Shown here piece after piece: positions 1 to 44,200 of a DNA stretch of 44,200 nucleotides; position 1 is the stretch's first letter, and every line of letters begins with the position of its first letter. The position numbers were made by a program, and so were the translations under genes. The stretch covers positions 1-44,200 of the forward strand of contig CAWIIV010000018.1 in assembly GCA_963836205.1 (NCBI GenBank), in the 5' to 3' direction. This DNA comes from an uncultured Acidimicrobiia bacterium. GTDB lineage: Bacteria > Actinomycetota > Acidimicrobiia > Acidimicrobiales > AC-14. The notes below the pieces were generated by a model. The model was not told the origin of the DNA. It worked only from the letters and a program-made list of their open reading frames with translations, and ran no database searches.

Positions 1-512
1 CGGCCACCGTCGTCTCCCGCAGCGCCAGGACTTCGGCCGTCAGCGACCCCTCGGGACCGACGGCGATGTCGGCCATCGGCACCGGCTCGACCTTGACCGC
101 GATCGCCAGCCCGGGAGCCTCGCTCTCCGACGGCACGGTGAACGGCGCCGGATGGTAGAACCGGCACGGGCGGGCCTGTTGCGGGGTCGTTGGTCGACCA
201 GGTAGCCGGGTAGCGCAGGCGGAAGCCCTCGGACTCTGCGGTGCACACGACGAAGTTGCCCGGCGGCGTGGTGGTGGACGGGGCCGGCGTCGAGGAGGAG
301 GTCGGCGCCACCGACGGCGCGGGCCCGCCGACGTCGCCTCCGTCCCCACATCCCGCCATAGCTGCCGCCACGGCGACCGCCAGGGTGGCCACGACCGACC
401 AGCGCTGACCAACTACGGCCGGTGATGCCGGACGACGCCGCCCCCGGGCGATGATGGTGTGAACCGCGTTGCCACAGTGGGGGCGGACGCCACGCCGCTG
501 GCCCTGCATCAT
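1..512 (-). CDS. Putative lipoprotein, runs off the left edge; probable single-base frameshift near 170
   Basis: Manual translation from ATG 512 (ATGA overlap with the mscS stop) gives a hydrophobic stretch and lipobox AMAG-C, a Pro/Thr/Ser linker, then GFRLRYPATW. GC3 pattern shifts frame near 170 (PCRFYHPAPF). Start uncertain. Confidence 0.55.
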   Translation of the reverse strand, partial: MMQGQRRGVRPHCGNAVHTIIARGRRRPASPAVVGQRWSVVATLAVAVAAAMAGCGDGGDVGGPAPSVAPTSSSTPAPSTTTPPGNFVVCTAESEGFRLRYPATWSTNDPATGPPVPVLPSGAVHRAVGERGSRAGDRGQGRAGADGRHRRRSRGVADGRSPGAAGDDGG

Positions 513-1561
513 CTCGACCCGTCGTGGGTTCGGGCCGACGCGGCGTTCGCGCCTACGTCTCGATCGGGCAACTCCGTGTCCGTGGGCGACCCGCCGGCGT
601 CACCCCGGTGCCAGACCACCCGTTGCGGGAACGGGATCTCGATGCCTTCGGCGTCGAACTGCTGCTTGATCCGCGCTCGCAGCTCCCGGGCGACCCTCCA
701 CTGTGAGAGCGGCTTTGTCTTGACCACCAGCCGGATGGTGACTCCGTCGGCGTCGAGGCTCTCGACCCCCCAGACCTCCGGCTCCTCCAGGATCTCGTCC
801 GACCAGCCCTCGTCGGTCCAGGTCTGCTTGGCCACCCGCTCCATGACGGCGATCGCTCGCGCCGTCTCGGTGCCATATGCCACCTGCACGTCGAGCAGGG
901 CCCGAGACCACTGCTGCGACTTGTTCGCCACGTAGGCGATCGTTCCGTTCGGAATGTGCCACACGTTGCCCTCCACGTCGCGCAACCGGGTCGTGCGCAG
1001 GCTGACCCCCTCGACGGTTCCGGTCGCAGGGCCGGCGTTGATCACGTCGCCGACGCCGTACTGGTCCTCTATGAGCATGAAGATCCCCGACAGGAAGTCG
1101 CGCACCAGGTTCTGGGCGCCGAACCCGAGGGCCACGCCGGCGATCCCTGCCCCGGCCAGGAGAGGCCCGAGCTCGAGACCCACCTCAGCGAAGGCCATGA
1201 GCGCGGCCATCGTCCACACGGTGAAGGAGGCGACGCTGCCCAGGAGGGCGCCGATCGTGTCCGCTCGTTGGCTGGCCCTCACCGACAGGGCGGGCGCCGT
1301 GCGCAGGAGCGTCCCGGCCGAGCGGTCGACGGCCGACGCAACGTCGGCCCTCACGTCACCGAGGCCCTTCGTGAAGCGTCGGATCGCCCGCCGCAGGACA
1401 CGGGCAGTGATCCACGCCACGAGCAGTATCAAACCGATTCGGGCTGGTCGCGCCACAAAGACGTCGCTGGCCCGGGCCACCACCTCGTTGCCGGTCAGCC
1501 GGTAGACGGTGTCGCAGAGGGCGCCCGAGTGCTCGGGTGCCCCGCAGGCTTCCTCGGGCAC
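509..1561 (-). CDS. mscS: Small-conductance mechanosensitive channel (MscS/YbiO family)
   Basis: AGIAGVALGFGAQNLVRDFLSGIFMLIEDQYGVGD, LRTTRLRD, IPNG and GIEIPFPQR motifs. Confidence 0.92.
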   Translation of the reverse strand: MPEEACGAPEHSGALCDTVYRLTGNEVVARASDVFVARPARIGLILLVAWITARVLRRAIRRFTKGLGDVRADVASAVDRSAGTLLRTAPALSVRASQRADTIGALLGSVASFTVWTMAALMAFAEVGLELGPLLAGAGIAGVALGFGAQNLVRDFLSGIFMLIEDQYGVGDVINAGPATGTVEGVSLRTTRLRDVEGNVWHIPNGTIAYVANKSQQWSRALLDVQVAYGTETARAIAVMERVAKQTWTDEGWSDEILEEPEVWGVESLDADGVTIRLVVKTKPLSQWRVARELRARIKQQFDAEGIEIPFPQRVVWHRGDAGGSPTDTELPDRDVGANAASARTHDGSR

Positions 1562-1785
1562 GGCTATCTGGGTCAGAACCGACAGGATCCTCGCTGGTCA
1601 ACTCCTCTCGCCTGGCCGTGGGGCCTCAGCTCCTCGGGTTCCGCCGCCGACACCTGGCGACACGAGCAGGCGGTCTGTCGCTCACGACGCGGTCGGAACC
1701 CCGGACATCCTACCGAGTCCTCGACCGGACATCGCGCTGGCTCGCCGACGGCGAAATCGCGGCGAGGTGGGCGGAACCCCCGGGC

Positions 1786-2013
1786 TTACTCGTGATGGCG
1801 GCCGTGGACCAGAAGGCCACCGGCGACGAGGCCCACCACCAGACTGGCGAAGAGAGCGACCCACAGGGGCGCGGTGACCTCTGGGATCAGAAACCGGATC
1901 GTGGTTGACCGCCGGTTCTCGAGGACGAAGATCACGGCCAGCACCACGAGCACAAGTCCGGCGGTCTGCCGAGGGGTGAACGGGAACCAGCGACTGAGAC
2001 GCTTGGAGTCCAT
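1786..2013 (-). CDS. Small LapA/DUF1049-type membrane protein
   Basis: 75 aa, two TM segments, IFVLEN...IRFL...PLWVALF pattern. Confidence 0.7.
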   Translation of the reverse strand: MDSKRLSRWFPFTPRQTAGLVLVVLAVIFVLENRRSTTIRFLIPEVTAPLWVALFASLVVGLVAGGLLVHGRHHE

Positions 2014-2194
2014 GCCCGCAGGGTATCGGGCGCTGCTCGCCGCTCCTCGGCATCCCGGACCACGCCGCTCGGCGGCATCACCGGGGGTGAAGCGGGGAGG
2101 TCGGGCGTGGACCTCGACATACAGGTTGTGGGGGAGAAGCCGCCGGCGCATCTCCAGGCAGCCGAGGGTGGAGGCGACGCGCGAGCATCTTCGC

Positions 2195-3634
2195 ATGGCC
2201 GACGATCAGCCCGACCAACCAGGGGCCGTTGTGGGTCGCGGGTCGCGGCGTTCTTCGATCGGGCGGCGCATGTTCGCCGTTGCCGCCGTAATGGGCTTGG
2301 GCATGGTCGGAGCCTGTGCCGCCCTGGCCATCGAACCAGTCACCCGGGGGACGGTCGGACCTGGCTCGGTGGCCGTTCGTGCCTCGTTGGGCGGCCGCCC
2401 AACGACAGAGCTGGAGCTCCCTCCCCTCGGAGCGCTCTCGGCTCGCACGCACCGGTCACCCCTGAAGCTGTCGGCGACGGTCCAGCAGCTCGACATCCAG
2501 GAGCTCCAGCGCCTTCTGGCCGGCAGTGACCCAGAGCTCGCCCTCCGCAGGTCGATCACGCAGGACGTCGAGCCTCTGCTGCGCGCCTTCGTGGTTCGCA
2601 CGCTCATCTTCTCGGGTGTCGTCGGGGGACTCCTCGGAGCGGTTGTCCCGCGCCGGCGGCCGACTCTGGTGGTGGCCGGCATCACGGGGGGTGTGGCGGG
2701 CGCGGCGCTGGTCCTCGGGCTGACGTGGACCACGTTCGACGCCGGAGCTTTCGAGTCTCCGCAGTTCGTGGGTCCGCTGGAGGAAGCGCCGCACGTGCTG
2801 CAAACCATCCAGCGCCATGTCGACAGCTTCGAGGACGTGCGAGGGCGCGTCGACATCCTGAGTCGCCAGCTCACGAACCTGTACCAGGCGGCATCGGCCG
2901 AGCCCCAGCCAGGTCCCACTGATACCGCGATCCTGCACGTCAGTGACATCCACCTCAACCCTCTGGGCCTCGAGTTCGCCTCGCGGCTGGCCCGGGAGTT
3001 CGGGACCCGAGCCATCGTGGACACTGGTGACCTGACGTCGTTCGGCCTCCCTGTCGAAGCCCGCATCGGAGACATCCTCCGCACCATGCCCGTGCCGTAC
3101 TACTTCGTCCCCGGAAACCATGACTCGCCCGAGGTCCGCACCGCCCTGGCGGGGGTCGCCAATGTGACCGTGCTCGACGGTCAGCTCGTCGAGATCGGCG
3201 GCGTCCGGGTTCTCGGCGTCGCCGACCCGACGTTCACCGCCGACAACAAGACGAGCCCCGGGGAGGCGAAGGACGCCAAGACCCAGGAGGCTCCGATCGT
3301 CGCCCAGCTCGTCCAGGAGCTCGGCCCGGACGTGCTCGCGGTCCACGATCCGGTGTTGGGCGCAGAGGCGGCCGGAGCCGTCCCCCTGGTCGTCCAAGGT
3401 CACACCCATCGGCGGCGATCTGAGCTCCGCTCCGGCACGAGGTTCCTCACCGTTGGAACGTCCGGCGCGAGTGGGCTCGGCGCCTTCACCGTTTCGACCG
3501 CGCTGGCGTACGAGGCGGAGGTGCTCCACTTCCGGGGCGGACAGCTGGTTGCTGTCGACTACGTGTCGCTGGCCGGAGTGGAGGGCAGCTTCCGGGTCGA
3601 CCGCGAGGTGGTGCCCCGCGCACCCGCGGCCTGA
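2195..3634 (+). CDS. Membrane-anchored calcineurin-like metallophosphoesterase
   Basis: HVSDIH, DTGD, PGNHD, VH and GHTH motifs; N-terminal TM segments. Confidence 0.88.
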   Translation: MADDQPDQPGAVVGRGSRRSSIGRRMFAVAAVMGLGMVGACAALAIEPVTRGTVGPGSVAVRASLGGRPTTELELPPLGALSARTHRSPLKLSATVQQLDIQELQRLLAGSDPELALRRSITQDVEPLLRAFVVRTLIFSGVVGGLLGAVVPRRRPTLVVAGITGGVAGAALVLGLTWTTFDAGAFESPQFVGPLEEAPHVLQTIQRHVDSFEDVRGRVDILSRQLTNLYQAASAEPQPGPTDTAILHVSDIHLNPLGLEFASRLAREFGTRAIVDTGDLTSFGLPVEARIGDILRTMPVPYYFVPGNHDSPEVRTALAGVANVTVLDGQLVEIGGVRVLGVADPTFTADNKTSPGEAKDAKTQEAPIVAQLVQELGPDVLAVHDPVLGAEAAGAVPLVVQGHTHRRRSELRSGTRFLTVGTSGASGLGAFTVSTALAYEAEVLHFRGGQLVAVDYVSLAGVEGSFRVDREVVPRAPAA

Positions 3635-3651
3635 TCAGCGGGCAGGGGGGA

Positions 3652-4650
3652 TCAGACCGCGGGCGTCTCGCCGTAGACGAGCACCGTCGACCCCATGGGC
3701 ATGAGCCCGAAGTCCCAGATGAAGTCCATGGCGGCAAAGCTGACGCGAGCGCAACCGTGGGAGACGGGGAAGGGCGGAATGCTGCCGTAGCCGTGGACCG
3801 CGATCCCGTCCTCGTGGAAGTACTTCGGCCGGTAGAGGGGCCCGAGATTGCCGTCCTCCCACCCGTCCGTCTCCCAGAACACGGTGTGGGTGCCGGGGGG
3901 AGTATCGGCGAGCGCGGTGTAGCCGTGCGGGTGGTCATACGGCAGCTCCGTCCCCGTCGACGTGTTGAAGACCCAGTCGATCCTGCCGTCGATGACGCTG
4001 AAGAGGACTTGGCGCGCCTTGTCGATCTCGATCACCCGTCCTGCTCGACTCTGGGGTACGGGCGAGGTCGGATTGGCAAGGACAGCCCGGGTCTGGGGTC
4101 CCACCCGGCCGTCGACGGCAATGCCGTTCGCCTTCTGGAAGGCGTAGACAGCCTGTTGGGTGAGCTGACCGAACGCCCCGTCCGCCGAGCCGAGCCAGTA
4201 ACGGAGGGCGGTGAGCCGCTCCTGCACGGCGAGAACGTCAGGGCCCTCATCGCCCCGACCCAAGACCGCAGGTGTCGGGGGCACGGTGTTCGGGGGCCCG
4301 GTGGTCGGGGGCCCGGTGGTCGGGGGCCCGGTGGTCGGGGGCACGGTGGTCGGGGGCACGGTGGTCGGGGGCACGGTGGTCGGGGGCACGGTGGTCGGGG
4401 GCACGGTGGTCGGGGGCGGAGTCGCAGGGGGGTCCGTCGTGGGCGGGACGGTGGTGGGGGCCTCTGTCGTGGGGGGCACCGTCGAGGGTCCGGAGGTCGT
4501 TGATGGAACTGGGGCGATCGTTTCCGTCGAACCGGCAATGGTCGTTGAGGTCGGAACCGGCGTGGTCAGCCCGGTGTCCTCAGGACTGCCGCAGCCAATT
4601 GCAAGGGCGAGGAGCGCCACAGGAACCAGAACCTGCCAACTGACGCCCAT
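3652..4650 (-). CDS. L,D-transpeptidase lipoprotein with PG-binding domain and Pro/Thr linker
   Basis: Lipobox LAIG-C; PG-binding motif DGAFGQLTQQAVYAFQKANGIAVDGRVGPQT; catalytic IAVHG...SHGCAR. Confidence 0.9.
   Translation of the reverse strand: MGVSWQVLVPVALLALAIGCGSPEDTGLTTPVPTSTTIAGSTETIAPVPSTTSGPSTVPPTTEAPTTVPPTTDPPATPPPTTVPPTTVPPTTVPPTTVPPTTVPPTTGPPTTGPPTTGPPNTVPPTPAVLGRGDEGPDVLAVQERLTALRYWLGSADGAFGQLTQQAVYAFQKANGIAVDGRVGPQTRAVLANPTSPVPQSRAGRVIEIDKARQVLFSVIDGRIDWVFNTSTGTELPYDHPHGYTALADTPPGTHTVFWETDGWEDGNLGPLYRPKYFHEDGIAVHGYGSIPPFPVSHGCARVSFAAMDFIWDFGLMPMGSTVLVYGETPAV
4276..4417. repeat. 15-bp tandem repeat (9 full units plus a partial) encoding PPTT(V/G)
   Basis: Consecutive CGGGGGC(A/C)CGGTG(G/T)T units. 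Confidence 0.95.
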
Positions 4651-4970
4651 GGCTCGGCGCCTCGCCGGGTCGCCGGGATCGAAGCCGGTGCCGGAGAACG
4701 GGCGCCGGGCGGCCGCAATCAAACCCTGCTGGCCTCGACGCCGTGCGCCAGCGACGCCACTGGCCGGTCCTTCTTCGTCGGTGCAGGCGGCCACGGTCGC
4801 TCCTTCTCGGCGTGCCTAGCTTTCGAATGCGAGCTGCTTGCTCGCCCCGAGCGCGGCTACCGCCAGTATTGCCTGCCGCCGAAGTGCCGCGACAAGGACC
4901 ACATCGCCCCATCACTCGCCACCCCCGCGGCCGACTCCGGAGTGGGCGTGAGCGCCGTAGCATCCGGTCG

Positions 4971-6224
4971 GTGGGATCACGCCGGGCATCGTCGCAAGCC
5001 AGGTGGCGGGCCCAAGGCGGGGACCGACGCCGGACACCGACCCCCTTCCGCCGGCTGGCCGAGGTGCAGGTCCTTCACGCCGCGGGCGACGGCATGGTGG
5101 CCGTTGCCCTCGCCAACACCCTCTTCTTCGCCGTCCCGATCGGCGAGGCACGCGACAAGGTTGGCCTGTATCTGGCGCTTACCATGGCGCCTTTCGCCGC
5201 CCTTTCCCCGCTCGTCGGACCCTGGCTCGACCGACGATCTGGCACCTACCGGCTCGCGATCATCTTCGCCGCGGGAGGCCGGGCCGTCCTCGCTCTCCTT
5301 CTCGCTACCCGCACCGACCGTGTCGCCCTGTACCCCTTGGCCTTCGGGCTCCTCGTCCTGTCCCGGATGCACGGCGTCAGCCGCAGCGCGCTCATGCCCG
5401 ACGTGCTGCCGCCGGACCGGTCGCCTATGTGGGGGAACGCCAGACTGGCGGTGCTTTCCGTCGTGGGGGGGACTCTCGGGGCCGGTCTGGCGGCAGGGGC
5501 AAATGTGATCAGCGGGTCGGGACTGGCTTTGGGCTTCGCCGTCGTCGTGTTCTCTGCTGCGGTCGTGCCCGGGACGCGGATCCCCCGTAGTCCTACGGAG
5601 GGCAGGGACCCCGTCGAGGCCGGCGACTACCGGGCGCTGCTCAGCTCGCGCTTGCTGGCCGGAGGGGTGGCGATGGGTGCCAGCAGGGCGGCGGTGGGCT
5701 TCCTCACGTTCCTCCTGGCGTTCCTGCTCCGGGCCGAGGGGGAGCAGGGCCGGGGGTTTGCAGTGGTAATCGCCGGTGCTGGCATCGGTGGCTTCGCCGG
5801 TGCGGTCCTGGCGCCAGCCCTGCGCGCCCTAGTCCGGGAGACGTTGCTCCTCCAGCTCAGCCTGGGAGCGACGGCGGTGGCGGCGCTCTGGGCCGGGGGG
5901 TCCTTCGATGTGCCGCGCGCGGCAGTGGTGGCGGGCGTCGTAGGACTGGCGACGGCGAGCGGTCGACTGGCATTCGACAGCCTTCTCCAGGTTGACGCAC
6001 CTTCGACCGTACGGGGCCGCACCTTCGCCCGCTACGAGACAATCTTCCAGCTCTGCTGGGTCAGCGGCGCCGGCCTCGCCACCGCCGTGCCGTTCCGGGC
6101 CAGCGCCGGCATGCGCAGCCTGGCGCTCATCGCGTCAGGCGGAGTGGCGCTCTCCATTCTCGGGCTGATCCGACGCCGGCCCACAGGCCGACGGACAACG
6201 GGCGCTCCCGGTAGGGCGGGGTGA
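4971..6224 (+). CDS. MFS-like membrane protein
   Basis: About 12 hydrophobic segments; HAAGDGMVAVALANTLFF, LYLALTMAPFA and RGRTFARYETIFQL. Start uncertain (GTG 4971 follows a TAGCAT -10-like hexamer). Confidence 0.8.
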   Translation: MGSRRASSQARWRAQGGDRRRTPTPFRRLAEVQVLHAAGDGMVAVALANTLFFAVPIGEARDKVGLYLALTMAPFAALSPLVGPWLDRRSGTYRLAIIFAAGGRAVLALLLATRTDRVALYPLAFGLLVLSRMHGVSRSALMPDVLPPDRSPMWGNARLAVLSVVGGTLGAGLAAGANVISGSGLALGFAVVVFSAAVVPGTRIPRSPTEGRDPVEAGDYRALLSSRLLAGGVAMGASRAAVGFLTFLLAFLLRAEGEQGRGFAVVIAGAGIGGFAGAVLAPALRALVRETLLLQLSLGATAVAALWAGGSFDVPRAAVVAGVVGLATASGRLAFDSLLQVDAPSTVRGRTFARYETIFQLCWVSGAGLATAVPFRASAGMRSLALIASGGVALSILGLIRRRPTGRRTTGAPGRAG

Positions 6225-6525
6225 TGGGATTGGCGGCGCGCTGACGTCCTTGGGTGTGGGGCGACGCCATGTCCACCTGCCGTACCTCAGGACGTGCCCC
6301 GCACCGGGCTCGTGGTGCCGGGGCTGATCACCGCCCATCGCGGCGCAGCTGGTGATGGGCGAGTCATCCATCTCCCCATACCAGCTGACCGGGCGCTCGG
6401 ACGGCCCAACCGCTGACGCCGCGTCGACCGACGACGCTCGACCTGACGACCGGATGCCCCGGGATCGCCCGCGGTCCCCGGCCCGACGCTGTTGATTTCC
6501 CCGGTCCTCGCCGGGCCACCAAGAT

Positions 6526-6582
6526 GGGGGGCAACCACTTCGGTGGCGGGTGAGCCGGGAAGCCTGGTCGGCGGTGTAGCCA
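6526..6582 (+). promoter_or_regulatory. Candidate structured 5' leader of nhaA
   Basis: CCAC-TTCG-GTGG (cUUCGg tetraloop) followed by GGGTGAGCCGGGAAGCCTGGTCGGC, upstream of the SD AAGGAG. Confidence 0.35.
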
Positions 6583-6603
6583 CGCGACCGAAGGAGCACG
6601 CCC

Positions 6604-7940
6604 ATGGGTACCAGCAAGACCGACAACGGCGGGCCCGGAGGCGATCTGGCCGGTCCCGGCGCAGCTCTTCCCGGGCGGCGGATGCCGCGAGTCCTGCGCC
6701 AGTTCCTGGCGACCGAGTCCGCCGGCGGGCTCGTCTTGCTGGTGGCTTCGGTGGTGGCGCTGGTGTGGGCCAACTCGCCGTGGCACGGTTCCTACGAGGC
6801 GCTGTGGCACACCGAGCTGTCCGTCGGCGTGGGCCGGTTCGTGCTCGTCGAGGACCTCCGGCACTGGGTGAACGATGGGCTCATGGCCCTGTTCTTCTTC
6901 GTCGTGGGGCTTGAGATCAAGCGAGAGCTCGTCCACGGCGACCTGCGCGAGCCCCGGGTGGCGGCCATGCCCGCCATCGCCGCCCTCGGTGGCATGGTGG
7001 TCCCTGCCCTGCTCTTCCTCCTGGTGACCGTCGGCGGCGGCGGGGCCAAGGGCTGGGGCATTCCCATGGCCACCGACATCGCCTTCGCCATCGGTGTCGT
7101 GGCCCTGCTGGGTTCGAGGGTGCCGGCGTCACTCAAGCTCTTCCTGTTGACCCTCGCCATCGTCGACGACATCGGCGCCATCGTGGTGATCGCGCTCTTC
7201 TACGCCACCGACATCCGGCCCGGTCTTCATCGCCACTGCGGCCGGGATCATCGTCGTGATGCTGGTCATGCGGCGCGGCGGGCGTCGTGTGGACGCCGCC
7301 CTATGTGGTGCTCGGCGTCGGAGTGTGGCTGGCGACGCAGGCATCGGGTGTCCATGCCACCATCGCCGGGGTGGCCCTCGGGTTGCTCGCTCCGGCACGG
7401 GCCCTCAGCCCGGCCGCGGTCACCCGCCAGTGGGCACGGGACCTGAGCGACGATCCCGGTCCGGCCGAGCTCGCCGTCATGAACCGCCTGGCTCGAACCA
7501 CGGTCTCACCCGCCGAGCGGCTCGAGCACCTGCTGCACCCGTGGACGAGCTTCGCCGTGGTGCCGCTCTTCGCCCTGGCCAACGCCGGGGTGGTGATCAA
7601 GGCCGATTCTTTCGATGCTCCGGCGACGGTCGGTGTGACGGCGGGCGTGGTGCTCGGCCTGGTGGTGGGCAAGGTGGTCGGAATTTCGGCGGCGACGTGG
7701 CTGGCCGTGCGGTGCGGGCTCGGCCGCCTACCCGAGGGGGCTACCTGGGCCATGGTCGTGGGCATCGCCGCCATCGGCGGCATCGGATTCACCGTCTCGC
7801 TGTTCATCGCCGAGCTCGCCTTCGATCCGGGTGCTATCCAGGACGCGGCCAAACTCGGTGTGCTGGGTGCGTCCACCGTGGCCGCCTTGCTCGGCGCGGC
7901 GCTGCTGGCGAGAGCCTGCCGAGGCAACTCGCACGGCTGA
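6604..7940 (+). CDS. nhaA: Na+/H+ antiporter NhaA with two apparent frameshifts (about 7220 and 7278)
   Basis: WVNDGLMALFFFVVGLEIKRE, GWGIPMATDIAFA, LAIVDD, SGVHATIAGV, PLFALANAG and GIGFTVSLFI spread over three frames. Confidence 0.9.
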
Positions 7941-8103
7941 GCGTCCGTCGTTCGGCTCGGAGCAGGGCTTCGGTATGCCGGACGCATGCCGACTCACGTT
8001 GGCGATCGGGGTCCGCCCCGGCGACGATGATGATCTTACGTAGACCCAAAGATAAGACGTCCGTCACCCCAATCGAGGCCCACTGCATGCGGCGTCGGGA
8101 TCG

Positions 8104-8844
8104 TCAAGGACGCCGAGGGCCTTCCGACAGATAACGGTAGAAGATCTTTTCGGCGTCGTCGAAGGCGACCTCGGCGATGTCCCGTTCGACGTACACCGAG
8201 GCGAAGCCGGTGTCGAGCAGGGTCGGGACGTCCCAGTGGGGGCGGCGCCGGCCGCTGAGAAACAGCTCCAGGGCGATGGCGTCGCCGTCGGGGTGATGGT
8301 CGTCGGGGTCGGGCTGGTAGCCGGCGGCGACGGCGTCGCGCTCGTCGGCCTCGATCCGAGCTCGCAGTTCGGCGTCGTGGAGGGAGAGGTACCAGTTTCC
8401 GTCGAAGATCAGCAGTCGGCCCCCGGGCCGCAGCACCCGGTACCACTCCCGGTAGGCCCGCTCCGGGTCGGGGAGCAGCCAGGTGGCGTTGCGGCACAGG
8501 AGCAGGTCGAAGCTGTCGTCGGCGAAGGTGAGCGCCTGCGAGTCCATGACATGGAACTCGACGTCGGTGAGCCCGGCCGCCTCGGCGTTGGAGCGGGCGG
8601 TGGCGAGCATGTTGGTGGCGCAGTCGACCCCCGTCAGGTGGTGGCCGCTGCCCTTGAACAGCAACGGGAAGAACCCGGGGCCGGTGCCGAGGTCGAGGAC
8701 CCGGAGCCCGCCGCCGGCCGGGCGGTTGGCCTCCACCAGCGCTCGCCACGCCGACCGCCGGGGTCCGGACAGCTCACCCTGGATGTACCGCTGATAACTC
8801 TCGTTGGCGCCTTGCCAGTAGTCGGTGATCCGGTCCTGCAACAC
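8104..8844 (-). CDS. Class I SAM-dependent methyltransferase (MT1)
   Basis: VLDLGTGPG, DDSFDLLL and RVLRPGGRLLIFD. GTG 8844 is preceded by GGAGG and a Nur-like box (ORF is open to 8958). Confidence 0.88.
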   Translation of the reverse strand: MLQDRITDYWQGANESYQRYIQGELSGPRRSAWRALVEANRPAGGGLRVLDLGTGPGFFPLLFKGSGHHLTGVDCATNMLATARSNAEAAGLTDVEFHVMDSQALTFADDSFDLLLCRNATWLLPDPERAYREWYRVLRPGGRLLIFDGNWYLSLHDAELRARIEADERDAVAAGYQPDPDDHHPDGDAIALELFLSGRRRPHWDVPTLLDTGFASVYVERDIAEVAFDDAEKIFYRYLSEGPRRP

Positions 8845-8867
8845 GGCGAACCCCTCCCGATTCTTAT

Positions 8868-8882
8868 TGGGAACTGGTCGCA
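8868..8882. promoter_or_regulatory. Nur-box-like operator upstream of MT1
   Basis: TGGGA-ACTGG-TCGCA, one mismatch to TGCRA-N5-TYGCA. Confidence 0.65.
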
Positions 8883-9086
8883 GATTAACCACGACGCCGT
8901 CAACCATTGAAGTCGTGTTGGAGGCCCTGTCCTTGGGGGTGGCCAAGGCGCTGGTCACCCCACCACCTCGCGTAGTGGTTCGGACTCGCCGTCCCAGGCG
9001 GTCGTCAGCGACGGGCCGGGCGCTGCCGCCAGCAGATGACCGGCCACGGACGCGAATCGTGATCTCCTTCGCCGCCCACGTCTCAG

Positions 9087-9121
9087 TTGACCGGCAACGG
9101 TGTGATAGCTACCCTCTCGCT
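9087..9121 (+). promoter_or_regulatory. Sigma70-type promoter with a degenerate box over the -10
   Basis: TTGACC-17-TACCCT; AGCTA-CCCTC-TCGCT at 9107-9121. Confidence 0.55.
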
Positions 9122-9152
9122 ACCGCATGCTGGCAGTGACAAGGGGGCTGGG

Positions 9153-10232
9153 ATGAACTGTCGGGCCGGGCGGGTGGTCGTCGCCACCCTGCTGGTCGCC
9201 GCGTGCGCCGCGTGCGGAGAGTCGGCGTCGGAGGAGACGACTGCCACCACCGCCGACGCCGCGACACCCGGGTCGTCCGCAGCCGTCGCCGGCTTCCCCG
9301 TGACCGTTGCCGACTGCAAGGGCCTGTCGCAGACCTACCCGGCGCCCCCGAATCGGATCGTGTCGCTGAGCGCAAGTGCCATGGAGACCCTGTACTGGCT
9401 GGGGGTGGGCGACAGGATCGTCGGGACGGCCGAGGGCCCCTACACGGAGACCCAGTTCCCGACGCAGTTCCGGGCCGCGGCCAAGTCGGTCGAGGTCATC
9501 GCCGACCCCTACGTCCCCGGCCAGGACTACCTGGGCGTGACCTTCGAGCGGCTCCTGGCCAAGCAGGCCGACTTCGTGTACAGCGACTTCACCACCACCT
9601 TCGTGAGCTTCAGCCAGGCCGAGCTCAAGGATCGTGGCATCCCGTCCTACCTGTCCTTCAGCACTGACTGCCCAGAGGCCGGCGCCCAGACCAACCTCGA
9701 CCTCGTGTACAAGGAGATCCGTGACGTCGGCCAGATCCTCGGTCGCAGCACGGAGGCGGAGGCCGTCGTCGCCGCCATGCAGAACAAGCTCGCCGACGTG
9801 GCGGCCAATGTCGGATCCCGGCCCAAGCCCCGGGTGCTGTACCTGGGCGGGGACAGCATCACCGCCGAAGCCCCGAGCTCGGCCATCGGCAACCGCCATG
9901 TCGTCAACGCCATCCTCGGGTTGGCCGGAGCCGAGAACGTGTTCGACAACCTCGACACCGGGTACCAGGAGGTGGGCTGGGAGGAGATGGCCGCCCAGAA
10001 CCCGGACGTGATCGTGCTCACCGTGGGGAACTACGTCGAGGGCGACTACCAGCAGGTGATCGACAAGGCTAAGACCGTGCTTCGGGAGCACCCGGCCACC
10101 CGCAACCTGGCCGCCGTCGTCAACGACCGCATCGTCGACATCGACGCCTGGCTGACCGGCGCAGGTGGCGTGCGCAACGCCGACGCCGTCGTCGACCTGG
10201 CCCGGAAGTTCCACCCCGACGCCTTTTCTTGA
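9153..10232 (+). CDS. ABC substrate-binding lipoprotein, FecB/BtuF (TroA-like) class (SBP1)
   Basis: Lipobox CAA-C, Thr linker, FPVTVADC, RIVSL, WEEMAAQNPDVI, LAAVVNDR. Confidence 0.92.
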   Translation: MNCRAGRVVVATLLVAACAACGESASEETTATTADAATPGSSAAVAGFPVTVADCKGLSQTYPAPPNRIVSLSASAMETLYWLGVGDRIVGTAEGPYTETQFPTQFRAAAKSVEVIADPYVPGQDYLGVTFERLLAKQADFVYSDFTTTFVSFSQAELKDRGIPSYLSFSTDCPEAGAQTNLDLVYKEIRDVGQILGRSTEAEAVVAAMQNKLADVAANVGSRPKPRVLYLGGDSITAEAPSSAIGNRHVVNAILGLAGAENVFDNLDTGYQEVGWEEMAAQNPDVIVLTVGNYVEGDYQQVIDKAKTVLREHPATRNLAAVVNDRIVDIDAWLTGAGGVRNADAVVDLARKFHPDAFS

Positions 10233-10280
10233 GCCGCCTTTTCTTGAGCCGCCATCTCTTGAGGCGCCCTTTCTTGAGGC
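10221..10280. repeat. 4 x 15-bp tandem repeat spanning the SBP1 stop codon
   Basis: GCCTTTTCTTGAGCC x2, GCCATCTCTTGAGGC, GCCCTTTCTTGAGGC. Confidence 0.9.
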
Positions 10281-10301
10281 GGTCTGAGCTGGGTGCCGCG
10301 G

Positions 10302-10326
10302 CGCCCCGGCCCGTTGAGCCGGGGCG
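10302..10326 (+). terminator. Intra-operon stem-loop after SBP1
   Basis: CGCCCCGGC-7nt-GCCGGGGCG perfect 9-bp stem; no long U tract. Confidence 0.5.
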
Positions 10327-10347
10327 TTCGGAGTAGCGAGTCCGGAG

Positions 10348-11414
10348 GTGGAGGTGGAGGCGGATGCGGCAGTGGAGGCGCCTCGTCGGCGGGTGCCCCA
10401 GACCCTCGTCGTGGGCATCCTGGTCGTCGCCCTCATGGTGGCGGTGACGGTTGCGGTGGGGGTGGGCCCCGTCCGCATCGGGCCCCTCGAGGTCGGCCGC
10501 ATCGTCGCCCGCCGGCTCTTCGGCGTGGGCGAGGTCCGCTGGACGTTGCTCGAGGAGGACATCGTCTGGAACCTACGGGTGCCGCGGGCGCTGCTGGGCG
10601 TCATCGTGGGCGGGGCCCTGGCCACGGCCGGCGTCCTCATCCAGGCCACGGTGCGCAACCCGCTGGCCGATCCCTACCTGCTGGGCGTCTCCCAGGGGGC
10701 GTCGGTGGGGGCGGTCGCCTTCATCGTGCTCGGCATCGGGGCCTTCGGCGTCTCGTCGGTTACCGCGGCCTCGGCTGTGGGCGCGGCCGGCGCCTTCGGG
10801 CTGGTCTACCTGCTGGCGACCGCGGCGGGGACGGAGAGCTCGCTGCGGGTCGTGCTGGCCGGCGTGGCCGTCGGCTACGCGATGCAGTCCGTCGTCTACT
10901 TCCTGCTCCTCCTGGCCGACAGCCCGGGCGAGACCAACAACGCCCTGTTCTGGATCGTCGGCAGCCTGGCCGCGGCTCGATGGTCGATGCTCCTGATCCC
11001 CGCGGTGGGAATGGTGGCGGTGCTGGTTGCGGCCATCTCCCGGGCGGGCGCGCTCAACGCCCTGCTGCTGGGGGACGAGAACGCCATCGCCTGCGGGGTC
11101 GACGTGACCCGGTTCCGCCGCCAGCTGCTGGTGGCGGCCTCGCTCCTCACCGGAGTGGCGGTGTCCGTGTCGGGGGCGATCGGCTTCGTCGGGCTGGTGG
11201 TGCCCCACGGTGCCCGGCTGGTCGTCGGTGGTGAGCACCGCCGCCTGCTGCCGGTGGCGGCCCTCGCCGGCTCCCTGTTCCTCGTGCTGGCCGATCTGGC
11301 TGCTCGGGTCGCCCTCTCCCAGCGGGAGCTGCCCATCGGGGTGGTCACCGGCCTGGTGGGCGCCCCCATCTTCGCCCTGCTCCTCGTCGGCCGCCGCCGC
11401 CAGGTGGAGGCCGG

Positions 11415-11418
<4 letters not shown>
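10348..11418 (+). CDS. FecCD-family ABC permease
   Basis: LRVPR, RNPLADPYLLGVSQGA, GAIGFVGLVVPH and ELPIGVVT. Confidence 0.95.
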
Positions 11419-12191
<773 letters not shown>

Positions 12192-12201
12192 GGGGAGGGC
12201 G

Positions 12202-13977
12202 ATGGACCCCGACCAACCCGTCAGCGTCCTGGGCCGGCTCCGCCTGCTCCTGGGAATCGCCGGCCGGGTGCGCCGACAGCTGTGGGTGTCGGTCGCCCTG
12301 GCGGTCGTCGCCACCGCTCTCCAGCTCGCGCCCTACTACCTCCTCTACCGGGCGGTCGACGCCATCGTGGCCGGCACCGCCAGCCGGGGCGGCCTCTTCG
12401 CGCTCGCCCTGGTCTCCGCCGCCTGCATCGCCGGGCGCTTCGTCCTGTGGGCGACGGCCATGTGGATCTCGCACGTGGCCTCGGCCGACATCGAGCGCAG
12501 TCTGCGGGTCGACGTCACCACCCACGTGGCCCGCCTGCCCATGGGGTGGTTCGGCACCCGCCGCAGCGGTGAGCTGAAGAAGCTGCTGGCCGAGGACCTC
12601 GGCCGGCTCGAGCTGTTCGTGGCCCATGCCGTGCCCGAGGTGGTCTCGGCGCTGGTGTGGTGGCTGGCGGTGACGGTATGGCTGTTCGTGGTCGACTGGC
12701 GGCTGGCGGCGGCGGTGCTGGCCACCGTGCCCGTCGCGTTCGCCCTGCTCGTGCTCTCGTGGCGGGGCACGGCGGAGAAGCTGGCCGAGGCGGAGGCGGC
12801 GTCGTCGAGGATGAACGGCTCGATCGTGGAGCTGCTCGTCGGCCTGCCCGTGCTCAAGGTGTTCCGGCGAGCGGAGGACGCGCTGGTCGAGACCCGGCGC
12901 ACGATCGAGCACTTCGCCCACCATCAGACGGAGTGGAGTCGGGAGTACGTCCCCCTGGCGACCGCCTTCTACCAGTTGGTCACCTACAACGTGGTGGCGG
13001 TGGTCGTCGTCGGCCTGCCCCTGGCGGCCACCGGAGCGGTCGGCACCAGTTCGCTGCTGCTTTTCCTGCTCCTCGGCCTCGGCTACGGGCTACCCCTCAT
13101 GCGCTTCTACACCCTCGGCGCCTTCGCCACGTTCATGGCGTCGGCGGCAATGCTCATCCAGCAGGTCCTCGACGAGGAACCCTTGCCCGACACGGGCCGC
13201 CGGGTAGAGCTCGACGGGGCCGCGGTCGAGTTCCGCGACGTCTCGTTCGGCTACGGCGACGGTGGCCGCGTCCTGCACCAGGTGAGCTTCACGGCGACCG
13301 AGGGCGCCGTCACCGCCCTGGTCGGGCCGTCGGGCGCGGGCAAGACCACCGTCGCCCGCCTGGTCGCCCGCTTCGCCGACCCCGACGAGGGCGCGGTCCT
13401 GCTCGGCGGGGTCGACCTACGGGCCGTGGCCGTCGACCAGCTCATGGAGAACGTCGCCGTGGTCGCCCAGGACCCCTTCCTGTTCCACGACTCGATCGAG
13501 GCCAACATCCGGGTGGGGCGGGCGGGCGCCACCGGCGAGGAGGTGCGGGCCGCGGCCCGGGCGGCCCGGGCCCACGATTTCGTGGAGGCGCTTCCCGACG
13601 GCTACGCCACCGTCGTCGGCGAGCGGGGGTCGACCCTGTCCGGCGGGCAGCGCCAGCGCATCACCATCGCCCGGGCCCTGCTCAAGGACGCCCCCGTCGT
13701 CGTGCTCGACGAGGCCACCGCCTTCGCCGACCCCGAGAGCGAGGCCGAGATCCAGGCCGCCATCGGTGCCTTGGTGGTGGGTCGGACGCTGATCGTCGTC
13801 GCCCACCGGCTCCAGACGGTGGTGGCGGCTGACCGCATCGTCGCGCTCGACGGCGGCCGGGTGGTGGCGAGCGGCACCCACGCCGAGAACCTGGCGGGCG
13901 GGGGTCGCTACTTGCGGATGTGGGAGGACGCCACCCGGGCCACTCCGCCACCGACGGTGACGGCGGTCGGACGATGA
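12202..13977 (+). CDS. Fused TMD-NBD ABC half-transporter, YbtP/IrtA-like
   Basis: SHVASA...LR, SGELKK...D...LE.FVAH.VPE, GPSGAGKT, LSGGQRQR, LDEATAFADPESE. Confidence 0.85.
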   Translation: MDPDQPVSVLGRLRLLLGIAGRVRRQLWVSVALAVVATALQLAPYYLLYRAVDAIVAGTASRGGLFALALVSAACIAGRFVLWATAMWISHVASADIERSLRVDVTTHVARLPMGWFGTRRSGELKKLLAEDLGRLELFVAHAVPEVVSALVWWLAVTVWLFVVDWRLAAAVLATVPVAFALLVLSWRGTAEKLAEAEAASSRMNGSIVELLVGLPVLKVFRRAEDALVETRRTIEHFAHHQTEWSREYVPLATAFYQLVTYNVVAVVVVGLPLAATGAVGTSSLLLFLLLGLGYGLPLMRFYTLGAFATFMASAAMLIQQVLDEEPLPDTGRRVELDGAAVEFRDVSFGYGDGGRVLHQVSFTATEGAVTALVGPSGAGKTTVARLVARFADPDEGAVLLGGVDLRAVAVDQLMENVAVVAQDPFLFHDSIEANIRVGRAGATGEEVRAAARAARAHDFVEALPDGYATVVGERGSTLSGGQRQRITIARALLKDAPVVVLDEATAFADPESEAEIQAAIGALVVGRTLIVVAHRLQTVVAADRIVALDGGRVVASGTHAENLAGGGRYLRMWEDATRATPPPTVTAVGR

Positions 13978-15788
13978 CCGCCACGCTCCCGTCAACGTCG
14001 GACACGCCCCGGGCTCGGGGCCAGTTGGCCTCGGTGGTCGACGTGTCCCGCCAGGTGTGGGCACTCGCCGGCCGCCACCGGGCGCCCCTGCGGCGGTGTC
14101 TCGTCATCCGGGTGCCCCTGGCCCTGCTCTCGGCGGTGCAGGTCCTCCTCGTCGTGGTCGCCATCGAGCGGGTCCGCACCGCCAGCCTGACCTCGACCGC
14201 GGCGTGGTGGATCGCAGGCGGGGTGACCGCCACGGCCGCGGTGCAGCTGGGACTGGCTGTCGCCGGCAACCGGATGGCGTGGCTGCACTGCTACCTCTTC
14301 GGCGGCGAGCTGCGAGTGCGCCTGCTCGACCGGGCTCGAGCCCTCCCCGTCGCCTACCACTCCCGACACCAGGCCGGCGAGACGACCATGGTCCTCACCG
14401 GCGACGTCACCCGGGTGGAGAACTTCGTCGGATGGAGCCTCCCGGTCCTCGTCGGCGACATCGCCCTACCGCTCTCGGTGTTGGCCGTGCTGGCGGTGCT
14501 CGACCTCCGCATGGCCGCCGCCACCGCCCTCTCGGTCGTGCTGGCCCTCCCCGCCCTGGCGTGGACCCAGCGCCGCCTGGCCGCCTTCACCGAGGCTCAT
14601 CGCGACCTCCACGGCCAGACCGTGGCCCGGGTGGTCGAGTACGTGCAGGGGATCGCAGTGGTCAGGGCGTTCAACCTCGCGGGCGAGCGCCAGGCCAGCT
14701 TCAAGGCGGCCACGGACGCCCTCCACGCCAACATGGTTCGGCTCCTGAGGACGGTGTCGCCCACCTACGCGGTGTTCACCACCGTGCTCCAGCTCGGGAT
14801 CGCGGTCACCCTGGCCGCGGTCGCCTACCTGCTCTTCGGCGGCCAGCTCGACGCCGGCACTGCGGTCGTGTTCCTGGTGCTGGCCGTCCGGGTCTACGAG
14901 CCGCTGTTCGACATCGCGGGACAGGTCGAGCCGGTGCCGCAGGTGGCCGCGTCCCTGGCCCGCATCCACGCCCTCCTCGATGCGCCGTGCGAACCGGTGC
15001 CAACCGTCACCCGGCCGATCGAGGCCTACGACCTGACCCTCGAAGCTGTCGACTTCTCCTACGGGGCCGCCCCCGTGCTGGTCGACGTCGGCTTCGCCGT
15101 GCCCGCCCGCACCATGACCGCCATCGTGGGCCCGTCGGGGGCGGGGAAGTCCACCATCCTCGGGCTCCTGGCCCGTCTCTACCGGCCGGGGGAAGGATCG
15201 GTCCGGATCGGCGGGGTCGACCTGCGGGAGGTGTCCGAGGGCGACCTGTACGACGCGGTGGGCGTCGTGTTCCAGGACGCCTACCTCTTCGGGGGCAACG
15301 TCCGCGACAACATCGCCGCCGGCCGGCCAGACGCATCCGACGACGAGCTGGTGGCGGCGGCCAGGGCCGCCGGCTGCCACGACGACATCGCCGCCCTGGT
15401 CGCGGGCTACGACACCTCGGTCGGGGAGGCCGGCCAGACACTGTCCGGCGGCGAGCGGCAACGGGTCACCCTGGCTCGGGCCCTGCTCAAGCGGGCACCG
15501 GTCCTGCTCCTCGACGAGGTGACCGCGGCTGTCGACCCGTCCACGGAGCGGGTCGTCACCGAGGCCCTCGACCGCCTCCGGGCCACCACCACGATCGTGG
15601 TCGTCTCCCACCGGCTGGCGACCGTCCGCTCCGCCGACCAGATCGTGGTCCTCGACGGCGGCCGGGTCGTGGGTCGGGGCACCCACGACGAGCTGGTGGT
15701 GGCGGGCGGCCTCTACGCCCGCTGGGTTGCCGATCGGGAACGGGTGGCCGGCTGGCGACTGACGTCGACGAGCCGGTGTGGGGACTGA
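13974..15788 (+). CDS. Fused TMD-NBD ABC half-transporter, YbtQ/IrtB-like
   Basis: ATGA overlap with partner; VEYVQGIAVVRAFNL, GPSGAGKS, LSGGERQR. Confidence 0.85.
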   Translation: MTATLPSTSDTPRARGQLASVVDVSRQVWALAGRHRAPLRRCLVIRVPLALLSAVQVLLVVVAIERVRTASLTSTAAWWIAGGVTATAAVQLGLAVAGNRMAWLHCYLFGGELRVRLLDRARALPVAYHSRHQAGETTMVLTGDVTRVENFVGWSLPVLVGDIALPLSVLAVLAVLDLRMAAATALSVVLALPALAWTQRRLAAFTEAHRDLHGQTVARVVEYVQGIAVVRAFNLAGERQASFKAATDALHANMVRLLRTVSPTYAVFTTVLQLGIAVTLAAVAYLLFGGQLDAGTAVVFLVLAVRVYEPLFDIAGQVEPVPQVAASLARIHALLDAPCEPVPTVTRPIEAYDLTLEAVDFSYGAAPVLVDVGFAVPARTMTAIVGPSGAGKSTILGLLARLYRPGEGSVRIGGVDLREVSEGDLYDAVGVVFQDAYLFGGNVRDNIAAGRPDASDDELVAAARAAGCHDDIAALVAGYDTSVGEAGQTLSGGERQRVTLARALLKRAPVLLLDEVTAAVDPSTERVVTEALDRLRATTTIVVVSHRLATVRSADQIVVLDGGRVVGRGTHDELVVAGGLYARWVADRERVAGWRLTSTSRCGD

Positions 15789-15796
15789 ATCCCGAC

Positions 15797-15847
15797 CGCA
15801 ACCGGATTGCAGCTCGCAATTGCATATCAGTGTAGTTGCCCTAGGGT
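15797..15847 (+). promoter_or_regulatory. Nur-box-like operator and promoter of a decayed SBP gene
   Basis: CGCAA-CCGGA-TTGCA (15797-15811); TTGCAT-16-TAGGGT (15820-15847). Confidence 0.6.
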
Positions 15848-15878
15848 CGGTCGGAGCCGTCAGGACGGAGGAAGCACC

Positions 15879-16084
15879 GCGAGGCGTTGTCGTCTGGCGG
15901 TAGTCGGCATCGTGCTGCAATCCGTCCTGCCGCATGTGGGGGCAGTGGTGACAACGATGCTGCGTCCGGGCCCTCCGAGACTCCTGCCGGCTTCCCGGTC
16001 ACCGTCGAGAACCGCGGCCGGCTGCTGGTCGATCGTGACCATGACCGTGTCGCAGAGCAGGTGACCGAGATCCGGGGAGCCTGA
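15879..16084 (+). pseudogene. Remnant of an SBP lipoprotein N-terminus
   Basis: GGAGG then GCG in place of a start codon; signal-like RRCRLAVVGIVL, frameshift, then AACGGSGD...GFPVTVENRG (cf. FPLTITNCG of intact SBPs). Confidence 0.7.
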
Positions 16085-16230
16085 CCGACGAGCTAATTGC
16101 AACTGCCCGGAGCACGCCGTTAGCGTTGCCCTCCTGAGGGCCGAGTAAGGCCGTTCGTCACTCCAGGAAGTCGGTTCGCTCGTTGGGAGCACAGATCACA
16201 CCCGCACGGCAGTCGGACGCGCGGTCTACC

Positions 16231-16689
16231 CGGGAGAACATCCGTCTGGGCCGGCCCGACGCCACCGACGAGGAGGTCGCGCTGGCCGCCGAGCGGGCCC
16301 TGGTCGGCGAGTTCCTCGACGAGCTGCCCGACGGCCTCGACACCGCGGTGGGCGAGCGGGGCGCCACCCTCTCGGGCGGGCAGCGCCAACGGATCGCCAT
16401 CGCCCGGGCCCTGCTGCGCGACGCCCAGGTGCTGGTGATGGACGAGGCCGTGTCCAACCTCGACACCCAGAGCGAGCAGCTGCTGCAGGTGGCCATGGCC
16501 GAGATCCGGCAGGGCCGCACGACCCTGCTCATCGCCCACCGCCTGTCGACCATCCGCAGCGCCGACCGGCTGGTGGTGCTGGAGGGGGGTCGGGTAGCCG
16601 AGACCGGCACCTACGCCGAGCTGATCGATGCCGGCGGCACGTTCGCCCACCTGGTCGCGGCCCAGCAGCTCGGCCTCCTCGACCGGTAG
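16231..16689 (+). pseudogene. C-terminal fragment of an ABC exporter-type NBD
   Basis: [33 protein letters not shown]; no Walker A and no TMD. Confidence 0.8.
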
Positions 16690-16722
16690 TCCGGCGGCCC
16701 CCGCGTCGGCCGGCACGACGAC

Positions 16723-18342
16723 GTGAACCGCGCCCCGACCGACCGCCGGTGGGTGTTGGTCCACGCCGCGGTCGCGGTCGCCCTGACCGCGCCACTGGCC
16801 TGGCAACTCGACCGGATCCCGATCGGGCGGGAGCCGGTGGCCACCGTAACCCTCTTCAACCTGTGGTCATTGCGGTGGACGGGCCAACGGGCCGCCCACC
16901 TCTTCGCCGGCTGGTGGGACGCGCCCATCTTCTGGCCCCACCCGGGGATGTACGCCGGCAGCGAGCTCCAGCCGGTGACGGGGGTCGCCCACGCCTTGCT
17001 CTCGCTTCCGGCCGGGCCCGTCGCCGGCTACGGCCTGGTCCTGCTCGTGACCCTCACGCTGAACGGGATCGCAGGCGCCGCACTGGCCCGGCGTCTCGGC
17101 GCCGCCGCCGTGCCGGCGGCGCTGGCCGGCGTGCTGGTCCAGGCGCTGCCGTTCGTCCACCGGCAGCTCGGCGTGATCCAGCTGCTGGCGCTGTGGCCGC
17201 TGCTGGCGGCCGTCACCTGCGCGCTGGCCTGGGCCGAGGACACCCGCCCCCGCCATGCCGTCCTCGGCGCCCTCTCTCTCGCCGCCGCCGTCGGCACCTG
17301 CGGCGTCTACGCGGCCCTGCTGGCGTTGAGCGCCGTCCCGGCCGCTGTCGTCCTGATCAGGCGGGACTGGTGGCGCGACCGCCGGCGGGCCGTCGGCACG
17401 CTCGCTGCGGCCGCGATCCTCGCCGGCCTCGTGCTCCCCCTGGTGATCGGCCAGCAGCGCCGCCTCCCCGGCAGCCGGCTGCTCCCGGCCAGTGTGTTTG
17501 CCGGGTCGGCCACCTGGGCCGACCTCGCACCGGGGGGACGATGGGGACCGGGATGGCCCCTGCTCCTTCTCGGGCTCGCCGGCGCCGCGCTCGCCGCTCG
17601 ACGCCGGTCGACCGCGCTCCTGGTCGCGTTCGGTGGCGCCGCCGCCCTCGCCGCCCTCGGACCGAACCTGTCGGTGGCGGGATGGCGGCCCTGGCTGTTC
17701 CTGGCCGACCACGTGGGCCCGATCGCCCGCCTGCGGGCACCTTTCCGGGCCACCGTCCTTGTCCAACTCGCCCTCGCCGCCCTCGCCGCCTCCGCCCTGC
17801 ACGCGCTGTGGGCCCACCGCCGAGCCGTGATCCGGGCCATCGCCCCCCTCGCCACCGTGCTTGCCGTCCTCGCCGCCGGTACGGGCCCAGGTCCGCTGGT
17901 GGGCGCGCCAACGACCGGCTCGGCGTGGCAGCGCTGGCTGGCCGAGCACCAAAACGGAGGAGCGGTGGCCCACCTGCCCTTCGCCCGCAGCCCCCTGGTC
18001 GCCAGCTACGAGCAGACGACGGCCTGGATGGTCCAGTCCCTCGACCACCACCATCCCCTGGTGAACGGCCTGACGACGTTCGAGCCGGCCGATGCCAACG
18101 ACCGGCGCCGGCGCCTCAACCGCTTCCCGGACGCAGACAGCATCGACCTCCTGGTCGGGCTCGGTGTCGCCTATGTCGTCGCCGACCCGGCCTGGTTCAC
18201 CGACGCCCGGGCCGCGGGCGCCGCCGATGCCGGCTTCGTCACCGTCCTCGCCGACGCCGACGGAGTGCTCCTACGCGTACCGCCGGAGGTCTCACCGCAC
18301 GGCGAGCAGCAGACCCTCCTGGAGGTCCCGCCAGACGATTGA
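16723..18342 (+). CDS. Polytopic membrane protein, possibly GT-C/YfhO-like glycosyltransferase fold
   Basis: Many TM segments; LFNLWSLRW, WWDAPIFWP, LRAPFR and PLVNG patterns recalled from this uncharacterised family. Confidence 0.55.
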   Translation: MNRAPTDRRWVLVHAAVAVALTAPLAWQLDRIPIGREPVATVTLFNLWSLRWTGQRAAHLFAGWWDAPIFWPHPGMYAGSELQPVTGVAHALLSLPAGPVAGYGLVLLVTLTLNGIAGAALARRLGAAAVPAALAGVLVQALPFVHRQLGVIQLLALWPLLAAVTCALAWAEDTRPRHAVLGALSLAAAVGTCGVYAALLALSAVPAAVVLIRRDWWRDRRRAVGTLAAAAILAGLVLPLVIGQQRRLPGSRLLPASVFAGSATWADLAPGGRWGPGWPLLLLGLAGAALAARRRSTALLVAFGGAAALAALGPNLSVAGWRPWLFLADHVGPIARLRAPFRATVLVQLALAALAASALHALWAHRRAVIRAIAPLATVLAVLAAGTGPGPLVGAPTTGSAWQRWLAEHQNGGAVAHLPFARSPLVASYEQTTAWMVQSLDHHHPLVNGLTTFEPADANDRRRRLNRFPDADSIDLLVGLGVAYVVADPAWFTDARAAGAADAGFVTVLADADGVLLRVPPEVSPHGEQQTLLEVPPDD

Positions 18343-19074
18343 CGCCTCCCGGAACCCGGCGCACCCGGCGGCGGCGACGTGGAGGGGGCCGTCGGGCCGG
18401 CACGGCCGCTCGCGGTCGCCCGGGAAGATGCGGTCGCGCTCGGCCAGCAGCTCGGCGAAGGTCGGGTCCTCGCGCACCGCGATCCACCACGTGTCCCAAT
18501 CCTCGGCGCCACACTGGACGGCCCGGTCGAGGCGGGCCGCGCTCAGCTCCTTCAGGGCCGAGGTGATCGCCGGGAGCCGGCCGGTGTCCGGCATGCTGTC
18601 GCCGTTCAGCAGCAGGGCCCCCTCGGGGAGCAGCCCGGCCAGCTGGGTGTATACCGCGGTCAGCTGGCCGCCGGTGAGCCAGTGGGTAGCGGTGGTCGAC
18701 AGCACCGCGTCGAAGGGGGGGCCGTCGGGGAGGGCGGCGACCCAGTCCGGCGTGGTGATGTCGGCCCGGACCCACTCCAGGCGACCCCCGAGGTCTCCGA
18801 GCGCGCCCTGGCCTAGCCGTAGCAGCACGGGATCGATGTCGACGGCGACGGAGGAGGCGTCCGGGTAGCGCTCGAGCAGCCGGGCCGAGATGGCGCCGGG
18901 ACCGCACATCAGGTCGAGGAACCGAGTCGGTTTCGGGCGCAGGGCGTCGATCAGCTCGAACATGATCCCGTAGCGGCGCTCCCGCTGCTCGATGTAGACC
19001 TCCTGCTGGACGTCCCAGCGCCGCAGAAGCTCGCCCCAATCGGTCGCCGTCCTGTCATCTGTCTGCTCGGTCAT
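18292..19074 (-). CDS. Class I SAM-dependent methyltransferase (MT2)
   Basis: FLDLMCGPG, VAVDIDP, FDAVLSTTATHWL, LLPEGALLLNGD. Confidence 0.9.
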   Translation of the reverse strand: MTEQTDDRTATDWGELLRRWDVQQEVYIEQRERRYGIMFELIDALRPKPTRFLDLMCGPGAISARLLERYPDASSVAVDIDPVLLRLGQGALGDLGGRLEWVRADITTPDWVAALPDGPPFDAVLSTTATHWLTGGQLTAVYTQLAGLLPEGALLLNGDSMPDTGRLPAITSALKELSAARLDRAVQCGAEDWDTWWIAVREDPTFAELLAERDRIFPGDRERPCRPDGPLHVAAAGCAGFREASIVWRDLQEGLLLAVR

Positions 19075-19098
19075 GGCCGCAGTCTAGTCGCGTCGCCT

Positions 19099-19127
19099 TT
19101 GACTATACGAACTGTTCGCAGTAGCTT
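19099..19127 (+). promoter_or_regulatory. Promoter with a Nur-like box in the spacer, in the divergent MT2/permease region
   Basis: TTGACT-17-TAGCTT; TACGA-ACTGT-TCGCA at 19106-19120; GTG start 8 nt after the -10. Confidence 0.7.
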
Positions 19128-19135
19128 CCAGAGCT

Positions 19136-20272
19136 GTGCTGCGCACCGATCAGGAGGACGGGCTCGGCGAGCGGCTGGCCGGTCTCGTCGTGCTCGAACC
19201 GGATCTGAGCGTTCTCGAGGACGACCTCGGGCACCTCGCCCACCGCCGGCGCACGGTCGTCCAGCTCACCGTGCTCGGCCTCAGCCTGGTGGCGACCGTC
19301 ATCGTCGCCGTCGGCCTCGGTCCGGTCTCGATCAACCCGGCCACCGTGGCCCGGATCATCGTCCACCACCTCACCGGTAGCTCGTCGCCGGTCGACTGGA
19401 CCTACGCCGAGGACGCCATCGTGTGGAAGGTCCGCGTGCCCCGGGTGCTGCTCGGCGCCCTGGTCGGGGCCGGGCTCGCCGTGTCTGGCGTCGTGCTCCA
19501 GGCCATGGTCCGCAACGTCCTGGCCGAGCCCTACCTGCTCGGCCTCAGCTCTGGCGCGTCGACCGGCGCGGCGGCCGCCATCATCCTCGGCATCGGGACG
19601 GGGCTGGGCGGGGTGTCGCTGTCGGTGACCGCGTTCTTCGGCGCCCTCGGCGCCGCCGTCCTGGTGTTCACCCTCGCCCGAGCCTCGGGGCGGGTCACCT
19701 CGTCCCGGCTCCTGCTGGCCGGCGTGTCGGTCGCCTACGTGCTCTTCGCCTCGACCAACCTCCTGATCTTCTTCGCGGGCAACCTGGCCCAGACCAGGGC
19801 CGTCCTGTTCTGGATGCTCGGCTCGGTCGCCCTGGCCCGCTGGGAGTTCCTCCTCGCCGCTGCGCCAGTGGTGCTCCTTAGCATTCCCTTGCTGATCCTC
19901 TGGGGCCGCAAGCTCGACGCCCTCGCCATCGGAGACGACACCGCCCTCGCCCTCGGCGTCCGGCCCGAGCGATTCCGCGCCCTGCTGCTGGTGGTGGTCG
20001 CGCTGATGGTCGGAACCGTGGTGGCGGTCTCCGGCGGCATCGGCTTCGTCGGCCTCATCATCCCCCACTTCGCCCGCCGCGTGGTCGGGTCTTCGCACCG
20101 CAAGGTCATCCCGGTAGCTGCCCTGATCGGCGCCATCTTCCTCGTGTGGGCCGACGTGGCTGGCCGCATCGTCGTCCCGCCCCGCGAGCTCCCCCTGGGG
20201 GTGGTCACCGCCGTCGTGGGCGGCCCATTCCTCCTCGTCCTCGTCCGCAAGCTCCACACGTCAGTCCAGTAA
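19136..20272 (+). CDS. FecCD-family ABC permease
   Basis: VRVPR, RNVLAEPYLLGLSSGA, GGIGFVGLIIPH, ELPLGVVT. Confidence 0.95.
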   Translation: MLRTDQEDGLGERLAGLVVLEPDLSVLEDDLGHLAHRRRTVVQLTVLGLSLVATVIVAVGLGPVSINPATVARIIVHHLTGSSSPVDWTYAEDAIVWKVRVPRVLLGALVGAGLAVSGVVLQAMVRNVLAEPYLLGLSSGASTGAAAAIILGIGTGLGGVSLSVTAFFGALGAAVLVFTLARASGRVTSSRLLLAGVSVAYVLFASTNLLIFFAGNLAQTRAVLFWMLGSVALARWEFLLAAAPVVLLSIPLLILWGRKLDALAIGDDTALALGVRPERFRALLLVVVALMVGTVVAVSGGIGFVGLIIPHFARRVVGSSHRKVIPVAALIGAIFLVWADVAGRIVVPPRELPLGVVTAVVGGPFLLVLVRKLHTSVQ

Positions 20273-20294
20273 CCCAAACCCATCAAGGAGACAG

Positions 20295-21317
20295 GTGAAG
20301 TCATCACGTATCGCTGCGATCGTCCTGACCATAGGACTGGGGCTCGTCGCCTGCGGCGGCACGGGCACCACCACCGACGCCAACACCGAGGGTGATGCCG
20401 TGAGCACCGGCAGCACCCGCTACCCGCTCACGGTGGACAACTGCGGCGAGCAGGTCACCATCGCCGCTCGCCCGAAGAACGTCCTGCTGACCTCGCTCAG
20501 CCCCGTCGGCTACGTCGAGGCGGCCGGCGCCTTCGACCAGGTGAAAACCATCGTCATCGGCTTCAGCAGCCCCGAGTACGAGCTCTCCGACCAGCCCGCG
20601 GCACTGAAGTTCGTCAAGGGCCTGACCACCCTCACCCCGCAAGGGGGCGCCGAAGACGTCTCGCTGGAGGCGATCATCAACGCCCGGCCCGACCTCGTCA
20701 TCGGCGGGGAGACCGACACCGTGACCCGGACCGGGCTGGCCGAGGTCGGCATCCCGATGCTGATCCTCCCCGGCTTCTGCGGCGACGGCCACACCGCCGT
20801 CCTCAACAACCTCAATCTCGACTTCATCCTCGACCAGGTCGAGTTCTGGGGCGAGGTCTTCGACGGGCCCGAGGCGGCTGCCATATCCGTGAAAGCCCTC
20901 CAGACTCGGATCGATGCGGTGCACTCGGAGGTCGCCGACGCCCCTGAGCGGACAGCCGCCACGGTGTACGCGTGCCTGGACGGGAGCTGTTTCGGAGCCT
21001 ACGGCACCTCGAGCATGGCCGACCCGCAGCTGAAGGAGGCCGGCTTCCGCAACGTCTTCGCCGACTTGTCCGGGCGCTACAACGAGACGAGCGTCGAGTC
21101 GCTCATCGACCGCAACCCCGAGGTCGTCGTCATCCTGGGGGGCGAGCAGTCCGACGACCAGAAGCTGGTCGAGTATTTCAAGACACTACCCGGCGTCAGC
21201 GGTCTCCAGGCCGTGAAGAACAACAACCTCCTGGTCATCCCGTTCGGCCACACCGACCCGGCCAATCCGTATTCCATCGACGGCCTCGAAACTATCGTCA
21301 AGCGCTTCTACGCGTAG
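20295..21317 (+). CDS. ABC substrate-binding lipoprotein (SBP2)
   Basis: SD AAGGAG; lipobox LVA-C; YPLTVDNCG; ESLIDRNPEV; LQAVKNN. Confidence 0.92.
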   Translation: MKSSRIAAIVLTIGLGLVACGGTGTTTDANTEGDAVSTGSTRYPLTVDNCGEQVTIAARPKNVLLTSLSPVGYVEAAGAFDQVKTIVIGFSSPEYELSDQPAALKFVKGLTTLTPQGGAEDVSLEAIINARPDLVIGGETDTVTRTGLAEVGIPMLILPGFCGDGHTAVLNNLNLDFILDQVEFWGEVFDGPEAAAISVKALQTRIDAVHSEVADAPERTAATVYACLDGSCFGAYGTSSMADPQLKEAGFRNVFADLSGRYNETSVESLIDRNPEVVVILGGEQSDDQKLVEYFKTLPGVSGLQAVKNNNLLVIPFGHTDPANPYSIDGLETIVKRFYA

Positions 21318-21323
21318 GCGATC

Positions 21324-22112
21324 GTGCTCAAAGCGGACGAGATCAGCTTCGCCTACGACGGGGGCCTCGTCCTCGAGGGCGCGGGGATGGTGGTCGGCGA
21401 CGGCGAGGTCGTGGGCCTGATCGGTCCCAACGGCAGCGGCAAGACCACCTTCCTGCGCATCCTGTACGCAGCTCTGCGCCCGCGGACCGGCGCAGTGATG
21501 GTGGACGACGTCTCGGTGGCGGCCCTCGCCCCCCGTGACGTCGCCCGCCGCCTGTCCGTGGTCATCCAGGAGGGTTCCGGCGACCTCCCGCTGACGGTTT
21601 CGGAACTGGTCATACTCGGCCGGTCGCCGCACCTCGGCTCCTTCGAGCGTTACAAGGCCGAGGACTATCGGCTCGCCGCCGCAGCCCTGCACCGCGTGGG
21701 CGCCCGCCACCTCGCCGACCGGGCCTTCGCCTTCCTGTCGGGTGGCGAGAAGCAGCGGGTCCTGATCGCCAAGGCCCTGGCCCAGGGGTGCCGCCACCTG
21801 TTGCTCGACGAACCGACCAACCACCTCGATATCCGGTACCAGCACGAGGTGCTGAGCCTCATCCGGAGCATCGGCACGACGTCGGTCGTGGTCCTCCACG
21901 ACCTCAACCTGGCCAGCCGCTACTGCGACCGGCTGGTCCTGCTCCAGAAGGGCCGGGTCGTGGCAACCGGCACCTGCGACGAGGTGCTGCGCCCAGAGGT
22001 CCTGGAGCCCGTCTACGAGATCGGGGTGCGCTGCATCGACGACCACGACGGGCGGCAACTGCTGTTCCGTCCGTTGTCGGCTGTGCCGACGAAAGTTGGC
22101 GTCGGTGCCTGA
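21324..22112 (+). CDS. FecE/BtuD-type ABC ATPase
   Basis: GPNGSGKT, LSGGEKQR, LDEPTNHLD. Confidence 0.95.
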   Translation: MLKADEISFAYDGGLVLEGAGMVVGDGEVVGLIGPNGSGKTTFLRILYAALRPRTGAVMVDDVSVAALAPRDVARRLSVVIQEGSGDLPLTVSELVILGRSPHLGSFERYKAEDYRLAAAALHRVGARHLADRAFAFLSGGEKQRVLIAKALAQGCRHLLLDEPTNHLDIRYQHEVLSLIRSIGTTSVVVLHDLNLASRYCDRLVLLQKGRVVATGTCDEVLRPEVLEPVYEIGVRCIDDHDGRQLLFRPLSAVPTKVGVGA

Positions 22113-22134
22113 GGGCCGGTTTCGGCCCTCAGGC
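22107..22134. terminator. Hairpin between convergent genes
   Basis: GCCTGAGGGCCG-GTTT-CGGCCCTCAGGC perfect 12-bp stem. Confidence 0.75.
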
Positions 22135-22164
22135 CGAACATGCCCGGACCGGGAACCACCTTCT

Positions 22165-22827
22165 TCAGATCGCCTGGTGGCCCGGGTCGACCTCAGCATC
22201 GCCGGATTCCTCGACGAGGCGAAGGCCTTCCGCCGCCTGGGCTGCGGGGCTACGCCTCGGGGCGGGGATAGCCAGAAGCCACACCAGCACGACGCTCGCC
22301 AACTCGGGCAGGTGGGTGATCTCGCCGGTCATGGGGACGTTGCCGTCGAGGATGTCGATGACCGCTCCGACGAGGAGGGCGCCGGCCAGCACCTGGGCCA
22401 CCGGCAGCATGGCGCGCGCCCGCGCCGGTCGCACCGCCACGACCAGGAGGCCGACTCCGTAGGCGACTGTGAACGCCCCGAGGTGTCGGGCGGCATGGGC
22501 CGACGTCGCCGCCTCGTCCCCGAGCACCAGGGCGGGAAGCGACAACCCGATGATCTGGAAGCCGACCACGGCCAGGGCTCCCCGGACGGGCCCCCATCGG
22601 CTGGCCCGATCGGCGATGGCGTTGAGCTTGACGACTCGGGGTGCCAGGTCGGGCATCGCCTCCGCCGGTCGGACCCGGACCGCCCGCGCGCTCTGCTCGA
22701 CGTCGGCCCGAAACCGCCGGCAGCCGGGGCAGCGGGCGAGGTGGGCGTCGAGCAGGCGTTCGTCCACACCCGCGGCCTCGCCGTCAGCGAGCGCCGAGAT
22801 CGCTTCCTGCCAGGGCTGGCACGTCAC
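22165..22827 (-). CDS. zf-HC2 (ZAS) membrane anti-sigma factor
   Basis: C...EAISALADGE...HLARCPGC, then TM segments with conserved-looking His residues (HAARH, THLPE). Confidence 0.85.
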   Translation of the reverse strand: MTCQPWQEAISALADGEAAGVDERLLDAHLARCPGCRRFRADVEQSARAVRVRPAEAMPDLAPRVVKLNAIADRASRWGPVRGALAVVGFQIIGLSLPALVLGDEAATSAHAARHLGAFTVAYGVGLLVVAVRPARARAMLPVAQVLAGALLVGAVIDILDGNVPMTGEITHLPELASVVLVWLLAIPAPRRSPAAQAAEGLRLVEESGDAEVDPGHQAI

Positions 22828-22870
22828 GTTCGTTCCTGTCGTTCCTCGTCGCGCTGTGGTTCCCGCCGAA

Positions 22871-22905
22871 TTGAATCACCTGCTCCTGACGGCCACCATG
22901 GCGTC
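22871..22905 (+). promoter_or_regulatory. Putative leaderless promoter of the ECF sigma gene
   Basis: TTGAAT-17-CACCAT-6-GTG. Confidence 0.5.
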
Positions 22906-23430
22906 GTGCTCCCGCCCGATCCGCTGCGCCCGCTCCTCGACGCCGCCCTCGAGGGCGACGACGCCGCCCTGGCTGAGCTGGTCCGGCGCACCCAACCCGC
23001 GGTATGGCGGCTTTGCTCGGTGCTCGGGTCCCCCGGCGAGGAAGAGGACCTCGTGCAGGACACCTACGTGCGGGTGCTGCGGGCCCTACCCTCCTACCGG
23101 GGCGAGGCCCCGGTGCTGGTGTGGATGGTGTCGATCGCCCGGCGGGTGTGCGCCGATCACGTGCGCCGCCACCAGCGCCAGCGCCGCCTGTTGGGTCGGC
23201 TGATGGCGGCTGGCGAGGATGCCAGTGCCTCCCCGCCGGCTCCGATCGACGACCTCGTCCGGGCTCTGGACGCCGACCGGCGGGACGCCTTCGTCCTCAC
23301 CCAGCTCCTCGGCCTAAGCTACGAGGAGGCGGCGGCGACCCTCGACTGCCCGGTGGGCACCATCCGGTCCCGGGTGGCCCGGGCTCGGGCCGAGCTCTTC
23401 TCGCTGGTGCGGCAGGCCGAAGCCCGGTAG
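22906..23430 (+). CDS. sigC: ECF sigma factor, actinobacterial SigC-like
   Basis: LVRRTQPAVWR, DLVQDTY, SIARRVCADHVR, AFVLTQLLGLSYEEAA..LDCPVGTIRSRVARAR. Confidence 0.85.
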   Translation: MLPPDPLRPLLDAALEGDDAALAELVRRTQPAVWRLCSVLGSPGEEEDLVQDTYVRVLRALPSYRGEAPVLVWMVSIARRVCADHVRRHQRQRRLLGRLMAAGEDASASPPAPIDDLVRALDADRRDAFVLTQLLGLSYEEAAATLDCPVGTIRSRVARARAELFSLVRQAEAR

Positions 23431-23456
23431 GGCCACCTCACTCGCCGGAAAGAGGC

Positions 23457-23484
23457 GGGAACTATCGGGGCGGGCCTGGCGACT
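23457..23484 (+). promoter_or_regulatory. SigC-type ECF promoter
   Basis: GGGAAC-N17-CGACT, 50 nt upstream of the pepSY ATG. Confidence 0.75.
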
Positions 23485-23534
23485 CCCTGATCGGCTGCGA
23501 GCACGCAGTCCTCGCGCCAGAGGGGGAGCCGTAG

Positions 23535-25219
23535 ATGGATGACACCCTGGGCTTGGCCGTGCCCGGCGAATCCCAACTCGTCGGGGTGGACCTGACTGCG
23601 ACCCGGCCCGAATCGGGAGAGCCGATCGGGGTGTCCGCCGGTCGGGCCGCGGGATCACCGCCGGCCGAGACCAGCAGGCGGTGGCGCACGGTGTGGCGGG
23701 TCCACTTCTACGCCGGCGTGTTCGCCCTCCCGATGCTCGTGCTGCTGTCGATCACCGGGCTGGTGATCCTCTACACCGAGCCCATCAACAACGCCTTCGG
23801 CGCCGACCTGCGCAAGGTCGTGCCGGCGGGGGCGCCGGTGACGCTCGACGCCCAGCGGGAGGCGGTCGAGACGGCCTTCCCCGACCTGCACGTCAGTGGC
23901 GTCACCACCCCCAAGAGCGCCGACCTGTCGACGGTGTTCGCCGTCACCTCCGATGACGAGCACTTCCGCGACGTCTACGTCAACCCCTACACCGGTGTGG
24001 TGCTGGGCTCGCTGCAACAGGGGTCGGGCATCGTCGGGCTGGCCAACCGCCTCCACGGCACCCTGAACAACGACTCGCTCAAGGTGCCACTACCCATGCT
24101 GACGGGCATCCTGGGCGACGGTCCCGCCTTCGCCTCGGTCCCGGTGGGCGAGATGGCGGTGGAGATCTGGGCCTGTTGGGGACTGGTGCTGGCCGGCACC
24201 GGCATCTTCTTGTGGTGGCCTCGCAAGGCCGGCACCGGCAAGGCCATGTTCCTGCCCAGCCTGGCCCGGTTCCGCAAGGGCGGCCGGGCCCGGTGGCGTG
24301 ACCTCCACGCGGTGCCGGGGATCCTCTTCGCCGGCGTCTTGATGTTCTTCGTCTCCACCGGGTTGCCATGGTCGTCGTACTGGGGCGACAACTGGTCCGC
24401 GGCCTCCTCCGACATCACCCCTGCGCCCCGATTCGATGAGCCCGCCTCCACCCTGGCCCGTACCGGCGACCTCGACCGCTTCGGAAACCGCATCGAGTGG
24501 TCCGTGCGCAACGTGCCGGTGCCGGCCTCGGACCCGACCGCGGGATCGGACGCGAGCGGTGGACTCGGCCATCCCGCCCATCCCGAGCACGGCCCGGCTG
24601 GGACCCCGACGGCAAGCACCGCGGCGGAGCCGGCGACCGTCGTCGAAGCCGGCCTGCCGGCGCCTCTGAGCCTCGACCGGGTCGCCGAGATCGCCTGGGT
24701 CGAGAGGATGCAGCCCGGGTACAGCATCGCCCTGCCGGTGGACTCCCCGACGACCCTGTCAGCCCGGTGTACGGCAGCTACGTGCTCGGCGACCCGTGGC
24801 CGGCCCGGATGGACACCTACTCCACGGTCTACGTCGACCAGTTCAGCGGCGTCACCCTGGCCCGCAAGGACTCCTTCGACCGCGGCGCCCTCAGCGCAGC
24901 GACATCGTTCGGGATCAACACCCACATGGGTACCCAGTTCGGCCTCGTCAACCGCATCGTCATGACCGGGGGCTGCCTGCTGCTGCTGTGGATGGCCTTC
25001 ACCGCGGTGGTGATGTGGTGGAAGCGCCGTCCCCGGGGCAAGGCCGGCCTGCCCCGCCGGCCAAACAACGTCGCCCTGCCGAAGGCGCTGAAGCTCTCGG
25101 CGCTTGGCCTCGGCATCGTCTACCCCCTGTGGGCGGTGAGCGCATTGGCCGCCCTTGGCCTGGACCGCTACGTCATCCGCCGGGTGCGACGGCTCCGGGC
25201 TGCGTTCGGCATGCGGTGA
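23535..25219 (+). CDS. PepSY-associated TM helix protein with an apparent frameshift near 24745
   Basis: WRVHFYAG, VYVNPYTG, RLHG, WRDLHAVPG, TGLPWS; second frame VYVDQFSG, HMGTQFG, MWWKRRP. Confidence 0.85.
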
Positions 25220-25244
25220 CCGGTTCTGTGGCGGCAGGGTCGGC

Positions 25245-25805
25245 GTGACCTCCGACACGGTCTCGCTGTTCCTGGCCCTGCTGGCCGTCGTCGCACAGGG
25301 GGCGGTGGCGATGGCCGTCGTGCTGGCCGTGGGTGGGCGGTGGTCGGCGCGGGTGGCCCGGGCCCGCCGCGCCCTCGCCGGTGGCGTCCGACCCCAGGCG
25401 CTGGGGCTCGGCCTGGCCGTGGCCTCGGTGGCGACCGCCGGCAGCCTCTACTTCTCCGAGGTGGCGCACTTCACTCCCTGCCGGCTGTGCTGGTTCCAGC
25501 GGGCCTGCATGTACCCACTCGTGCCCGTCCTCGGCCTCGCCGCGTGGCGCGGGGGCGGCCAGCTTCGCCGAGCCGCGACCGCGCTCGCCGGGGTCGGCGC
25601 CCTGATCGCCACCTACCACGTGCTCATCGAGCACTACCCCACGCTCGAGTCCGACGTCTGCGACCCGACCAACCCGTGCACGCTCATCTGGGTGCGCCGC
25701 CTGGGGTACCTCACCATCCCGACCATGGCGCTGAGCGCCTTCGCCCTCGTCCTGGTGCTGGTCCTGGTGGCCCGCCCCCCGGCCCGGCGCCCCGCCGCGG
25801 CGTAA
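25245..25805 (+). CDS. dsbB: Disulfide bond formation protein, DsbB/BdbC type
   Basis: GSLYFSE...PCRLCWFQR.CMYPL; second Cys pair C.PTNPC; LTIPTMAL. Confidence 0.88.
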   Translation: MTSDTVSLFLALLAVVAQGAVAMAVVLAVGGRWSARVARARRALAGGVRPQALGLGLAVASVATAGSLYFSEVAHFTPCRLCWFQRACMYPLVPVLGLAAWRGGGQLRRAATALAGVGALIATYHVLIEHYPTLESDVCDPTNPCTLIWVRRLGYLTIPTMALSAFALVLVLVLVARPPARRPAAA

Positions 25806-25821
25806 ACCTCAAGGAGCTCGC

Positions 25822-26499
25822 ATGCCCAACGCCGACCTGAAGCCCCGCCACCGGCGCCCACCGACCAGGCGCCGGAAGACGCCGTGGCCCTGGATCGCCC
25901 TGGGCGTGATCGTCCTCGTTGCCGGCGTGGTGGCGGTGACGGTCTCGGGGGGTTCGACCAGGCCATCCACGGCCGGCCTGGAGCAGACGCAACCCGTCGA
26001 GGTCACCGGGAACCCCCTGGCCAAGCTGGTGGCCGGTGGCGTCGACCCGGCCGTGGGCCAGGTCATCCCTACCGTGAGCGGAGCCGCCTTCGACGGCCAG
26101 CCCATGGTCATCGCCCCCGACGGCCGGCCTCAGCTGGTGGTCTTCGTGGCCCACTGGTGCCCCCACTGCCAGCGGGAGGTGCCCCTCCTGGTCGACCACC
26201 TGGCCGACGATCCCGTGCCCGCGGGGATCGATCTGGTCACCGTGGCCACCGCCACCGACCCCAGCCGGCCGAACTACCCGCCCTCGGCCTGGCTGGAGTC
26301 GGTCGGATGGACGGCCCCGACGATGGCCGACCCGCCCGAGGGGACGGCGGCGGTGGCCCTCGGGCTGCCGGGCTACCCCTACTTCGTGGCCGTCGACCGC
26401 CAGGGCCGGGTGGTGGCCCGCACCTCCGGTGAGATCACCACCGATCAGTTCGACCAACTCGTCCGCCTGGCGGCGGGCGGATCCGGCTCGGCCGGTTGA
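25822..26499 (+). CDS. Membrane-anchored thioredoxin-fold (TlpA/DsbE-like) oxidoreductase
   Basis: N-terminal TM; AHWCPHCQRE; GYPYFV cis-Pro loop. Confidence 0.88.
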   Translation: MPNADLKPRHRRPPTRRRKTPWPWIALGVIVLVAGVVAVTVSGGSTRPSTAGLEQTQPVEVTGNPLAKLVAGGVDPAVGQVIPTVSGAAFDGQPMVIAPDGRPQLVVFVAHWCPHCQREVPLLVDHLADDPVPAGIDLVTVATATDPSRPNYPPSAWLESVGWTAPTMADPPEGTAAVALGLPGYPYFVAVDRQGRVVARTSGEITTDQFDQLVRLAAGGSGSAG

Positions 26500-27292
26500 T
26501 CGCCTCCCTCCCCGTACCACCCTTCCGAGGTGTGAGCCTCGGCCCGTTCAGCCTGCTGCCTACGGGGTGCTCATCGCCGTCGGGGTGGTGGCCGCCGTGC
26601 GCTGGGCCGAGCGGCGGTGGCAGGCCTCGGGCGGTGCCGCAGGGGCGGCGTCCGAGGTCGCCATCTGGGCCGTTCCCGCCGGAGTCGTCGGCGCCCGTCT
26701 CTACCACGTCGCCACCGACTTCCATCGCTTCCGGGGCCGATGGCTGGCGGTCTTCGCCATCTGGCACGGCGGCCTCGGCATCTGGGGCGGCGTGGCCGGC
26801 GGCATGCTGGCCGGCGTCGTCGTGGCCCGCCGGCGCGGCCTCGACGTCGCCCGCCTCCTCGACGCTGTCGCTCCCGCCATCGCCCTCGGTCAGGCCATCG
26901 GGCGGTGGGGCAACTACTTCAACCAGGAGCTCTTCGGCAGGCCGTCGACGCTTCCCTGGGCCGTGCGCATCGACGCCGCCCACCGCCCCGCCGGCTACGA
27001 GCAGGTCGCCACCTTCCACCCGGCGTTCCTCTACGAGTCGCTCTGGAACCTGGTCGTGGTCGCCATCGTGCTGGCCGTCGAGCACCGGGCCCGCCTCAAG
27101 CCGGGGCGGCTGTTCGCGGTGTACGTGTGCGCCTACACGTTCGGGCGATTCTTCGTCGAGCTGCTGCGCATCGACGACAGCAGCCACGTCCTCGGCCTCC
27201 GTCTGAACGACTGGACGAGCGTAGTGGTGTTCAGTGCCGGAGCCCTTGTCCTGGCCCGGGGCCGGGAACCTGCCGGCATGCCTCGCCCGTGA
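26496..27292 (+). CDS. lgt: Prolipoprotein diacylglyceryl transferase with an apparent frameshift near 26555
   Basis: IASLP...[47 protein letters not shown]. Confidence 0.88.
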
Positions 27293-28128
27293 TCGGGAGC
27301 AGCCGTCCGGCTTTGAGCTCGAGGACCCGGTCGGCGAGCACGGCCAGGAGTCGGCGGTCGTGGCTGACGACCACCATCGCCGTCCCGCCATCGGCCAGGC
27401 GGCGGGGCAGCCGCACCACGCCCGCGGCACTGATCAGGTCGAGGCGCTGGTGGGCTCGTCGGCGAGCAGGAGCGCGGGTTCGGCGACTACCGCGCGGGCC
27501 ACCGCCACCCGCTGGCATTGGCCGACGGAGAGACCGGCCGGTGGGGTCCGGGGATCGAATGCCAGCCAACCCGACCGAGGCCGGGGCCGCATCCCGGCGG
27601 GCGTCCGTCTCCGCGCTCGGCGGGGATCGGGGGTGGCCGGCGGTCAGAGCCTCGAGGACGGTGCGGCCGATCGGCCACCGGGGATCGAGGCTGGCCACCG
27701 GCCCCTGGAACACCGGCATCACGTAGCCGGGACGGGGGATGCGCCGCGTCCAGCGCAGGTGTCGCCGCTCCCACACCGGACGGCCGCCCAGCCGCACCTC
27801 GCCACCGGACGGACGTTCGAGTCCCCCGAGGAGCCGCAGCAGGCTGCTCTTGCCAACGCCGGAGCGGCCGCAGATGCCGACGACCTCACCCACCGACACC
27901 AACAGGTCGAGCCCGTCGGCCACGACCGTCCGGGGGGTGGCCGGGCCGTAGCGGTGCGCAGGAGCATCTCGGCGCCGCCGAAGCCGGCGGGCGTCGAGGT
28001 CTTCATGGGGGCCGCCTGGCTCGTCGTCGGCGTCCCGGCGGAGGTGCCCGCGGGCTTGTCGTCGCTGCCGCAGGCGCCGGCGGCGAGTACCACGACCAGG
28101 GCCACGACCAGTCGAGCGATCGTCTGAC
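27231..28128 (-). pseudogene. Chimeric remnant: lipoprotein N-terminus joined to a frameshifted NikE/OppF-like ATPase
   Basis: [18 protein letters not shown] plus Thr linker, then [22 protein letters not shown] and VVSHD in shifting frames. Confidence 0.7.
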
Positions 28129-28130
28129 AA

Positions 28131-28717
28131 CGCAACCTCCGTGACCTCACCCAGTCCGCCCTCCGGGAGCGGGTGGCGCTCGTCCCCCAGGACGTCTACC
28201 TGTTCAACACCTCGATCCTGGAGAACATCCGCCTCGGTCGCCCCGACGCCACCGACGACGAGGTGGCCGACGCCGCCCGCAAGGCCCTGGTGGGCGAGTT
28301 CGGCGACGGCCTGCCCGAGGGACTGGCGACGACGGTCGGCGAGCGGGGGGCGGCCCTGTCCGGCGGCCAGCGCCCGCGCATCGCCCTGGCCCGGGCCCTC
28401 CTGCGGGACGCGGCCGTCCTCGTCCTCGACGAAGCCGTGTCCAATGTCGACGCCGAGGGCGAGACCCACCTGAGGCGGCCCTGGACGCGGCCCGGGCCGG
28501 TCGCACCACAGTGGTCATCGCCCACCGCCTGTCCACCATCCGCACGGCCGACCGGGTGGTCGTGCTGGGGGGCGGCCGGGTGGTGCAGCAGGGCCGCCAC
28601 GACGACCTCGCCGCCGCCGACGGCACCTACCGCCGCCTGCTGGCGGGCCAGGTGGGTGAGCGGACGACGCCTGCCCGTCGACGGCCTCGACCAGGCCAGG
28701 CCCGTCGACGGTGGTAG
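28131..28717 (+). pseudogene. Second C-terminal ABC exporter-type NBD fragment, frameshifted near 28478
   Basis: [33 protein letters not shown], then AHRLSTI in another frame; no Walker A. Confidence 0.78.
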
Positions 28718-28786
28718 GAGTGGCGGCGATGGCCGAGGCGCGGCCGGCAAGTGACAGCCTCCACCCGACTGTCATGAGCATGCGTT

Positions 28787-28801
28787 TGCGAACACGGTGC
28801 A
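28787..28801. promoter_or_regulatory. Nur-box-like operator upstream of the ECF transporter
   Basis: TGCGA-ACACG-GTGCA. Confidence 0.65.
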
Positions 28802-28860
28802 GGTGGTGGAAGATGAGATTCCAGGCACATCGGCCGGAACGCCGCCCAGGAGGTAGCGCG

Positions 28861-29541
28861 CTGCACATCCCCGACGGGTTCATCAACGGCACCGTCTCCG
28901 TCGGAGCGGGCGTGGTTGCCGTCGGCGCGCTCAGCGTGTGCGTCCGCAAGTCCGCGGAGGTGATGGAGGAGAAGCAGGCCCCCATGGCCGGGCTGGTGGC
29001 AGCCTTCATCTTCGCCGTCCAGATGCTCAACTTCCCGGTTGCCAGCGGCACCAGTGGACATCTCCTCGGGGGGGTGTTGGCCGCCGTCCTTGTCGGACCA
29101 TGGGCCGGAGCGGTGTGCGTGGCAGTCGTTCTGCTGGTGCAGGCCCTGCTGTTCGCCGATGGCGGGCTGTCGGCCTTGGGCCTCAACATCGTGAACATGG
29201 CCGTCGTCGCCGGCTTCGGCGGCTACGCCATCTACATGGGCCTGCGCAAGGTGCTGCCCACGAGCCGAGCCGGCGTCATGATCTCCTCCGGCGTTGCCGC
29301 CTGCCTGGGGGTGGTCCTGGCGTCGCTTGCCTTCACCCTCGAGTACGCCCTCGGCGGCCAGGGAGGAGCGTCATTGGGGGCGGTGGCGGGGGCCATGATC
29401 GGCACCCACCTGCTCATCGGCATCGGCGAGGGCGTCATCACCGCTCTCACCATCGGCGCCGTCCTGGCGGTGCGGCCCGACCTGGTGGCGGGGGCGACCG
29501 ATCTGGTTCCCAAGCTCGAGCTTCGGACGGGGAGGGTCTGA
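28861..29541 (+). CDS. cbiM: ECF Ni/Co transporter S component (NikM/CbiM), probable CTG start
   Basis: (M)HIPDG, AFIFAVQMLNFP, GTSGHLLG, QALLFADGG, HLLIGIGEG; AGGAGG 7 nt before CTG. Confidence 0.92.
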   Translation: MHIPDGFINGTVSVGAGVVAVGALSVCVRKSAEVMEEKQAPMAGLVAAFIFAVQMLNFPVASGTSGHLLGGVLAAVLVGPWAGAVCVAVVLLVQALLFADGGLSALGLNIVNMAVVAGFGGYAIYMGLRKVLPTSRAGVMISSGVAACLGVVLASLAFTLEYALGGQGGASLGAVAGAMIGTHLLIGIGEGVITALTIGAVLAVRPDLVAGATDLVPKLELRTGRV

Positions 29542-29542
29542 C

Positions 29543-29869
29543 ATGGGCAAGGTCAAGCTGTCCCTGTTCATAGGCGCCGGCCTGGCGGTGGCCCTGCTTC
29601 TCGCCTTCGCCGTCAGCCCCGAGGCCTCCAGCAAGCCGGACGGGCTGGAGAAGGTGGCCATCGACAAGGGCTTCATCGACACGGCCCAGGACCATGACAT
29701 GGCCGACAGCCCACTGGCCGACTACGGCGTCGAGGGTGTGGACAACGAGCGCCTGAGCACCGGGCTGGCCGGCATCATCGGCGTCACCGTCACCTTCGCG
29801 ATCGGGCTGGGACTGTTCGGCCTGCTGCGGGTGTCCCGCCGGCGGTCGAGCAGCGCCGTCTCCACCTGA
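29543..29869 (+). CDS. PDGLE-domain NikN/CbiN-type component
   Basis: ASSKPDGLEKVA; SPLADY; two TM segments. Confidence 0.88.
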   Translation: MGKVKLSLFIGAGLAVALLLAFAVSPEASSKPDGLEKVAIDKGFIDTAQDHDMADSPLADYGVEGVDNERLSTGLAGIIGVTVTFAIGLGLFGLLRVSRRRSSSAVST

Positions 29870-29870
29870 G

Positions 29871-30644
29871 GTGGGGGGCGGCCACAGCCACGTCCACAGT
29901 CTCTTCATCCACGCCGACAGCCACGTCCACCGGCTGCGTCCGCAGTGCAAGGTGGCGGCCACCCTGCTCTTCGTCCTGGTCGTGGTGGCGACCCCCCGGG
30001 AGGCGTTCTGGGCCTACGGCGCCTATGCCGTGGTCCTCGGACTGGTGGCCCGCCAGGCGCGCGTCCCCCTCCGCCTTCTCCTCCGGCGCCTCACGATCGA
30101 GCTACCGTTCGTGGCTTTCGCCTTCTTCCTGCCGATCATCGGCCAGGGCGAGCGGACCGACGTGTTCGGACTCTCGCTGTCGGTGGCCGGGCTGTGGGGG
30201 GCGTGGAACATCCTGGTCAAGGGCACACTGGGGGTGGCGGCCACCGTGATCCTGGCCGCCAGCACCCCTATCCCCGAGCTCCTGCAGGGCCTCGACCGGC
30301 TGCGGGTGCCGCGGGCGTTCACCGCGGTCGCCGGCTTCATGGTCCGCTACCTCGACGTGATCACCGAGGAGATGCGGAGGATGAAGATCGCACGCCTGTC
30401 GCGGGGCTACGACCCCCGCTGGATCTGGCAGGCCAAGGCGCTGGCCTCGTCGATGGGGGCCTTGTTTATCCGGGCCTACGAGCGGGGGGAGCGGGTGCAC
30501 CTGGCCATGTTGTCGCGGGGCTACTCGGGCGTCATGCCGGTCGTGGGCCGGGGGAACGCCTCGGGTCTGGAGTGGTTGGCGGCCCTGTCGCTGCCGGCGC
30601 TGGCGTCGGTGATCGCCGTCGCCGCTTGGGTGACCCACGCGTGA
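29871..30644 (+). CDS. cbiQ: ECF T component CbiQ/NikQ
   Basis: His-rich N-terminus; RYL, ARLSRG, LFIRAYERGERVHLAMLSRG. Confidence 0.92.
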   Translation: MGGGHSHVHSLFIHADSHVHRLRPQCKVAATLLFVLVVVATPREAFWAYGAYAVVLGLVARQARVPLRLLLRRLTIELPFVAFAFFLPIIGQGERTDVFGLSLSVAGLWGAWNILVKGTLGVAATVILAASTPIPELLQGLDRLRVPRAFTAVAGFMVRYLDVITEEMRRMKIARLSRGYDPRWIWQAKALASSMGALFIRAYERGERVHLAMLSRGYSGVMPVVGRGNASGLEWLAALSLPALASVIAVAAWVTHA

Positions 30645-31390
30645 CGGACGGGGTCCCGGCCCTGGAGGTGCGCGACCTTGCCTTCGCCTACCCCGACGGC
30701 CGCCAGGCCCTGTTCGGGTGCAACCTCACCATCCGCCGAGGCGAACGGGTGGCGGTCCTCGGCCCCAACGGCGCGGGCAAGACCACGCTCGTCCTCCACC
30801 TCAACGGCGTGCACACCGCCGGTGCGGGTGAGGTCGTGGTCGGGGGACTGCCGGTGGTGAAGGAGAACCTCAAGGAGATCCGCCGCCGGGTCGGCATCGT
30901 GTTCCAGGACCCCGACGACCAGCTCTTCATGCCGACGGTATGGGACGACGTGGCCTTCGGCCCGGCCAACATGGGTGTCAAGGGCGACGACCTCGGGCTG
31001 CGGGTGAAGGCGGCCCTGGCCCAGGTGGGGATGGAGAGCTACGCCGACCGGGTGCCGCACCACCTGAGCTTCGGTCAGCGGCGGCGGGTGGCGGTAGCCA
31101 CCGTGCTGGCCATGGAGCCCGAGATCCTCGTCCTCGACGAGCCCTCGTCGAACCTCGACCCCGCCGCCCGCCAGGAGTTGGCCGAGATCCTGCAGTCGCT
31201 GCCCCTGACCGTGCTCATGGTCACCCACGATCTGCCCTACGCCCTGCAGCTGTGTCCCCGGGCCCTGGTGATGAACGACGGGGTCATCGTCGCCGACGGC
31301 CCGACGGGTGAGATCCTCTCCGACGCTTCGCTGATGGCCGCCAACCGGCTGTCGCTCCCCTTCGGCTTCGACCCGTCGACCGTCGCCTGA
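30641..31390 (+). CDS. cbiO: ECF ATPase CbiO/NikO
   Basis: GPNGAGKT, VFQDPDDQLF, VAFGPAN, HHLSFGQRRR. Confidence 0.92.
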   Translation: MTDGVPALEVRDLAFAYPDGRQALFGCNLTIRRGERVAVLGPNGAGKTTLVLHLNGVHTAGAGEVVVGGLPVVKENLKEIRRRVGIVFQDPDDQLFMPTVWDDVAFGPANMGVKGDDLGLRVKAALAQVGMESYADRVPHHLSFGQRRRVAVATVLAMEPEILVLDEPSSNLDPAARQELAEILQSLPLTVLMVTHDLPYALQLCPRALVMNDGVIVADGPTGEILSDASLMAANRLSLPFGFDPSTVA

Positions 31391-31397
31391 GCCGCCG

Positions 31398-31413
31398 CCC
31401 GCCGACCGGCGGG
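31398..31413. terminator. Hairpin between convergent cbiO and MFS genes
   Basis: CCCGCCG-AC-CGGCGGG inverted repeat. Confidence 0.5.
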
Positions 31414-31422
31414 AATTCCTGA

Positions 31423-32684
31423 TCAGGTCACGTCGATGTGCCGGAGGGGGCCGAGGGCACCGCTGACGAAGCTGGCCCCGATGGCCAGGCTCATCACGAG
31501 GAGGGCCGTCCGCACGCCGAAGGCGGATGCCAGCAAGCCGCCGACGGCCGCGCCCAGCGGTTGGCCACCCCAGGCGATCATGCGCCCCACGACGTTGACT
31601 CGGCCCTGGAGGGCGTCCGGTGTCACCTGCTGGCGGTAGGCGATGCCGTTGATGATGGCCAGCTGGCAGGCGCCCAGAAAGCCGAGGTAGGCGACCACGG
31701 CCAGCTCGAATCGGGAGATCCCCGCCAAGGCCACCATGCAGGCCCACGCCCCACCCAGGCAGGCCAGGCTGATCCGGGAAACCGGCACCCGGCGCCGGAG
31801 CCGGGGGAAGCCGGCACTGGCCAGGAGGGCGCCCGCGACCCGGCGCTGAAGAGCAGGCCGATGCGCCAGTCGTCCTTCCCCAGGCCCAAGTCCTCGACGC
31901 CGTACACGACGAGAAGTCCGAGGGTGGCGCCCAGGCTCGTGCTGAGGCCGGTGCCGAGCAGGGTCAGGGCCCGGACCAGCCGATGCTCCCAGAGCCAGCG
32001 CAGCCCTTCGCCGATCTCGGCCCGGATGGGTCGGCGGGCGGGCCGGGGCGATGGGCCGTGGAAGGGGCGGCGCACGCTGAGCAGCAGCGCGCCGGAGACG
32101 ACGTAGCTGGCGGCGTCGACGGTCATGGCCGTGGCCGGCCCGATGGCGGTCGCCAGCACGCCGCCGATCGTGGGCCCGACGATGTAGGCGACGCCCTCGG
32201 CGGACTGGAGGGCGCTGGTGGCGGCCACCAGCCGGTCTCGACCGACGAGGGCGGGTAGGGCGCCGAAATTGGCCGCGTCGAACCACACGAAGCTGGTGGC
32301 GGTGCCCAGGGCCACCAGGTAGATGTGGGGAAGGGTCAGGGCGTCGAAGGCGGCCGCCGCCGGCACGCTGGCGACCAGGGCGGCGCTGGCCAGCTCGCAG
32401 CCCACCATGAGGCGGCGGCGGTCCGAACGGTCGGCCACCGCCCCCGCCACCAGGCCGAGGAGCAGGTAGGGCAGGGCGGCGAAGGCGACGACGAGGGACG
32501 TCTGGGCGGGCGAACCTGTCCTCTCGAAGACGAGGATGGGCAGGAGGACCGAGCTCACCGTCGTCCCGGTGACGGTGACCGTGTGGGCCAGCCAGAACCG
32601 GACGAACGGCCCGTCCCCCCGCAGATCGGGGATCTGGACATGGCGCCGGATTGGCGCGCTCTCACCTTCTGGGCTCTCTTGCAT
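31423..32684 (-). CDS. MFS transporter (DHA3/EntS-like) with an apparent frameshift near 31835
   Basis: FVRFWLAHT, GAVADRSDRRRLM, LPALVGRDRL, EIGEGLRWL; second frame RQQVTPDALQGRV. Confidence 0.8.
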
Positions 32685-32707
32685 GCTGGTAGCAGGAACT
32701 CTAACGT
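32679..32707 (+). promoter_or_regulatory. Promoter with a Nur-like box over the -35
   Basis: TTGCAT-17-TAACGT; TGCAT-GCTGG-TAGCA at 32680-32694. Confidence 0.7.
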
Positions 32708-32755
32708 TCGGCCCTGATCGTCCCGGGGGGCGACAGAACGCGAGGGGATGACTCA

Positions 32756-33811
32756 ATGGCAGGTCGATACAAGGCCGCCGCCGCGCTGGCGGTGGGCGCA
32801 CTGCTGCTCGCCGGCTGCGGCAGCTCCGACGACGAGACGACCTCCGGGTCGGACACCACCACCACCGGGGCGACGACGACAGCGGCCCTGGCCGGCTTCC
32901 CGCTCACCATCACCAACTGCGGCCAGACCCAGACGTTCCAGAAGCCGCCATCGCGCGTCGCATCTATGGACTCGCTCTCCACCGAGATCATGCTCCATCT
33001 CGGGCTGGGGAAGGCCGTGGTCGGTCACTCCCACCCGATACCGAAGCCGTTCGACGGCGGTGCCGGGATCCCCAGCGTCGCCACCGCCTACACGGCGCTG
33101 CCCGTGATCTCCGAGGAGTACCCCTCGCTCGAGATCCTGCTCAACGCCAGCCCCGACCTGGTCACCGGCAACTCCGACTCCTACACCTTCGGGCCCACAA
33201 CCGCCGGCGGCACCGGCTTCGTGCGCACCGAGCTGGCGCCCCAGGGCATCGCCGGCTACACGTTCCTGTGCAAGGGGGAGAAGGCGACCAACGACCTGCT
33301 GTTCTCCCGCTACGAGGAGTTCGGCAAGCTGTTCGGGAAGGGGGCCGAGGCCAAGGCCCTGCTCGACAAGGTGCGCACCTCGCAGGCCGCGACCCAGGCG
33401 GTGCTGGTCGGGGCGGCGCCGGTGCGCACGTTCTTCTACGAGCAGGGCGCCGGACCCCTCGGCACCTACGGTGGCGGAGGGCAGTTCGACAGCGGCCTCC
33501 AGCAGGCGGGTGGAAAGGGGATCTTCGACGACGTGCCGTCGTTCCCGACGCCCCAGGTCAGCGCCGAGCAGGTCATCGAGCGCAACCCCGACGCCATCCT
33601 CATCGTGGATGCCGGCATCTTCGACTCGAGCGGCCTGAGCGCGGACGCCAAGAAGCAGTTCCTGGTCGACACCCTCGGGACGACGGTGAACGCGGTGCGT
33701 GACGACCGCTTCTGCTACACGGACTTCGACGGCTTCAGCACGCTCCCCCGGACCGCATCCACGGTCGCCGCGGTCGCCGCCTGCCTGCACCCCGAGCTGA
33801 AGTTCAACTAG
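32756..33811 (+). CDS. ABC substrate-binding lipoprotein (SBP3)
   Basis: Lipobox LAG-C, Thr linker, FPLTITNCG, EQVIERNPDAI, NAVRDDR. Confidence 0.93.
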   Translation: MAGRYKAAAALAVGALLLAGCGSSDDETTSGSDTTTTGATTTAALAGFPLTITNCGQTQTFQKPPSRVASMDSLSTEIMLHLGLGKAVVGHSHPIPKPFDGGAGIPSVATAYTALPVISEEYPSLEILLNASPDLVTGNSDSYTFGPTTAGGTGFVRTELAPQGIAGYTFLCKGEKATNDLLFSRYEEFGKLFGKGAEAKALLDKVRTSQAATQAVLVGAAPVRTFFYEQGAGPLGTYGGGGQFDSGLQQAGGKGIFDDVPSFPTPQVSAEQVIERNPDAILIVDAGIFDSSGLSADAKKQFLVDTLGTTVNAVRDDRFCYTDFDGFSTLPRTASTVAAVAACLHPELKFN

Positions 33812-33813
33812 CC

Positions 33814-34953
33814 GTGGCCGTCGAGTCGGAGGTGGCCGGCTCCGACATCGCCACCGCCCCTCCCACCCCCGCCCCTGCTCGCACCCGCACCCGGGCCCAG
33901 AGGGACCGGCGCCGGTTCCGGGTCGTCCTCGGCGCGATGACGGGCGGGTTGCTGCTCGCCGTCACCGCCGGTGTCAGCATCGGCGCGGTCTCGATCGCGC
34001 CCCGCCACGTCTGGGGCATCGTGGCCCACCACGTCCTCCCCCAGGTCTTCTCCGAGGGGGACTGGACCCCCGCCCACGAGCAGATCGTGTGGACCCTGCG
34101 CCTTCCCCGGGTGCTGCTGGGGGCGCTGGTGGGTGGGGGCCTGGCCGTGGTGGGCACGGCCCTGCAGGCCCTGGTGCGCAATCCGCTGGCCGACCCCTAC
34201 GTGTTCGGCATCACGTCCGGGGCCTCGGTGGGGGCCACCTGCGTGCTCGTGTTCGGGATCGGCACCTTCGGCCAGTTCACGACGTCGGTGGCCGCGTTCC
34301 TCGGCGCGGTGGTGGCCTTCTCGCTGGTCCTCATCCTCGCCCGCCTGGGGGGCGGGCTGTCGCCGGCCCGGCTCATCCTGGCCGGCGTCTCGGTGGCCTA
34401 CACGATGTCGGCCCTCACCAGCTTCCTCGTCTTCCTCGCTCGGGACGCCAGCGACAACGGTGTGGCCCAGGCGGTGCTCTTCTGGCTCCTCGGCAGCCTG
34501 GGGGCGGCCCGCTGGAACCAGCTGGCCATCCCCGCGGTCGCGGTCCTCGCGGGGACCGCTCTCCTGATGCTCCAGGCCCGCTCGCTCAACGCTCTCCTCG
34601 TGGGCGACGAGACCGCGGCCACCCTCGGCATCGACCTGCGCAAGTTCCGCAAGCAGCTGTTCGTGCTCTCCGCCCTGCTCATCGGCGTGGTCGTGTCGGT
34701 CGCCGGCGGGATCGGCTTCATCGGCCTCATGGTGCCCCACACCGTGCGCATGCTGGTCGGGTCCGACCACCGCCGGGTGTTGCCGGTGGCCATGCTGCTC
34801 GGGGCCGGCTTCATGATCTGGGCCGACGTCCTGGCCCGGACGGTGGTCAGCCCGCTGGAGCTGCCCATCGGCATCGTCACCGCCCTGTTCGGGACGCCCT
34901 TCTTCGTCCTCATCATGCGCCAGCGGGGCCGGGCGGCCAGGTACAGCCGGTGA
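33814..34953 (+). CDS. FecCD-family ABC permease
   Basis: LRLPR, RNPLADPY, GGIGFIGLMVPH, ELPIGIVT. Confidence 0.95.
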   Translation: MAVESEVAGSDIATAPPTPAPARTRTRAQRDRRRFRVVLGAMTGGLLLAVTAGVSIGAVSIAPRHVWGIVAHHVLPQVFSEGDWTPAHEQIVWTLRLPRVLLGALVGGGLAVVGTALQALVRNPLADPYVFGITSGASVGATCVLVFGIGTFGQFTTSVAAFLGAVVAFSLVLILARLGGGLSPARLILAGVSVAYTMSALTSFLVFLARDASDNGVAQAVLFWLLGSLGAARWNQLAIPAVAVLAGTALLMLQARSLNALLVGDETAATLGIDLRKFRKQLFVLSALLIGVVVSVAGGIGFIGLMVPHTVRMLVGSDHRRVLPVAMLLGAGFMIWADVLARTVVSPLELPIGIVTALFGTPFFVLIMRQRGRAARYSR

Positions 34954-35759
34954 AACTGGAGGCGGCGGGGGTCACCGTGGTGCTCGACGGGCACACGATC
35001 GTGTCGTCGGCCACCCTCGAGGTGGGCGAGGGCGAGGTCGTCGGGCTGGTGGGACCCAACGGGAGCGGGAAGTCGACGCTGCTGCGCTGCGTCTACCGAG
35101 TACTGCGGCCCCACGCCGGCCTGGTGAGCATCGACGGTGACGACGTGTGGGGGCTGGCCCCGCGCGCCGCCGCCCGGCGGACCGCGGTCGTCGTCCAGGA
35201 GCCACCCAGCGACTTCGACTTCGCCGTCCGGGACATGGTGATGATGGGCCGGTCGCCCCACCTCGGGATGCTGGAGCGGGGCACGGAGACCGACGACCGC
35301 ATCGTGGACGAAGCCCTCGACCGGGTGGGGGCGTCCGCCTTCGCCGACCGGGGCTTCCTCACCCTCTCCGGTGGCGAGAAGCAGCGGGTGCTGCTGGCCC
35401 GCGCCCTGGCCCAGCAGTCACGACTGCTGGTGCTGGACGAGCCCACCAACCACCTCGACATCCTTCACCAGCTGGAGGTCCTCGAACTGGTGCGGGGCCT
35501 GGGCGTCGCCACCCTGGCCGCCCTCCACGACCTCAACCTGGCGGCCTGCTACTGCGACCGGGTCTACGTCCTGGCCGGAGGGGGGGTTGTGGCATCGGGT
35601 CCGCCGGAGGAGGTGCTGACGCCCGAGCTCGTCCGGGCCGTCTTCGGTGTGGGTGCAGTCCGGTCCGTCCACCCGGTGACGGGCAAGGCCCAACTCGCCT
35701 TCTACTCCCCGTCGCGGGCTACGGCGACGGGAACAGACGCTGCATCCAGAGGGAGCTGA
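34950..35759 (+). CDS. FecE/BtuD-type ABC ATPase
   Basis: GTGA overlap; GPNGSGKS, LSGGEKQR, LDEPTNHLD. Confidence 0.95.
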   Translation: MKLEAAGVTVVLDGHTIVSSATLEVGEGEVVGLVGPNGSGKSTLLRCVYRVLRPHAGLVSIDGDDVWGLAPRAAARRTAVVVQEPPSDFDFAVRDMVMMGRSPHLGMLERGTETDDRIVDEALDRVGASAFADRGFLTLSGGEKQRVLLARALAQQSRLLVLDEPTNHLDILHQLEVLELVRGLGVATLAALHDLNLAACYCDRVYVLAGGGVVASGPPEEVLTPELVRAVFGVGAVRSVHPVTGKAQLAFYSPSRATATGTDAASRGS

Positions 35760-36222
35760 TGTACTCGCCGTGCTTGGTCGCGTACTCCTCGAAGATCCCC
35801 ACCTCGGTGAAGCCGAACTTGCGGTGGAGGGCGACCGAAGCGTCGTTGGGGAGAGCGATGCCGGCCAAGGCGGTGTGGACCGGCTCACCCGCCAGGCGGT
35901 CGAACAGGGCCCGGTACAGGCGGGTGCCGATGCCCCGGCCCCGCCAGTCGTGGTGGAGTGAGATGCCGACCTCGACCGTCTCGACGAACGCCTCGAGTTC
36001 GCGGTAGCGGCCGCTGGACGCGTGACCGATCGTCAGCCCGTCGTGGCGGGCGACGAGGAGGCGGTGGGGGCCGGACGTCGAGAACCCTCCGAACCAGGCG
36101 AGCCGGTCCTCGACGGAGACGGGACGGTTGTGGAAGCTCGCGTTCGACGTGGCCACGGAGTGGTTGGCGATGGCGACGAGCGCGGGGAGGTCGTCGATCG
36201 TCCCCTCGTCGATGGTGATCAG
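35719..36222 (-). CDS. GNAT acetyltransferase (YncA/Pat-like), probable CTG start
   Basis: DDLPALVAIANH, RLAWF, RGRGIGTRLY, AGIALPNDASVALHRKFGF; GGAGGAGG before CTG at 36222. Confidence 0.85.
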   Translation of the reverse strand: MITIDEGTIDDLPALVAIANHSVATSNASFHNRPVSVEDRLAWFGGFSTSGPHRLLVARHDGLTIGHASSGRYRELEAFVETVEVGISLHHDWRGRGIGTRLYRALFDRLAGEPVHTALAGIALPNDASVALHRKFGFTEVGIFEEYATKHGEYISSLWMQRLFPSP

Positions 36223-36352
36223 GCTTCCTCCTCCGCGTCGAGCGACCCCAAGTCGGCCCGCCGCGCAGCACCGTCATCCAGTCGGTCCGACCCAAATCTA
36301 GAGCGAGCAGGTCGCGTCAGCCACAGCATCTGTGGAGCTGATGCAGGCAAGG

Positions 36353-36376
36353 GTTATAGCGATCGATCGCTATAAC
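36353..36376. promoter_or_regulatory. Perfect 24-bp palindrome upstream of the first nur paralog
   Basis: GTTATAGCGATCGATCGCTATAAC; followed by TAGGAT-6-ATG (leaderless-like). Confidence 0.75.
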
Positions 36377-36393
36377 GGAGTTAGGATGTTCCC

Positions 36394-36837
36394 ATGCCTA
36401 CTCTTGCTTCCACCGACCCGCGTCTGGCCGAGATCCTCGACATGCTGCGGGAGCGCGGCGGTCGCATCACCACGCCCCGCAGGGCGATCATCAGTGCCCT
36501 GCTGAAGTCCGGCGGCCACATCACGGCCGACGAGCTGACCAGCCAGATCCAGGCCGACTACCCCGACGTCCACCTGTCCACGATCTACCGCTGCCTGGAG
36601 ACCCTCGAGGAGCTGGCGGTCGTCGACCACATCCACCTTGGGCACGGTCGGGCCATCTACCACCTCGCCGACGAGGCCCACCAACACCTGATGTGCGAGG
36701 TCTGCGGCGCCGTCATCGAGGTCCCCGACGCTCTGTTCGCCAGCCTGGGCAAGCGGCTGCAGGCCGACTACGGCTTCGCCATCCGGCCCCGGCACTTCGC
36801 CCTCCTCGGCCGCTGCGCCGACTGCCAGGCATCCTGA
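36394..36837 (+). CDS. nur: Fur-family regulator, Nur-like (paralog 1)
   Basis: STIYR, HIHLGHG..YHLAD, HQHLMCEVC, RHFALLGRC..C; matches the Streptomyces Nur HAHLGHG/HFA signature. Confidence 0.8.
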   Translation: MPTLASTDPRLAEILDMLRERGGRITTPRRAIISALLKSGGHITADELTSQIQADYPDVHLSTIYRCLETLEELAVVDHIHLGHGRAIYHLADEAHQHLMCEVCGAVIEVPDALFASLGKRLQADYGFAIRPRHFALLGRCADCQAS

Positions 36838-36855
36838 CCCCTCGCTCCGACACGC

Positions 36856-36875
36856 CCCGGGTCAGCCGACCCGGG
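36856..36875 (+). terminator. Stem-loop between the nur paralogs
   Basis: CCCGGGTC-AGCC-GACCCGGG. Confidence 0.55.
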
Positions 36876-36888
36876 ACCGCCTTGCTAT

Positions 36889-36903
36889 TGCAACCTGTTC
36901 GGG
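36889..36903. promoter_or_regulatory. Degenerate Nur-like box before paralog 2
   Basis: TGCAA-CCTGT-TCGGG. Confidence 0.45.
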
Positions 36904-36916
36904 TAACAGTGGCAGT

Positions 36917-37363
36917 GTGCGACGGGTCACGGTAGAGGTCAGCGAGCGCCTGGAGGACGTCCTCGGGTTGTTGCGGACCAACGGCGGACGGGCGACCACT
37001 CCCCGGCGGGCCATCATCGACGCCCTGCTCCACTCCGACGGCCACGTGACCGCCGATTCGCTCACGGCCGAGATCCAGGTCGACTTCCCCGACGTGCACC
37101 TGTCCACCATCTACCGGTGCCTGTCGACGTTGCAGCAGCTGGGCGTGGTCGAGCAGATCCACATCGGCCATGGCCGCGCCGTCTACCACCTCACCGACGA
37201 GCCCCATCAGCACCTCCTGTGCGAGGGCTGCGCCCGCGTCATCGAGGTGCCGGACGAGGTGTTCGCCGACCTCATCGACGAGGTCGGGACGGACTACCGG
37301 TTCGCCCTCCGGCTCCGGTGCTTCGCCCTCATCGGGCGCTGCGCGGGTTGCTCCGGCGACTGA
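36917..37363 (+). CDS. Fur-family regulator, Nur-like (paralog 2, altered Ni site)
   Basis: Close paralog (TTPRRAII, PDVHLSTIYRCL) but QIHIGHG and RCFALIGRC. Confidence 0.85.
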   Translation: MRRVTVEVSERLEDVLGLLRTNGGRATTPRRAIIDALLHSDGHVTADSLTAEIQVDFPDVHLSTIYRCLSTLQQLGVVEQIHIGHGRAVYHLTDEPHQHLLCEGCARVIEVPDEVFADLIDEVGTDYRFALRLRCFALIGRCAGCSGD

Positions 37364-37417
37364 CCGCTCCGCCCTGGCGACGGCCGCTGGCCGACCCCCG
37401 GGGCCCGCCCGCGGCCG

Positions 37418-37870
37418 TCACTCAGGTCGACCGGCTGGTTCCCGGAGCCGGAGGTCCGCCGGGGGCGCCCATCGTTCCGCCGCTCGATGGCGCGCTCGCC
37501 AGCTCGAGCCGTCCGCCGCCCCCTCCGGGCCGTGGTGACGGCCGGCGGAGGGCCGCCGTCCGGCTGCCCAACCGGGACCGATGCCGGCCCTCGCCGCCAC
37601 GAGCGCCTCGACCTCGGTCGCGTCGAACACGCTGGTCCGGCCCGAGGACGCCTGGTGGCTGCGGAGGAGGTCGTGGCTCACATAGCTGTACAGCGTCGGA
37701 AGGCGGACCCCGAGCCGGGCTGCGGCATCGGGGGCGCTGAGCCAACCCGGTCCCGGTGTCCGGCCGTCGGAGGGCGACGCGGGTAGGGCGGCGGCCGGCC
37801 CGGGGCGGAGCCGTTCGTCCGCGGTCGACCGACCAACTGTGTCGGTGGCCGATGACGGTCGAGCGGGCAC
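37418..37870 (-). pseudogene. MerR/excisionase-like HTH fragment, resembling the N-terminus of HTH-citrate-synthase-like proteins
   Basis: WLSAPDAAARLGVRLPTLYSYVS..LL.S...GRTSVFDATEVEAL; downstream sequence degenerate. Confidence 0.55.
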
Positions 37871-37889
37871 AGGGAGAACCTAGCTATTC

Positions 37890-38004
37890 TGCGACCAGCT
37901 CGCAACAGATTTCTTGCGACGGACTTGCGCTTAGCGAATCTCGCGGCGTCGTTGGACGTGCGGTCGCCACCCGGCATCTGGTTGACTACTGCGACCAGGT
38001 CTGA
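37890..38004. promoter_or_regulatory. Cluster of Nur-like boxes upstream of SBP4
   Basis: TGCGA-CCAGC-TCGCA (37890, perfect), TGCGA-CGGAC-TTGCG (37915), TGCGA-CCAGG-TCTGA (37990, partial). Confidence 0.75.
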
Positions 38005-38029
38005 TCAAAAGGGTGAGGTCCGGACAGCG

Positions 38030-39088
38030 ATGAGACGAGATGTGCGTGCGGGGATCGCTGGGCTCTTCCTGCTGAGCCTGGTGTTGGCCGCCTGCGGCGA
38101 TGATGGCGAGGACGCGGGCACCACGGCGACGACGGCCGCGGTTCTGGGAGGGGCGGGCCGCACCGCGTACCCGCTCACCATCACCAACTGCGGTTCGACG
38201 GAGACGTTCGCCCAAGCCCCCCGGACGGTGCTGACCGAGGGCGCGCCGCCGATGACCGCGCTGCTCGTCCAGCTCGGGCTGAAGGACCGCATCGTGAAGA
38301 CGACCGTCTTCTCCACCCGCAGTGACATCCCCGGCATGACCGCCGAGCTCGAGTCGCTCCCCCGGGTCGTGGTAGAGAACCTGGGCCTGTCCCGGGAAGA
38401 GGCGATCGCTCTCAGCCCCGACCTCATTGTCGGCGGGCAGGAGAGCTACTTCCAGGCGAAGCGGGGTTTCGCCCTGCGGTCCGAGCTCCACGCGGCGGGT
38501 ATCCAGGCCTACGCCCCCGCCTACTTCTGCGCCAACAACGTCGACAACCCGACGCCCGAGGCGGTGGCGGCCCGCAAGAACGCAGGGATCGAGGAGCACC
38601 TCCAGACCATCATCGAGCTGGGCCGCATCTTCGACGTCAACGACCGGGCCGCCAACCTCGTGGCCGAGATCCGCCAGACGATCGCCGACACCGAGGCCAA
38701 GGTCGGGAGCCTCCCGCCCAAGCGGGTGACGTTCACCGACCCGTCCATCGCCGACGAGACCAAGAGCGGGGGGGCGTTCTACGTGTACGGCGGCAAGGTG
38801 GTCGACGAGCTGCTGGCCGCCACCGGCGGCACCAACGTGTGGTCCGACCAGGAGGGCTTCGCCACGATAACCAAGGAGGCGGCCACCGTGCGCCCGGCGG
38901 ACGTCGTGATCTTTGGCCTCTACGAGGGCTCGCCGAACCCCCAGCAGGTGACGGCCTATGTCCAGGCCACCTATCCCTCCTGGCCCGCGGCCGCCAGCGG
39001 CTCGGTCGTGCAGGTCGACAGCACGGTGAACCTGCAGATCACCCATCCGGTCAACTTCCTCCTCCTGGCCCAGGCCCTCCACCCGTAG
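38030..39088 (+). CDS. ABC substrate-binding lipoprotein (SBP4)
   Basis: Lipobox LAA-C; YPLTITNCG; IALSPDLIV; YFC. Confidence 0.92.
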   Translation: MRRDVRAGIAGLFLLSLVLAACGDDGEDAGTTATTAAVLGGAGRTAYPLTITNCGSTETFAQAPRTVLTEGAPPMTALLVQLGLKDRIVKTTVFSTRSDIPGMTAELESLPRVVVENLGLSREEAIALSPDLIVGGQESYFQAKRGFALRSELHAAGIQAYAPAYFCANNVDNPTPEAVAARKNAGIEEHLQTIIELGRIFDVNDRAANLVAEIRQTIADTEAKVGSLPPKRVTFTDPSIADETKSGGAFYVYGGKVVDELLAATGGTNVWSDQEGFATITKEAATVRPADVVIFGLYEGSPNPQQVTAYVQATYPSWPAAASGSVVQVDSTVNLQITHPVNFLLLAQALHP

Positions 39089-39187
39089 GCGTTCTCGTAA
39101 GCTCTCAGCTCCTAGGTGGAGTCAGGTGCTAGCACGTAACCGTTGCGAGATGGCCGGAACAGACGGTTCGGGAGGTAGGCAGCCAGG

Positions 39188-40276
39188 ATGGGGATGCGGT
39201 CGCGGCGGGTGCGGGCTGGTGTGGCGGGAGCGTGCGCCCTGGGTCTGGTGCTCGGCGCTTGCGGCGAGGACGGCGGTGACGGCGAGGCGACGGCCACGAC
39301 GACGGCGGGGGCTGCGACGACCGGTTTCACCGGCCCTACGACCTACCTGCTCACCATCGACAACTGCGAGTCGAAGGAGACCTTTACCCGGGCGCCGCGG
39401 ACGGTGCTCACCGAGGGGGCTCCGCAGAACACGGCCCTGTTGATCGAGCTCGGGCTGAAGGACCGGATCGTGAAGACGACGATCTACTCCACCCGCAGTG
39501 ACATCCCGGGCATGCCCGCCCAGCTCAAGACGCTGAACCGGGTCACGGTCGAGGGCAACGGCCTGCCCCGTGAGGAGATGATCGCCCTCGAGCCCGACCT
39601 GGTCGTGGCCGGGTTCGACTCCTACTTCCAGTCCACGGAGGGCTTCGCCACCCGGGACGAGCTCCACGCCGCCGGTATCAACGCCTATGCCCCCGCCTAT
39701 TTCTGCGCCGAGTTCAAGGAGAACCCGTCGGCCGCCGAGGTGGTGGCGCGCAAGAACGCGGGGATCGATGCGCACCTGCAGACGATCATCGAGCTGGGCC
39801 AGATCTTCGACGTGAACGACCGGGCCGCGGCCCTCGTGGCCGAGATCCGCCAGACCATCGCCGACACCCGGGCCAAGGTGGCCGGCCTCCCCCTCAAGCG
39901 GATGACAATCACCGATCCGTCGATCGCCGACGAGACGATGAGCGGGGGCGTGATCTACGTCTACGGCGGCAAGATCCTCGACGAGCTCCTGGCCGTCGCC
40001 GGTGGGACCAACGTCTGGGCCGACGGGGACGACTTCCAGTCGGTGTCGAAGGAGGACGCCACCGCCCGGCCCGCCGATGTCGTCGTCTACGGCGAGTACG
40101 ACGGGGCGCCGCCGCCGGAACAGGTACTGGCCTTCGTGAAGGCGACCTTCCCTTCGTGGCCGGCGGCGCAGACGGGTTCGGTCGTGCAGATCGACGACAC
40201 CGTCACCCTCCAGGTCACCCACCCGGGGCTGACCACGCTGATGGCCAAGGCCCTGCACCCGGAGGCGTTCTCGTAA
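39188..40276 (+). CDS. ABC substrate-binding lipoprotein (SBP5), tandem paralog of SBP4
   Basis: Lipobox LGA-C; LTIDNC; shared blocks LGLKDRIVKTT.STRSDIPGM and YAPAYFCA. Confidence 0.92.
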   Translation: MGMRSRRVRAGVAGACALGLVLGACGEDGGDGEATATTTAGAATTGFTGPTTYLLTIDNCESKETFTRAPRTVLTEGAPQNTALLIELGLKDRIVKTTIYSTRSDIPGMPAQLKTLNRVTVEGNGLPREEMIALEPDLVVAGFDSYFQSTEGFATRDELHAAGINAYAPAYFCAEFKENPSAAEVVARKNAGIDAHLQTIIELGQIFDVNDRAAALVAEIRQTIADTRAKVAGLPLKRMTITDPSIADETMSGGVIYVYGGKILDELLAVAGGTNVWADGDDFQSVSKEDATARPADVVVYGEYDGAPPPEQVLAFVKATFPSWPAAQTGSVVQIDDTVTLQVTHPGLTTLMAKALHPEAFS

Positions 40277-40302
40277 CCGGCACGGCCCTGCGCCCGAAGC
40301 CG

Positions 40303-41370
40303 GTGGACGACCTCTCTGGGTCCCCACCCAGTCCCCACCGGATCCACGGGATCTGGTACGTGGCGACCCTGTGCGGCCTGGGGGCGAGCGCGGTCCTGGC
40401 CGTCATGCTCGCCATCGGCATCGGGACGGTTCACTTCTCCCTGGGCACGGTCGCCGGGGTCGTCGTCGACCGCCTGCTCGGACGCCCGCCCCGGCCCGGG
40501 GTGGCCGACCAGATCGTGTGGCAGTTCCGCACCCCCCGGGCGTTGCTGGCGGCCCTGGCCGGGGCGGGTCTGGCCGTCAGCGGCACCATGCTCCAGGCGG
40601 TGGTGCGCAACCCGCTGGCCGATCCCTACGTGCTCGGGCTGAGCCAGGGAGCGGGGCTCGGGGCCACCGCCGTCATCGTCCTCGGGCCGGCGGCGCTGGG
40701 CGGGCTGGGAGTGAGCGCGGCGGCCTTCCTCGGCGCCATGGCCAGCCTGCTGGCGGTCGTGGTCCTCGGCCAGCGGGCGGGCGCCTTCGTGCCCACCCGG
40801 CTGGTGTTGGCGGGCGTGGCCGTGGGCTACCTCCTGTCCGCCGCCACCAGCTACCTGCAGTACCAGGCCGACCCCGAGCAACTGCGGTCGGTGGTGTTCT
40901 GGCTGCTGGGCAGCGTCGCCGGGGCCCACTGGCACGACCTGTGGCTGCCTGCCGTCTGCGTGGTGGTGGTCACCGTGTGGGCGATGGCCCAGGGGCGCAA
41001 GCTCAACGCCCTCCTGCTGGGCGAGGAAGCGGCCATCGCCGTCGGCGTGAACATCCACCGGCTCCGCCTGGAGATCCTCGTCGCCAGCGCCCTGCTCACG
41101 GGGGCGATCGTCGCCGTCGCCGGCGGCGTCGGCTTCGTCGGCCTGATCGTCCCCCACGTCGTGCGGATGTTCGTCGGCCCCGACCACCGCAAGGTCCTGC
41201 CGGTGGCGGCCCTGCTGGCGGCCACCTTCCTGGTGATCGTCGACCTGATGGCCCGCACCGTCGCCCCGCCCGGCGACCTCCCCCTGAGCGTGCTCACCGC
41301 CGCCGTGGGAGCACCGTTCTTCATCTGGCTGCTGCGCCGGCCGGAACGGCTGGCGAGGACGGCGACATGA
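40303..41370 (+). CDS. FecCD-family ABC permease (start uncertain)
   Basis: FRTPR, RNPLADPYVLGLSQGA, GGVGFVGLIVPH. Confidence 0.93.
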   Translation: MDDLSGSPPSPHRIHGIWYVATLCGLGASAVLAVMLAIGIGTVHFSLGTVAGVVVDRLLGRPPRPGVADQIVWQFRTPRALLAALAGAGLAVSGTMLQAVVRNPLADPYVLGLSQGAGLGATAVIVLGPAALGGLGVSAAAFLGAMASLLAVVVLGQRAGAFVPTRLVLAGVAVGYLLSAATSYLQYQADPEQLRSVVFWLLGSVAGAHWHDLWLPAVCVVVVTVWAMAQGRKLNALLLGEEAAIAVGVNIHRLRLEILVASALLTGAIVAVAGGVGFVGLIVPHVVRMFVGPDHRKVLPVAALLAATFLVIVDLMARTVAPPGDLPLSVLTAAVGAPFFIWLLRRPERLARTAT

Positions 41371-42197
41371 CGCTGCGGGTGCGGGGGGTCGAGGTCGAGC
41401 TGGGCGGGATCAAGGTCGTGGCCGGGATCGACCTCGACGTCGCCGCCGGGCAGTTGGCGGCCGTGGTCGGTCCCAACGGCAGCGGGAAGACGACCCTGCT
41501 GCGGTCGGTGTACCGGTCGCTGCGGCCCCTGGCCGGCTCCGTCCGCCTCTCCGGGCCGGAGGGCGACGTCGACGTGTGGGCCCTCCCCCACCGTGAGGTC
41601 GCCCGCCGGATGGCGGTGCTCAACCAGGAGCGGGCCGACGATTTCGAGCTGTCGGTGACCGAGGTGGTGCTCACCGGGCGGACCCCCCACAAGCACCTGC
41701 TCGAGCGCGACTCGTCGGCCGACCACCGCCTGGTGGCCCGGCTTCTCGACCAGGTGGGGGTGGGGTGGGCCCGAGGCCGGTTCTTCTCGTCGCTGTCGGG
41801 CGGTGAGAAGCAGCGGGTGCTGCTGGCCAAGGCGCTAGCCCAGCAGACAGGCCTGCTCCTGCTCGACGAACCCACCAACCACCTCGACGTGGCCGCCCAG
41901 TGCGCCCTCCTCGACCTGCTGCGCGCTCTGGTCGAGGACGAGGGGCTGACCGTCGTGGCCGTCCTCCACGACCTCAACCTGGCCGCCGCCTACGCCGACC
42001 ACATGGTCGTCCTCGACCACGGGCGGGTGGCGGCCGCCGGTCCGCCGGCGACGGTGCTCACCGAGGAGATGGTCATGGCCGTCTTCGGCGTCCGGGCTCA
42101 CTGCGGCATCCACCCCGAGACCGGGACCCTCCACGTCGCCGTTCACATGGGCCGGACCGCGCCCCGGCCCGTCGGCCTGCCCCGGGGAGGTCAGTGA
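41367..42197 (+). CDS. FecE/BtuD-type ABC ATPase
   Basis: ATGA overlap; GPNGSGKT, LSGGEKQR, LDEPTNHLD. Confidence 0.95.
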   Translation: MTLRVRGVEVELGGIKVVAGIDLDVAAGQLAAVVGPNGSGKTTLLRSVYRSLRPLAGSVRLSGPEGDVDVWALPHREVARRMAVLNQERADDFELSVTEVVLTGRTPHKHLLERDSSADHRLVARLLDQVGVGWARGRFFSSLSGGEKQRVLLAKALAQQTGLLLLDEPTNHLDVAAQCALLDLLRALVEDEGLTVVAVLHDLNLAAAYADHMVVLDHGRVAAAGPPATVLTEEMVMAVFGVRAHCGIHPETGTLHVAVHMGRTAPRPVGLPRGGQ

Positions 42198-43066
42198 TGG
42201 CGGTCGACTTCCACGCCGAGGAGATGCGGGCCACGTGGGACTACTGGTCCGAGGCCTACGATCGGGGCGAGGGGATCGGCTTCGCCACGCCGGGGATGGA
42301 GGCGGCCTGGCTGTCCGACATGGCCCGGCTGTTCGGCCACCCGGCGGCGGACCCGACCGCGGGACGGCTGCGCATCCTCGACCTGGCGTGCGGGACGGGC
42401 CAGCTCACCCTCACCCTGGCCCGGCTCGGCCACCACGTTCAGGCCCTCGACCTGTCCCTCGCGATGCTGCGGGCGGCGGAGGCCAAGGCGGGCGCCCTCG
42501 GCCTGCCGGTCAGCTTCCATCGGGGCGAGGCCCACGCCCTGCCGTTCGCCGACGGCTCGTTCGACGTCGTGGTCAGCAAGATGCTGCTGTGGACCCTTTA
42601 CGACCCGGAGTCGGCAGTCGTCGAGTGGCGCCGGGTGACCGCCCCCGGCGGTCGGGTCATGGGCATCGACGCCCTGTGGTTCGGTCGCCAGACGGTCGCC
42701 GAGCACGTGGCCTGGCCGGCCTACCGGTGCTGGGTCGCCCTGGCCCAGGCCCGGGACCGCCTGCGCCTTCGCCTGCGACGGGGCGCCTTTCCGGGCCCGC
42801 CTCCCCCGCCTCGCCCCTCGTCGGAGCAGCCGCCCGGCCGCCGCTGGACCAGCACCGATCCCATCGTCGGGATCTTCACCGCCTCAGGCGACGAGCGCCC
42901 GAGTCTCGACTGGCTGACCTCCGTCAACCAGCGCATCCGATTCGAGGAAGGCCCGGTTCGGCGCCAGGTCCGCCGGACCAAGCCGTTCTTCGTGGTGACT
43001 GCCGTGCGGCCCGGATCAGCCGAGCCAGGTGGCCGGGACGACGTCCGGTCTCGCCTCGTCGGCTGA
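42197..43066 (+). CDS. Class I SAM-dependent methyltransferase (MT3), translationally coupled to the ATPase
   Basis: TGATG overlap; ILDLACGTG, LPFADGSFDVVV, LLWTLYDP, RVTAPGGR. Confidence 0.9.
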   Translation: MAVDFHAEEMRATWDYWSEAYDRGEGIGFATPGMEAAWLSDMARLFGHPAADPTAGRLRILDLACGTGQLTLTLARLGHHVQALDLSLAMLRAAEAKAGALGLPVSFHRGEAHALPFADGSFDVVVSKMLLWTLYDPESAVVEWRRVTAPGGRVMGIDALWFGRQTVAEHVAWPAYRCWVALAQARDRLRLRLRRGAFPGPPPPPRPSSEQPPGRRWTSTDPIVGIFTASGDERPSLDWLTSVNQRIRFEEGPVRRQVRRTKPFFVVTAVRPGSAEPGGRDDVRSRLVG

Positions 43067-43885
43067 CACGTTCGACGCCGGCCCCGACGCCTGGGCGAGG
43101 AGCCAGCGGCACCACTCGTCAACGCCCTCGCCGGTACGGGCGCTGGCCCTGATCACACGGGCCGTGGGGTTCACGTGGTGGAGGTTGTCGAGGAACGCGG
43201 CCATGTCGAAGTCGAGGTGGGGAAGGAGGTCGACCTTGTTGACCACCACCACGTCGGCCGCCCGGAACATCACCGGGTACTTGAGCGGCTTCTCCTCCCC
43301 CTCGGTGACGGCGTAGACCATCGCCACCGCATGTTCGCCGACCTTGAACTCGGCCGGGCACACCAGGTTGCCGACGTTCTCGATCACGAGCAGCTCCACG
43401 TCGTCGAGGTGCAGGCGGCGCAGACCGGCCTGCACCATGACTGCGTCGAGATGGCACTCGCCGCCGAAGCCCTGGCTCGTGTTGACCAGGGCGATCTCGG
43501 CACCGTAGCCCTCGAGCTGGTCGGCGTCGATGCTGGTGGCGATGTCGCCCTCGAGGATGCCGAGCCGGAGTTTGCCTCCGATCGACTCGAGCGTCTTCCT
43601 GAGCAACGTCGTCTTGCCGGCGCCCGGCGACGACATCAGGTTGACCGCCCTGACCCCCGCCGCCGCCAGGGCGCGGCCGTTCTCACCGGCCACTCGGTCG
43701 TTCTCGGCCAGGATGTCTTCGAGCACCGCGACCCGTGAGCGGCCCGTGGCCACGTATTCGCTGTGGTCGCCCACATCGCGATGGCTGTGGTCGTGCCCTC
43801 CGCCATCGTGCCCGTGGTCGTGCCCGTGTTCGGCGGGACCGTGGTTGTGTGTCGTACCTTCGGAATGCGGGTGGAACCGGCCCAT
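43016..43885 (-). CDS. hypB: Nickel-insertion GTPase HypB with His-rich N-terminus
   Basis: SSPGAGKTT, EGDI, CHLDA, ENVGNLVCP, EGEEKPLKYP, NKVD, SARTGEG; GGAGG before ATG 43885. Confidence 0.93.
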   Translation of the reverse strand: MGRFHPHSEGTTHNHGPAEHGHDHGHDGGGHDHSHRDVGDHSEYVATGRSRVAVLEDILAENDRVAGENGRALAAAGVRAVNLMSSPGAGKTTLLRKTLESIGGKLRLGILEGDIATSIDADQLEGYGAEIALVNTSQGFGGECHLDAVMVQAGLRRLHLDDVELLVIENVGNLVCPAEFKVGEHAVAMVYAVTEGEEKPLKYPVMFRAADVVVVNKVDLLPHLDFDMAAFLDNLHHVNPTARVIRASARTGEGVDEWCRWLLAQASGPASNVSADEARPDVVPATWLG

Positions 43886-43940
43886 GGCTGACCTCCGGCG
43901 GAGACTGCCGACCCGACAGGGTCGACCTGGGGTGGACAAA

Positions 43941-43955
43941 TGCAACCTACTAGTA
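43941..43955. promoter_or_regulatory. Degenerate Nur-like box upstream of hypB
   Basis: TGCAA-CCTAC-TAGTA overlapping a minus-strand TAGGTT -10-like hexamer. Confidence 0.5.
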
Positions 43956-44200
43956 GCAGGAGTCGCCTCGCTTATAGGAGCGCCGACGTGGCGGTAAGCG
44001 CCGTGATCTTGTCCCGCCATCCCGGCAGGGTTGTTGACCGCCTGGGCCGGATGTTGCGGACCCTGGTTTTAGGCCGCAGCTAGGCCGCGGCAGCCCATGA
44101 AACAGCGTGATCCGCCGTGATCGGCCGGGACCGAAAACAGCAGGTCACGGGGCATATTCCCCCATCGTCGCAGGTCAGCGAAGTGGCCGGAGAAGATTAG

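Follow-up and report, generated by a model that had tools for sequence, protein, structure and literature searches.

A candidate nickel-acquisition island with methyltransferase genes beside FecCD-type importers in an uncultured Acidimicrobiia bacterium

FecCD/Peripla_BP_2 importers usually carry Fe-siderophores, haem or B12, and the locus described here raises the question of which metal its importers bring in and why genes for class I S-adenosylmethionine (SAM)-dependent methyltransferases (MTs) lie beside them. The window (i.e., the whole 44,200-nucleotide stretch analysed) encodes four diverged importers of this type, three of which adjoin MT genes, together with a nickel/cobalt transporter, two Nur-like regulators and HypB (Table 1). 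In our preferred reading, held at slightly less than even confidence, the island may serve the acquisition of nickel (possibly nickel/cobalt) through Nur-controlled uptake of nickel chelates whose ligands the MTs would process after import. The recurrence of uncharacterised MT families in nickel-type importer operons would then hint at an undescribed step of nickel acquisition.

Gene content of the window

Genes were identified by open reading frame (ORF) and GC3 calling, Pfam and NCBIfam, and RNA elements by Rfam. The gene layout given in a preliminary description was confirmed by ORF and Pfam calls: three of the four FecCD operons are coupled to an MT gene (MT1 and MT2 divergent, MT3 translationally coupled), and the remaining operon, op3, is flanked by an MFS gene on one side and a GNAT gene on the other, both on the minus strand. 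Also as described, no siderophore, metallophore or corrinoid synthesis domains were found among the window ORFs scanned. Two further elements, Nur-like boxes beside MT1 and MT2 and three distinct MTs, did not hold up (see below). The gap between MT2 and op2 is 62 bp, and the start codon of MT3, ATG at 42197 or alternatively GTG at 42194, shares nucleotides with the TGA stop of ATPase4 (42195-42197), with a GGGGAGG sequence upstream. Because homologue coverage of MT1 begins at residues 34-46, its true start probably lies about 40 codons after 8958, near 8832-8850; SBP4a probably starts near 38030 and the MFS gene downstream of 32801. SBP4a and SBP4b are 67% identical.

Table 1. Features of the window, in positions counted from its first nucleotide
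Feature	Position	Strand	Description
MT1	8104..8958	-	Class I SAM methyltransferase, importer-associated family; Methyltransf_11, 86.3 bits; divergent from op1
op1 importer	9087..12191	+	SBP1 (lipoprotein, Peripla_BP_2) 9087-10232, FecCD1 10348-11418, ATPase1 11415-12191; Pfam, lipobox
ABC exporter pair	12202..15788	+	Two exporter-fold half-transporters; ABC_membrane + ABC_tran (Pfam); contiguous with op1
Nur-like 6-5-6 box	15796..15812		3 mismatches; downstream of exporter pair
ABC exporter ATPase remnant	16225..16644	+	C-terminal part only; partial ABC_tran (Pfam)
MT2	18292..19074	-	Class I SAM methyltransferase, second family; Methyltransf_25, 43 bits; divergent from op2
Palindrome TACGAAC-T-GTTCGCA	19105..19121		Between TTGACT and TAGCTT hexamers; ~5 mismatches to Nur consensus
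op2 importer	19136..22112	+	FecCD2 19136-20272, SBP2 (lipoprotein) 20295-21317, ATPase2 21324-22112; Pfam
Second ABC exporter ATPase remnant	28134..28645	+	Frameshift near 28472
ECF-type nickel/cobalt transporter	28711..31390	+	CbiM, PDGLE (CbiN-like), CbiQ, CbiO; Pfam
Nur-like box	28786..28802		3 mismatches; just upstream of probable true CbiM start
MFS exporter-like gene	31623..32801	-	MFS_3/EntS-like, sub-threshold; divergent from op3
Nur-like box	32679..32695		3 mismatches; between MFS gene and SBP3; identical in genome G004
op3 importer	32756..35759	+	SBP3 (lipoprotein) 32756-33811, FecCD3 33814-34953, ATPase3 34950-35759
GNAT acetyltransferase	35719..36156	-	Best matches sub-threshold: amino-acid-analogue N-acetyltransferases (ArsN1/PAT type)
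24-bp perfect palindrome	36353..36376		18 bp upstream of FURa; even-spaced, not 6-5-6
FURa	36394..36837	+	Nur-like Fur-family regulator; Pfam FUR; best PDB match 3EYY, 103 bits
FURb	36917..37363	+	FURa paralogue, 65% identical
Two tandem Nur-like 6-5-6 boxes	37889..37930 (hits 37889, 37914)		3 mismatches each; upstream of op4
op4 importer	37925..42197	+	Lipoproteins SBP4a and SBP4b, then FecCD4, ATPase4; MT3 next
MT3	42197..43066	+	Divergent member of MT1 family; translationally coupled to ATPase4
HypB	43016..44020	-	Hydrogenase nickel-incorporation GTPase; TIGR00073, 244.8 bits (curated cut-off 121.2)

Exporter remnants and indels give the island a patchwork character. Its exporter pair gave only sub-threshold MsbA/CydDC-like matches in NCBIfam, and the remnant at 16225 corresponds to residues 431-570 of EXP_A (tblastn). 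A PepSY_TM gene is also present in the window.

Methyltransferase-importer linkage in other genomes

By hhalign (99.8%), MT1 and MT3 belong, as distant relatives, to a single uncharacterised family, and MT2, at 97.5% against the MT1-family alignment (A1), is counted as a separate family, so that the distinctness earlier ascribed to each MT holds for MT2 and not between MT1 and MT3. MT2 homologues are sometimes annotated as trans-aconitate-methyltransferase-like, and MT3 has almost no close relatives. In alignment A1, the 3' end of MT1 lacks the conserved C-terminal strand of the family, and the MT1 orthologue in genome G004, where op1 has been lost, is frameshifted at its C-terminus; the MT1 copy may be decaying. 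NCBIfam matches of the MTs and of the window binding proteins were all far below cut-off.

Linkage of the MTs to transporters had been set beforehand as a test of the preliminary description, and we found it to be conserved. For the MT1/MT3 family we surveyed 79 loci from other genomes. They represent the best 80 among 466 relatives and, because many come from related gut Bacillota, are not independent. Within this best-80 set, 55 of the 79 loci have the MT gene beside some ABC importer, and the importer-adjacent genes are mostly co-directional and adjoin Opp/Nik-type operons, with SBP_bac_5 (44/79), BPD_transp_1 permeases (50/79) and ABC ATPases (54/79) as neighbours, and FecCD (7-8/79) and Peripla_BP_2 (4/79) among the rarer ones. 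Doubled or tandem MTs occurred in 17 loci and a CsoR/RcnR-type repressor in four MT-family loci, the latter a further pointer to nickel. An importer adjoins the MT1/MT3-family gene in 9 of 29 loci examined in an Actinomycetota sample, and orthologous operons in four Actinomycetota genomes share the gene order of op2 and carry the MT at the 3' end, i.e., FecCD (56-61% identical to FecCD2), SBP, ATPase (57-68%) and then an MT of the MT1/MT3 family. The MT and FecCD modules nearest to op3 were found in G002 and in metagenome contig L129. Among 80 metagenome and 9 genome loci of the MT2 family, 8 and 1, respectively, have the MT gene in an operon with FecCD; the other 72 (many with short flanks) and 8 had no importer, and neighbourhoods across this family were heterogeneous. 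The same transporter type is thus joined by two unrelated MT families, MT2 in the window and G077, and MT1/MT3 (at the 3' end) elsewhere. Two fusions were also detected: P0173 joins a NikE-like ATPase to an MT domain, which places the enzyme at the cytoplasmic face of the importer, and P0130 joins an MT to an AstE/AspA-type deacylase.

These patterns bear on whether the window is an ordinary iron-siderophore importer cluster whose MTs are unrelated chance neighbours. The usual cargo of FecCD/Peripla_BP_2 systems, the patchwork island with exporter remnants and indels, and the near absence of close relatives of MT3 would suit such a cluster, but the MT-importer pairing is found again in different phyla, in various gene orders and as fusions. 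In addition, about 37 distinct Methyltransf_25-type genes (40 matches) and seven distinct FecCD permease genes (10 matches) were counted in the genome; four of the permease genes lie in the window and three outside it with no MT match within ~20 kb. On these numbers, chance flanking of three of four operons is unlikely (~3e-5 by our own rough estimate). We therefore regard this already disfavoured explanation as very improbable.

Nickel-type partners and Nur-like regulation

The host genome (4.05 Mb) encodes [NiFe]-hydrogenase, Ni-SOD and urease. In the window, HypB has a His-rich N-terminus, converges on MT3 and extends past the end of the region first described; a "CobW" reading of this gene was replaced by HypB on its TIGR00073 match above the curated cut-off. 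CbiQ of the ECF-type transporter matches TIGR02454 at 146.9 bits (cut-off 111.8), and NCBIfam labels CbiM and CbiQ as "cobalt" components. The true CbiM start is probably downstream of the ORF start, as domain and orthologue matches begin ~43-51 codons into the ORF. Among binding proteins of MT-linked operons elsewhere, NikA nickel models were the best match in 10 of 10 sampled (four above the curated cut-off; TIGR02294 nikA up to 626 bits), with staphylopine CntA second-best.

FURa has all three nickel-site histidines of Streptomyces coelicolor Nur (His70, His72 and His126), described as essential in the available part of PMC2691836, and they are kept in 10 of 10 FURa orthologues examined. 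FURb keeps one of the three residues, with Gln and Cys at the other two positions, and may sense another metal. In other Actinomycetota, Nur boxes with 0, 1 and 2 mismatches precede three op2-like operons with an MT, and boxes with 0, 1 and 1 mismatches precede three Nur-like genes; the box type of the tandem op4 sites also occurs upstream of Nur-like genes elsewhere, which lie beside FecCD in 1 of 10 loci and beside CbiMNQO in 1 of 10. The boxes within the window point to Nur control weakly: five matches at 3 mismatches were observed against 1.8 expected, five were reached in 3 of 100 shuffles, and 6 of 292 genome windows had at least five. As 68 of 120 genome-wide matches at 3 mismatches fall outside ORFs masked with a crude coding mask, the intergenic position of all window boxes is not striking, and no Nur box at ≤1 mismatch was found in the host genome. 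The intergenic regions MT1|SBP1 and MT2|FecCD2, where Nur-like boxes had been described, have no consensus match at ≤3 mismatches; in orthologous operons, Nur boxes sit at the place taken here by the palindrome at 19105. The outer arms of the palindrome ahead of FURa are conserved in G004.

From several independent directions, HypB, the FURa histidine triad, the CbiM/N/Q/O-type transporter, the NikA-type partners and the Nur boxes elsewhere support nickel as the predicted metal. The apparent nickel control of the preliminary description stands on these features, the in-window boxes being its weak part; with conserved adjacency and Nur boxes in orthologous operons, linkage and nickel control both withstood the tests set for them. 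The island resembles the S. coelicolor Nur regulon (sodF, nikABCDE, nikMNOQ) in its type of regulator (Fur-family with the His70/His72/His126 nickel site), in a CbiM/N/Q/O-type transporter, here with a Nur-like box upstream, and in 6-5-6 boxes that precede the orthologues of its genes in other Actinomycetota. It differs in its predicted targets (FecCD importers and MTs, not named in the available part of PMC2691836), in having two tandem paralogous regulators, and in its degenerate boxes (3 mismatches) and the different geometry of the site ahead of FURa.

Helicobacter pylori NiuBDE, according to the accessible portion of PMC5140060, is a nickel importer of the type II (FecCD/Peripla_BP_2) ABC class, to which the island importers also belong. 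The parallel drawn with it did not extend further: among PDB sequences at E≤1e-6, the window binding proteins matched uncharacterised structural-genomics entries only and not NiuB, and the ORFs scanned yielded no NikR. The Helicobacter system is not known to include a methyltransferase.

The FecCD operons might instead carry cobalt/corrinoids, zinc or iron chelates, with the nickel genes as neighbours in a general metal island. A cobalamin riboswitch directly upstream of an MT and Opp-type operon (L019; one of 11 related loci scanned) suggests cobalt or corrinoid rather than nickel there, and the NCBIfam "cobalt" names, the altered nickel-site residues of FURb, the best matches of the window binding proteins (named Fe3+-hydroxamate or iron-complex binding proteins) and the PepSY_TM gene, of a type often iron-associated, lean the same way. 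However, Rfam gave no match in the window, riboswitches included, which leaves the metal tetrapyrrole cargo once suggested unsupported there, and NikA-type partners and 0- and 1-mismatch Nur boxes ahead of op2-like operons with MTs occur elsewhere. No IdeR/DmdR-type operator was noticed on informal reading of the intergenic regions. We consider this alternative unlikely.

Possible roles of the methyltransferases

In the nickel-chelate reading that we prefer, the four FecCD importers would take up nickel held by different small organic chelators, each through a lipoprotein binding protein of an uncharacterised Peripla_BP_2 subgroup, free nickel ion would enter via the CbiM/N/Q/O-type transporter, the HypB paralogue would handle intracellular nickel, and the two Nur-like Fur regulators would repress island genes at nickel sufficiency. 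The MTs would be cytoplasmic accessory enzymes of the importers that act after import and methylate donor groups of the chelator (carboxylate or amine/imidazole), so that the metal is released and the ligand can no longer re-chelate; the spent ligand would be degraded, or expelled by the adjoining exporter-type ABC pair or MFS. The GNAT beside op3 may act on the imported ligand as the MTs would, by acetylation. We infer both the cargo and the methylation, and the "import and modify" scavenging of the preliminary description, an interpretation that is partly supported, would be of this kind. Cytoplasmic esterases and reductases that process siderophores are encoded with the importer and free the metal after import; the island enzymes would resemble them in concept, as importer-encoded enzymes acting on an imported chelate, but would use SAM-dependent methylation and act on nickel, not iron. 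A literature search found no description of SAM-dependent methylation for metal release.

Alternatively, the MTs could be biosynthetic and make or tailor a small nickelophore of the cell's own, derived from a common metabolite, which the exporter or MFS would secrete and the importer return as a complex. This minimal analogue of Cnt/staphylopine systems, in which a SAM-using enzyme, importer and exporter share one operon (available part of bioRxiv 10.1101/641969), finds echoes in the importer, exporter pair and MT triads of op1, G002, Acetobacterium L030 and L016, in the EntS-like MFS gene divergent from op3, in the second-best CntA matches and in the doubled or tandem MTs. Yet most MT-linked importer loci have no exporter (ABC exporter pairs 9/79 and MatE 9/79 near the MT1/MT3 family, best 80 of 466 relatives), and with exporters as only occasional neighbours, a role in processing an imported ligand is a better fit than one in making a ligand for secretion. 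No biosynthetic enzyme beyond MTs was a conserved neighbour in the surveyed MT-linked loci, the fusion to an importer ATPase suggests action on incoming cargo, and the MTs have no CntL/CntM-type NCBIfam match. Although the MT1/MT3 family is embedded elsewhere in NikABCDE/Cnt-type transporters, the island importers are FecCD-type and not Opp-type, and in place of a nicotianamine-synthase-like CntL the island has a canonical Methyltransf_11 enzyme, with no CntM-type dehydrogenase. We judge a self-made nickelophore to be a serious alternative that is nonetheless on the unlikely side.

The MTs and GNAT could also be resistance enzymes that inactivate toxins exploiting the importers (e.g., Trojan-horse antimetabolites, sideromycin-like molecules or toxic chelators), akin to acetylation of phosphinothricin-type compounds. 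This appears quite improbable: Nur-box regulation, the consistent NikA-type partners and the fusion to a transporter ATPase would be left unexplained, and the fold matches of the MT1 model that include, among many, thiol and heterocycle-toxin methyltransferases are generic (TM-score ≤0.62), although exporters are occasional neighbours and the sub-threshold best matches of GNAT are arsinothricin/phosphinothricin N-acetyltransferases.

Importer operons of the window

Gene calling by third-position G+C content, together with Pfam/NCBIfam scans of the ORFs, recovered four operons (op1 to op4) that each encode a Peripla_BP_2 substrate-binding protein (SBP), a FecCD permease, and an ABC ATPase by Pfam, in agreement with the four FecCD-type importers of the preliminary description, whose observation as a whole was largely right. 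Three of the four operons are coupled to a class I SAM methyltransferase, two divergently (MT1 and MT2) and one by gene overlap (MT3), and the remaining operon, op3, does have an MFS gene on one side and a GNAT gene on the other. By our own estimate, methyltransferases would flank three of four operons by chance with a probability of the order of 3e-5; the genome encodes ~37 distinct class I methyltransferases of this type, and of its 7 distinct FecCD permeases, 4 lie in the window.

The window makes up all of contig C18 (44.2 kb) in a metagenome-assembled genome of 4.05 Mb (~71% G+C, 88.6% complete). Its last 12.7 kb (31520-44200) are 99-100% identical to the start (1-12680) of contig C20 of the same assembly, so the locus continues on C20, where the MFS gene is split into three pieces, and three identical hydrogenase matches lie on contigs C3, C4, and C5. 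The assembly holds redundant or strain-variant contigs, and copy numbers taken from it are therefore unreliable. The order of the island is the same on a 977-kb contig of a genome of the same genus (G004), so the arrangement is no assembly artifact.

Features of the window and their positions (nt)
Feature	Position	Remarks
NhaA Na+/H+ antiporter	6604-7940	split between two ORFs that overlap in different frames (Pfam model positions 2-174 in one, 200-374 in the other); frameshift or assembly indel
MT1	8104-8958	divergent from op1
op1 importer	9087-12191	extends into a pair of exporter-fold ABC genes ending at 15788
ABC-exporter gene remnant	16225-16644	exporter-type ATPase domain
539-residue polytopic membrane protein	16723-18342	no Pfam match; convergent with MT2, overlapping it by 50 bp; 89% conserved in G004
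MT2	18292-19074	divergent from op2
op2 importer	19136-22112	
Perfect G+C-rich hairpin	22108-22133	directly after ATPase2; likely terminator
Block of genes	22165-28127	anti-sigma factor (zf-HC2), PepSY_TM, DsbB, redoxin, Lgt
ORF treated as non-coding	27234-28127	translation of low-complexity Arg/Ala/Gly/Pro
ABC-exporter gene remnant	28134-28645	exporter-type ATPase domain; internal frameshift
CbiM/CbiN-like/CbiQ/CbiO transporter	28711-31390	one operon
op3 importer	32756-35759	between MFS gene and GNAT gene
Palindrome	36353-36376	24 bp, perfect; 18 bp before FURa
FURa and FURb	36394-37363	tandem Fur-family genes
op4 importer	37925-42197	two binding-protein genes (SBP4a and SBP4b), 67% identical
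MT3	42197-43066	overlaps ATPase4 stop codon
HypB	43016-44020	converges on MT3

Judged by their protein identities (45-51% among permeases, 42-53% among ATPases, and only 24-29% among binding proteins), the four operons are old paralogs, a divergence that argues for four different cargoes. A lipobox is present in all five binding proteins (5/5), which are thus all lipoproteins. Just past the lipoprotein linker, the N-termini of all five (genes at 9087, 20295, 32756, 37925, and 39188) share the motif (F/Y)P(L/V)T(I/V)xNC, in which the Cys is invariant and which may mark an uncharacterized Peripla_BP_2 subgroup. NCBIfam gave only generic sub-threshold matches to the binding proteins of the window, and searches of SBP1 to SBP4a against PDB sequences (E<=1e-6) returned only the uncharacterized entries 5CR9, 4MLZ, 4N01, and 4LJS plus a heme or iron binder; literature searches on 5CR9 and 4MLZ yielded nothing of use. 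Solved structures of NiuB/CeuE exist in the PDB. In Helicobacter, NiuBDE is a nickel importer of the FecCD type (PMC5140060), and the preliminary description had pointed to it; the systems are of the same type, but SBP1 to SBP4a have no similarity to Helicobacter CeuE/NiuB detectable in that PDB search, nor was a NikR domain found among the window ORFs scanned, and this parallel was not upheld.

Methyltransferase families and their importer partners

In a word-indexed search, MT3 had only two full-length relatives (93% and 69% identity), and a search of 57 other genomes of the host's family turned up no full-length copy. Its orphan look was overturned by an exhaustive HMMER search and by profile comparison, in which hhalign matched MT3 to the profile of A1, our alignment of the MT1/MT3 family, at 99.8% (E 3.7e-30) over 234 columns, to residue 276 and reaching the C-terminal strand; this profile evidence places MT3 within the MT1 family, as a divergent member. 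The family comprises proteins of ~250 residues with the motifs LDxGTGPGFF, RNxTW, AYxEWxRVLxPGG, FDxNWY, and RRPxWD, an N-terminal YW helix, and a C-terminal PxFMIxAEK strand; MT1 itself spans positions 3-239 of the 249 in the profile and lacks the conserved last strand. Tandem double-methyltransferase proteins of ~495 aa (P0063-P0066 and P0070) belong to the family as well. No curated model or name for it was found in NCBIfam, in Pfam beyond generic domains, in the PDB, or in the ESM Atlas. For the methyltransferases of the window, NCBIfam gave generic sub-threshold matches only, and PDB sequence search, Foldseek with an AlphaFold2 model of MT1 (pLDDT 89), and the ESM Atlas returned generic small-molecule methyltransferases or unnamed clusters, with no functional lead.

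MT2 represents a second family, common in Actinomycetota, cyanobacteria, and Chloroflexota, and is a distant relative of A1 rather than a member (hhalign 97.5%, E 6e-12). Some MT2 homologs are named trans-aconitate methyltransferase (Tam) in their source annotation; we rejected that assignment for MT2, which scored 36.2 bits with PRK14103 against a cut-off of 320.

The conserved methyltransferase-transporter linkage that the preliminary description had predicted is borne out by the MT1/MT3 family, for which we took the best 80 of 466 relatives, representing 79 loci, clustered their neighbors, and annotated the cluster representatives. An importer of any kind lies beside the methyltransferase at 55 of these 79 loci, which are not independent since related gut and anaerobic Bacillota dominate; the set also includes Pasteurellaceae, Citrobacter, Paenibacillus, Coriobacteriia, a deltaproteobacterium, and Methanomassiliicoccales. 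Among the same 79 loci of the best 80 relatives, the partners were ABC ATPases (54), BPD_transp_1 permeases (50), SBP_bac_5 binding proteins (44), FecCD permeases (7, or 8 by tblastn), and Peripla_BP_2 binding proteins (4). Most often the gene order is MT-SBP-perm-perm-ATP-ATP, or has the methyltransferase at the end instead, with all genes co-directional. Neighbor clusters c8-c10 had no Pfam match and were set aside as probable antisense ORF artifacts of the crude gene caller.

Within the Actinomycetota, the family profile matched 36 genomes in an even sample of 400, and the importer was directly adjacent at 9 of the 29 loci examined (4 Nik-type and 5 FecCD-type). When wider flanks were considered, four actinomycetotal genomes carried an operon of a FecCD permease (56-61% identical to FecCD2), an SBP2-like protein, an ATPase (57-68%), and a methyltransferase, that is, the op2 gene order with a methyltransferase at the 3' end. 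The hairpin after ATPase2 of the window sits where these orthologous operons have their methyltransferase gene. Modules that join a methyltransferase to FecCD genes and are closest to op3 are present in G002, a genome of the same genus, and on the metagenome contig L129, which also carries two Fur-like genes, a HypB/CobW-like gene, an MFS gene, and an MT2-like gene.

For the MT2 family, the link with importers is a minority feature: it was seen at 1 of 9 genome loci and at 8 of 80 metagenome loci, several of the latter co-directional and no more than 200 bp apart, and neighbor clustering gave no dominant partner, the top cluster being an ABC ATPase at 14 of 89 loci. The single genome locus (L107, at ~9500-16740 of contig G077:C1 in a 2.1-Mb actinobacterial genome) consists of a FecCD operon in which five or six SBP2-like genes lie in tandem, followed by an ATPase gene and, last, an MT2-like gene. 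That an op2-type transporter is joined to two unrelated methyltransferase families in different lineages would be difficult to account for if no function required it.

Nickel context and a candidate role for the methyltransferases

Besides the linkage, the other main bet of the preliminary description, on nickel, also stood, and some details, such as the boxes it placed beside MT1 and MT2, did not. The gene converging on MT3 encodes HypB, the hydrogenase nickel-insertion GTPase, with a His-rich N-terminus (TIGR00073 244.8 bits against a cut-off of 121.2). The CbiMNQO-type operon is, by its domain content, an ECF-type Ni/Co transporter, with Pfam scores of 197.8 bits for CbiM, 76.1 for PDGLE, and 106.2 for CbiQ (also above the TIGR02454 cut-off) and a CbiO-type ATPase, and genes for [NiFe]-hydrogenase, Ni-SOD, and urease are present in the host genome. 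In other taxa, nickel models were the best match of all ten binding proteins (10/10) chosen from diverse taxa among the methyltransferase-linked Opp-type operons; TIGR02294 (nikA) was above cut-off in 4 of the 10, with CntA second, and a staphylococcal NikA-type model was best in 3. A CsoR/RcnR-family repressor was a neighbor at four loci of the census of the best 80 of 466 relatives. Rfam gave 0 matches in the window, which therefore has no B12 or NiCo riboswitch, and a cobalamin riboswitch directly upstream of the methyltransferase operon at 1 of 11 related loci scanned is evidence against an exclusive link to nickel.

Both tandem regulators of the window (Pfam FUR, 89.5 bits for FURa and 83.4 for FURb) have the Streptomyces coelicolor Nur structure 3EYY as their best PDB match. 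Their side of the window matches the Nur system, among whose targets is nikMNOQ and whose Ni site consists of His70, His72, and His126, all essential (PMC2691836). FURa keeps the His residue at each of these positions, as do 10 of 10 FURa orthologs examined. In FURb, the triad is broken by Gln at position 70 and Cys at 126, which suggests a second effector and likewise speaks against nickel alone; the DNA-contact residues Tyr56, Arg57, and Asp37 (PMC2691836) are kept in both. FURa orthologs adjoin FecCD genes at only 1 of 10 loci, so the adjacency of regulator and transporter is local to this lineage. The palindrome before FURa, GTTATAGCGATCGATCGCTATAAC, whose outer arms are kept in G004, has an even spacing unlike the 6-5-6 Nur box, and it may be a FURb operator or an altered autoregulatory site.

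A scan of the window for the Nur box (tTGCaa-N5-ttGCAA) found five matches with 3 mismatches, compared with 1.8 expected and with 3 of 100 shuffles reaching 5: one before the probable CbiM start, one before SBP3, two before SBP4a, and one after the exporter pair. The intergenic regions of MT1 and MT2 had no match at <=3 mismatches. Genome-wide there were 120 such 3-mismatch matches, more than half of them outside the (crude) ORF mask, and 6 of 292 windows held at least 5; the 4.05-Mb host genome had no match at <=1 mismatch. The box evidence within the window is suggestive but weak, and the comparative evidence for nickel is stronger. A Nur box lies directly upstream of 3 of 10 FURa orthologs (0, 1, and 1 mismatch), and two further orthologs have the variant TGCGA-N5-TCGCAA, as is found before op4. 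Similarly, three of the four op2-like operons with a methyltransferase and upstream sequence have a promoter box (0, 1, and 2 mismatches), the fourth having the variant TTGCGA-N5-TCGCGA. Across the 427 kb of loci scanned, only six matches had <=1 mismatch, five at these ortholog and operon sites and the sixth, with 1 mismatch at L258, discounted for lying inside an ORF.

To our knowledge, little is understood of how cells strip nickel from its carrier once an ABC importer has brought it in, and in most bacteria even the identity of the carriers has yet to be established; we found no description of a methyltransferase coupled to a nickel importer or metallophore in the open-access literature searched. 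We tentatively suggest, and with low confidence, that these enzymes are widespread import-coupled ligand methyltransferases (in Bacillota, Actinomycetota, Proteobacteria, and methanogen-related archaea) acting at the cytoplasmic face of NikABCDE- or FecCD-type nickel-chelate importers, with methylation of the nickelophore as the means of metal release and with Nur control in Actinomycetota. Once methylated on carboxylate or amine/imidazole donors, the ligand would have a lower denticity, would let go of the metal, and would no longer re-chelate it.

Action on an imported ligand is favored over synthesis of a secreted one because the methyltransferase usually shares a transcript with the importer, because one lineage has it fused to the importer's NikE-like ATPase and others have it fused (P0130) or adjacent to an AstE/AspA-type deacylase, and because exporters are few (ABC pairs at 9 and MatE at 9 of the 79 loci from the best 80 of 466 relatives). 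The less favored biosynthetic alternative, in which the methyltransferases help make a ligand that is then secreted, draws on a triad of importer, exporter pair, and methyltransferase that recurs in op1 of the window, G002, Acetobacterium (L030), and locus L016. However, the opine-metallophore system Cnt has both CntL (nicotianamine-synthase-like) and CntM (opine dehydrogenase), and neither was found among the window ORFs scanned or the conserved neighbor clusters. The methyltransferase family in nickel-type importer operons of many gut anaerobes, soil actinobacteria, and some Proteobacteria offers a concrete, testable handle, with one small enzyme to delete or assay and a methylated ligand to look for. 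If the proposed role is true, imported metal would be released by a new mechanism, the Nur regulon would extend to FecCD-type importers, and annotations as "iron-siderophore ABC transporter" in Actinomycetota could hide nickel systems feeding hydrogenase, urease, and Ni-SOD.

Gain and loss of modules at the locus

Modules come and go at this locus as whole units. In G004, op1 and op4 are deleted, and all that is left is the promoter region of op4 and the final 40 codons of MT3. The block of genes that follows op2 in the window is absent at this place in G004, where ATPase2 is directly followed by CbiM. The two ABC ATPase remnants suggest past recombination or deletion between repeated ABC modules.
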